Source: Ptychomitrium polyphyllum (lineage: Eukaryota). From it: a DNA stretch of 64,000 nucleotides. This document shows positions 1-64,000 of this stretch, in pieces (position 1 is the stretch's first letter; each line of letters opens with the position of its first letter). The notes under the pieces were generated by a model that was given only the letters and a program-made list of their open reading frames with translations, was not told the origin of the DNA and made no database searches. The stretch covers positions 10,416,001 through 10,480,000 of the forward strand of contig OZ316776.1 of the NCBI GenBank assembly GCA_973851085.1, given 5' to 3'. Position numbers and translations under genes: made by a program.

Positions 1-3000
1 CTATAAAAGTAGCTGCAAGGATGAACACCCAGATAGGTCTAAAGTTGTATAGCCTTCAACTCTTCAGTTTATCTGGAAGTTGCTCTAACGATGTACACCA
101 TTGTAGGTTCAAGGAAGTAAGAGCCTTCAACTTTCTTATTTGGTGTGGAAGTTGCAGCAAGGATGAACACGTAAATAGGTCCAAAGACGTAAGAGCCTTC
201 AACTATCCAATTTGTTGTGGAAGTTGCTGCAAGGATGAACACCTTGATAGGTCCAAGGCGTAAGAGCCTTCAACTCTCCAATTTGCTCTGAAAGTTGCTG
301 CAAGATGAACACCTTGATAGGTCCAAGGACATAAGAGCCTTCAACTCTCCAATTTGCTGTGGAAGTTGCTACAAGGATGAACACCCAGATAGGTCCAAGG
401 AAGTGAGAGCCTTCAACTCTCCAATTTGCTGTCGTAGTTGCTGCAAAAATGAACACCTTGATAGGTCCAAGGACATAAGAGCCTTCAACTCTCCAATTTG
501 CTGTAAAAGTTGCGGCAAGGATTAACACCTAGATAGGTCCAAGGACGTAGGAGCCTTCAACTCTCCAATTTGCTATGGAAGTAGCTGCAAGGATGAACAC
601 CCAGATAGGTCCAAGGCGTAAGAGCCTTCAATTCTCCAATTTTCTGTGGAAGTTGCTGCAAGGATGAACACCCAGATAGGTCCAAGGACATAAGAGCCTT
701 CAACTCTCCAATTTGCTGTGGAAGTTGCTGCAAGGATGAACACCCAGATAGGTCCAAGGACGTAAGAGCCTTCAACTCTCCAATTTGTTGTGGAAGTTGC
801 TGCAAGGATGAACACCCAGATAGGTCCAAGGACGTAAGAGCCTTCAACTCTCCAATTTGTTGTCGAAGTTGCTGCAAGGATGAACACCCAGATAGGTCCA
901 AGTAAGTAAGAGCCTTCAACTCTCTAATTTGCTGTGGAAGTTGCTGCAAGGATAAACACCTAGATAGGTCCAAGAACGTAAGAGCCTTCAACTCTCCAAT
1001 TTGCTGTGGAAGTTGCTGCAGGGATGAACACCCAGATAGGTCCAAGGACGTAAGAGCTTTCAACTCTCCAATTTGTTGTGGAAGTTGCTGCAAGGATGAA
1101 CACCCAGATATGTCCAAGGAAGTAAGAGCCTTCAACTCTCTAATTTGCTGTGGAAGTTGCTGCAAGGATAAACACCTAGATAGGTCCAAGGACGTAAGAG
1201 CCTTCAACTCTCCAATTTGCTGTGGTAGTTGCAGCAAGGATTAACACCCAGATAGGTCCAAGGACGTAAGAGCCTTCAACTCTCCAATTTGCTGTGGAAG
1301 TTGCTGCAGGGATGAACACCCAGATAGGTCCAAGGACGTAAGAGCTTTCAACTCTCCAATTTGTTGTGGAAGTTGCTGCAAGGATGAACAACCAGATAGG
1401 TCCAAGGACGTAAGAGCCTTCAACTCTCCAATTTGCTGTGGAAGTTGCTGCAAGGATAAACACCTAGATAGGTCCAAGGACGTAAGAGCCTTCAACTCTC
1501 CAATTTGCTGTGGTAGTTGCAGCAAGGATTAACACCCAGATAGGTCCAAGGACGTAAGAGCCTTCAACTCTCCAATTTGCTGTGGTAGTAGCTGCAGGGA
1601 TGTTCATCCAGATAGGTCCAAGGACGTAAGAGCCTTCAACTCTCCAATCTGTTGTGGAAGTTGCTGCAAGGATGAACACCCAGATATGTCCAAGGAAGTA
1701 AGAGCCTTCAACTCTCTAATTTGCTGTGGAAGTTGCTGCAAGGATAAACACCTAGATAGGTCCAAGGACGTAAGAGCCTTCAACTCTCCAATTTGCTATG
1801 GAAGTAGCTGCAAGGATGAACACCCAGATAGGTCCAAAGTTGTAAGAGCCTTCAACTCTTCAGTTTATCTGGAAGTTGCTCTAACGATGTACACCATTGT
1901 AGGTTCAAGGAAGGAAGAGCCTTCAACTCTCCAATTTGCTATAAAAGTAGCTGCAAGGATGAACACCCAGATAGGTCTAAAGTTGTATAGCCTTCAACTC
2001 TTCAGTTTATCTGGAAGTTGCTCTAACGATGTACACCATTGTAGGTTCAAGGAAGTAAGAGCCTTCAACTTTCTTATTTGGTGTGGAAGTTGCTGCAAGG
2101 ATGAACACCCAGATAGGACCAAGGACATAAGAGCCTTCAACTCTCCAATTTGTTGTGGAAGTTGCTGCAAGGATGAACACCCAGATATGTCCAAGGAAGT
2201 AAGAGCCTTCAACTCTCTAATTTGCTGTGGAAGTTGCTGCAAGGATAAACACCTAGATAGGTCCAAGGACGTAAGAGCCTTCAACTCTCCAATTTGCTGT
2301 GGAAGTTGCTGCAAGGATGAACACCCAGATAGGACCAAGGACATAAGAGCCTTCAACTCTCCAATTTGCTGTAGAAGTTGCTGCAAGGATAAACACCTAA
2401 ATAGGTCCAAGGAAGTAAGAGCCTTCAACTCTCCAATTTGCTGTGGAAGTTGCTGCAAGGATGAACACCATAGGTCCAAGGACATAAGAGCCTTCAACTC
2501 TCCAATTTGCTGTGGAAGTTGCGGCAAGGATTAACACCTAGATAGGTCTAAGGAAGTAAGAGCCTTCAACTCTCTAATTTGCTGTGGAAGTTGCTGCAAG
2601 GATAAACACCTAGATAGGTCCAAGGACATAAGAGCCTTCAACTCTCCAATTTGCTGTGGAAGTTGCTGCAAGGATGAACACCCAGATAGGTCCAAGGACG
2701 TAAGAGCCTTCAACTCTCCAATTTGTTGTGGAAGTTGCTGCAAGGATGAACACCCAGATAGGTCCAAGGACGTAAGAGCCTTCAACTCTCCAATTTGCTG
2801 TGGAAGTTGCTGCAAGGATGAACTCCCAGATATGTCCAAGGAAGTAAGAGCCTTCAACTCTCCAATTTGCTGTGGAAGTTGCTGCAAGGATAAACACCCA
2901 GATAGGTCCAAGCACGTAAGAGCCTTCAACTCTCCAATTTGCTATGGAAGTAGCTGTAAGGATGAACACCCAGATAGGTCCAAGGACAAAAGAGCCTTCA

Positions 3001-6000
3001 ACTCTCCAATTTGTTGTGGAAGTTGCTGCAAGGCTGAACACCCAGATATGTCCAAGGAAGTAAGAGCCTTCAACTCTCTAATTTGCTGTGGAAGTTGCTG
3101 CAAGGATAAACACCTAAATAGGTCCAAGGACGTAAGAGCCTTCAACTCTCCAATTTGTTGTGGAAGTTGCTGCAAGGATGAACACCCAGATAGGTCCAAG
3201 GACGTAAGAGCCTTCAACTCTCCAATTTGTTGTGGAAGTTGCTGCAAGGATGAACACCCAGATATGTCCAAGGAAGTAAGAGCCTTCAACTCTCTAATTT
3301 GCTATAGAAGTTGCTGCAAGGATAAACACCTAAATAGGTCCAAGGAAGTAAGAGCCTTCAACTCTCTAATTTGCTGTGGAAGTTGCAGCAAGGATAAACA
3401 CCTAAATAGGTCCAAGGACGTAAGAGCCTTCAACTCTCCAATTTGCTGTGGAAGTTGCTGCAAGGATGAACACCCAGATATGTCCAAGGAAGTAAGAGCC
3501 TTCAACTCTCCAATTTGCTATAGAAGTTGCTGCAAGGATAAACACCTAAATAGGTCCAAGGAAGTAAGAGCCTTCAACTCTCTAATTTGCTGTGGAAGTT
3601 GCAGCAAGGATAAACACCTAAATAGGTCCAAGGACGTAAGAGCCTTCAACTCTCCAATTTGCTGTGGAAGTTGCTGCAAGGATGAACACTCAGATAGGTC
3701 CAAGGACGTAAGAGCCTTCAACTCTCCAATTTGCTGTGGAAGTTGCGGCAAGGATTAACACCTAGATAGGTCCAAGGAAGTAAGAGCCTTCAACTCTCTA
3801 ATTTGCTGTGGAAGTTGCTGCAAGGTTAAACACCTAGATAGGTCCAAGGACATAAGAGCCTTCAACTCTCCAATTTGCTGTGGAAGTTGCTGCAAGGATG
3901 AACACCCAGATAGGTCCAAGGACGTAAGAGCCTTCAACTCTCCAATTTGTTGTGGAAGTTGCTGCAAGGATGAACACCCAGATAGGTCCAAGGATGTAAC
4001 ATCCTTCAACTCTCCAATTTGTTGTGGAAGTTGCTGCAAGGATGAACACCTAGATATGTCCAAGGAAGTAAGAGCCTTCAACTCTCTAATTTGCTGTGGA
4101 AGTTGCTGCAAGGATAAACACCTAGATAGGTCGAAGGACGTAAGAGCCTTCAACTCTCCAATTTGCTATGGAAGTTGCTGCAAGGATGAACACTCAGATA
4201 GGTCCAAGGACATAAGAGCCTTCAACTCTCCAATTTGCTGTGGAAGTTGCGGCAAGGATTAACACCTAGATAGGTCCAAGGAAGTAAGAGCCTTCAACTC
4301 TCCAATTTGCTGTGGAAGTTGCGGCAAGGATGAACACCTAGATAGGTCCAAGGACGTAAGAGCCTTCAACTCTCCAATTTGTTGTGGAAGTTGCTGCAAG
4401 GATGAACACCCAGATAGGTCCAAGGACGTAAGAGCCTTCAACTCTCCAATTTGTTGTGGAAGTTGCTGCAAGGATGAACACCCAGATAGGTCCAAGGATG
4501 TAAGAGCCTTGAACTCTCCAATTTGTTGTGGAAGTTGCTGCAAGGATGAACACCCAGATATGTCCAAGGAAGTAAGAGCCTTCAACTCTCTAATTTGCTG
4601 TGGAAGTTGCTGCAAGGATAAACACCTAGATAGGTCGAAGGACGTAAGAGCCTTCAACTCTCCAATTTGCTATGGAAGTAGCTGCAAGGATGAACACCCA
4701 GATAGGTCCAAAGTTATAAGAGCCTTCAACTCTTCAGTTTATCTGGAAGTTGCTCTAACGATGTACACCATTGTAGGTTCAAGGAAGGAAGAGCCTTCAA
4801 CTCTCCAATTTGCTATAAAAGTAGCTGCAAGGATGAACACCCAGATAGGTCCAAGGACGTAAGAGCCTTCAACTCTCCAATTTGCTGTGGAAGTTGCTGC
4901 AAGGATGAACACCCAGATAGGTTTAAGGACATAAGAGCCTTCAACTCTCGAATTTGCTGTGGAAGTTGCTGCAAGGATGGACATCCAGATAGGTCCAAGG
5001 ACATAAGAGCCTTCAACTCTCCAATTTGCTGTGGAAGTAGCTGCAAGGATGAACACCTAGATAGGTCCAAGGATGTAAGAGCCTTCAATTCTTCAATTTG
5101 CTATGGAAGTTGCTGCAAGGATGAACACCCAGATAGGTCCAAGTAAGTAAGAGCCTTCAACTCTCTAATTTGCTGTGGAAGTTGCTGCAAGGATAAACAC
5201 CTAGATAGGTCCAAGAACGTAAGAGCCTTCAACTCTGCAATTTGCTGTGGAAGTTGCTGCAGGGATGAACACCCAGATAGGTCCAAGGACGTAAGAGCCT
5301 TCAACTCTCCAATTTGTTGTGGAAGTTGCTGCAAGGATGAACACCCAGATAGGTCCAAGCACGTAAGAGCCTTCAACTCTCCAATTTGTTGTGGAAGTTC
5401 CTGCAAGGATGAACACCCAGATAGGTCCAAGGACGTAAGAGCCTTCAACTCTCCAATTTGCTGTGGAAGTTGCTGCAAGGATGAACACCCAGATAGGTTT
5501 AAGGACATAAGAGCCTTCAACTCTCGAATTTGCTGTGGAAGTTGCTGCAAGGATGGACATCCAGATAGGTCCAAGGACATAAGAGCCTTCAACTCTCCAA
5601 TTTGCTGTGGAAGTAGCTGCATGGATGAACACCTAGATAGGTCCAAGGATGTAAGAGCCTTCAATTCTTCAATTTGCTATGGAAGTTGCTGCAAGGATGA
5701 ACACCCAGATAGGTTTAAGGACATAAGAGCCTTCAACTCTCGAATTTGCTGCGGAAGTTGCTGCAAGGATGGACATCCAGATAGGTCCAAGGACATAAGA
5801 GCCTTCAACTCTCCAATTTGCTGTGGAAGTAGCTGCAAGGATGAACACCTAGATAGGTCCAAGGATGTAAGAGCCTTCAATTCTTCAATTTGCTATGGAA
5901 GTTGCTGCAATGATGAACATCCAGATAGGTCCAAGGACATAAGAGCTTTCAACTTTCCAATTTGCTGTGGTAGTTGCAGCAAGGATTAACACCTAGATAG

Positions 6001-9000
6001 GTCCAAGGACATAAGAGCCTTCAACTCTCCAATTTGTTGTGGAAGTTGCTGCAAGGATGAACACCCAGATAGGTCCAAGTAAGTAAGAGCCTTCAACTCT
6101 CTAATTTGTTGTGGAAGTTGCAGCAAGGATGAACACCCAGATAGGTCCAAGGACGTAACAGCCTTCAACTCTCCAATTTGCTGTGGAAGTTGCTGCAAGG
6201 ATGAACACCCAGATAGCTCTAAGGTTATAAGAACCTTCAACTCTCCAATTTTCTGTGGAAGTTGCTGCAAGGATAAACACTTAGATAGGTCCAAGGACGT
6301 TGGAGCCTTCAACTCTCCAATTTGCTATGGAAGTAGCTGCAAGGATGAACAATCAGATAGGTCCAAGGCGTAAGAGCCTTCAACTCTCCAATTTTCTGTG
6401 GAAGTTGCTGCAAGGATGAACATCCAGATAGGTCCAAGGACATAAGAGCCTTCAACTCTCCAATTTGCTGTGGAAGTTGCGGCAAGGATTAACACCTAGA
6501 TAGGTCCAAGGAAGTAAGAGCCTTGAACTCTCCAATTTGCTATGGAAGTAGCTGCAAGGATGAACACCCAGATAGGTTTAAGGACATAAGAGCCTTCAAC
6601 TCTCGAATTTGCTGCGGAAGTTGCTGCAAGGATGGACATCCAGATAGGTCCAAGGACATAAGAGCCTTCAACTCTCCAATTTGCTGTGGAAGTAGCTGCA
6701 AGGATGAACACCTAGATAGGTCCAAGGATGAAAGAGCCTTCAATTCTTCAATTTGCTATGGAAGTTGCTGCAATGATGAACATCCAGATAGGTCCAAGGA
6801 CATAGGAGCTTTCAACTTTCCAATTTGCTGTGGTAGTTGCAGCAAGGATTAACACCTAGATAGGTCCAAGGACATAAGAGCCTTCAACTCTCCAATTTGT
6901 TGTGGAAGTTGCTGCATGGATGAACACTCAGATAGGTCCAAGGACGTAAGAGCCTTCAACTCTCCAATTTGTTGTGGAAGTTGCTGCAAGGATGAACACC
7001 CAGATAGGTCCAAGCACGTAAGAGCCTTCAACTCTCCAATTTGTTGTGGAAGTTGCTGCAAGGATGAACACCCAGATAGGTCCAAGTAAGTAAGAGCCTT
7101 CAACTCTCTAATTTGCTGTGGAAGTTGCTGCAAGGATAAACACCTAGATAGGTCCAAGAACGTAAGAGCCTTCAACTCTCCAATTTGCTGTGGAAGTTGC
7201 TGCAGGGATGAACACCCAGATAGGTCCAAGGACGTAAGAGCCTTCAACTCTCCAATTTGTTGTGGAAGTTGCTGCAAGGATGAACACCCAGATAGGTCCA
7301 AGCACGTAAGAGCCTTCAACTCTCTAATTTGTTGTGGAAGTTGCTGCAAGGATAAACACCCAGATAGGTCCAAGGACGTAAGAGCCTTCAACTCTCCAAT
7401 TTGCTGTGGAAGTTGCTGCAAGGATGAACACCCAGATAGGTTTAAGGACATAAGAGCCTTCAACTCTCGAATTTGCTGTGGAAGTTGCTGCAAGGATGGA
7501 CATCCAGATAGGTCCAAGGACATAAGAGCCTTCAACTCTCCAATTTGCTGTGGAAGTTGCTGCATGGATGAACACCCAGATAGGTCCAAGTAAGTAAGAG
7601 CCTTCAACTCTCCAATTTGTTGTGGAAGTTGCTGCAAGGATGAACACCCAGATAGGTCCAAGGACGTAAGAGCCTTCAACTCTCCAATTTGCTGTGGAAG
7701 TTGCTGCAAGGATGAACACCCAGATAGGTTTAAGGACATAAGAGCCTTCAACTCTCGAATTTGCTGTGGAAGTTGCTGCAAGGATGGACATCCAGATAGG
7801 TCCAAGGATGTAAGAGCCTTCAACTCTCCAATTTGCTGTGGAAGTAGCTGCAAGGATGAACACCTAGATAGGTCCAAGGATGTAAGAGCCTTCAATTCTT
7901 CAATTTGCTATGGAAGTTGCTGCAATGATGAACATCCAGATAGGTCCAAGGACATAAGAGCTTTCAACTTTCCAATTTGCTGTGGTAGTTGCAGCAAGGA
8001 TTAACACCTAGATAGGTCCAAGGACATTAGAGCCTTCAACTCTCCAATTTGTTGTGGAAGTTGCTGCAAGGATGAACACCCACATAGGTCCAAGTAAGTA
8101 AGAGCCTTCAACTCTCTAATTTGCTGTGGAAGTTGCAGCACGGATGAACACCCAGATAGGTCCAAGGACGTAACAGCCTTCAACTCTCCAATTTGCTGTG
8201 GAAGTTGCTGCAAGGATGAACACCCAGATAGCTCTAAGGTTATAAGAACCTTCAACTCTCCAATTTTCTGTGGAAGTTGCTGCAAGGATGAACATTTAGA
8301 TAGGTCCAAGGACGTTGGAGCCTTCAACTCTCCAATTTGCTATGGAAGTAGCTGCAAGGATGAACACCCAGATAGGTCCAAGGCGTAAGAGCCTTCAACT
8401 CTCCAATTTTCTGTGGAAGTTGCTGCAAGGATGAACACCCAGATAGGTCCAAGGACATAAGAGCCTTCAACTCTCCAATTTGCTGTGGAAGTTGCGGCAA
8501 GGATTAACACCTAGATAGGTCCAAGGAAGTAAGAGCCTTCAACTCTCTAATTTGCTGTGGAAGTTGCTGCAAGGATAAACACCTAGATAGGTCCAAGGAA
8601 GTAAGAGCCTTCAACTCTCCAATTTGCTGTGGAAGTTGCTGCAGGGATGAACACCCAGATAGGTCCAAGGACATAAGAGCCTTCAACTCTCCAATTTGCT
8701 GTGGAAGTTGCTGCATGGATGAACACCCAGATAGGTCCAAGGACGTAAGAGCCTTCAACTCTCCAATTTGTTGTGGAAGTTGCTGCAAGGATGAACACCC
8801 AGATAGGTTTAAGGACATAAGAGCCTTCAACTCTCGAATTTGCTGCGGAAGTTGCTGCAAGGATGGACATCCAGATAGGTCCAAGGACATAAGAGCCTTC
8901 AACTCTCCAATTTGCTGTGGAAGTAGCTGCAAGGATGAACACCTAGATAGGTCCAAGGATGTAAGAGCCTTCAATTCTCCAATTTGCTATGGAAGTTGCT

Positions 9001-11744
9001 GCAATGATGAACATCCAGATAGGTCCAAGGACATAGGAGCTTTCAACTTTCCAATTTGCTGTGGTAGTTGCAGCAAGGATTAACACCTAGATAGGTCCAA
9101 GGACGTAACAGCCTTCAACTCTCCAATTTGTTGTGGAAGATGCTGCAAGGATGAACACCCAGATAGGTCCAAGTAAGTAAGAGCCTTCAACTCTCTAATT
9201 TGCTGTGGAAGTTGCTGCAAGGATGAACACCCAGATAGGTCCAAGGACGTAAGAGCCTTCAACTCTCCAATTTGTTGTGGTAGTTGCTGCAGGGATGAAC
9301 AGCCAGATAGGTCCAAGGAAGTGAGAGCCTTCAACTCTCTAATTTGCTGTGGAATTTGCTGCAAGGATAAACACCCAGATAGGTCCAAGGAAGTAAGAGC
9401 CTTCAACTCTCTAATTTGCTGTGGAAGTTGCTGCAAGGATAAACACCTAGATAGGTCCAAGGACGTAACAGCCTTCAACTCTCCAATTTGCTGTGGAAGT
9501 TGCTGCAAGGATGAACACCCAGATAGCTCTAAGGTTATAAGAACCTTCAACTCTCCAATTTTCTGTGGAAGTTGCTGCAAGGATGAACACTTATATAGGT
9601 CCAAGGACGTAGGAGCCTTCAAATCTGCAATTTGCTATGGAAGTAGCTGCAAGGATGAACACCCAGATAGGTCCAAGGCGTAAGAGCCTTCAACTCTCCA
9701 ATTTGCTGTGGAAGTTGCTGCAGGGATGAACACCCAGATAGGTCCAAGGACGTAAGAGCCTTTAACTCTCCAATTTGTTGTGGCAGTTGCTGCAAGGATG
9801 AACACCCAGATAGGTCCAAGCACGTAAGAGCCTTCAACTCTCCAATTTGTTGTGGAAGTTGCTGCAAGGATGAACACCCAGATAGGTCCAAGGACGTAAG
9901 AGCCTTCAACTCTCGAATTTGCTGTGGAAGTAGCTGCAAGGATGAACATCCAGATAGGTCCAAGGATGTAAGAGCCTTCAACTCTCCAATTTGTTGTGGA
10001 AGTTGCTGCAAGGATGAACACCCAGTTAAGTCCAAGGAAGTATGAGCCTTCAACTCTCCAATTTGCTATGGAAATTGCTGCAATGATGAACATCCAGATA
10101 GGTCCAAGGACATAGGAGCTTTCAACTTTCCAATTTGCTGTGGTAGTTGCAGCAAGGATTAACACCTAGATAGGTCCAAGGCGTAAGAGCCTTCAACTCT
10201 CCAATTTGCTGTGGAAGTTGCTGCAAGGATAAACACCGAGATAGGTCCAAGGACATAAGAGCCTTCAACTCTCCAATTTGCTGTGGAAGTTGCTGCAAGG
10301 ATGAACACCCAGATCGGTCCAAGGACGTAAGAGCCTTCAACTCTCCAATTTGTTGTGGAAGTTGCTGCAAGGATGAACACCCAGATAGGTCCAAGGACGT
10401 AAGAGCCTTCAACTCTCTAATTTGCTGTGGAAGTTGCTGTAGGGATGAACACCCAGATAGATCCAAGGACGTAAGAGCCTTCAACTCTCCAATTTGTTGT
10501 GGAAGTTGTTGCAAGGATGAACACCCAGATAGGTCCAAGGACGTAAGAGCCTTCAACTCTCTAATTTGCTGTGGAAGTTGCGGCAAGGATAAACACCTAG
10601 ATAGGTCCAAGGACGTAACAGCCTTCAACTCTCCAATTTGCTTTGGAAGTTGCTGCAAGGATGAACACCTAGATAGGTCCAAGGACGTAACAGCCTTCAA
10701 CTCTCCAATTTGCTGTGGAAGTTGCTGCAAGGATGAACACCCAGATAGGTCCAAGGACGTAAGAGCCTTCAACTCTCGAATTTGCTGTGGAAGTTGCTGC
10801 AAGGATGAACACCCAGATAGGTCCAAGGACGTAAGAGCCTTCAATTCTCCAATTTGTTGTGGAAGTTGCTGCAAGGATGAACACCCAGATAGGTCCAAGG
10901 ACGTAAGAGCCTTCAACTCTCCAATTTGTTGTGGAAGTTGCTGCAAGGATGAACACCCAGATAGGTCCAAGGACGTAAGAGCCTTCAACTCTCTAATTTG
11001 CTGTGGAAGTTGCTACAAGGATAAACACCTAGATAGGTCCAAGGACGTAACAGCCTTCAACTCTCTAATTTGCTGTGGAAGTTGCTGCAAGGATGAACAC
11101 CCAGATAGGTCTAAGGACGTAAGAGCCTTCAACTCTCCAATTTGTTGTGGAAGTTGCTGCAAGGATGAACACCCAGATAGGTCCAAGGACGTAAGAGCCT
11201 TCAACTCTCTAATTTGCTGTGGAAGTTGCTACAAGGATAAACACCTAGATAGGTCCAAGGACGTAACAGCCTTCAACTCTCCAATTTGCTGTGGAAGTTG
11301 CTGCAGGGATGAACACCCAGATAGGTCCAAGGACGTAAGAGCCTTCAATTCTCCAATTTGTTGTGGAAGTTGCTGCAAGGATGAACACCCAGATAGGTCC
11401 AAGGACGTAAGAGCCTTCAACTCTCCAATTTGTTGTGGAAGTTGCTGCAGGGATGAACACCCAGATAGGTCCAAGGACGTAAGAGCCTTCAACTCTCCAA
11501 TTTGCTGTGGAAGTAGCTGCAAGGATGAACACCCAGATAGGTCCAAGGATGTAAGAGCCTTCAACTCTCTAATTTGATGTGGAAGTTGCTGCAAGGATGA
11601 ACACCCAGTTAAGTCCAAGGAAGTATGAGCCTTCAATTCTTCAATTTGCTATGGAAGTTGCTGCAATGATGAACATCCAGATAGGTCCAAGGACATAAGA
11701 GCTTTCAACTTTCCAATTTGCTGTGGTAGTTGCAGCAAGGATTA

Positions 11745-14638
11745 ACACCTAGATAGGTCCAAGGCGTAAGAGCCTTCAACTCTCCAATTTGCTGTGGAAG
11801 TTGCTGCAAGGATGAACACCCAGATAGGTCCAAGGACGTAAGAGCCTTCAACTCTCTAATTAACTGTGGAAGTTGCTACAAGGATAAACACCTAGATAGG
11901 TCCAAGGACGTAACAGCCTTCAACTCTCCAATTTGCTGTGGAAGTTGCTGCAAGGATGAACACTCAGATAGCTCTAAGGTTATAAGAACCTTCAACTCTC
12001 CAATTTGCTGTGGAAGTTGCTGCAAGGATGAACACTTAGATAGGTCCAAGGACGTAGGAGCCTTCAACTCTCCAATTTGCTATGGAAGTAGCTGCAAGGA
12101 TGAACACCCAGATAGGTCCAAGGCGTAAGAGCCTTCAACTCTCCAATTTGCTGTGGAAGTTGCTGCAGGGATGAACCCCCAGATAGGTCCAAGGACGTAA
12201 GAGCCTTCAACTCTCTAATTTGCTGTGGAAGTTGGTCCAAGGATAAACACCGAGATAGGTCCAAGGACATGAGAGCCTTCAACTCTCCAATTTGCTGTGG
12301 AAGTTGCTGCAAGGATAAACACCCAGATAGGTCCAAGGACGTAAGAGCCTTCAACTCTCCAATTTGCTGTGGAAGTTGCGGCAAGGATTTACACCTAGAT
12401 AGGTCCAAGGACGTAAGAGCCTTCAACTCTCTAATTTGCTGTGGAAGTTGCTGCAAGGATGAACACCCAGAGATGTCCAAGGAAGTATGAACCTTCAACT
12501 CTCTAATTTGCTGTGGAAGTTGCTGCAAGGATAAACACCCAGATAGGTCCAAGGACGTAACAGCCTTCAACTCTCCAATTTTCTGTGGAAGTTGCTGCAA
12601 GGATGAACACTTAGATAGGTCCAAGGACGTAAGAGCCTTCAACTCTCCAATTTGCTGTGGAAGTTGCTGCAAGGATGAACACCCAGATAGGTCCAAGGCG
12701 TAAGAGCCTTCAATTCTCCAATTTTCTGTGGAAGTTGCTGCAAGGATGAACACCCAGATAGGTCCAAGGACATAAGAACCTTCAACTCTCCAATTTGCTG
12801 TGGAAGTTGCGGCAAGGATTAACACCTAGATAGGTCCAAGGAAGTAAGAGCCTTCAACTCTCCAATTTGCTGTGGAAGTTGCTGCAGGGATGAACACCCA
12901 GATAGGTCCAAGGACATAAGAGCCTTCAACTCTCCAATTTGCTGTGGAAGTTGCTGCATGGATGAACACCCAGATAGGTCCAAGGACGTAAGAGCCTTCA
13001 ACTCTCCAATTTGTTGTGGAAGTTACTGCAAGGATGAACACCCAGATAGGTCCAAGTAAGTAAGAGCCTTCAACTCTCTAATTTGCTGTGGAAGTTGCTG
13101 CAAGGATAAACACCTAGATAGGTCCAAGAACGTAAGAGCCTTCAACTCTCCAATTTGCTGTGGAAGTTGCTGCAGGGATGAACACCCAGATAGGTCCAAG
13201 GCGTAAGAGCCTTCAACTCTCCAATTTGCTGTGGAAGTTGCTGCAGGGATGAACACCCAGATAGGTCCAAGGACGTAAGAGCCTTCAACTCTCTAATTAA
13301 CTGTGGAAGTTGCTACAAGGATAAACACCTAGATAGGTCCAAGGACGTAACAGCCTTCAACTCTCCAATTTGCTGTGGAAGTTGCTGCAAGGATGAACAC
13401 CCAGATAGCTCTAAGGTTATAAGAACCTTCAACTCTCCAATTTGCTGTGGAAGTTGCTGCAAGGATGAACACTTAGATAGGTCCAAGGACGTAGGAGCCT
13501 TCAACTCTCCAATTTGCTATGGAAGTAGCTGCAAGGATGAACACCCAGATAGGTCCAAGGCGTAAGAGCCTTCAACTCTCCAATTTGCTGTGGAAGTTGC
13601 TGCAGGGATGAACACCCAGATAGGTCCAAGGACGTAAGAGCCTTCAACTCTCTAATTTGCTGTGGAAGTTGGTCCAAGGATAAACACCGAGATAGGTCCA
13701 AGGACATGAGAGCCTTCAACTCTCCAATTTGCTGTGGAAGTTGCTGCAAGGATAAACACCCAGATAGGTCCAAGGACGTAAGAGCCTTCAACTCTCCAAT
13801 TTGCTGTGGAAGTTGCGGCAAGGATTTACACCTAGATAGGTCCAAGGACGTAAGAGCCTTCAACTCTCTAATTTGCTGTGGAAGTTGCTGCAAGGATGAA
13901 CACCCAGATATGTCCAAGGAAGTATGAGCCTTCAACTCTCTAATTTGCTGTGGAAGTTGCTGCAAGGATAAACACCCAGATAGGTCCAAGGACGTAACAG
14001 CCTTCAACTCTCCAATTTTCTGTGGAAGTTGCTGCAAGGATGAACACTTAGATAGGTCCAAGGACGTAGGAGCCTTCAACTCTCCAGTTTGCTGTGGAAG
14101 TTGCTGCAAGGATGAACACCCAGATAGGTCCAAGGCGTAAGAGCCTTCAATTCTCCAATTTTCTGTGGAAGTTGCTGCAAGGATGAACACCCAGATAGGT
14201 CCAAGGACATAAGAACCTTCAACTCTCCAATTTGCTGTGGAAGTTGCGGCAAGGATTAACACCTAGATAGGTCCAAGGAAGTAAGAGCCTTCAACTCTCC
14301 AATTTGCTGTGGAAGTTGCTGCAGGGATGAACACCCAGATAGGTCCAAGGACATAAGAGCCTTCAACTCTCCAATTTGCTGTGGAAGTTGCTGCATGGAT
14401 GAACACCCAGATAGGTCCAAGGACGTAAGAGCCTTCAACTCTCCAATTTGTTGTGGAAGTTACTGCAAGGATGAACACCCAGATAGGTCCAAGTAAGTAA
14501 GAGCCTTCAACTCTCTAATTTGCTGTGGAAGTTGCTGCAAGGATAAACACCTAGATAGGTCCAAGAACGTAAGAGCCTTCAACTCTCCAATTTGCTGTGG
14601 AAGTTGCTGCAGGGATGAACACCCAGATAGGTCCAAGG
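11745..14638. repeat. Higher-order repeat, 1437-bp unit (20 monomers, three of 71 bp), 2 tandem copies
   Basis: Rare variants aattaactg, gttggtccaagg, gacatgagag and gatttacacc recur at +1437. ORF pairs 11876/13313, 12064/13501 and 12819/14256 all differ by 1437. Confidence 0.93.
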
Positions 14639-17600
14639 ACGTAAGAGCCTTCAACTCTCCAATTTGTTGTGGAAGTTGCTGCAAGGATGAACACCCAGAT
14701 AGGTCCAAGGACGTAAGAGCCTTCAACTCTCCAATTTGTTGTGGAAGTTGCTGCAAGGATGAACACCCAGATAGGTCCAAGGACGTAAGAGCCTTCAACT
14801 CTCCAATTTGTTGTGGAAGTTGCTGCAAGGATGAACACCCAGATAGGTCCAAGGACGTAAGAGCCTTCAACTCTCTAATTTGCTGTGGAAGTTGCTGCAG
14901 GGATGAACACCCAGATAGGTCGAAGGACGTAAGAGCCTTCAACTCTCCAATTTGTTGTGGAAGTTACTGCAAGGATGAACACCCAGATAGGTCCAAGTAA
15001 GTAAGAGCCTTCAACTCTCTAATTTGCTGTGGAAGTTGCTGCAAGGATAAACACCTAGATAGGTCCAAGAACGTAAGAGCCTTCAACTCTCCAATTTGCT
15101 GTGGAAGTTGCTGCAGGGATGAACACCCAGTTAGGTCCAAGGACGTAAGAGCCTTCAACTCTCCAATTTGTTGTGGAAGTTGCTGCACGGATGAACACCC
15201 AGATAGGTCCAAGGACGTAAGAGCCTTCAACTCTCTAATTTGTTGTGGAAGTTGCTGCAAGGATGAACACCCAGATAGGTCCAAGGACGTAAGAGCCTTC
15301 AACTCTCTAATTTGCTGTGGAAGTTGCTGCAGGGATGAACACCCAGATAGGTCCAAGGACGTAAGAGCCTTCAACTCTCCAATTTGTTGGGGAAGTTGCT
15401 GCAAGGATGAACACCCAGATAGGTCCAAGGACGTAAGAGCCTTCAACTCTCTAATTTGCTGTGGAAGTTGCTGCAGGGATGAACACCCAGATAGGTCCAA
15501 GGACGTAAGAGCCTTCAACTCTCCAATTTGTTGTGGAAGTTGCTGCAAGGATGAACACCCAGTTAAGTCCAAGGAAGTATGAGCCTTCAATTCTTCAATT
15601 TGCTATGGAAGTTGCTGCAATGATGAACACCCAGATAGGTCCAAGGACGTAAGAGCCTTCAACTCTCTAATTTGCTGTGGAAGTTGCGGCAAGGATTAAC
15701 ACCTAGATAGGTCCAAGGACGTAAGAGCCTTCAACTCTCTAATTTGCTGTGGAAGTTGCTGCAAGGATAAACACCCCGATATGTCCAAGGAAGTATGAGC
15801 CTTCAACTCTCTAATTTGCTGTGGAAGTTGCTGCAAGGATAAACACCCAGATAGGTCCAAGGACGTAACAGCCTTCAACTCTCCAATTTTCTGTGGAAGT
15901 TGCTGCAAGGATGAACACTTAGATAGGTCCAAGGACGTAGGAGCCTTCAACTCTCCAATTTGCTGTGGAAGTTGCTGCAAGGATGAACACCCAGATAGGT
16001 CCAAGGCGTAAGAGCCTTCAATTCTCCAATTTTCTGTGGAAGTTGCTGCAAGGATGAACACCCAGATAGGTCCAAGGACATAAGAACCTTCAACTCTCCA
16101 ATTTGCTGTGGAAGTTGCGGCAAGGATTAACACCTAGATAGGTCCAAGGAAGTAAGAGCCTTCAACTCTCCAATTTGCTGTGGAAGTTGCTGCAGGGATG
16201 AACACCCAGATAGGTCCAAGGACATAAGAGCCTTCAACTCTCCAATTTGCTGTGGAAGTTGCTGCATGGATGAACACCCAGATAGGTCCAAGGACGTAAG
16301 AGCCTTCAACTCTCCAATTTGTTGTGGAAGTTGCTGCAAGGATGAACACCCAGATAGGTCCAAGGACGTAAGAGCCTTCAACTCTCCAATTTGTTGTGGA
16401 AGTTGCTGCAAGGATGAACACCCAGATAGGTCCAAGGACGTAAGAGCCTTCAACTCTCCAATTTGTTGTGGAAGTTGCTGCAAGGATAAACACCCAGATA
16501 GGTCCAAGGACGTAAGAGCCTTCAACTCTCCAATTTGTTGTGGAAGTTGCTGCAAGGATGAACACCCAGATAGGTCCAAGGACGTAAGAGCCTTCAACTC
16601 TCCAATTTGTTGTGGAAGTTGCTGCAAGGATGAACACCCAGATAGGTCCAAGGACGTAAGAGCCTTCAACTCTCTAATTTGCTGTGGAAGTTGCTACAAG
16701 GATAAACACCTAGATAGGTCCAAGGACGTAAGAGCCTTCAACTCTCCAATTTGCTGTGGAAGTTGCTGCAGGGATGAACACCCAGATAGGTCCAAGGACG
16801 TAAGAGCCTTCAACTCTCCAATTTGTTGTGGAAGTTGCTGCAAGGATGAACACCCAGATAGGTCCAAGCACGTAAGAGCCTTCAACTCTCCAATTTGTTG
16901 TGGAAGTTGCTGCAAGGATGAACACCCAGATAGGTCCAAGGACGTAAGAGCCTTCAACTCTCTAATTTGCTGTGAAAGTTGCTGCAGGGATGAACACCCA
17001 GATAGGTCCAAGGACGTAAGAGCCTTCAACTCTCCAATTTGTTGTGGAAGTTGCTGCAAGGATGAACACCCAGATAGGTCCAAGGACATAAGAGCCTTCA
17101 ACTCTCCAATTTGCTGTGGAAGTTGCGGCAAGGATGAACACCTAGATAGGTCCAAGGACGTAAGAGCCTTCAACTCTCCAATTTGTTGTGGAAGTTGCTG
17201 CAAGGATGAACACCCAGATATGTCCAAGGAAGTATGAGCCTTCAACTCTCTAATTTGCTGTGGAAGTTGCTGCAAGGATAAACACCCAGATAGGTCCAAG
17301 GACGTAAGAGCCTTCAACTCTCTAATTTGCTGTGGAAGTTGCTACAAGGATAAACAACCAGATAGGTCCAAGGACATAAGAGCCTTCAACTCTCCAATTT
17401 GCTGTGGAAGTTGCTGCAAGGATGAACACCCAGATAGGTCCAAGGACATAAGAGCCTTCAACTCTCCAATTTGTTGTGGAAGTTGCTGCAAGGATGAACA
17501 CCCAGATAGGTCCAAGGACGTAAGAGCCTTCAACTCTCTAATTTGCTGTGGAAGTTGCTGTAGGGATGAACACCCAGATAGGTCCAAGGACGTAAGAGCC

Positions 17601-18189
17601 TTCAACTGTCCAATTTGTTGTGGAAGTTGCTGCAAGGATGAACACCCAGATAGGTCCAAGGACGTAAGAGCCTTCAACTCTCCAATTTGCTTTAGAAGAT
17701 GCTGCAAGGATGAACACCTAGATAGGTCCAAGGACGTAAGAGTCTTCAACCCTCCAATTTGCTGTGGAAGTTGCTGCAAGGATGAACACCCAAATAGGTC
17801 CAAGGACGTAAGAGCCTTCAACTCTCCAATTTGTTGTGGAAGTTGCTGCAAGGATGAACACCCAGATAGGTCCAAGGACGTAAGAGCCTTCAACTCTCCA
17901 ATTTGTTGTGGAAGTTGCTGCAAGGATGAACACCCAGATAGGTCCAAGGACGTCAGAGCCTTCAACTCTCCAATTTGTTGTGGAAGTTGCTGCAAGGATG
18001 AACACCCAGATATGTCCAAGGAAGTATGAGCCTTCAACTCTCTAATTTGCTGTGGAAGTTGCTGCAAGGATAAACACCCAGATAGGTCCAAGGACGTAAG
18101 AGCCTTCAACTCTCTAATTTGCTGTGGAAGTTGCTACAAGGATAAACACCTAGATAGGTCCAAGGACGTAACAGCCTTCAACTCTCCAA

Positions 18190-21100
18190 TTTGCTGTGGA
18201 AGTTGCTGCAAGGATGAACACCCAGATAGCTCTAAGGTTATAAGAACCTTCAACTCTCCAATTTTCTGTGGAAGTTGCTGCAAGGATGAACACTTAGATA
18301 GGTCCAAGGACGTAGGAGCCTTCAACTCTCCAATTTGCTATGGAAGTAGCTGCAAGGATGAACACCCAGATAGGTCCAAGGCGTAAGAGCCTTCAACTCT
18401 CCAATTTGCTGTGGAAGTTGCTGCAGGGATGAACACCCAGATAGGTCCAAGGTCGTAAGAGCCTTCAACTCTCCAATTTGCTGTGGAAGTTGCTGCAAGG
18501 ATGAACACCCAGATAGGTCCAAGCACGTAAGAGCCTTCAACTCTCCAATTTGTTGTGGAAGTTGCTGCAAGGATGAACACCCAGATAGGTCCAAGGACGT
18601 AAGAGCCTTCAACTCTCTAATTTGCTGTGGAAGTTGCTACAGGGATAAACACCGAGATAGGTCCAAGGACATAAGAGCCTTCAACTCTCCAATTTGCTGT
18701 GGAAGTTGCTGCAAGGATAAACACCCAGATAGGTCCAAGGACGTAAGAGCCTTCAACTCTCCAATTTGCTGTGGAAGTTGCGGCAAGGATTAACACCTAG
18801 ATAGGTCCAAGGACGTAAGAGCCTTCAGCTCTCTAATTTGCTGTGAAAGTTGCTGCAAGGATGAACACCCAGATATGTCCAAGGAAGTATGAGCCTTCAA
18901 CTCTCTAATTTGCTGTGGAAGTTGCTGCAAGGATAAACACCCAGATAGGTCCAAGGACGTAACAGCCTTCAACTCTCCAATTTTCTGTGGAAGTTGCTGC
19001 AAGGATGAACACTTAGATAGGTCCAAGGCGTAAGAGCCTTCAATTCTCCAATTTTCTGTGGAAGTTGCTGCAAGGATGAACACTTAGATAGGTCCAAGGA
19101 CATAAGAGCCTTCAACTCTCCAATTTGCTGTGGAAGTTGCGGCAAGGATTAACACCTAGATAGGTCCAAGGAAGTAAGAGCCTTCAACTCTCTAATTTGC
19201 TGTGGAAGTTGCTGCAAGGATAAACACCTAGATAGGTCCAAGGAAGTAAGAGCCTTCAACTCTCCAATTTGTTGTGGAAGTTGCGGCAGGGATGAACACC
19301 CAGATAGGTCCAAGGACATAAGAGCCTTCAACTCTCCAATTTGCTGTGGAAGTTGCTGCATGGATGAACACCCAGATAGGTCCAAGGACGTAAGAGCCTT
19401 CAACTCTCCAATTTGTTGTGGAAGTTACTGCAAGGATGAACACCCAGATAGGTCCAAGTAAGTAAGAGCCTTCAACTCTCTAATTTGCTGTGGAAGTTGC
19501 TGCAAGGATAAACACCTAGATAGGTCCAAGAACGTAAGAGCCTTCAACTCTCCAATTTGCTGTGGAAGTTGCTGCAGGGATGAACACCTAGATAGGTCCA
19601 AGGACGTAAGAGCCTTCAACTCTCCAATTTGTTGTGGAAGTTGCTGCAAAGATGAACACCCAGATAGGTCCAAGGACGTAAGAGCCTTCAACTCTCCAAT
19701 TTGTTGTGGAAGTTGCTGCAAGGATGAACACCCAGATAGGTCCAAGGACGTAAGAGCCTTCAACTCTCCAATTTGTTGTGGAAGTTGCTGCAAGGATGAA
19801 CACCCAGATAGGTCCAAGGACGTAAGAGCCTTCAACTCTCTAATTTGTTGTGGAAGTTGCTGCAAGGATAAACACCTAGATAGGTCCAAGGACGTAAGAG
19901 CCTTCAACTCTCCAATTTGTTGTGGAAGTTGCTGCAAGGATGAACACCCAGATAGCTCTAAGGTTATAAGAACCTTCAACTCTCCAATTTGCTGTGGAAG
20001 TTGCTGCAAGGATGAACACTTAGATAGGTCCAAGGACGTAGGAGCCTTCAACTCTCCAATTTGCTATGGAAGTAGCTGCAAGGATGAACACCCAGATAGG
20101 TCCAAGGCGTAAGAGCCTTCAACTCTCCAATTTGCTGTGGAAGTTGCTGCAGGGATGAACACCCAGATAGGTCCAAGGTCGTAAGAGCCTTCAACTCTCC
20201 AATTTGCTGTGGAAGTTGCTGCAAGGATGAACACCCAGATAGGTCCAAGCACGTAAGAGCCTTCAACTCTCCAATTTGTTGTGGAAGTTGCTGCAAGGAT
20301 GAACACCCAGATAGGTCCAAGGACGTAAGAGCCTTCAACTCTCTAATTTGCTGTGGAAGTTGCTACAGGGATAAACACCGAGATAGGTCCAAGGACATAA
20401 GAGCCTTCAACTCTCCAATTTGCTGTGGAAGTTGCTGCAAGGATAAACACCCAGATAGGTCCAAGGACGTAAGAGCCTTCAACTCTCCAATTTGCTGTGG
20501 AAGTTGCGGCAAGGATTAACACCTAGATAGGTCCAAGGACGTAAGAGCCTTCAGCTCTCTAATTTGCTGTGAAAGTTGCTGCAAGGATGAACACCCAGAT
20601 ATGTCCAAGGAAGTATGAGCCTTCAACTCTCTAATTTGCTGTGGAAGTTGCTGCAAGGATAAACACCCAGATAGGTCCAAGGACGTAACAGCCTTCAACT
20701 CTCCAATTTTCTGTGGAAGTTGCTGCAAGGATGAACACTTAGATAGGTCCAAGGCGTAAGAGCCTTCAATTCTCCAATTTTCTGTGGAAGTTGCTGCAAG
20801 GATGAACACTTAGATAGGTCCAAGGACATAAGAGCCTTCAACTCTCCAATTTGCTGTGGAAGTTGCGGCAAGGATTAACACCTAGATAGGTCCAAGGAAG
20901 TAAGAGCCTTCAACTCTCTAATTTGCTGTGGAAGTTGCTGCAAGGATAAACACCTAGATAGGTCCAAGGAAGTAAGAGCCTTCAACTCTCCAATTTGTTG
21001 TGGAAGTTGCGGCAGGGATGAACACCCAGATAGGTCCAAGGACATAAGAGCCTTCAACTCTCCAATTTGCTGTGGAAGTTGCTGCATGGATGAACACCCA

Positions 21101-22085
21101 GATAGGTCCAAGGACGTAAGAGCCTTCAACTCTCCAATTTGTTGTGGAAGTTACTGCAAGGATGAACACCCAGATAGGTCCAAGTAAGTAAGAGCCTTCA
21201 ACTCTCTAATTTGCTGTGGAAGTTGCTGCAAGGATAAACACCTAGATAGGTCCAAGAACGTAAGAGCCTTCAACTCTCCAATTTGCTGTGGAAGTTGCTG
21301 CAGGGATGAACACCTAGATAGGTCCAAGGACGTAAGAGCCTTCAACTCTCCAATTTGTTGTGGAAGTTGCTGCAAAGATGAACACCCAGATAGGTCCAAG
21401 GACGTAAGAGCCTTCAACTCTCCAATTTGTTGTGGAAGTTGCTGCAAGGATGAACACCCAGATAGGTCCAAGGACGTAAGAGCCTTCAACTCTCCAATTT
21501 GTTGTGGAAGTTGCTGCAAGGATGAACACCCAGATAGGTCCAAGGACGTAAGAGCCTTCAACTCTCTAATTTGTTGTGGAAGTTGCTGCAAGGATAAACA
21601 CCTAGATAGGTCCAAGGACGTAAGAGCCTTCAACTCTCCAATTTGTTGTGGAAGTTGCTGCAAGGATGAACACCCAGATAGCTCTAAGGTTATAAGAACC
21701 TTCAACTCTCCAATTTGCTGTGGAAGTTGCTGCAAGGATGAACACTTAGATAGGTCCAAGGACGTAGGAGCCTTCAACTCTCCAATTTGCTATGGAAGTA
21801 GCTGCAAGGATGAACACCCAGATAGGTCCAAGGCGTAAGAGCCTTCAACTCTCCAATTTGCTGTGGAAGTTGCTGCAGGGATGAACACCCAGATAGGTCC
21901 AAGGTCGTAAGAGCCTTCAACTCTCCAATTTGCTGTGGAAGTTGCTGCAAGGATGAACACCCAGATAGGTCCAAGCACGTAAGAGCCTTCAACTCTCCAA
22001 TTTGTTGTGGAAGTTGCTGCAAGGATGAACACCCAGATAGGTCCAAGGACGTAAGAGCCTTCAACTCTCTAATTTGCTGTGGAAG
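18190..22085. repeat. Higher-order repeat, 1726-bp unit (24 monomers minus 2 bp), ~2.25 copies
   Basis: ORF pairs 18322/20048/21774, 18790/20516, 19149/20875 and 19425/21151 are each offset by 1726, with identical variant strings. Confidence 0.93.
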
Positions 22086-25000
22086 TTGCTGCAGGGATGA
22101 ACACCCAGATAGGTCCAAGGACGTAAGAGCCTTCAACTCTCCAATTTGTTGTGGAAGTTGCTGCAAGGATGAACACCCAGTTAAGTCCAAGGAAGTATGA
22201 GCCTTCAATTCTTCAATTTGCTATGGAAGTTGCTGCAATGATGAACATCCAGATAGGTCCAAGGACATAAGAGCTTTCAACTTTCCAATTTGCTGTGGTA
22301 GTTGCAGCAAGGATTAACACCTAGATAGGTCCAAGGCGTAAGAGCCTTCAACTCTCCAATTTGCTGTGGAAGTTGCTGCAGGGATGAACACCCAGATAGG
22401 TCCAAGGACATAAGAGCCTTCAACTCTCCAATTTGCTGTGGAAGTTGCTGCAGGGATGAACACCCAGATAGGTCCAAGGACATAAGAGCCTTCAACTCTC
22501 CAATTTGCTGTGGAAGTTGCTGCATGGATGAACACCCAGATAGGTCCAAGGACATAAGAGCCTTCAACTCTCCAATTTGCTGTGGAAGTTGCGGCAAGGA
22601 TTAACACCTAGATAGGTCCAAGGACGTAAGAGCCTTCAACTGTCTAATTTGCTGTGGAAGTTGCTGCAAGGATAAACACCGAGATAGGTCCAAGGACATA
22701 AGAGCCTTCAACTCTCCAATTTGCTGTGGAAGTTGCTGCAAGGATGAACACCCAGTTAAGTCCAAGGAAGTATGAGCCTTCAACTCTCCAATTTGCTGTG
22801 GAAGTTGCGGCAAGGATTAACACCTAGATAGGTCCAAGGACGTAAGAGCCTTCAGCTCTCTAATTTGCTGTGGAAGTTGCTGCAAGGATGAACACCCAGA
22901 TATGTCCAAGGAAGTATGAGCCTTCAACTCTCTAATTTGCTGTGGAAGTTGCTGCAAGGATAAACACCCAGATAGGTCCAAGGACGTAACAGCCTTCAAC
23001 TCTCCAATTTTCTGTGGAAGTTGCTGCAAGGATGAACAATTAGATAGGTCCAAGGACGTAGGAGCCTTCAACTCTCCAATTTGCTGTGGAAGTTGCTGCA
23101 AGGATGAACACCCAGATAGGTCTAAGGCGTAAGAGCCTTCAATTCTCCAATTTTCTGTGGAAGTTGCTGCAAGGATGAACACTTAGATAGGTCCAAGGCG
23201 TAAGAGCCTTCAATTCTCCAATTTTCTGTGGAAGTTGCTGCAAGGATGAACACTTAGATAGGTCCAAGGACATAAGAGCCTTCAACTCTCCAATTTGCTG
23301 TGGAAGTTGCGGCAAGGATTAACACCTAGATAGGTCCAAGGAAGTAAGAGCCTTCAACTCTCTAATTTGCTGTGGAAGTTGCTGCAAGGATAAACACCTA
23401 GATAGGTCCAAGGAAGTAAGAGCCTTCAACTCTCCAATTTGTTGTGGAAGTTGCGGCAGGGATGAACACCCAGATAGGTCCAAGGACATAAGAGCCTTCA
23501 ACTCTCCAATTTGCTGTGGAAGTTGCTGCATGGATGAACACCCAGATAGGTCCAAGGACGTAAGAGCCTTCAACTCTCCAATTTGTTGTGGAAGTTACTG
23601 CAAGGATGAACACCCAGATAGGTCCAAGTAAGTAAGAGCCTTCAACTCTCTAATTTGCTGTGGAAGTTGCTGCAAGGATAAACACCTAGATAGGTCCAAG
23701 AACGTAAGAGCCTTCAACTCTCCAATTTGCTGTGGAAGTTGCTGCAGGGATGAACACCTAGATAGGTCCAAGGACGTAAGAGCCTTCAACTCTCCAATTT
23801 GTTGTGGAAGTTGCTGCAAAGATGAACACCCAGATAGGTCCAAGGACGTAAGAGCCTTCAACTCTCCAATTTGTTGTGGAAGTTGCTGCAAGGATGAACA
23901 CCCAGATAGGTCCAAGGACGTAAGAGCCTTCAACTCTCCAATTTGTTGTGGAAGTTGCTGCAAGGATGAACACCCAGATAGGTCCAAGGACGTAAGAGCC
24001 TTCAACTCTCTAATTTGTTGTGGAAGTTGCTGCAAGGATAAACACCTAGATAGGTCCAAGGACGTAAGAGCCTTCAACTCTCCAATTTGTTGTGGAAGTT
24101 GCTGCAAGGATGAACACCCAGATAGCTCTAAGGTTATAAGAACCTTCAACTCTCCAATTTGCTGTGGAAGTTGCTGCAAGGATGAACACTTAGATAGGTC
24201 CAAGGACGTAGGAGCCTTCAACTCTCCAATTTGCTATGGAAGTAGCTGCAAGGATGAACACCCAGATAGGTCCAAGGCGTAAGAGCCTTCAACTCTCCAA
24301 TTTGCTGTGGAAGTTGCTGCAGGGATGAACACCCAGATAGGTCCAAGGTCGTAAGAGCCTTCAACTCTCCAATTTGCTGTGGAAGTTGCTGCAAGGATGA
24401 ACACCCAGATAGGTCCAAGCACGTAAGAGCCTTCAACTCTCCAATTTGTTGTGGAAGTTGCTGCAAGGATGAACACCCAGATAGGTCCAAGGACGTAAGA
24501 GCCTTCAACTCTCTAATTTGCTGTGGAAGTTGCTACAGGGATAAACACCGAGATAGGTCCAAGGACATAAGAGCCTTCAACTCTCCAATTTGCTGTGGAA
24601 GTTGCTGCAAGGATAAACACCCAGATAGGTCCAAGGACGTAAGAGCCTTCAACTCTCCAATTTGCTGTGGAAGTTGCGGCAAGGATTAACACCTAGATAG
24701 GTCCAAGGACGTAAGAGCCTTCAGCTCTCTAATTTGCTGTGAAAGTTGCTGCAAGGATGAACACCCAGATATGTCCAAGGAAGTATGAGCCTTCAACTCT
24801 CTAATTTGCTGTGGAAGTTGCTGCAAGGATAAACACCCAGATAGGTCCAAGGACGTAACAGCCTTCAACTCTCCAATTTTCTGTGGAAGTTGCTGCAAGG
24901 ATGAACACTTAGATAGGTCCAAGGCGTAAGAGCCTTCAATTCTCCAATTTTCTGTGGAAGTTGCTGCAAGGATGAACACTTAGATAGGTCCAAGGACATA

Positions 25001-27367
25001 AGAGCCTTCAACTCTCCAATTTGCTGTGGAAGTTGCGGCAAGGATTAACACCTAGATAGGTCCAAGGAAGTAAGAGCCTTCAACTCTCTAATTTGCTGTG
25101 GAAGTTGCTGCAAGGATAAACACCTAGATCGGTCCAAGGAAGTAAGAGCCTTCAACTCTCCACTTTGTTGTGGAAGTTGCGGCAGGGATGAACACCCAGA
25201 TAGGTCCAAGGACATAAGAGCCTTCAACTCTCCAATTTGCTGTGGAAGTTGCTGCATGGATGAACACCCAGATAGGTCCAAGGACGTAAGAGCCTTCAAC
25301 TCTCCAATTTGTTGTGGAAGTTACTGCAAGGATGAACACCCAGATAGGTCCAAGTAAGTAAGAGCCTTCAACTCTCTAATTTGCTGTGGAAGTTGCTGCA
25401 AGGATAAACACCTAGATAGGTCCAAGAACGTAAGAGCCTTCAACTCTCCAATTTGCTGTGGAAGTTGCTGCAGGGATGAACACCTAGATAGGTCCAAGGA
25501 CGTAAGAGCCTTCAACTCTCCAATTTGTTGTGGAAGTTGCTGCAAAGATGAACACCCAGATAGGTCCAAGGACGTAAGAGCCTTCAACTCTCCAATTTGT
25601 TGTGGAAGTTGCTGCAAGGATGAACACCCAGATAGGTCCAAGGACGTAAGAGCCTTCAACTCTCCAATTTGTTGTGGAAGTTGCTGCAAGGATGAACACC
25701 CAGATAGGTCCAAGGACGTAAGAGCCTTCAACTCTCTAATTTGTTGTGGAAGTTGCTGCAAGGATAAACACCTAGATAGGTCCAAGGACGTAAGAGCCTT
25801 CAACTCTCCAATTTGTTGTGGAAGTTGCTGCAAGGATGAACACCCAGATAGCTCTAAGGTTATAAGAACCTTCAACTCTCCAATTTGCTGTGGAAGTTGC
25901 TGCAAGGATGAACACTTAGATAGGTCCAAGGACGTAGGAGCCTTCAACTCTCCAATTTGCTATGGAAGTAGCTGCAAGGATGAACACCCAGATAGGTCCA
26001 AGGCGTAAGAGCCTTCAACTCTCCAATTTGCTGTGGAAGTTGCTGCAGGGATGAACACCCAGATAGGTCCAAGGTCGTAAGAGCCTTCAACTCTCCAATT
26101 TGCTGTGGAAGTTGCTGCAAGGATGAACACCCAGATAGGTCCAAGCACGTAAGAGCCTTCAACTCTCCAATTTGTTGTGGAAGTTGCTGCAAGGATGAAC
26201 ACCCAGATAGGTCCAAGGACGTAAGAGCCTTCAACTCTCTAATTTGCTGTGGAAGTTGCTGCAGGGATGAACACCCAGATAGGTCCAAGGACGTAAGAGC
26301 CTTCAACTCTCCAATTTGTTGTGGAAGTTGCTGCAAGGATGAACACCCAGTTAAGTCCAAGGAAGTATGAGCCTTCAATTCTTCAATTTGCTATGGAAGT
26401 TGCTGCAATGATGAACATCCAGATAGGTCCAAGGACATAAGAGCTTTCAACTTTCCAATTTGCTGTGGTAGTTGCAGCAAGGATTAACACCTAGATAGGT
26501 CCAAGGCGTAAGAGCCTTCAACTCTCCAATTTGCTGTGGAAGTTGCTGCAGGGATGAACACCCAGATAGGTCCAAGGACATAAGAGCCTTCAACTCTCCA
26601 ATTTGCTGTGGAAGTTGCTGCAGGGATGAACACCCAGATAGGTCCAAGGACATAAGAGCCTTCAACTCTCCAATTTGCTGTGGAAGTTGCTGCATGGATG
26701 AACACCCAGATAGGTCCAAGGACATAAGAGCCTTCAACTCTCCAATTTGCTGTGGAAGTTGCGGCAAGGATTAACACCTAGATAGGTCCAAGGACGTAAG
26801 AGCCTTCAACTGTCTAATTTGCTGTGGAAGTTGCTGCAAGGATAAACACCGAGATAGGTCCAAGGACATAAGAGCCTTCAACTCTCCAATTTGCTGTGGA
26901 AGTTGCTGCAAGGATGAACACCCAGTTAAGTCCAAGGAAGTATGAGCCTTCAACTCTCCAATTTGCTGTGGAAGTTGCGGCAAGGATTAACACCTAGATA
27001 GGTCCAAGGACGTAAGAGCCTTCAGCTCTCTAATTTGCTGTGGAAGTTGCTGCAAGGATGAACACCCAGATATGTCCAAGGAAGTATGAGCCTTCAACTC
27101 TCTAATTTGCTGTGGAAGTTGCTGCAAGGATAAACACCCAGATAGGTCCAAGGACGTAACAGCCTTCAACTCTCCAATTTTCTGTGGAAGTTGCTGCAAG
27201 GATGAACAATTAGATAGGTCCAAGGACGTAGGAGCCTTCAACTCTCCAATTTGCTGTGGAAGTTGCTGCAAGGATGAACACCCAGATAGGTCCAAGGCGT
27301 AAGAGCCTTCAATTCTCCAATTTTCTGTGGAAGTTGCTGCAAGGATGAACACTTAGATAGGTCCAAG
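18975..27367. repeat. Higher-order repeat, 4170-bp unit (58 monomers minus 6 bp), 2 tandem copies, containing the 1726-bp HOR
   Basis: ORF pairs 19149/23319, 20048/24218, 21774/25944, 22277/26447 and 22817/26987 are all offset by 4170. Confidence 0.93.
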
Positions 27368-30300
27368 GACGTAGGAGCCTTCAACTCTCCAATTTTCTGT
27401 GGAAGTTGCTGCAAGGATGAACACCCAGATAGGTCCAAGGACATAAGAACCTTCAACTCTCCAATTTGCTGTGGAAGTTGCGGCAAGGATTAACACCTAG
27501 ATAGGTCCAAGGAAGTAAGAGCCTTCAACTCTCCAATTTGCTGTGGAAGTTGCTGCAGGGATGAACACCCAGATAGGTCCAAGGACATAAGAGCCTTCAA
27601 CTCTCCAATTTGCTGTGGAAGTTGCTGCATGGATGAACACCCAGATAGGTCCAAGGACGTAAGAGCCTTCAACTCTCCAATTTGTTGTGGAAGTTACTGC
27701 AAGGATGAACACCCAGATAGGTCCAAGTAAGTAAGAGCCTTCAACTCTCTAATTTGCTGTGGAAGTTGCTGCAAGGATAAACACCTAGATAGGTCCAAGA
27801 ACGTAAGAGCCTTCAACTCTCCAATTTGCTGTGGAAGTTGCTGCAGGGATGAACACCCAGATAGGTCCAAGGACGTAAGAGCCTTCAACTCTCCAATTTG
27901 TTGTGGAAGTTGCTGCAAGGATGAACACCCAGATAGGTCCAAGGACGTAAGAGCCTTCAACTCTCCAATTTGTTGTGGAAGTTGCTGCAAGGATGAACAC
28001 CCAGATAGGTCCAAGGACGTAAGAGCCTTCAACTCTCCAATTTGTTGTGGAAGTTGCTGCAAGGATGAACACCCAGATAGGTCCAAGGACGTAAGAGCCT
28101 TCAACTCTCTAATTTGCTGTGGAAGTTGCTGCAGGGATGAACACCCAGATAGGTCCAAGGACGTAAGAGCCTTCAACTCTCCAATTTGTTGTGGAAGTTA
28201 CTGCAAGGATGAACACCCAGATAGGTCCAAGTAAGTAAGAGCCTTCAACTCTCTAATTTGCTGTGGAAGTTGCTGCAAGGATAAACACCTAGATAGGTCC
28301 AAGAACGTAAGAGCCTTCAACTCTCCAATTTGCTGTGGAAGTTGCTGCAGGGATGAACACCCAGTTAGGTCCAAGGACGTAAGAGCCTTCAACTCTCCAA
28401 TTTGTTGTGGAAGTTGCTGCACGGATGAACACCCAGATAGGTCCAAGGACGTAAGAGCCTTCAACTCTCCAATTTGTTGTGGAAGTTGCTGCAAGGATGA
28501 ACACCCAGATAGGTCCAAGGACGTAAGAGCCTTCAACTCTCCAATTTGTTGTGGAAGTTGCTGCAAGGATGAACACCCAGATAGGTCCAAGGACGTAAGA
28601 GCCTTCAACTCTCCAATTTGTTGTGGAAGTTGCGGCAAGGATTAACACCTAGATAGGTCCAAGGACGTAAGAGCCTTCAACTGTCTAATTTGCTGTGGAA
28701 GTTGCTGCAAGGATAAACACCGAGATAGGTCCAAGGACATAAGAGCCTTCAACTCTCCAATTTGCTGTGGAAGTTGCTGCAAGGATGAACACCCAGTTAA
28801 GTCCAAGGAAGTATGAGCCTTCAACTCTCCAATTTGCTGTGGAAGTTGCGGCAAGGATTAACACCTAGATAGGTCCAAGGACGTAAGAGCCTTCAGCTCT
28901 CTAATTTGCTGTGGAAGTTGCTGCAAGGATGAACACCCAGATATGTCCAAGGAAGTATGAGCCTTCAACTCTCTAATTTGCTGTGGAAGTTGCTGCAAGG
29001 ATAAACACCCAGATAGGTCCAAGGACGTAACAGCCTTCAACTCTCCAATTTTCTGTGGAAGTTGCTGCAAGGATGAACACTTAGATAGGTCCAAGGACGT
29101 AGGAGCCTTCAACTCTCCAATTTGCTGTGGAAGTTGCTGCAAGGATGAACACCCAGATAGGTCCAAGGCGTAAGAGCCTTCAATTCTCCAATTTTCTGTG
29201 GAAGTTGCTGCAAGGATGAACACCCAGATAGGTCCAAGGACATAAGAACCTTCAACTCTCCAATTTGCTGTGGAAGTTGCGGCAAGGATTAACACCTAGA
29301 TAGGTCCAAGGAAGTAAGAGCCTTCAACTCTCCAATTTGCTGTGGAAGTTGCTGCAGGGATGAACACCCAGATAGGTCCAAGGACATAAGAGCCTTCAAC
29401 TCTCCAATTTGCTGTGGAAGTTGCTGCATGGATGAACACCCAGATAGGTCCAAGGACGTAAGAGCCTTCAACTCTCTAATTTGTTGTGGAAGTTACTGCA
29501 AGGATGAACACCCAGATAGGTCCAAGTAAGTAAGAGCCTTCAACTCTCTAATTTGCTGTGGAAGTTGCTGCAAGGATAAACACCTAGATAGGTCCAAGAA
29601 CGTAAGAGCCTTCAACTCTCCAATTTGCTGTGGAAGTTGCTGCAGGGATGAACACCCAGATAGGTCCAAGGACGTAAGAGCCTTCAACTCTCCAATTTGT
29701 TGTGGAAGTTGCTGCAAGGATGAACACCCAGATAGGTCCAAGGACGTAAGAGCCTTCAACTCTCCAATTTGTTGTGGAAGTTGCTGCAAGGATGAACACC
29801 CAGATAGGTCCAAGGACGTAAGAGCCTTCAACTCTCCAATTTGTTGTGGAAGTTGCTGCAAGGATGAACACCCAGATAGGTCCAAGGACGTAAGAGCCTT
29901 CAACTCTCTAATTTGCTGTGGAAGTTGCTGCAAGGATGAACACCCAGATAGGTCCAAGTAAGTAAGAGCCTTCAACTCTCTAATTTGCTGTGGAAGTTGC
30001 TGCAAGGATAAACACCTAGATAGGTCCAAGAACGTAAGAGCCTTCAACTCTCCAATTTGTTGTGGAAGTTACTGCAAGGATGAACACCCAGATAGGTCCA
30101 AGTAAGTAAGAGCCTTCAACTCTCTAATTTGCTGTGGAAGTTGCTGCAAGGATAAACACCTAGATAGGTCCAAGGACATAAGAGCCTTCAACTCTCCAAT
30201 TTGCTGTGGAAGTTGCTGCAGGGATGAACACCCAGTTAGGTCCAAGGACGTAAGAGCCTTCAACTCTCCAATTTGTTGTGGAAGTTGCTGCACGGATGAA

Positions 30301-33300
30301 CACCCAGATAGGTCCAAGGACGTAAGAGCCTTCAACTCTCCAATTTGTTGTGGAAGTTGCTGCAAGGATGAACACCCAGATAGGTCCAAGGACGTAAGAG
30401 CCTTCAACTCTCCAATTTGTTGTGGAAGTTGCTGCAAGGATGAACACCCAGATAGGTCCAAGGACGTAAGAGCCTTCAACTCTCTAATTTGCTGTGGAAG
30501 TTGCTGCAGGGATGAACACCCAGATAGGTCCAAGGACGTAAGAGCCTTCAACTCTCCAATTTGTTGTGGAAGTTGCTGCAAGGATGAACACCCAGATAGG
30601 TCCAAGGACGTAAGAGCCTTCAACTCTCTAATTTGCTGTGGAAGTTGCTGCAGGGATGAACACCCAGATAGGTCCAAGGACGTAAGAGCCTTCAACTCTC
30701 CAATTTGTTGTGGAAGTTGCTGCAAGGATGAACACCCAGTTAAGTCCAAGGAAGTATGAGCCTTCAATTCTTCAATTTGCTATGGAAGTTGCTGCAATGA
30801 TGAACACCCAGATAGGTCCAAGGACGTAAGAGCCTTCAACTCTCTAATTTGCTGTGGAAGTTGCGGCAAGGATTAACACCTAGATAGGTCCAAGGACGTA
30901 AGAGCCTTCAACTCTCTAATTTGCTGTGGAAGTTGCTGCAAGGATGAACACCCAGATATGTCCAAGGAAGTATGAGCCTTCAACTCTCTAATTTGCTGTG
31001 GAAGTTGCTGCAAGGATAAACACCCAGATAGGTCCAAGGACGTAACAGCCTTCAACTCTCCAATTTTCTGTGGAAGTTGCTGCAAGGATGAACACTTAGA
31101 TAGGTCCAAGGACGTAGGAGCCTTCAACTCTCCAATTTGCTGTGGAAGTTGCTGCAAGGATGAACACCCAGATAGGTCCAAGGCGTAAGAGCCTTCAATT
31201 CTCCAATTTTCTGTGGAAGTTGCTGCAAGGATGAACACCCAGATAGGTCCAAGGACATAAGAACCTTCAACTCTCCAATTTGCTGTGGAAGTTGCGGCAA
31301 GGATTAACACCTAGATAGGTCCAAGGAAGTAAGAGCCTTCAACTCTCCAATTTGCTGTGGAAGTTGCTGCAGGGATGAACACCCAGATAGGTCCAAGGAC
31401 ATAAGAGCCTTCAACTCTCCAATTTGCTGTGGAAGTTGCTGCATGGATGAACACCCAGATAGGTCCAAGGACGTAAGAGCCTTCAACTCTCCAATTTGTT
31501 GTGGAAGTTGCTGCAAGGATGAACACCCAGATAGGTCCAAGGACGTAAGAGCCTTCAACTCTCCAATTTGTTGTGGAAGTTGCGGCAAGGATGAACACCC
31601 AGATAGGTCCAAGGACGTAAGAGCCTTCAACTCTCCAATTTGTTGTGGAAGTTGCTGCAAGGATGAACACCCAGATAGGTCCAAGGACGTAAGAGCCTTC
31701 AACTCTCTAATTTGCTGTGGAAGTTGCTGCAGGGATGAACACCCAGATAGGTCCAAGGACGTAAGAGCCTTCAACTCTCCAATTTGTTGTGGAAGTTGCT
31801 GCAAGGATGAACACCCAGATAGGTCCAAGGACGTAAGAGCCTTCAACTCTCCAATTTGTTGTGGAAGTTGCTGCAAGGATGAACACCCAGATAGGTCCAA
31901 GGACGTAAGAGCCTTCAACTCTCCAATTTGTTGTGGAAGTTGCTGCAAGGATGAACACCCAGATAGGTCCAAGGACGTAAGAGCCTTCAACTCTCCAATT
32001 TGTTGTGGAAGTTGCTGCAAGGATGAACACCCAGATAGGTCCAAGGACGTAAGAGCCTTCAACTCTCCAATTTGCTGTGGAAGTTGCTACAAGGATAAAC
32101 ACCGAGATAGGTCCAAGGACGTAAGAGCCTTCAACTCTCCAATTTGTTGTGGAAGTTGCTGCAAGGATAAACACCCAGATAGGTCCAAGGACGTAAGAGC
32201 CTTCAACTCTCCAATTTGTTGTGGAAGTTGCTGCAAGGATGAACACCCAGATAGGTCCAAGGACGTAAGAGCCTTCAACTCTCCAATTTGTTGTGGAAGT
32301 TGCTGCAAGGATGAACACCCAGATAGGTCCAAGGACGTAAGAGCCTTCAACTCTCTAATTTGCTGTGGAAGTTGCTACAAGGATAAACACCTAGATAGGT
32401 CCAAGGACGTAAGAGCCTTCAACTCTCCAATTTGCTGTGGAAGTTGCTGCAGGGATGAACACCCAGATAGGTCCAAGGACGTAAGAGCCTTCAACTCTCC
32501 AATTTGTTGTGGAAGTTGCTGCAAGGATGAACACCCAGATAGGTCCAAGCACGTAAGAGCCTTCAACTCTCCAATTTGTTGTGGAAGTTGCTGCAAGGAT
32601 GAACACCCAGATAGGTCCAAGGACGTAAGAGCCTTCAACTCTCTAATTTGCTGTGGAAGTTGCTGCAGGGATGAACACCCAGATAGGTCCAAGGACGTAA
32701 GAGCCTTCAACTCTCCAATTTGTTGTGGAAGTTGCTGCAAGGATGAACACCCAGATATGTCCAAGGAAGTATGAGCCTTCAACTCTCTAATTTGCTGTGG
32801 AAGTTGCTGCAAGGATAAACACCCAGATAGGTCCAAGGACATAAGAGCCTTCAACTCTCCAATTTGCTGTGGAAGTTGCTACAAGGATAAACACCCAGAT
32901 AGGTCCAAGGACATAAGAGCCTTCAACTCTCCAATTTGCTGTGGAAGTTGCTGCAAGGATGAACACCCAGATAGGTCCAAGGACATAAGAGCCTTCAACT
33001 CTCCAATTTGTTGTGGAAGATGCTGCAAGGATGAACACCTAGATAGGTCCAAGGACGTAAGAGTCTTCAACCCTCCAATTTGCTGTGGAAGTTGCTGCAA
33101 GGATAAACACCTAGATAGGTCCAAGGAAGTAAGAGCCTTCAACTCTCCAATTTGTTGTGGAAGTTGCTGCAAGGATGAACACCCAGATAGGTCCAAGGAC
33201 GTAAGAGCCTTCAACTCTCCAATTTGCTTTAGAAGATGCTGCAAGGATGAACACCTAGATAGGTCCAAGGACGTAAGAGTCTTCAACCCTCCAATTTGCT

Positions 33301-33369
33301 GTGGAAGTTGCTGCAAGGATAAACACCTAGATAGGTCCAAGGAAGTAAGAGCCTTCAACTCTCCAATTT

Positions 33370-36300
33370 GTTGTGGAAGTTGCTGCAAGGATGAACACCC
33401 AGATAGGTCCAAGGACGTAAGAGCCTTCAACTCTCCAATTTGCTTTAGAAGATGCTGCAAGGATGAACACCTAGATAGGTCCAAGGACGTAAGAGTCTTC
33501 AACCCTCCAATTTGCTGTGGAAGTTGCTGCAAGGATAAACACCTAGATAGGTCCAAGGAAGTAAGAGCCTTCAACTCTCTAATTTGCTGTGGAAGTTGCT
33601 GCAAGGATAAACACCTAGATAGGTCCAAGGAAGTAAGAGCCTTCAACTCTCCAATTTGTTGTGGAAGTTGCGGCAGGGATGAACACCCAGATAGGTTCAA
33701 GGACATAAGAGCCTTCAACTCTCCAATTTGCTGTGGAAGTTGCTGCATGGATGAACACCCAGATAGGTCCAAGGACGTAAGAGCCTTCAACTCTCCAATT
33801 TGTTGTGGAAGTTACTGCAAGGATGAACACCCAGATAGGTCCAAGTAAGTAAGAGCCTTCAACTCTCTAATTTGCTGTGGAAGTTGCTGCAAGGATAAAC
33901 ACCTAGATAGGTCCAAGAACGTAAGAGCCTTCAACTCTCCAATTTGCTGTGGAAGTTGCTGCAGGGATGAACACCTAGATAGGTCCAAGGACGTAAGAGC
34001 CTTCAACTCTCCAATTTGTTGTGGAAGTTGCTGCAAAGATGAACACCCAGATAGGTCCAAGGACGTAAGAGCCTTCAACTCTCCAATTTGTTGTGGAAGT
34101 TGCTGCAAGGATGAACACCCAGATAGGTCCAAGGACGTAAGAGCCTTCAACTCTCCAATTTGTTGTGGAAGTTGCTGCAAGGATGAACACCCAGATAGGT
34201 CCAAGGACGTAAGAGCCTTCAACTCTCTAATTTGTTGTGGAAGTTGCTGCAAGGATAAACACCCAGATAGGTCCAAGGACGTAAGAGCCTTCAACTCTCC
34301 AATTTGCTGTGGAAGTTGCTGCAAGGATGAACACCCAGATAGCTCTAAGGTTATAAGAACCTTCAACTCTCCAATTTTCTGTGGAAGTTGCTGCAAGGAT
34401 GAACACTTAGATAGGTCCAAGGACGTAGGAGCCTTCAACTCTCCAATTTGCTATGGAAGTAGCTGCAAGGATGAACACCCAGATAGGTCCAAGGACGTAA
34501 GAGCCTTCAACTCTCCAATTTGCTGTGGAAGTTGCTGCAGGGATGAACACCCAGATAGGTCCAAGGTCGTAAGAGCCTTCAACTCTCCAATTTGCTGTGG
34601 AAGTTGCTGCAAGGATGAACACCCAGATAGGTCCAAGCACGTAAGAGCCTTCAACTCTCCAATTTGTTGTGGAAGTTGCTGCAAGGATGAACACCCAGAT
34701 AGGTCCAAGGACGTAAGAGCCTTCAACTCTCTAATTTGCTGTGGAAGTTGCTGCAGGGATGAACACCCAGATAGGTCCAAGGACGTAAGAGCCTTCAACT
34801 CTCCAATTTGTTGTGGAAGTTGCTGCAAGGATGAACACCCAGTTAAGTCCAAGGAAGTATGAGCCTTCAATTCTTCAATTTGCTATGGAAGTTGCTGCAA
34901 TGATGAACATCCAGATAGGTCCAAGGACATAAGAGCTTTCAACTTTCCAATTTGCTGTGGTAGTTGCAGCAAGGATTAACACCTAGATAGGTCCAAGGCG
35001 TAAGAGCCTTCAACTCTCCAATTTGCTGTGGAAGTTGCTGCAGGGATGAACACCCAGATAGGTCCAAGGACATAAGAGCCTTCAACTCTCCAATTTGCTG
35101 TGGAAGTTGCTGCAGGGATGAACACCCAGATAGGTCCAAGGACATAAGAGCCTTCAACTCTCCAATTTGCTGTGGAAGTTGCTGCATGGATGAACACCCA
35201 GATAGGTCCAAGGACATAAGAGCCTTCAACTCTCCAATTTGCTGTGGAAGTTGCGGCAAGGATTAACACCTAGATAGGTCCAAGGACGTAAGAGCCTTCA
35301 ACTGTCTAATTTGCTGTGGAAGTTGCTGCAAGGATAAACACCGAGATAGGTCCAAGGACATAAGAGCCTTCAACTCTCCAATTTGCTGTGGAAGTTGCTG
35401 CAAGGATGAACACCCAGTTAAGTCCAAGGAAGTATGAGCCTTCAACTCTCCAATTTGCTGTGGAAGTTGCGGCAAGGATTAACACCTAGATAGGTCCAAG
35501 GACGTAAGAGCCTTCAGCTCTCTAATTTGCTGTGGAAGTTGCTGCAAGGATAAACACCCAGATAGGTCCAAGGACGTAACAGCCTTCAACTCTCCAATTT
35601 TCTGTGGAAGTTGCTGCAAGGATGAACACTTAGATAGGTCCAAGGACGTAGGAGCCTTCAACTCTCCAATTTGCTATGGAAGTAGCTGCAAGGATGAACA
35701 CCCAGATAGGTCCAAGGCGTAAGAGCCTTCAATTCTCCAATTTTCTGTGGAAGTTGCTGCAAGGATGAACACCCAGATAGATTCAAGGACATAAGAGCCT
35801 TCAACTCTCCAATTTGCTGTGGAAGTTGCGGCAAGGATTAACACCTAGATAGGTCCAAGGAAGTAAGAGCCTTCAACTCTCTAATTTGCTGTGGAAGTTG
35901 CTGCAAGGATAAACACCTAGATAGGTCCAAGGAAGTAAGAGCCTTCAACTCTCCAATTTGCTGTGGAAGTTGCTGCAGGGATGAACACCCAGATAGGTCC
36001 AAGGACATAAGAGCCTTCAACTCTCCAATTTGCTGTGGAAGTTGCTGCATGGATGAACACCCAGATAGGTCCAAGGACGTAAGAGCCTTCAACTCTCCAA
36101 TTTGTTGTGGAAGTTACTGCAAGGATGAACACCCAGATAGGTCCAAGTAAGTAAGAGCCTTCAACTCTCTAATTTGCTGTGGAAGTTGCTGCAAGGATAA
36201 ACACCTAGATAGGTCCAAGAACGTAAGAGCCTTCAACTCTCCAATTTGCTGTGGAAGTTGCTGCAGGGATGAACACCCAGATAGGTCCAAGGACGTAAGA

Positions 36301-39300
36301 GCCTTCAACTCTCCAATTTGTTGTGGAAGTTGCTGCAAGGATGAACACCCAGATAGGTCCAAGGACGTAAGAGCCTTCAACTCTCTAATTTGCTGTGGAA
36401 GTTGCTACAAGGATAAACACCCAGATAGGTCCAAGGACATAAGAGCCTTCAACTCTCCAATTTGCTGTGGAAGTTGCTGCAAGGATGAACACCCAGATAG
36501 GTCCAAGGACATAAGAGCCTTCAACTCTCCAATTTGTTGTGGAAGTTGCTGCAAGGATGAACACCCAGATAGGTCCAAGGACGTAAGAGCCTTCAACTCT
36601 CTAATTTGCTGTGGAAGTTGCTGTAGGGATGAACACCCAGATAGGTCCAAGGACGTAAGAGCCTTCAACTGTCCAATTTGTTGTGGAAGTTGCTGCAAGG
36701 ATGAACACCCAGATAGGTCCAAGGACGTAAGAGCCTTCAACTCTCCAATTTGCTTTAGAAGATGCTGCAAGGATGAACACCCAGATAGGTCCAAGGACGT
36801 AAGAGCCTTCAACTCTCCAATTTGCTTTAGAAGATGCTGCAAGGATGAACACCTAGATAGGTCCAAGGACGTAAGAGTCTTCAACCCTCCAATTTGCTGT
36901 GGAAGTTGCTGCAAGGATAAACACCTAGATAGGTCCAAGGAAGTAAGAGCCTTCAACTCTCTAATTTGCTGTGGAAGTTGCTGCAAGGATAAACACCTAG
37001 ATAGGTCCAAGGAAGTAAGAGCCTTCAACTCTCCAATTTGTTGTGGAAGTTGCGGCAGGGATGAACACCCAGATAGGTTCAAGGACATAAGAGCCTTCAA
37101 CTCTCCAATTTGCTGTGGAAGTTGCTGCATGGATGAACACCCAGATAGGTCCAAGGACGTAAGAGCCTTCAACTCTCCAATTTGTTGTGGAAGTTACTGC
37201 AAGGATGAACACCCAGATAGGTCCAAGTAAGTAAGAGCCTTCAACTCTCTAATTTGCTGTGGAAGTTGCTGCAAGGATAAACACCTAGATAGGTCCAAGA
37301 ACGTAAGAGCCTTCAACTCTCCAATTTGCTGTGGAAGTTGCTGCAGGGATGAACACCTAGATAGGTCCAAGGACGTAAGAGCCTTCAACTCTCCAATTTG
37401 TTGTGGAAGTTGCTGCAAAGATGAACACCCAGATAGGTCCAAGGACGTAAGAGCCTTCAACTCTCCAATTTGTTGTGGAAGTTGCTGCAAGGATGAACAC
37501 CCAGATAGGTCCAAGGACGTAAGAGCCTTCAACTCTCCAATTTGTTGTGGAAGTTGCTGCAAGGATGAACACCCAGATAGGTCCAAGGACGTAAGAGCCT
37601 TCAACTCTCTAATTTGTTGTGGAAGTTGCTGCAAGGATAAACACCTAGATAGGTCCAAGGACGTAAGAGCCTTCAACTCTCCAATTTGCTGTGGAAGTTG
37701 CTGCAAGGATGAACACCCAGATAGCTCTAAGGTTATAAGAACCTTCAACTCTCCAATTTTCTGTGGAAGTTGCTGCAAGGATGAACACTTAGATAGGTCC
37801 AAGGACGTAGGAGCCTTCAACTCTCCAATTTGCTATGGAAGTAGCTGCAAGGATGAACACCCAGATAGGTCCAAGGACGTAAGAGCCTTCAACTCTCCAA
37901 TTTGCTGTGGAAGTTGCTGCAGGGATGAACACCCAGATAGGTCCAAGGTCGTAAGAGCCTTCAACTCTCCAATTTGCTGTGGAAGTTGCTGCAAGGATGA
38001 ACACCCAGATAGGTCCAAGCACGTAAGAGCCTTCAACTCTCCAATTTGTTGTGGAAGTTGCTGCAAGGATGAACACCCAGATAGGTCCAAGGACGTAAGA
38101 GCCTTCAACTCTCTAATTTGCTGTGGAAGTTGCTGCAGGGATGAACACCCAGATAGGTCCAAGGACGTAAGAGCCTTCAACTCTCCAATTTGTTGTGGAA
38201 GTTGCTGCAAGGATGAACACCCAGTTAAGTCCAAGGAAGTATGAGCCTTCAATTCTTCAATTTGCTATGGAAGTTGCTGCAATGATGAACATCCAGATAG
38301 GTCCAAGGACATAAGAGCTTTCAACTTTCCAATTTGCTGTGGTAGTTGCAGCAAGGATTAACACCTAGATAGGTCCAAGGCGTAAGAGCCTTCAACTCTC
38401 CAATTTGCTGTGGAAGTTGCTGCAGGGATGAACACCCAGATAGGTCCAAGGACATAAGAGCCTTCAACTCTCCAATTTGCTGTGGAAGTTGCTGCAGGGA
38501 TGAACACCCAGATAGGTCCAAGGACATAAGAGCCTTCAACTCTCCAATTTGCTGTGGAAGTTGCTGCATGGATGAACACCCAGATAGGTCCAAGGACATA
38601 AGAGCCTTCAACTCTCCAATTTGCTGTGGAAGTTGCGGCAAGGATTAACACCTAGATAGGTCCAAGAACGTAAGAGCCTTCAACTGTCTAATTTGCTGTG
38701 GAAGTTGCTGCAAGGATAAACACCGAGATAGGTCCAAGGACATAAGAGCCTTCAACTCTCCAATTTGCTGTGGAAGTTGCTGCAAGGATGAACACCCAGT
38801 TAAGTCCAAGGAAGTATGAGCCTTCAACTCTCCAATTTGCTGTGGAAGTTGCGGCAAGGATTAACACCTAGATAGGTCCAAGGACGTAAGAGCCTTCAGC
38901 TCTCTAATTTGCTGTGGAAGTTGCTGCAAGGATGAACACCCAGATATGTCCAAGCAAGTATGAGCCTTCAACTCTCTAATTTGCTGTGGAAGTTGCTGCA
39001 AGGATAAACACCCAGATAGGTCCAAGGACGTAACAGCCTTCAACTCTCCAATTTTCTGTGGAAGTTGCTGCAAGGATGAACACTTAGATAGGTCCAAGGA
39101 CGTAGGAGCCTTCAACTCTCCAATTTGCTATGGAAGTAGCTGCAAGGATGAACACCCAGATAGGTCCAAGGCGTAAGAGCCTTCAATTCTCCAATTTTCT
39201 GTGGAAGTTGCTGCAAGGATGAACACCCAGATAGATTCAAGGACATAAGAGCCTTCAACTCTCCAATTTGCTGTGGAAGTTGCGGCAAGGATTAACACCT

Positions 39301-39800
39301 AGATAGGTCCAAGGAAGTAAGAGCCTTCAACTCTCTAATTTGCTGTGGAAGTTGCTGCAAGGATAAACACCTAGATAGGTCCAAGGAAGTAAGAGCCTTC
39401 AACTCTCCAATTTGCTGTGGAAGTTGCTGCAGGGATGAACACCCAGATAGGTCCAAGGACATAAGAGCCTTCAACTCTCCAATTTGCTGTGGAAGTTGCT
39501 GCATGGATGAACACCCAGATAGGTCCAAGGACGTAAGAGCCTTCAACTCTCCAATTTGTTGTGGAAGTTACTGCAAGGATGAACACCCAGATAGGTCCAA
39601 GTAAGTAAGAGCCTTCAACTCTCTAATTTGCTGTGGAAGTTGCTGCAAGGATAAACACCTAGATAGGTCCAAGAACGTAAGAGCCTTCAACTCTCCAATT
39701 TGCTGTGGAAGTTGCTGCAGGGATGAACACCCAGATAGGTCCAAGGACGTAAGAGCCTTCAACTCTCCAATTTGTTGTGGAAGTTGCTGCAAGGATGAAC
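33370..39800. repeat. Duplication with 3382-bp offset (47 monomers minus 2 bp), shifting to 3454 after a one-monomer indel
   Basis: ORF pairs 33615/36997, 33812/37194, 34939/38321 and 35479/38861 (3382), then 35838/39292 (3454). Confidence 0.88.
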
Positions 39801-42080
39801 ACCCAGATAGGTCCAAGGACGTAAGAGCCTTCAACTCTCCAATTTGTTGTGGAAGTTGCTGCAAGGATGAACACCCAGATAGGTCCAAGGACGTAAGAGC
39901 CTTCAACTCTCCAATTTGTTGTGAAAGTTGCTGCAAGGATGAACACCCAGATAGGTCCAAGGACGTAAGAGCCTTCAACTCTCCAATTTGCTGTGGAAGT
40001 TGCGGCAAGGATTAACACCTAGATAGGTCCAAGGACGTAAGAGCCTTCAACTGTCTAATTTGCTGTTGAAGTTGCTGCAAGGATAAACACCGAGATAGGT
40101 CCAAGGACATAAGAGCCTTCAACTCTCCAATTTGCTGTGGAAGTTGCTGCAAGGATGAACACCCAGATAGGTCCAAGGACGTAAGAGCCTTCAACTCTCC
40201 AATTTGCTGTGGAAGTTGCGGCAAGGATTAACACCTAGATAGGTCCAAGGACGTAAGAGCCTTCAGCTCTCTAATTTGCTGTGGAAGTTGCTGCAAGGAT
40301 GAACACCCAGATATGTCCAAGGAAGTATGAGCCTTCAACTCTCTAATTTGCTGTGGAAGTTGCTGCAAGGATAAACACCCAGCTAGGTCCAAGGACGTAA
40401 CAGCCTTCAACTCTCCAATTTTCTGTGGAAGTTGCTGCAAGGATGAACACTTAGATAGGTCCAAGGACGTAGGAGCCTTCAACTCTCCAATTTGCTATGG
40501 AAGTAGCTGCAAGGATGAACACCCAGATAGGTCCAAGGCGTAAGAGCCTTCAATTCTCCAATTTTCTGTGGAAGTTGCTGCAAGGATGAACACCCAGATA
40601 GATTCAAGGACATAAGAGCCTTCAACTCTCCAATTTGCTGTGGAAGTTGCGGCAAGGATTAACACCTAGATAGGTCCAAGGAAGTAAGAGCCTTCAACTC
40701 TCTAATTTGCTGTGGAAGTTGCTGCAAGGATAAACACCTAGATAGGTCCAAGGAAGTAAGAGCCTTCAACTCTCCAATTTGCTGTGGAAGTTGCTGCAGG
40801 GATGAACACCCAGATAGGTCCAAGGACATAAGAGCCTTCAACTCTCCAATTTGCTGTGGAAGTTGCTGCATGGATGAACACCCAGATAGGTCCAAGGACG
40901 TAAGAGCCTTCAACTCTCCAATTTGTTGTGGAAGTTACTGCAAGGATGAACACCCAGATAGGTCCAAGTAAGTAAGAGCCTTCAACTCTCTAATTTGCTG
41001 TGGAAGTTGCTGCAAGGATAAACACCTAGATAGGTCCAAGAACGTAAGAGCCTTCAACTCTCCAATTTGCTGTGGAAGTTGCTGCAGGGATGAACACCCA
41101 GATAGGTCCAAGGACGTAAGAGCCTTCAACTCTCCAATTTGTTGTGGAAGTTGCTGCAAGGATGAACACCCAGATAGGTCCAAGGACGTAAGAGCCTTCA
41201 ACTCTCCAATTTGTTGTGGAAGTTGCTGCAAGGATGAACACCCAGATAGGTCCAAGGACGTAAGAGCCTTCAACTCTCCAATTTGTTGTGGAAGTTGCTG
41301 CAAGGATGAACACCCAGATAGGTCCAAGGACGTAAGAGCCTTCAACTCTCCAATTTGCTGTGGAAGTTGCGGCAAGGATTAACACCTAGATAGGTCCAAG
41401 GACGTAAGAGCCTTCAACTGTCTAATTTGCTGTTGAAGTTGCTGCAAGGATAAACACCGAGATAGGTCCAAGGACATAAGAGCCTTCAACTCTCCAATTT
41501 GCTGTGGAAGTTGCTGCAAGGATGAACACCCAGATAGGTCCAAGGACGTAAGAGCCTTCAACTCTCCAATTTGCTGTGGAAGTTGCGGCAAGGATTAACA
41601 CCTAGATAGGTCCAAGGACGTAAGAGCCTTCAGCTCTCTAATTTGCTGTGGAAGTTGCTGCAAGGATGAACACCCAGATATGTCCAAGGAAGTATGAGCC
41701 TTCAACTCTCTAATTTGCTGTGGAAGTTGCTGCAAGGATAAACACCCAGATAGGTCCAAGGACGTAACAGCCTTCAACTCTCCAATTTTCTGTGGAAGTT
41801 GCTGCAAGGATGAACACTTAGATAGGTCCAAGGACGTAGGAGCCTTCAACTCTCCAATTTGCTATGGAAGTAGCTGCAAGGATGAACACCCAGATAGGTC
41901 CAAGGCGTAAGAGCCTTCAATTCTCCAATTTTCTGTGGAAGTTGCTGCAAGGATGAACACCGAGATAGGTCCAAGGACATAAGAGCCTTCAACTCTCCAA
42001 TTTGCTGTGGAAGTTGCGGCAAGGATTAACACCTAGATAGGTCCAAGGAAGTAAGAGCCTTCAACTCTCTAATTTGCTGT
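38630..42080. repeat. Higher-order repeat, 1367-bp unit (19 monomers minus 1 bp), ~2.5 copies
   Basis: ORF series 38645/40012/41379, 38861/40228/41595 and 39292/40659/42026 are spaced 1367 apart. Confidence 0.9.
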
Positions 42081-45000
42081 GGAAGTTGCTGCAAGGATGA
42101 ACACCCAGATAGGTCCAAGCACGTAAGAGCCTTCAACTCTCCAATTTTCTGTGGAAGTTGCTGCAAGGATGAACACCCAGATAGGTCCAAGGACGTAAGA
42201 GCCTTCAACTCTCTAATTTGCTGTGGAAGTTGCGGCAAGGATGAACACCCAGATAGGTCCAAGCACGTAAGAGCCTTCAACTGTCCAATTTGTTGTGGAA
42301 GTTGCTGCAAGGATGAACACCCAGATAGGTCCAAGCACGTAAGAGCCTTCAACTCTCCAATTTTCTGTGGAAGTTGCTGCAAGGATGAACACCCAGATAG
42401 GTCCAAGGACATAAGAGCCTTCAACTCTCCAATTTGCTGTGGAAGTTGCTGCAAGGATGAACACCCAGATAGGTCCAAGCACGTAAGAGCCTTCAACTCT
42501 CCAATTTGTTGTGGAAGTTGCTGCAAGGATGAACACCCAGATAGGTCCAAGGACGTAAGAGCCTTCAACTCTCTAATTTGCTGTGGAAGTTGCTGCAGGG
42601 ATGAACACCCAGATAGGTCCAAGGACATAAGAGCTTTCAACTTTCCAATTTGCTGTGGTAGTTGCAGCAAGGATTAACACCTAGATAGGTCCAAGGCGTA
42701 AGAGCCTTCAACTCTCCAATTTGCTGTGGAAGTTGCTGCAGGGATGAACACCCAGATAGGTCCAAGGACATAAGAGCCTTCAACTCTCCAATTTGCTGTG
42801 GAAGTTGCTGCAGGGATGAACACCCAGATAGGTCCAAGGACATAAGAGCCTTCAACTCTCCAATTTGCTGTGGAAGTTGCTGCGTGGATGAACACCCAGA
42901 TAGGTCCAAGGACATAAGAGCCTTCAACTCTCCAATTTGCTGTGGAAGTTGCGGCAAGGATTAACACCTAGATAGGTCCAAGGACGTAAGAGCCTTCAAC
43001 TGTCTAATTTGCTGTGGAAGTTGCTGCAAGGATAAACACCGAGATAGGTCCAAGGACATAAGAGCCTTCAACTCTCCAATTTGCTGTGGAAGTTGCTGCA
43101 AGGATGAACACCCAGTTAAGTCCAAGGAAGTATGAGCCTTCAACTCTCCAATTTGCTGTGGAAGTTGCGGCAAGGATTAACACCTAGATAGGTCCAAGGA
43201 CGTAAGAGCCTTCAGCTCTCTAATTTGCTGTGGAAGTTGCTGCAAGGATGAACACCCAGATATGTCCAAGGAAGTATGAGCCTTCAACTCTCTAATTTGC
43301 TGTGGAAGTTGCTGCAAGGATAAACACCCAGATAGGTCCAAGGACGTAACAGCCTTCAACTCTCCAATTTTCTGTGGAAGTTGCTGCAAGGATGAACACT
43401 TAGATAGGTCCAAGGACGTAGGAGCCTTCAACTCTCCAATTTGCTATGGAAGTAGCTGCAAGGATGAACACCCAGATAGGTCCAAGGCGTAAGAGCCTTC
43501 AATTCTCCAATTTTCTGTGGAAGTTGCTGCAAGGATGAACACCCAGATAGGTCCAAGGACATAAGAGCCTTCAACTCTCCAATTTGCTGTGGAAGTTGCG
43601 GCAAGGATTAACACCTAGATAGGTCCAAGGAAGTAAGAGCCTTCAACTCTCTAATTTGCTGTGGAAGTTGCTGCAAGCATAAACACCTAGATAGGTCCAA
43701 GGAAGTAAGAGCCTTCAACTCTCCAATTTGCTGTGGAAGTTGCTGCACGGATGAACACCCAGATAGGTCCAAGGACATAAGAGCCTTCAACTCTCCAATT
43801 TGCTGTGGAAGTTGCTGCATGGATGAACACCCAGATAGGTCCAAGGACGTAAGAGCCTTCAACTCTCCAATTTGTTGTGGAAGTTACTGCAAGGATGAAC
43901 ACCCAGATAGGTCCAAGTAAGTAAGAGCCTTCAACTCTCTAATTTGCTGTGGAAGTTGCTGCAAGGATAAACACCTAGATAGGTCCAAGAACGTAAGAGC
44001 CTTCAACTCTCCAATTTGCTGTGGAAGTTGCTGCAGGGATGAACACCCAGATAGGTCCAAGGACGTAAGAGCCTTCAACTCTCCAATTTGTTGTGGAAGT
44101 TGCTGCAAGGATGAACACCCAGATAGGTCCAAGGACGTAAGAGCCTTCAACTCTCCAATTTGTTGTGGAAGTTGCTGCAAGGATGAACACCCAGATAGGT
44201 CCAAGGACGTAAGAGCCTTCAACTCTCCAATTTGCTGTGGAAGTTGCGGCAAGGATTAACACCTAGATAGGTCCAAGGACGTAAGAGCCTTCAACTGTCT
44301 AATTTGCTGTGGAAGTTGCTGCAAGGATAAACACCGAGATAGGTCCAAGGACATAAGAGCCTTCAACTCTCCAATTTGCTGTGGAAGTTGCTGCAAGGAT
44401 GAACACCCAGATAGGTCCAAGGACGTAAGAGCCTTCAACTCTCCAATTTGCTGTGGAAGTTGCGGCAAAGATTAACACCTAGATAGGTCCAAGGACGTAA
44501 GAGCCTTCAGCTCTCTAATTTGCTGTGGAAGTTGCTGCAAGGATGAACACCCAGATATGTCCAAGCAAGTATGAGCCTTCAACTCTCTAATTTGCTGTGG
44601 AAGTTGCTGCAAGGATAAACACCCAGATAGGTCCAAGGACGTAACAGCCTTCAACTCTCCAATTTTCTGTGGAAGTTGCTGCAAGGATGAACACTTAGAT
44701 AGGTCCAAGGACGTAGGAGCCTTCAACTCTCCAATTTGCTATGGAAGTAGCTGCAAGGATGAACACCTAGATAGGTCCAAGGCGTAAGAGCCTTCAATTC
44801 TCCAATTTTCTGTGGAAGTTGCTGCAAGGATGAACACCCAGATAGGTCCAAGGACATAAGAGCCTTCAACTCTCCAATTTGCTGTGGAAGTTGCGGCAAG
44901 GATGAACACCCAGATAGGTCCAAGGCGTAAGAGCCTTCAATTCTCCAATTTTCTGTGGAAGTTGCTGCAAGGATGAACACCCAGATAGGTCCAAGGACAT

Positions 45001-45321
45001 AAGAGCCTTCAACTCTCCAATTTGCTGTGGAAGTTGCGGCAAGGATTAACACCTAGATAGGTCCAAGGAAGTAAGAGCCTTCAACTCTCTAATTTGCTGT
45101 GGAAGTTGCTGCAAGGATAAACACCTAGATAGGTCCAAGGAAGTAAGAGCCTTCAACTCTCCAATTTGCTGTGGAAGTTGCTGCAGGGATGAACACCCAG
45201 ATAGGTCCAAGGACATAAGAGCCTTCAACTCTCCAATTTGCTGTGGAAGTTGCTGCATGGATGAACACCCAGATAGGTCCAAGGACGTAAGAGCCTTCAA
45301 CTCTCCAATTTGTTGTGGAAG

Positions 45322-46596
45322 TTACTGCAAGGATGAACACCCAGATAGGTCCAAGTAAGTAAGAGCCTTCAACTCTCTAATTTGCTGTGGAAGTTGCTGC
45401 AAGGATAAACACCTAGATAGGTCCAAGAACGTAAGAGCCTTCAACTCTCCAATTTGCTGTGGAAGTTGCTGCAAGGATGAACACCCAGATAGGCCCAAGC
45501 ACGTAAGAGCCTTCAACTCTCCAATTTGTTGTGGAAGTTGCTGCACGGATGAACACCCAGATAGGTCCAAGGACGTAAGAGCCTTCAACTCTCCAATTTG
45601 TTGTGGAAGTTGCTGCAAGGATGAACACCCAGATAGGTCCAAGGACGTAAGAGCCTTCAACTCTCCAATTTGTTGTGGAAGTTGCTGAAAGGATGAACAC
45701 CCAGATAGGTCCAAGGACGTAAGAGCCTTCAACTCTCTAATTTGCTGTGGAAGTTGCTGCAAGGATAAACACCTAGATAGGTCCAAGGACGTAACAGCCT
45801 TCAACTCTCCAATTTGCTGTGGAAGTTGCTGCAGGGATGAACACCCAGATAGGTCCAAGGACATAAGAGCCTTCAACTCTCCAATTTGTTGTGGAAGTTG
45901 CTGAAAGGATGAACACCCAGATAGGTCCAAGGACGTAAGAGCCTTCAACTCTCTAATTTGCTGTGGAAGTTGCTGCAAGGATAAACACCTAGATAGGTCC
46001 AAGGAAGTAAGAGCCTTCAACTCTCCAATTTGCTGTGGAAGTTGCTGCAGGGATGAACACCCAGATAGGTCCAAGGACATAAGAGCCTTCAACTCTCCAA
46101 TTTGCTGTGGAAGTTGCTGCATGGATGAACACCCAGATAGGTCCAAGGACGTAAGAGCCTTCAACTCTCCAATTTGTTGTGGAAGTTGCTGAAAGGATGA
46201 ACACCCAGATAGGTCCAAGGACGTAAGAGCCTTCAACTCTCTAATTTGCTGTGGAAGTTGCTGCAAGGATAAACACCTAGATAGGTCCAAGGACGTAACA
46301 GCCTTCAACTCTCCAATTTGCTGTGGAAGTTGCTGCAAGGATGAACACCCAGATAGGTCCAAGGACGTAAGAGCCTTCAACTCTCCAATTTGTTGTGGAA
46401 GTTGCTGAAAGGATGAACACCTAGATAGGTCCAAGGAAGTAAGAGCCTTCAACTCTCCAATTTGCTGTGGAAGTTGCTGCAGGGATGAACACCCAGATAG
46501 GTCCAAGGACATAAGAGCCTTCAACTCTCCAATTTGCTGTGGAAGTTGCTGCATGGATGAACACCCAGATAGGTCCAAGGACGTAAGAGCCTTCAA
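45322..46596 (-). other. Second-longest uninterrupted LRR-frame segment (424 aa), bounded by two copies of the CAA>TAA variant 1296 bp apart
   Basis: ORF track; gttactgc variants at ~45322 and ~46618; TTG start only. Confidence 0.6.
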
Positions 46597-49500
46597 CTCT
46601 CCAATTTGTTGTGGAAGTTACTGCAAGGATGAACACCCAGATAGGTCCAAGTAAGTAAGAGCCTTCAACTCTCTAATTTGCTGTGGAAGTTGCTGCAAGG
46701 ATAAACACCTAGATAGGTCCAAGAACGTAAGAGCCTTCAACTCTCCAATTTGCTGTGGAAGTTGCTGCAAGGATGAACACCCAGATAGGCCCAAGCACGT
46801 AAGAGCCTTCAACTCTCCAATTTGTTGTGGAAGTTGCTGCACGGATGAACACCCAGATAGGTCCAAGGACGTAAGAGCCTTCAACTCTCCAATTTGTTGT
46901 GGAAGTTGCTGCAAGGATGAACACCCAGATAGGTCCAAGGACGTAAGAGCCTTCAACTCTCCAATTTGTTGTGGAAGTTGCTGAAAGGATGAACACCCAG
47001 ATAGGTCCAAGGACGTAAGAGCCTTCAACTCTCTAATTTGCTGTGGAAGTTGCTTCAAGGATAAACACCTAGATAGGTCCAAGGACGTAACAGCCTTCAA
47101 CTCTCCAATTTGCTGTGGAAGTTGCTGCAAGGATGAACACCCAGATAGCTCTAAGGTTATAAGAACCTTCAACTCTCCAATTTTCTGTGGAAGTTGCTGC
47201 AAGGATGAACACTTAGATAGGTCCAAGGACGTAGGAGCCTTCAACTCTCCAATTTGCTATGGAAGTAGCTGCAAGGATGAACACCCAGATAGGTCCAAGG
47301 CGTAAGAGCCTTCAACTCTCCAATTTGATGTATAAGTTGCTGCAGGGATGAACACCCAGATAGGTCCAAGGACGTAAGAGCCTTCAACTCTCCAATTTGT
47401 TGTGGAAGTTGCTGCAAGGATGAACACCCAGATAGGTCCAAGCACGTAAGAGCCTTCAACTCTCCAATTTGTTGTGGAAGTTGCTGCAAGGATGAACACC
47501 CAGATAGGTCCAAGGACGTAAGAGCCTTCAACTCTCTAATTTGCTGTGGAAGTTGCTGCAGGGATGAACACCCAGATAGGTCCAAGGACGTAAGAGCCTT
47601 CAACTCTCCAATTTGTTGTGGAAGTTGCTGCAAGGATGAACACCCAGATAGGTCCAAGGACATAAGAGCCTTCAACTCTCCAATTTGCTGTGGAAGTTGC
47701 GGCAAGGATTAACACCTAGATAGGTCCAAGGACGTAAGAGCCTTCAACTCTCTAATTTGCTGTGGAAGTTGCTACAAGGATAAACACCGAGATAGGTCCA
47801 AGGACATAAGAGCCTTCAACTCTCCAATTTGCTGTGGAAGTTGCTGCAAGGATGAACACCCAGATAGGTCCAAGGACGTAAGAGCCTTCAACTCTCCAAT
47901 TTGTTTTGGAAGTTGCTGCAAGGATGAACACCCAGATAGGTCCAAGGACGTAAGAGCCTTCAACTCTCCAATTTGTTGTGGAAGTTGCTGCAAGGATGAA
48001 CACCCAGATATGTCCAAGGAAGTATGAGCCTTCAACTCTCTAATTTGCTGTGGAAGTTGCTGCAAGGATAAACACCCAGATAGGTCCAAGGACGTAACAG
48101 CCTTCAACTCTCCAATTTGCTGTGGAAGTTGCTGCAAGGATGAACACCCAGATAGCTCTAAGGTTATAAGAACCTTCAACTCTCCAATTTTCTGTGGAAG
48201 TTGCTGCAAGGATGAACACTTAGATAGGTCCAAGGACGTAGGAGCCTTCAACTCTCCAATTTGCTATGGAAGTAGCTGCAAGGATGAACACCCAGATAGG
48301 TCCAAGGCGTAAGAGCCTTCAATTCTCCAATTTTCTGTGGAAGTTGCTGCAAGGATGAACACCCAGATAGGTCCAAGGACATAAGAGCCTTCAACTCTCC
48401 AATTTGCTGTGGAAGTTGCGGCAAGGATTAACACCTAGATAGGTCCAAGGAAGTAAGAGCCTTCAACTCTCTAATTTGCTGTGGAAGTTGCTGCAAGGAT
48501 AAACACCTAGATAGGTCCAAGGAAGTAAGAGCCTTCAACTCTCCAATTTGCTGTGGAAGTTGCTGCAGGGATGAACACCCAGATAGGTCCAAGGACATAA
48601 GAGCCTTCAACTCTCCAATTTGCTGTGGAAGTTGCTGCATGGATGAACACCCAGATAGGTCCAAGGACGTAAGAGCCTTCAACTCTCCAATTTGTTGTGG
48701 AAGTTGCTGCAAGGATGAACACCCAGATAGGTCCAAGTAAGTAAGAGCCTTCAACTCTCTAATTTGCTGTGGAAGTTGCTGCAAGGATAAACACCTAGAT
48801 AGGTCCAAGAACAAAAGAGCCTTCAACTCTCCAATTTGCTGTGGAAGTTGCTGCAGGGATGAACACCCAGATAGGTCCAAGGACGTAAGAGCCTTCAACT
48901 CTCCAATTTGTTGTGGAAGTTGCTGCAAGGATGAACAGCCAGATAGGTCCAAGCACGTAAGAGCCTTCAACTCTCCAATTTGTTGTGGAAGTTGCTGCAA
49001 GGATCAACACCCAGATAGGTCCAAGGACGTAAGAGCCTTCAACTCTCTAATTTGCTGTGGAAGTTGCTGCAAGGATGAACACCCAGATAGGTTTAAGGAC
49101 ATAAGAGCCTTCAACTCTCGAATTTGCTGTGGAAGTTGCTGCAAGGATGGACATCCAGATAGGTCCAAGGACATAAGAGCCTTCAACTCTCCAATTTGCT
49201 GTGGAAGTAGCTGCAAGGATGAACACCTAGATAGGTCCAAGGATGTAAGAGCCTTCAATTCTTCAATTTGCTATGGAAGTTGCTGCAATGATGAACATCG
49301 AGATAGGTCCAAGGACATAAGAGCTTTCAACTTTCCAATTTGCTGTGGTAGTTGCAGCAAGGATTAACACCTAGATAGGTCCAAGGACATAAGAGCCTTC
49401 AACTCTCCAATTTGTTGTGGTAGTTGCTGCAGGGATGAACAGCCAGATAGGTCCAAGGAAGTGAGAGCCTTCAACTCTCTAATTTGCTGTGGAAGTTGCT

Positions 49501-52500
49501 GCAAGGATAAACACCCAGATAGGTCTAAGGAAGTAATAGCCTTCAACTCTCCAATTTGCTGTGGAAGTTGCTGCAGGGATGAACACCCAGATAGGTCCAA
49601 GGACGTAAGAGCCTTCAACTCTCCAATTTGCTGTGGAAGTTGCTGCAAGGATGAACACCCAGATAGGCCCAAGCACGTAAGAGCCTTCAACTCTCCAATT
49701 TGTTGTGGAAGTTGCTGCAAGGATGAACACGTAGATAGGTCCAAGGACGTAAGAGCCTTCAACTCTCCAATTTGTTAAGGAAGTTGCTGCAAGGATGAGC
49801 ACCCAGATAGGTCCAAGGACGTAAGAGCCTTCAACTCTCCAATTTGCTGTAGAAGTTGCTGCAAGGATGAACACCCAGATAGGTTTAAGGACATAAGAGC
49901 CTTCGACTCTCGAAATTGCTGTGGAAGTAGCTGCAAGGATGGACATCCAGATCGGTCCGAGGATGTAAAAGCCTTCAACTCTCCAATTTGCTGTGGAAGT
50001 AGCTGCATGGATGAACACCCAGATAGGTCCAAGGACGTAAGAGCCTTCAACTCTCCAATTTGTTGTGGAAGTTACTGCAAGGATGAACACCCAGATAGGT
50101 CCAAGTAAGTAAGAGCCTTCAACTCTCTAATTTGCTGTGGAAGTTGCTGCAAGGATAAACACCTAGATAGGTCCAAGTACGTAAGAGCCTTCAACTCTCC
50201 AATTTGCTGTGGAAGTTGCTGCAGGGATGAACACCCAGATAGGTCCAAGGACGTAAGAGCCTTCAACTCTCCATTTTGTTGTGGAAGTTGCTGCACGGAT
50301 GAACACCCAGATAGGTCCAAGGACGTAAGAGCCTTCAACTCTCCAATTTGTTGTGGAAGTTGCTGCAAGGATGAACACCCAGATAGGTCCAAGGACGTAA
50401 GAGCCTTCAACTCTCCAATTTGTTGTGGAAGTTGCTGCAAGGATGAACACCCAGATAGGTCCAAGGACGTAAGAGCCTTCAACTCTCTAATTTGCTGTGG
50501 AAGTTGCTGCAAGGATAAACACCTAGATAGGTCCAAGGACGTAACAGCCTTCAACTTTCCAATTTGCTGTGGAAGTTGCTGCAAGGATGAACACTTAGAT
50601 AGGTCCAAGGACGTAGGAGCCTTCAACTCTCCAATTTGCTATGGAAGTAGCTGCAAGGATGAACACCCAGATAGGTCCAAGGCGTAAGAGCCTTCAACTC
50701 TCCAATTTGCTGTATAAGTTGCTGCAGGGATGAACACCCAGATAGGTCCAAGGACGTAAGAGCCTTCAACTCTCCAATTCGTTGTGGAAGTTGCTGCAAG
50801 GATGAACACCCAGATAGGTCCAAGCACGTAAGAGCCTTCAACTCTCCAATTTGTTGTGGAAGTTGCTGCAAGGATGAACACCCAGATAGGTCCAAGGACG
50901 TAAGAGCCTTCAACTCTCTAATTTGCTGTGGAAGTTGCTGCAGGGATGAACACCCAGATAGGTCCAAGGACGTAAGAGCCTTCAACTCTCCAATTTGTTG
51001 TGGAAGTTGCTGCAAGGATGAACACCCAGATAGGTCCAAGGACATAAGAGCCTTCAACTCTCCAATTTGCTGTGGAAGTTGCGGCAAGGATTAACACCTA
51101 GATAGGTCCAAGGACGTAAGAGCCTTCAACTCTCTAATTTGCTGTGGAAGTTGCTACAAGGATAAACACCCAGATAGGTCCAAGGACATAAGAGCCTTCA
51201 ACTCTCCAATTTGCTGTGGAAGTTGCTGCAAGGATGAACACCCAGATAGGTCCAAGGACGTAAGAGCCTTCAACTCTCCAATTTGTTTTGGAAGTTGCTG
51301 CAAGGATGAACACCCAGATAGGTCCAAGGACGTAAGAGCCTTCAACTCTCCAATTTGTTGTGGAAGTTGCTGCAAGGATGAACACCCAGATATGTCCAAG
51401 GAAGTATGAGCCTTCAACTCTCTAATTTGCTGTGGAAGTTGCTGCAAGGATAAACACCCAGATAGGTCCAAGGACGTAACAGCCTTCAACTCTCCAATTT
51501 GCTGTGGAAGTTGCTGCAAGGATGAACACCCAGATAGCTCTAAGGTTATAAGAACCTTCAACTCTCCAATTTGTTGTGGAAGTTGCTGCAAGGATGAACA
51601 CCCAGATAGGTCCAAGGCGTAAGAGCCTTCAATTCTCCAATTTTCTGTGGAAGTTGCTGCAAGGATGAACACCCAGATAGGTCCAAGGACATAAGAGCCT
51701 TCAACTCTCCAATTTGCTGTGGAAGTTGCGGCAAGGATTAACACCTAGATAGGTCCAAGGAAGTAAGAGCCTTCAACTCTCTAATTTGCTGTGGAAGTTG
51801 CTGCAAGGATAAACACCTAGATAGGTCCAAGGAAGTAAGAGCGTTCAACTCTCCAATTTGCTGTGGAAGTTGCTGCAGGGATGAACACCCAGATAGGTCC
51901 AAGGACATAAGAGCCTTCAACTCTCCAATTTGCTGTGGAAGTTGCTGCATGGATGAACACCCAGATAGGTCCAAGGACGTAAGAGCCTTCAACTCTCCAA
52001 TTTGTTGTGGAAGTTGCTGCAAGGATGAACACCCAGATAGGTCCAAGTAAGTAAGAGCCTTCAACTCTCTAATTTGCTGTGGAAGTTGCTGCAAGGATAA
52101 ACACCTAGATAGGTCCAAGAACGTAAGAGCCTTCAACTCTCCAATTTGCTCTGGAAGTTGCTGCAGGGATGAACACCCAGATAGGTCCAAGGACGTAAGA
52201 GCCTTCAACTCTCCAATTTGTTGTGGAAGTTGCTGCAAGGATGAACAGCCAGATAGGTCCAAGGACGTAACAGCCTTCAACTCTCCAATTTGTTGTGGAA
52301 GTTGCTGCAAGGATGAACACCCAGATAGGTCCAAGGACGTAGGAGCCTTCAACTCTCCAATTTGCTATGGAAGTAGCTGCAAGGATGAACACCCAGATAG
52401 GTCCAAGGCGTAAGAGCCTTCAATTCTCCAATTTTCTGTGGAAGTTGCTGCAAGGATGAACACCCAGATAGGTCCAAGGACATAAGAGCCTTCAACTCTC

Positions 52501-52528
52501 CAATTTGCTGTGGAAGTTGCGGCAAGGA

Positions 52529-53821
52529 TTAACACCTAGATAGGTCCAAGGAAGTAAGAGCCTTCAACTCTCTAATTTGCTGTGGAAGTTGCTGCAAGGA
52601 TAAACACCTAGATAGGTCCAAGGAAGTAAGAGCGTTCAACTCTCCAATTTGCTGTGGAAGTTGCTGCAGGGATGAACACCCAGATAGGTCCAAGGACATA
52701 AGAGCCTTCAACTCTCCAATTTGCTGTGGAAGTTGCTGCATGGATGAACACCCAGATAGGTCCAAGGACGTAAGAGCCTTCAACTCTCCAATTTGTTGTG
52801 GAAGTTGCTGCAAGGATGAACACCCAGATAGGTCCAAGTAAGTAAGAGCCTTCAACTCTCTAATTTGCTGTGGAAGTTGCTGCAAGGATAAACACCTAGA
52901 TAGGTCCAAGAACGTAAGAGCCTTCAACTCTCCAATTTGCTGTGGAAGTTGCTGCAGGGATGAACACCCAGATAGGTCCAAGGACGTAAGAGCCTTCAAC
53001 TCTCCAATTTGTTGTGGAAGTTGCTGCAAGGATGAACAGCCAGATAGGTCCAAGGACGTAAGAGCCTTCAACTCTCCAATTTGCTGTATAAGTTGCTGCA
53101 GGGATGAACACCCAGATAGGTCCAAGGACGTAAGAGCCTTCAACTCTCCAATTCGTTGTGGAAGTTGCTGCAAGGATGAACACCCAGATAGGTCCAAGCA
53201 CGTAAGAGCCTTCAACTCTCCAATTTGTTGTGGAAGTTGCTGCAAGGATGAACACCCAGATAGGTCCAAGGACGTAAGAGCCTTCAACTCTCTAATTTGC
53301 TGTGGAAGTTGCTGCAGGGATGAACACCCAGATAGGTCCAAGGACGTAAGAGCCTTCAACTCTCCAATTTGTTGTGGAAGTTGCTGCAAGGATGAACACC
53401 CAGATAGGTCCAAGGACGTAAGAGCCTTCAACTCTCTAATTTGCTGTGGAAGTTGCTGCAGGGATGAACACCCAGATAGGTCCATGGACGTAAGAGCCTT
53501 CAACTCTCCAATTCGTTGTGGAAGTTGCTGCAAGGATGAACACCCAGATAGGTCCAAGCACGTAAGAGCCTTCAACTCTCCAATTTGTTGTGGAAGTTGC
53601 TGCAAGGATGAACACCCAGATAGGTCCAAGGACGTAAGAGCCTTCAACTCTCTAATTTGCTGTGGAAGTTGCTGCAGGGATGAACACCCAGATAGGTCCA
53701 AGGACAAAAGAGCCTTCAACTCTCCAATTTGTTGTGGAAGTTGCTGCAAGGATGAACACCCAGATAGGTCCAAGGACATAAGAGCCTTCAACTCTCCAAT
53801 TTGCTGTGGAAGTTGCGGCAA
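52529..53821 (-). other. Longest uninterrupted LRR-frame segment (430 aa, ~18 LRRs); open stretch between two TAA-variant monomers, not an independent gene
   Basis: ORF track. The start is a TTG inside the repeat, and both ends are set by the recurrent gattaacacc stop variant. Confidence 0.6.
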
Positions 53822-56800
53822 GGATTAACACCTAGATAGGTCCAAGGACGTAAGAGCCTTCAACTCTCTAATTTGCTGTGGAAGTTGCTACAAGGATAAA
53901 CACCCAGATAGGTCCAAGGACATAAGAGCCTTCAACTCTCCAATTTGCTGTGGAAGTTGCTGCAAGGATGAACACCCAGATAGGTCCAAGGACGTAAGAG
54001 CCTTCAACTCTCCAATTTGTTTTGGAAGTTGCTGCAAGGATGAACACCCAGATAGGTCCAAGGACGTAAGAGCCTTCAACTCTCCAATTTGTTGTGGAAG
54101 TTGCTGCAAGGATGAACACCCAGATATGTCCAAGGAAGTATGAGCCTTCAACTCTCTAATTTGCTGTGGAAGTTGCTGCAAGGATAAACACCCAGATAGG
54201 TCCAAGGACGTAACAGCCTTCAACTCTCCAATTTGCTGTGGAAGTTGCTGCAAGGATGAACACCCAGATAGCTCTAAGGTTATAAGAACCTTCAACTCTC
54301 CAATTTTCTGTGGAAGTTGCTGCAAGGATGAACACTTAGATAGGTCCAAGGACGTAGGAGCCTTCAACTCTCCAATTTGCTATGGAAGTAGCTGCAAGGA
54401 TGAACACCCAGATAGGTCCAAGGCGTAAGAGCCTTCAATTCTCCAATTTTCTGTGGAAGTTGCTGCAAGGATGAACACCCAGATAGGTCCAAGGACATAA
54501 GAGCCTTCAACTCTCCAATTTGCTGTGGAAGTTGCGGCAAGGATTAACACCTAGATAGGTCCAAGGAAGTAAGAGCCTTCAACTCTCTAATTTGCTGTGG
54601 AAGTTGCTGCAAGGATAAACACCTAGATAGGTCCAAGGAAGTAAGAGCCTTCAACTCTCCAATTTGCTATGGAAGTTGCTGCAGGGATGAACACCCAGAT
54701 AGGTCCAAGGACATAAGAGCCTTCAACTCTCCAATTTGCTGTGGAAGTTGCTGCATGGATGAACACCCAGATAGGTCCAAGGACGTAAGAGCCTTCAACT
54801 CTCCAATTTGTTGTGGAAGTTGCTGCAAGGATGAACACCCAGATAGGTCCAAGTAAGTAAGAGCCTTCAACTCTCTAATTTGCTGTGGAAGTTGCTGCAA
54901 GGATAAACACCTAGATAGGTCCAAGAACAAAAGAGCCTTCAACTCTCCAATTTGCTGTGGAAGTTGCTGCAAGGATAAACACCCAGATAGGTCCAAGGAC
55001 GTAAGAGCCTTCAACTCTCCAATTTGCTGTGGAAGTTGCTGCAAGGATGAACACCCAGATAGCTCTAAGGTTATAAGAACCTTCAACTCTCCAATTTTCT
55101 GTGGAAGTTGCTGCAAGGATGAACACTTAGATAGGTCCAAGGACGTAGGAGCCTTCAACTCTCCAATTTGCTATGGAAGTAGCTGCAAGGATGAACACCC
55201 AGATAGGTCCAAGGCGTAAGAGCCTTCAATTCTCCAATTTTCTGTGGAAGTTGCTGCAAGGATGAACACTCAGATAGGTCCAAGGACATAAGAGCCTTCA
55301 ACTCTCCAATTTGCTGTGGAAGTTGCGGCAAGGATTAACACCTAGATAGGTCCAAGGAAGTAAGAGCCTTCAACTCTCTAATTTGCTGTGGAAGTTGCTG
55401 CAAGGATAAACACCTAGATATGTCCAAGGAAGTAAGAGCCTTCAACTCTCCAATTTGCTATGGAAGTTGCTGCAGGGATGAACATCCAGATAGGTCCAAG
55501 GACATAAGAGCCTTCAACTCTCCAATTTGCTGTGGAAGTTGCTGCATGGATGAACACCCAGATAGGTCCAAGGACGTAAGAGCCTTCAACTCTCCAATTT
55601 GTTGTGGAAGTTGCTGCAAGGATGAACACCCAGATAGGTCCAAGGACGTAAGAGCCTTCAACTCTCCAATTCGTTGTGGAAGTTGCTGCAAGGATGAACA
55701 CCCAGATAGGTCCAAGCACGTAAGAGCCTTCAACTCTCCAATTTGTTGTGGAAGTTGCTGCAAGGATGAACACCCAGATAGGTCCAAGGACGTAAGAGCC
55801 TTCAACTCTCTAATTTGCTGTGGAAGTTGCTGCAGGGATGAACACCCAGATAGGTCCAAGGACGTAAGAGCCTTCAACTCTCCAATTTGTTGTGGAAGTT
55901 GCTGCAAGGATGAACACCCAGATAGGTCCAAGGACGTAAGAGCCTTCAACTCTCTAATTTGCTGTGGAAGTTGCTGCAGGGATGAACACCCAGATAGGTC
56001 CAAGGACGTAAGAGCCTTCAACTCTCCAATTCGTTGTGGAAGTTGCTGCAAGGATGAACACCCAGATAGGTCCAAGCACGTAAGAGCCTTCAACTCTCCA
56101 ATTTGTTGTGGAAGTTGCTGCAAGGATGAACACCCAGATAGGTCCAAGGACGTAAGAGCCTTCAACTCTCTAATTTGCTGTGGAAGTTGCTGCAGGGATG
56201 AACACCCAGATAGGTCCAAGGACGTAAGAGCCTTCAACTCTCCAATTTGTTGTGGAAGTTGCTGCAAGGATGAACACCCAGATAGGTCCAAGGACATAAG
56301 AGCCTTCAACTCTCCAATTTGCTGTGGAAGTTGCGGCAAGGATTAACACCTAGATAGGTCCAAGGACGTAAGAGCCTTCAACTCTCTAATTTGCTGTGGA
56401 AGTTGCTACAAGGATAAACACCCAGATAGGTCCAAGGACATAAGAGCCTTCAACTCTCCAATTTGCTGTGGAAGTTGCTGCAAGGATGAACACCCAGATA
56501 GGTCCAAGGACGTAAGAGCCTTCAACTCTCCAATTTGTTTTGGAAGTTGCTGCAAGGATGAACACCCAGATAGGTCCAAGGACGTAAGAGCCTTCAACTC
56601 TCCAATTTGTTGTGGAAGTTGCTGCAAGGATGAACACCCAGATATGTCCAAGGAAGTATGAGCCTTCAACTCTCTAATTTGCTGTGGAAGTTGCTGCAAG
56701 GATAAACACCCAGATAGGTCCAAGGACGTAACAGCCTTCAACTCTCCAATTTGCTGTGGAAGTTGCTGCAAGGATGAACACCCAGATAGCTCTAAGGTTA

Positions 56801-59800
56801 TAAGAACCTTCAACTCTCCAATTTTCTGTGGAAGTTGCTGCAAGGATGAACACTTAGATAGGTCCAAGGACGTAGGAGCCTTCAACTCTCCAATTTGCTA
56901 TGGAAGTAGCTGCAAGGATGAACACCCAGATAGGTCCAAGGCGTAAGAGCCTTCAATTCTCCAATTTTCTGTGGAAGTTGCTGCAGGGATGAACACCCAG
57001 ATAGGTCCAAGGACGTAAGAGCCTTCAACTCTCCGATTTGTTGTGGAAGTTGCTGCAAGGATGAACACCCAGATAGGTCCAAGGACGTAAGAGCCTTCAA
57101 CTCTCTAATTTGCTGTGGAAGTTGCTGCAGGGATGAACACCCAGATAGGTCCAAGCACGTAAGAGCCTTCAACTCTCCAATTTGTTGTGGAAGTTGCTGC
57201 AAGGATGAACACCCAGATAGGTCCAAGGACGTAAGAGCCTTCAACTCTCTAATTTGCTGTGGAAGTTGCTGCAGGGATGAACACCCAGATAGGTCCAAGG
57301 ACAAAAGAGCCTTCAACTCTCCAATTTGTTGTGGAAGTTGCTGCAAGGATGAACACCCAGATAGGTCCAAGGACATAAGAGCCTTCAACTCTCCAATTTG
57401 CTGTGGAAGTTGCGGCAAGGATTAACACCTAGATAGGTCCAAGGACGTAAGAGCCTTCAACTCTCTAATTTGCTGTGGAAGTTGCTACAAGGATAAACAC
57501 CCAGATAGGTCCAAGGACATAAGAGCCTTCAACTCTCCAATTTGCTGTGGAAGTTGCTGCAAGGATGAACACCCAGATAGGTCCAAGGACGTAAGAGCCT
57601 TCAACTCTCCAATTTGTTTTGGAAGTTGCTGCAAGGATGAACACCCAGATAGGTCCAAGGACGTAAGAGCCTTCAACTCTCCAATTTGTTGTGGAAGTTG
57701 CTGCAAGGATGAACACCCAGATATGTCCAAGGAAGTATGAGCCTTCAACTCTCTAATTTGCTGTGGAAGTTGCTGCAAGGATAAACACCCAGATAGGTCC
57801 AAGGACGTAACAGCCTTCAACTCTCCAATTTGCTGTGGAAGTTGCTGCAAGGATGAACACCCAGATAGCTCTAAGGTTATAAGAACCTTCAACTCTCCAA
57901 TTTTCTGTGGAAGTTGCTGCAAGGATGAACACTTAGATAGGTCCAAGGACGTAGGAGCCTTCAACTCTCCAATTTGCTATGGAAGTAGCTGCAAGGATGA
58001 ACACCCAGATAGGTCCAAGGCGTAAGAGCCTTCAATTCTCCAATTTTCTGTGGAAGTTGCTGCAAGGATGAACACCCAGATAGGTCCAAGGACATAAGAG
58101 CCTTCAACTCTCCAATTTGCTGTGGAAGTTGCGGCAAGGATTAACACCTAGATAGGTCCAAGGAAGTAAGAGCCTTCAACTCTCTAATTTGCTGTGGAAG
58201 TTGCTGCAAGGATAAACACCTAGATAGGTCCAAGGAAGTAAGAGCCTTCAACTCTCCAATTTGCTATGGAAGTTGCTGCAGGGATGAACACCCAGATAGG
58301 TCCAAGGACATAAGAGCCTTCAACTCTCCAATTTGCTGTGGAAGTTGCTGCATGGATGAACACCCAGATAGGTCCAAGGACGTAAGAGCCTTCAACTCTC
58401 CAATTTGTTGTGGAAGTTGCTGCAAGGATGAACACCCAGATAGGTCCAAGTAAGTAAGAGCCTTCAACTCTCTAATTTGCTGTGGAAGTTGCTGCAAGGA
58501 TAAACACCTAGATAGGTCCAAGAACAAAAGAGCCTTCAACTCTCCAATTTGCTGTGGAAGTTGCTGCAAGGATAAACACCCAGATAGGTCCAAGGACGTA
58601 AGAGCCTTCAACTCTCCAATTTGCTGTGGAAGTTGCTGCAAGGATGAACACCCAGATAGCTCTAAGGTTATAAGAACCTTCAACTCTCCAATTTTCTGTG
58701 GAAGTTGCTGCAAGGATGAACACTTAGATAGGTCCAAGGACGTAGGAGCCTTCAACTCTCCAATTTGCTATGGAAGTAGCTGCAAGGATGAACACCCAGA
58801 TAGGTCCAAGGCGTAAGAGCCTTCAATTCTCCAATTTTCTGTGGAAGTTGCTGCAAGGATGAACACCCAGATAGGTCCAAGGACATAAGAGCCTTCAACT
58901 CTCCAATTTGCTGTGGAAGTTGCTGCAAGGATGAACACCCAGATAGGTCCAAGGACATAAGAGCCTTCAACTCTCCAATTTGCTGTGGAAGTTGCTGCAA
59001 GGATAAACACCTAGATAGGTCCAAGGAAGTAAGAGCCTTCAACTCTCCAATTTGCTATGGAAGTTGCTGCAGGGATGAACACCCAGATAGGTCCAAGGAC
59101 ATAAGAGCCTTCAACTCTCCAATTTGCTGTGGAAGTTGCTGCATGGATGAACACCCAGATAGGTCCAAGGACGTAAGAGCCTTCAACTCTCCAATTTGTT
59201 GTGGAAGTTGCTGCAAGGATGAACACCCAGATAGGTCCAAGGACGTAAGAGCCTTCAACTCTCCAATTCGTTGTGGAAGTTGCTGCAAGGATGAACACCC
59301 AGATAGGTCCAAGCACGTAAGAGCCTTCAACTCTCCAATTTGTTGTGGAAGTTGCTGCAAGGATGAACACCCAGATAGGTCCAAGGACGTAAGAGCCTTC
59401 AACTCTCTAATTTGCTGTGGAAGTTGCTGCAGGGATGAACACCCAGATAGGTCCAAGGACGTAAGAGCCTTCAACTCTCCAATTTGTTGTGGAAGTTGCT
59501 GCAAGGATGAACACCCAGATAGGTCCAAGGACGTAAGAGCCTTCAACTCTCTAATTTGCTGTGGAAGTTGCTGCAGGGATGAACACCCAGATAGGTCCAA
59601 GGACGTAAGAGCCTTCAACTCTCCAATTCGTTGTGGAAGTTGCTGCAAGGATGAACACCCAGATAGGTCCAAGCACGTAAGAGCCTTCAACTCTCCAATT
59701 TGTTGTGGAAGTTGCTGCAAGGATGAACATCCAGATAGGTCCAAGGACGTAAGAGCCTTCAACTCTCTAATTTGCTGTGGAAGTTGCTGCAGGGATGAAC

Positions 59801-61560
59801 ACCCAGATAGGTCCAAGGACGTAAGAGCCTTCAACTCTCCAATTTGTTGTGGAAGTTGCTGCAAGGATGAACACCCAGATAGGTCCAAGGACATAAGAGC
59901 CTTCAACTCTCCAATTTGCTGTGGAAGTTGCGGCAAGGATTAACACCTAGATAGGTCCAAGGACGTAAGAGCCTTCAACTCTCTAATTTGCTGTGGAAGT
60001 TGCTACAAGGATAAACACCCAGATAGGTCCAAGGACATAAGAGCCTTCAACTCTCCAATTTGCTGTGGAAGTTGCTGCAAGGATGAACACCCAGATAGGT
60101 CCAAGGACGTAAGAGCCTTCAACTCTCCAATTTGTTTTGGAAGTTGCTGCAAGGATGAACACCCAGATAGGTCCAAGGACGTAAGAGCCTTCAACTCTCC
60201 AATTTGTTGTGGAAGTTGCTGCAAGGATGAACACCCAGATATGTCCAAGGAAGTATGAGCCTTCAACTCTCTAATTTGCTGTGGAAGTTGCTGCAAGGAT
60301 GAACACCCAGATAGGTCCAAGGACGTAAGAGCCTTCAACTCTCCAATTTGTTTTGGAAGTTGCTGCAAGGATAAACACCCAGATAGGTCCAAGGACGTAA
60401 CAGCCTTCAACTCTCCAATTTGCTGTGGAAGTTGCTGCAAGGATGAACACCCAGATAGCTCTAAGGTTATAAGAACCTTCAACTCTCCAATTTTCTGTGG
60501 AAGTTGCTGCAAGGATGAACACTTAGATAGGTCCAAGGACGTAGGAGCCTTCAACTCTCCAATTTGCTATGGAAGTAGCTGCAAGGATGAACACCCAGAT
60601 AGGTCCAAGGCGTAAGAGCCTTCAATTCTCCAATTTTCTGTGGAAGTTGCTGCAAGGATGAACACCCAGATAGGTCCAAGGACATAAGAGCCTTCAACTC
60701 TCCAATTTGCTGTGGAAGTTGCGGCAAGGATTAACACCTAGATAGGTCCAAGGAAGTAAGAGCCTTCAACTCTCTAATTTGCTGTGGAAGTTGCTGCAAG
60801 GATAAACACCTAGATAGGTCCAAGGAAGTAAGAGCCTTCAACTCTCCAATTTGCTATGGAAGTTGCTGCAGGGATGAACACCCAGATAGGTCCAAGGACA
60901 TAAGAGCCTTCAACTCTCCAATTTGCTGTGGAAGTTGCTGCATGGATGAACACCCAGATAGGTCCAAGGACGTAAGAGCCTTCAACTCTCCAATTTGTTG
61001 TGGAAGTTGCTGCAAGGATGAACACCCAGATAGGTCCAAGTAAGTAAGAGCCTTCAACTCTCTAATTTGCTGTGGAAGTTGCTGCAAGGATAAACACCTA
61101 GATAGGTCCAAGAACAAAAGAGCCTTCAACTCTCCAATTTGCTGTGGAAGTTGCTGCAAGGATAAACACCCAGATAGGTCCAAGGACGTAAGAGCCTTCA
61201 ACTCTCCAATTTGCTGTGGAAGTTGCTGCAAGGATGAACACCCAGATAGCTCTAAGGTTATAAGAACCTTCAACTCTCCAATTTTCTGTGGAAGTTGCTG
61301 CAAGGATGAACACTTAGATAGGTCCAAGGACGTAGGAGCCTTCAACTCTCCAATTTGCTATGGAAGTAGCTGCAAGGATGAACACCCAGATAGGTCCAAG
61401 GCGTAAGAGCCTTCAATTCTCCAATTTTCTGTGGAAGTTGCTGCAAGGATGAACACCCAGATAGGTCCAAGGACATAAGAGCCTTCAACTCTCCAATTTG
61501 CTGTGGAAGTTGCGGCAAGGATTAACACCTAGATAGGTCCAAGGAAGTAAGAGCCTTCAA
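53530..61560. repeat. Composite HOR region: 3597-bp duplication (50 monomers minus 3 bp) built from 2518- and 1079-bp sub-blocks, plus a further ~2590-bp copy
   Basis: ORF pairs 53888/57485, 54667/58264, 55458/59055 and 56406/60003 (3597); 53888/56406 and 57485/60003 (2518); 58264/60854 (2590). Confidence 0.88.
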
Positions 61561-63008
61561 CTCTCCAATTTGCTGTGGAAGTTGCTGCAAGGATCAACAC
61601 CCAGATAGGTCCAAGGACGTAAGAGCCTTCAACTCTCTAATTTGCTGTGGAAGTTGCTGCAAGGATGAACACCCAGATAGGTTTAAGGACATAAGAGCCT
61701 TCAACTCTCGAATTTGCTGTGGAAGTTGCTGCAAGGATGGACATCCAGATAGGTCCAAGGACATAAGAGCCTTCAGCTCTCCAATTTGCTGTGGAAGTAG
61801 CTGCAAGGATGAACACCTAGATAGGTCCAAGGATGTAAGAGCCTTCAATTCTTCAATTTGCTATGGAAGTTGCTGCAATGATGAACATCGAGATAGGTCC
61901 AAGGACATAAGAGCTTTCAACTTTCCAATTTGCTGTGGTAGTTGCAGCAAGGATTAACACCTAGATAGGTCCAAGGACATAAGAGCCTTCAACTCTCCAA
62001 TTTGTTGTGGTAGTTGCTGCAGGGATGAACAGCCAGATAGGTCCAAGGAAGTGAGAGCCTTCAACTCTCTAATTTGCTGTGGAAGTTGCTGCAAGGATAA
62101 ACACCCAGATAGGTCTAAGGAAGTAATAGCCTTCAACTCTCCAATTTGCTGTGGAAGTTGCTGCAGGGATGAACACCCAGATAGGTCCAAGGACGTAAGA
62201 GCCTTCAACTCTCCAATTTGCTGTGGAAGTTGCTGCAAGGATGAACACCCAGATAGGCCCAAGCACGTAAGAGCCTTCAACTCTCCAATTTGTTGTGGAA
62301 GTTGCTGCAAGGATGAACACCCAGATAGGTCCAAGGACGTAAGAGCCTTCAACTCTCCAATTTGTTGTGGAAGTTGCTGCAAGGATGAGCACCCAGATAG
62401 GTCCAAGGACGTAAGAGCCTTCAACTCTCCAATTTGCTGTAGAAGTTGCTGCAAGGATGAACACCCAGATAGGTTTAAGGACATAAGAGCCTTCGACTCT
62501 CGAAATTGCTGTGGAAGTAGCTGCAAGGATGGACATCCAGATCGGTCCAAGGATGTAAAAGCCTTCAACTCTCCAATTTGCTGTGGAAGTAGCTGCATGG
62601 ATGAACACCCAGATAGGTCCAAGGACGTAAGAGCCTTCAACTCTCCAATTTGTTGTGGAAGTTGCTACAAGGATGAACACCCAGATAGGTCCAAAGTTGT
62701 AAGAGCCTTCAACTCTTCAGTTTATCTGGAAGTTGCTCTAACGATGTACACCATTGTAGGTTCAAGGAAGTAAGAGCCTTCAACTCTCCAATTTGTTGTG
62801 GAAGTTGCTGCAAGGATGAACACCCAGATAGGTCCAAGGACGTAAGAGCCTTCAACTCTCCAATTTGTTGTGGAAGTTGCTACAAGGATGAACACCCAGA
62901 TAGGTCAAGGGAAGTAAGAGCCTTCATTTCTCCAATTTGCTATGGAAGTTGCTGCAAGGATGAACACCCAGATAGGTCCAAGGACGTAAGAGCCTTCAAC
63001 TCTCCAAT

Positions 63009-63045
63009 TTGTGGCTACCAAACGTGGCTATTGTGGCTACCAAAC
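63009..63045 (+). repeat. Junction micro-duplication: TTGTGGCTACCAAAC x2 (63009-63023, 63031-63045) separated by a partial third copy GTGGCTA
   Basis: Read directly: ...ccaat-ttgtggctaccaaac-gtggcta-ttgtggctaccaaac-ctagc. Confidence 0.92.
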
Positions 63046-63273
63046 CTAGCGCATCTCTCTCGCTGTGAGAAGGATCACAATCTTGGCTCGCATGCGTGCT
63101 ATGAGATCCCAAGTTCATCCAAGTCCAATGTTTTACCTGGCAACGCTTCGACCACTGGAGATGTGGGTGCTGGTGAAGAAGATGCTAAGCAACCAACAGA
63201 GGAGGTTCCGATCCATGACGATTACCCGGCTATGCAACGAATATGTGAGAAGCTTGAGTCTGCAGAGAACGAG
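63030..63273 (+). pseudogene. Exon-like fragment resembling plant TFIIIC B-block-binding subunit (GTF3C1/TFC3-like), 5'-truncated at the array junction
   Basis: Translation (IVAT, frameshift) NLAHLSRCEKDHNLGSHACYEI...EEVPIHDDYPAMQRICEKLESAENE ends at a donor-like GAG|GTGTGC (63273/63274), followed by T-rich intron-like sequence. It resembles a recalled plant TFIIIC segment (approx. TNLxxLxRYxKxLGSQQRFEI...KDYLPAMKAICDKLExA). The assignment is from memory, not a search. Confidence 0.55.
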
Positions 63274-63489
63274 GTGTGCCCGACTCTTACAGATGTTTTG
63301 TTATTTCATTTCATGTTACTATAACATATGATGGAGCAATGTCCTGTTACTAATGAACTTGGGCGGTGCACCCTTGGATACCACATGGTCTTTTGAAGCA
63401 CCTCGACAGTGACCTAGGGGTTTTTTCATAATCATCTGCCTGTCATATTGCATTGATGTTTGATGTTTGCTGCGTGTGATTTCACAAAG

Positions 63490-63575
63490 GTGATTGTGGT
63501 GTCAGACCTGAAGTATCGTTTTGCCCAAGACCGCCGAGTTGGCGCAGGGTACGTGGCCTTCCTGTCTCAAGTTGT
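63490..63575 (+). pseudogene. Second exon-like fragment continuing the putative TFIIIC subunit (VIVVSDLK...AGYVAFLSQV), apparently degraded
   Basis: Acceptor-like tttcacaaag|GTG at 63489/63490 is phase 0, matching the phase-0 donor at 63273. The spliced product ...EKLESAENE-VIVVSDLK parallels the recalled ...DKLEEANGKVLVVSDIK. The 3' end is uncertain. Confidence 0.5.
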
Positions 63576-64000
63576 TCTGAAAAGCAGAGTAATCGCATTT
63601 GGTTATGCTTGGCATCATCTGGAGGCAAGAGTGGACTTTGTCATGTGCTCCTGAGAAATTAAAGTTGAGACTGCTTTCTGTTGATGCAGCTGGCAAAACG
63701 GCTCCAAGATGTCGGTATGGTGGGGATATGTAATATCCAGATTGCGGGATCAAAAGTGATACTTCTTTCTCGTGTTATCGGCAATTTTGAAACGTATCGT
63801 GTTAGTAATTATGCCGAAGTTCTTTACGTAGTTGCTTGAGCCTGATGGCTATGAATGAAAATTAGAGTTCGTTTTTCGAGCACTTTGAAGTCCATCGAGG
63901 GACGCTTGGACTGCATGGTGGACTCTTTGACTGCAGATTGCACCTTGTGTTCGCTTGTTGAACCTTTCGATACAAAAGCCTTCAATGCTGGAAACGATGA

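Follow-up and report, generated by a model that had tools for sequence, protein, structure and literature searches.

The window, that is, the whole stretch of 64,000 nucleotides that was analysed, is occupied from position 7 to 63011 by a tandem array with a period of 72 bp (TRF, 875.9 copies, 92% matches), followed on the right by a short junction and a broken copy of GTF3C1. Segmentation resolved the array into 875 whole 72-bp-type units and a 66-nt partial unit with zero spacer, as the earlier note had described (about 875 units of 72 bp over more than 63 kb, without spacers), and the array continues past the left window edge. All units have the same orientation (876/876 blastn matches), and in the minus-strand translation one unit corresponds to one 24-residue LRR of the NLR type. 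No retrotransposon interruption was identified within the 63-kb array. Such a long, uninterrupted head-to-tail arrangement (63 kb, one orientation) is a defining trait of satellite DNA.

The units are less regular than the description "perfectly phased" had suggested, with 816 units of 72 bp, 58 of 71 bp and a single one of 69 bp among the 875 whole units. Likewise, the view that each unit is one 24-aa LRR holds for the unit as a type but not for every copy: a stop codon is located inside 173 of the 816 72-bp units, so that 643 of the 875 units are intact 72-bp LRR units and the remaining 232 are broken. One deletion is common to 50 units and one stop codon to 74. The longest stretch of intact, stop-free units covers 17 of the 875 units and occurs twice on the minus strand, at 45391–46614 (408 aa, P0001) and, according to the unit segmentation, at 52586–53809. 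Beyond the LRRs, no domain above the cut-off in P0001 was plausible as part of a receptor. The idea of a giant LRR gene was rejected, as a continuous open frame extends over 17 of the 875 units at most. We also observed that the consensus unit has other open frames, and that the array breaks every frame.

At the DNA level, 241 distinct unit variants were identified among the 875 units, 135 of which are singletons, and all four gametes were observed in 113 of 427 pairs of common array variants, which confirms the combinatorial variation noticed previously. Alleles that combine in ways specific to the array include M at codon 11, R at codon 17 and L at codon 19. The array is furthermore structured at a higher level. 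Seventeen pairs of duplicated blocks of 15–30 units show 99.8–100% identity, blocks of at least 15 units in this identity range take in 379 of the 875 units, and broken units have been copied along inside the blocks. The clearest higher-order duplications are located at approximately 18990–27330 on the minus strand, with lags of 58 and 24 units and blocks of 27–30 units that differ by 0–1 mismatch. Amplification in multi-unit blocks, another hallmark of satellites, is thus evident. A divergent block of two units at 62659–62801 (minus strand) stands apart: each unit has 12 differences from the consensus, with N-L-Q-W at the binding face and the loss of one base. Related copies are found near the left end, at about 4676–4818, 1802–2086 and 7–148. 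This block is likely left over from another kind of repeat that the source gene carried.

Some blocks of 15–27 units are duplicated exactly, as would be seen if the assembler had inflated a short LRR tail. The 241 distinct units argue against this, and so does the sequencing depth. The summed depth of the repeat contigs was about 14,400 times that of single-copy contigs in sequencing run X1 and 8,400 times in X2, figures from one sample that are uncorrected for short-contig inflation and should be read as orders of magnitude (about 2,800–4,800 times if inflated threefold). Repeat depth was also high in X3, a run with a different organism label. The comparison covered four of the eight runs listed (X1, X2, X3 and X7). 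No RNA dataset was listed as containing the unit, which carries no weight as to expression. Since the depth is thousands of times single-copy, the array is unlikely to be an assembly expansion, a concern for which the earlier note had proposed a depth check, and we consider an artefact extremely improbable. The high genomic copy number that characterizes satellite DNA is observed here. Related LRR units with at least 85% identity were present in the same runs. Their loose ends in X1–X3, inspected by eye, appear to encode H, N or E in codon 12 and either H or Y in codon 14, whereas 0 of the 875 array units have any of these residues there. An exact 20-nt scan of metagenome contigs returned two loci, both of which were single chance matches without repeats.

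The right end of the array meets a direct repeat of 15 nt (junction at 63009–63045, plus strand; copies at 63009–63023 and 63031–63045), the first three bases of which overlap the array end. The repeat resembles a scar from template switching or microhomology repair. From 63024 to 64000 follows an intron-containing copy of GTF3C1 (TFIIIC subunit 1), which is 5'-truncated and broken, lies on the plus strand and is directed away from the array. Its best-matching exon spans 63043–63276, with further matches at about 63490–63550, 63687–63818 and 63934–63998, and it carries indels relative to other copies in the sequencing runs. Marchantia was the sole named match, with scores that fail to separate liverworts from Sphagnum. 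Flank and LRR both point to a bryophyte host; a liverwort was considered on account of Marchantia, but the Ceratodon matches of the LRR unit make a moss the most likely host. No NB-ARC or N-terminal receptor domain was identified in the 989 bases upstream of the array on the coding strand, which correspond to the GTF3C1 copy on the opposite strand, and no receptor expression site sharing array sequence is located at the visible right end within the window.

The substitutions in the array fit neutrality, and no protein constraint was detected. The distinct alleles comprise 34 synonymous, 83 non-synonymous and 8 stop changes, where the mutation spectrum alone would predict 32.1, 83.8 and 9.2. 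None of 15 context-stratified selection tests fell below P = 0.05; the smallest value (P = 0.051) was obtained for nonsense events on the spanning tree, where 19 were observed and 32.8 expected. The power of these tests is modest because 125 of the 216 possible alleles are already present. The general preservation of the frame by selection that silent cassettes would be expected to show was not observed, given the 232 broken units and the near-expected number of stop alleles. Amino-acid variability per unit position correlates with that in the tails of intact RNLs (Spearman 0.51, P = 0.012). The six binding-face positions hold 46% of the array variability, where a uniform spread would give 25% and intact genes reach 61%. 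However, this excess fades with context control (P = 0.11–0.53). The common binding-face variants are nearly all one base off the consensus. Observations that speak against the satellite reading are the 643 units that are still intact, the correlation with intact RNL tails, the raw excess at the binding face and the deficit of nonsense events.

The earlier note had also raised the possibility of a silent donor library, from which gene conversion copies array units into the tail of an intact NLR and diversifies its binding face in the style of vlsE or the lamprey VLRs. The unit is indeed one LRR, intact moss RNLs are made of the same kind of unit, and vls cassettes may themselves carry stops and frameshifts (PMC11499132); the raw binding-face excess and the marginal nonsense deficit also lean this way. 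Yet selection was not significant, a single binding-face type accounts for 414 of the 643 intact units, only 19 types occur at positions 14, 16, 17 and 19, and the neighbor at the visible end is the GTF3C1 pseudogene. Furthermore, the codon 12 and 14 residues seen by eye in the related units are absent from the array. Beyond the weak and non-significant lean at the binding face, the donor reservoir gained no positive support, and we regard it as very unlikely.

The mutation spectrum is biased towards C>T/G>A, for which 34 of 35 possible changes are present, as compared to 32–59% for the other five types. This bias suggests that the array is methylated. RNA-directed methylation occurs in plants, and a satellite of neutral origin could conceivably act back on immunity if small RNAs or heterochromatin silenced homologous NLR tails in trans. 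The related LRR units in the same runs would be candidate targets. The several base differences per related unit would however limit targeting, and we consider such trans-silencing very improbable.

The closest relatives of the unit were sought among 276 proteins, in which the best match to an array unit covers 19 of 24 residues (base-shuffled controls reached 9–12/24 in 40 of 40 shuffles), and a near-length protein search gave no closer unit. The top identities among the 120 long matches listed were obtained for P0043 from Ceratodon (67%), P0009 (64%) and P0092 from Ceratodon (62%), all of which contain RPW8, NB-ARC and LRR domains. The tails of seven moss-type RNL proteins consist of 7–16 units with 65–92% mean pairwise identity, so the assertion that the repeats of plant NLRs are mutually divergent fails for these closest relatives. 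As in the array, the unit in the Ceratodon proteins KC19_2G183700 (P0043) and KC19_6G015700 (P0092) is 24 aa long, with 18–19 of 24 residues identical, and their tails of 9–11 units show 76–92% internal identity. The Ceratodon RNLs differ in that they form open reading frames, contain RPW8 and NB-ARC domains and vary mainly at the binding face. The array is broken and domainless, and exceeds their tails about 80 times in length. Since RNL tails already contain 7–16 similar units, a moss RPW8-NB-ARC-LRR gene with a tail of near-identical repeats likely provided the seed of the array; the source gene itself was not found among the compared proteins, whose best unit reaches 19/24.

Taken together, we consider it probable that the array is a satellite of LRR-coding units under no detectable coding constraint. 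Its likely origin is a repeat tail in a moss gene of the RPW8-NB-ARC-LRR type, and it likely grew by block duplication after the receptor context was lost. The suggestion that one LRR had been amplified into a satellite is thereby supported. We hypothesize that amplification started from a receptor whose tail, like those of the Ceratodon RNLs, contained 7–16 similar units and was prone to unequal exchange. A piece of the tail may have been joined to the GTF3C1 pseudogene via repair, leaving the 15-nt duplication behind. Unequal crossing-over or rolling-circle amplification could then have spread blocks, broken units included, into thousands of units genome-wide. The array would now be heterochromatin, methylated as the C>T bias suggests, from which no protein is made.

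A second candidate comes from Physcomitrium patens, in which the satellite Pp21_215 has a listed size of 156,974 bp, a single large locus on Chr21 and a FISH signal (Kirov et al., 2018, PMC6302065). By eye, the 215-bp monomer in Table 3 of that paper reads as units of 72+72+71 bp, one of which is frameshifted, and these appear to share the LP..IG.L..L..L.L..C..L pattern of the array; the available text contains 0 occurrences of LRR, leucine or resistance, and leaves such an LRR reading of the satellite unremarked. The sequence of the Pp21_215 unit differs from that of the array unit, and the two are therefore probably independent in origin, which suggests that LRR satellites arose repeatedly in mosses. 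No match to the Physcomitrium-type unit was established among the compared proteins, a six-residue motif being present in 13 and absent from the one Physcomitrium protein that was checked. We found no description of an LRR-derived satellite in a search of the openly accessible literature, nor in the available part of PMC6947457. We also considered that the array has taken on a structural role, at the centromere or elsewhere, as its thousands of copies and higher-order blocks might indicate; a 162-bp centromeric satellite is described in a liverwort (PMC12885004) and two Pp21_215 loci sit in RLC5-rich regions (PMC6302065). However, the centromeres of Physcomitrium are retrotransposon-based (PMC12885004), the 63-kb array contains no retrotransposon, and we think such a role highly improbable.

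Our findings illustrate how a protein domain can give rise to satellite DNA in bulk, with the near-identical repeat tails of immune genes as convenient seeds. Should Pp21_215 be confirmed as an LRR satellite, mosses would have gone through this process two or more times. It could then be studied in a model plant whose genome is nearly complete and whose genes are easily targeted, where exchange with NLR genes, or their silencing by such arrays, would become directly testable. A bolder and, in our opinion, unlikely idea is that moss NLR tails repeatedly spawn LRR satellites on the 100-kb scale, such as the array and Pp21_215, which act back on the receptors as conversion donors or as sources of small RNAs that tune NLR expression. 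If true, this would add a satellite-based layer to plant immune variation. In any case, LRR satellites will inflate the LRR and NLR counts of bryophyte annotations, and masking is advised.

Lamprey VLR cassettes are contiguous, promoterless and coding. So are the vls cassettes of Borrelia, which resemble the array in this respect and in their tolerance of stops and frameshifts, but about 15 of them are located head-to-head with the expressed gene and selection keeps variation in their variable regions (PMC11499132), whereas the array contains at least 875 units with neutral variation and no adjacent receptor at the visible end. In fungal NLRs such as het-e/HNWD of Podospora, concerted evolution reshuffles near-identical repeats, both inside a gene and from one gene to another (Dyrka et al., 2014, PMC4986451), and by analogy a similar process was likely the engine inside the seed gene. 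The fungal NLRs with high internal conservation differ in that they contain WD, ANK or TPR repeats and are working genes under positive selection, with no detached satellite described in the available part of that study. The array also resembles in form the repeat-seeded satellites reviewed by Garrido-Ramos (2017, PMC5615363), which are likewise long, head-to-tail and amplified in blocks, and which differ in abundance among species. The seeds named there are rDNA spacers and transposons, whereas the seed of the array would be a protein-domain exon.

The array extends over positions 7-63011, where Tandem Repeats Finder gave a period of 72, 875.9 copies and 92% matches, and its LRR reading lies on the minus strand. 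Segmentation of this strand yielded 875 whole units and one 66-nt partial unit with no spacers or inserts, in agreement with the roughly 875 tandem units proposed in the earlier note, and all 876 of the 876 unit matches identified by blastn in the window have a single orientation. The unit was recognized in Pfam as a 24-residue NLR-type LRR, and the closest of 276 stored proteins agreed with it at 19 of 24 residues, compared with 9-12 for base-shuffled units in all 40 of 40 shuffles. The units had been described as perfectly phased, which proved incorrect, as the length is 72 bp for 816 units, 71 bp for 58 and 69 bp for one. They had also each been taken for one complete LRR; the unit does read as such, but only 643 of 875 are intact, with 17 units in the longest unbroken intact stretch, and 173 of the 816 72-bp units contain a stop codon. 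We consider it probable that the array is a real satellite with one NLR LRR as its unit, likely derived from a homogenised tail of a moss RPW8-NB-ARC-LRR receptor and now evolving neutrally.

Of the 120 long homologues listed, the stored proteins P0043 (KC19_2G183700; 67%), P0009 (64%) and P0092 (KC19_6G015700; 62%) had the highest identities; each has RPW8, NB-ARC and LRR domains, and two of them are from Ceratodon purpureus. Seven RPW8-NB-ARC-LRR proteins have tails of 7-16 units with 65-92% mean pairwise identity, and the seed was thus likely already a minisatellite-like tail. These tails resemble the fungal NLR repeats of high internal conservation in the available text of PMC4986451, and large NLR sets are described for mosses in that of PMC11218826. 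An NB-ARC-LRR protein from the flowering plant Ulmus minor (P0002) contains 25 units with 77% mean identity, which indicates that homogenised LRR tails are not restricted to mosses.

No NB-ARC domain was identified upstream of the LRR strand in the right end of the window, to position 64000. A truncated GTF3C1 copy is located at 63024-64000 on the plus strand; its exon at 63043-63273 matches three representatives, including a Marchantia protein in a cluster named GTF3C1, and further exons match land-plant GTF3C1. The copy begins mid-exon (5'-truncated), and frameshifting indels at 63042, 63513, 63535 and 63960 set it apart from other copies present in the sequencing runs; it is thus likely a pseudogene. 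The window sequence contains a 15-nt direct repeat at the junction (63009-63023 and 63031-63045) that resembles a repair scar. Together, the LRR and the flank point to a bryophyte host, most probably a moss. The summed flank depth in run X1 was ~950-6,700 versus ~350 per single contig, and thus the normally single-copy GTF3C1 is present several times in organism A; in organism F (run X7), one copy was seen, with ~90% identity in exons.

Depth was estimated from contigs of four of the eight listed runs (X1, X2, X3 and X7) on window 62600-64000. The ratio of summed repeat depth to single-copy contig depth was ~14,400-fold in X1 and ~8,400-fold in X2, both from one sample, which may be that from which the window came, and inflated by short contigs; a threefold correction gives ~2,800-4,800 units, and since summed depth is not copy number, only the order of magnitude counts. 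Far fewer copies by read depth would, according to the earlier note, have indicated assembly expansion. Repeat depths thousands-fold above single-copy level argue against such expansion and for more units than the window contains, and an assembly artefact is exceedingly improbable. Run X3, from a differently labelled organism, had 497 contigs on the repeat, 157 of them at 99% or above, and no flank contigs in window 62600-64000. X7 had a flank gene depth of 309 and a repeat depth of at most 39. Lone 20-nt matches in two metagenome contigs (L001 6001-6020 and L002 2141-2160) had no surrounding repeat and were attributed to chance.

The array contains 241 distinct unit sequences, and strings of units recur at lags including 58, 24, 47, 165 and 50 units. 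Seventeen block pairs of 15-30 units each are 99.8-100% identical and span 379 of the 875 units. Broken units were duplicated along with others, as seen from a codon 12 deletion common to 50 units, and TAA at codon 19 is common to 74 units. Of 427 pairs formed by common variants, 113 showed all four gametes, as expected if units exchange sequence or mutations recur. Diversity is higher in the left 12.6 kb than in the middle, and this fifth of the array (1-12588) is older-looking: bins in this segment contain 10-23 singleton units, compared with 1-9 in the rest of the array, and the number of differences per unit is 3.6-4.6, compared with 2.6-3.6. A divergent two-unit block with N-L-Q-W at the binding face is found at both window ends and resembles a remnant of a second type of repeat; since the right-end block recurs in 1-12588, the other array end may be located a short way past position 1.

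With 10 units of more than eight differences omitted, the array shows 125 of the 216 single-base alleles that are possible, and the numbers seen and expected from the mutation spectrum were 34 and 32.1 for synonymous, 83 and 83.8 for missense and 8 and 9.2 for nonsense alleles. For C>T/G>A, 34 of 35 possible changes were seen, as compared to 32-59% for other types, which suggests that the array DNA is methylated. Silencing of homologous NLRs in trans by the array is, in our judgement, improbable. Two results lean away from neutrality. First, residue variability along the unit is correlated with the variability in seven intact tails of moss type (Spearman 0.51, P=0.012), and six binding-face positions hold 46% of it, compared to 61% in intact genes and 25% under uniformity. 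Second, 19 nonsense events were placed on the spanning tree of units against 32.8 expected (P=0.051). When 15 tests for selection in the array were stratified by mutation type and sequence context (CG/CHG/CHH), no P value fell below 0.05; the binding-face excess gave P=0.11-0.53. A single binding-face type accounts for 414 of the 643 intact units. Co-option of the array as a structural satellite is rated as very unlikely.

The earlier note had offered two readings, an LRR satellite or a silent donor library for an intact receptor; the satellite reading is supported, but donor function gained no positive support and is likewise very unlikely. Related LRR units in loose ends of X1-X3 carry, as read by eye, H, N or E at codon 12 and either H or Y at codon 14, residues seen in 0 of 875 array units; should these related units belong to working receptors, the array is not the source of their variation. 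Also by eye, loose ends and joints of X1-X3 at 62770-62981 contain related LRR units in which binding-face codons carry multi-base changes and the framework carries synonymous ones, the pattern expected of working NLR tails or of other satellite subfamilies. The presence of broken units does not by itself refute a donor role, since vls cassettes tolerate stops (PMC11499132, available text). The same text lists linkage to an expression site, a preserved frame and focused variation as conserved vls features; here, no expression site was seen beside the array at the right end of the window, the frame is not generally preserved (643 of 875 units intact), and binding-face variation is in raw excess, though not significantly so after context control.

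The array is thus probably satellite DNA with a protein domain as its seed. The satellite seeds named in reviews are rDNA spacers and transposons (PMC5615363; PMC6947457, available text), and no description of an LRR-derived satellite was found in the literature searched. A candidate precedent is the Physcomitrium repeat Pp21_215, which is listed at 156,974 bp and has one large Chr21 locus and a FISH signal; LRR, leucine and resistance are not mentioned in the available text of that paper (PMC6302065). Read by eye, the monomer in its Table 3 appears to consist of three units of 72, 72 and 71 bp with the same LRR pattern as in the array, but with a different unit sequence. On this reading, Pp21_215 would represent an unnoticed precedent for an LRR satellite in a moss, and LRR-seeded satellites are perhaps recurrent in mosses.
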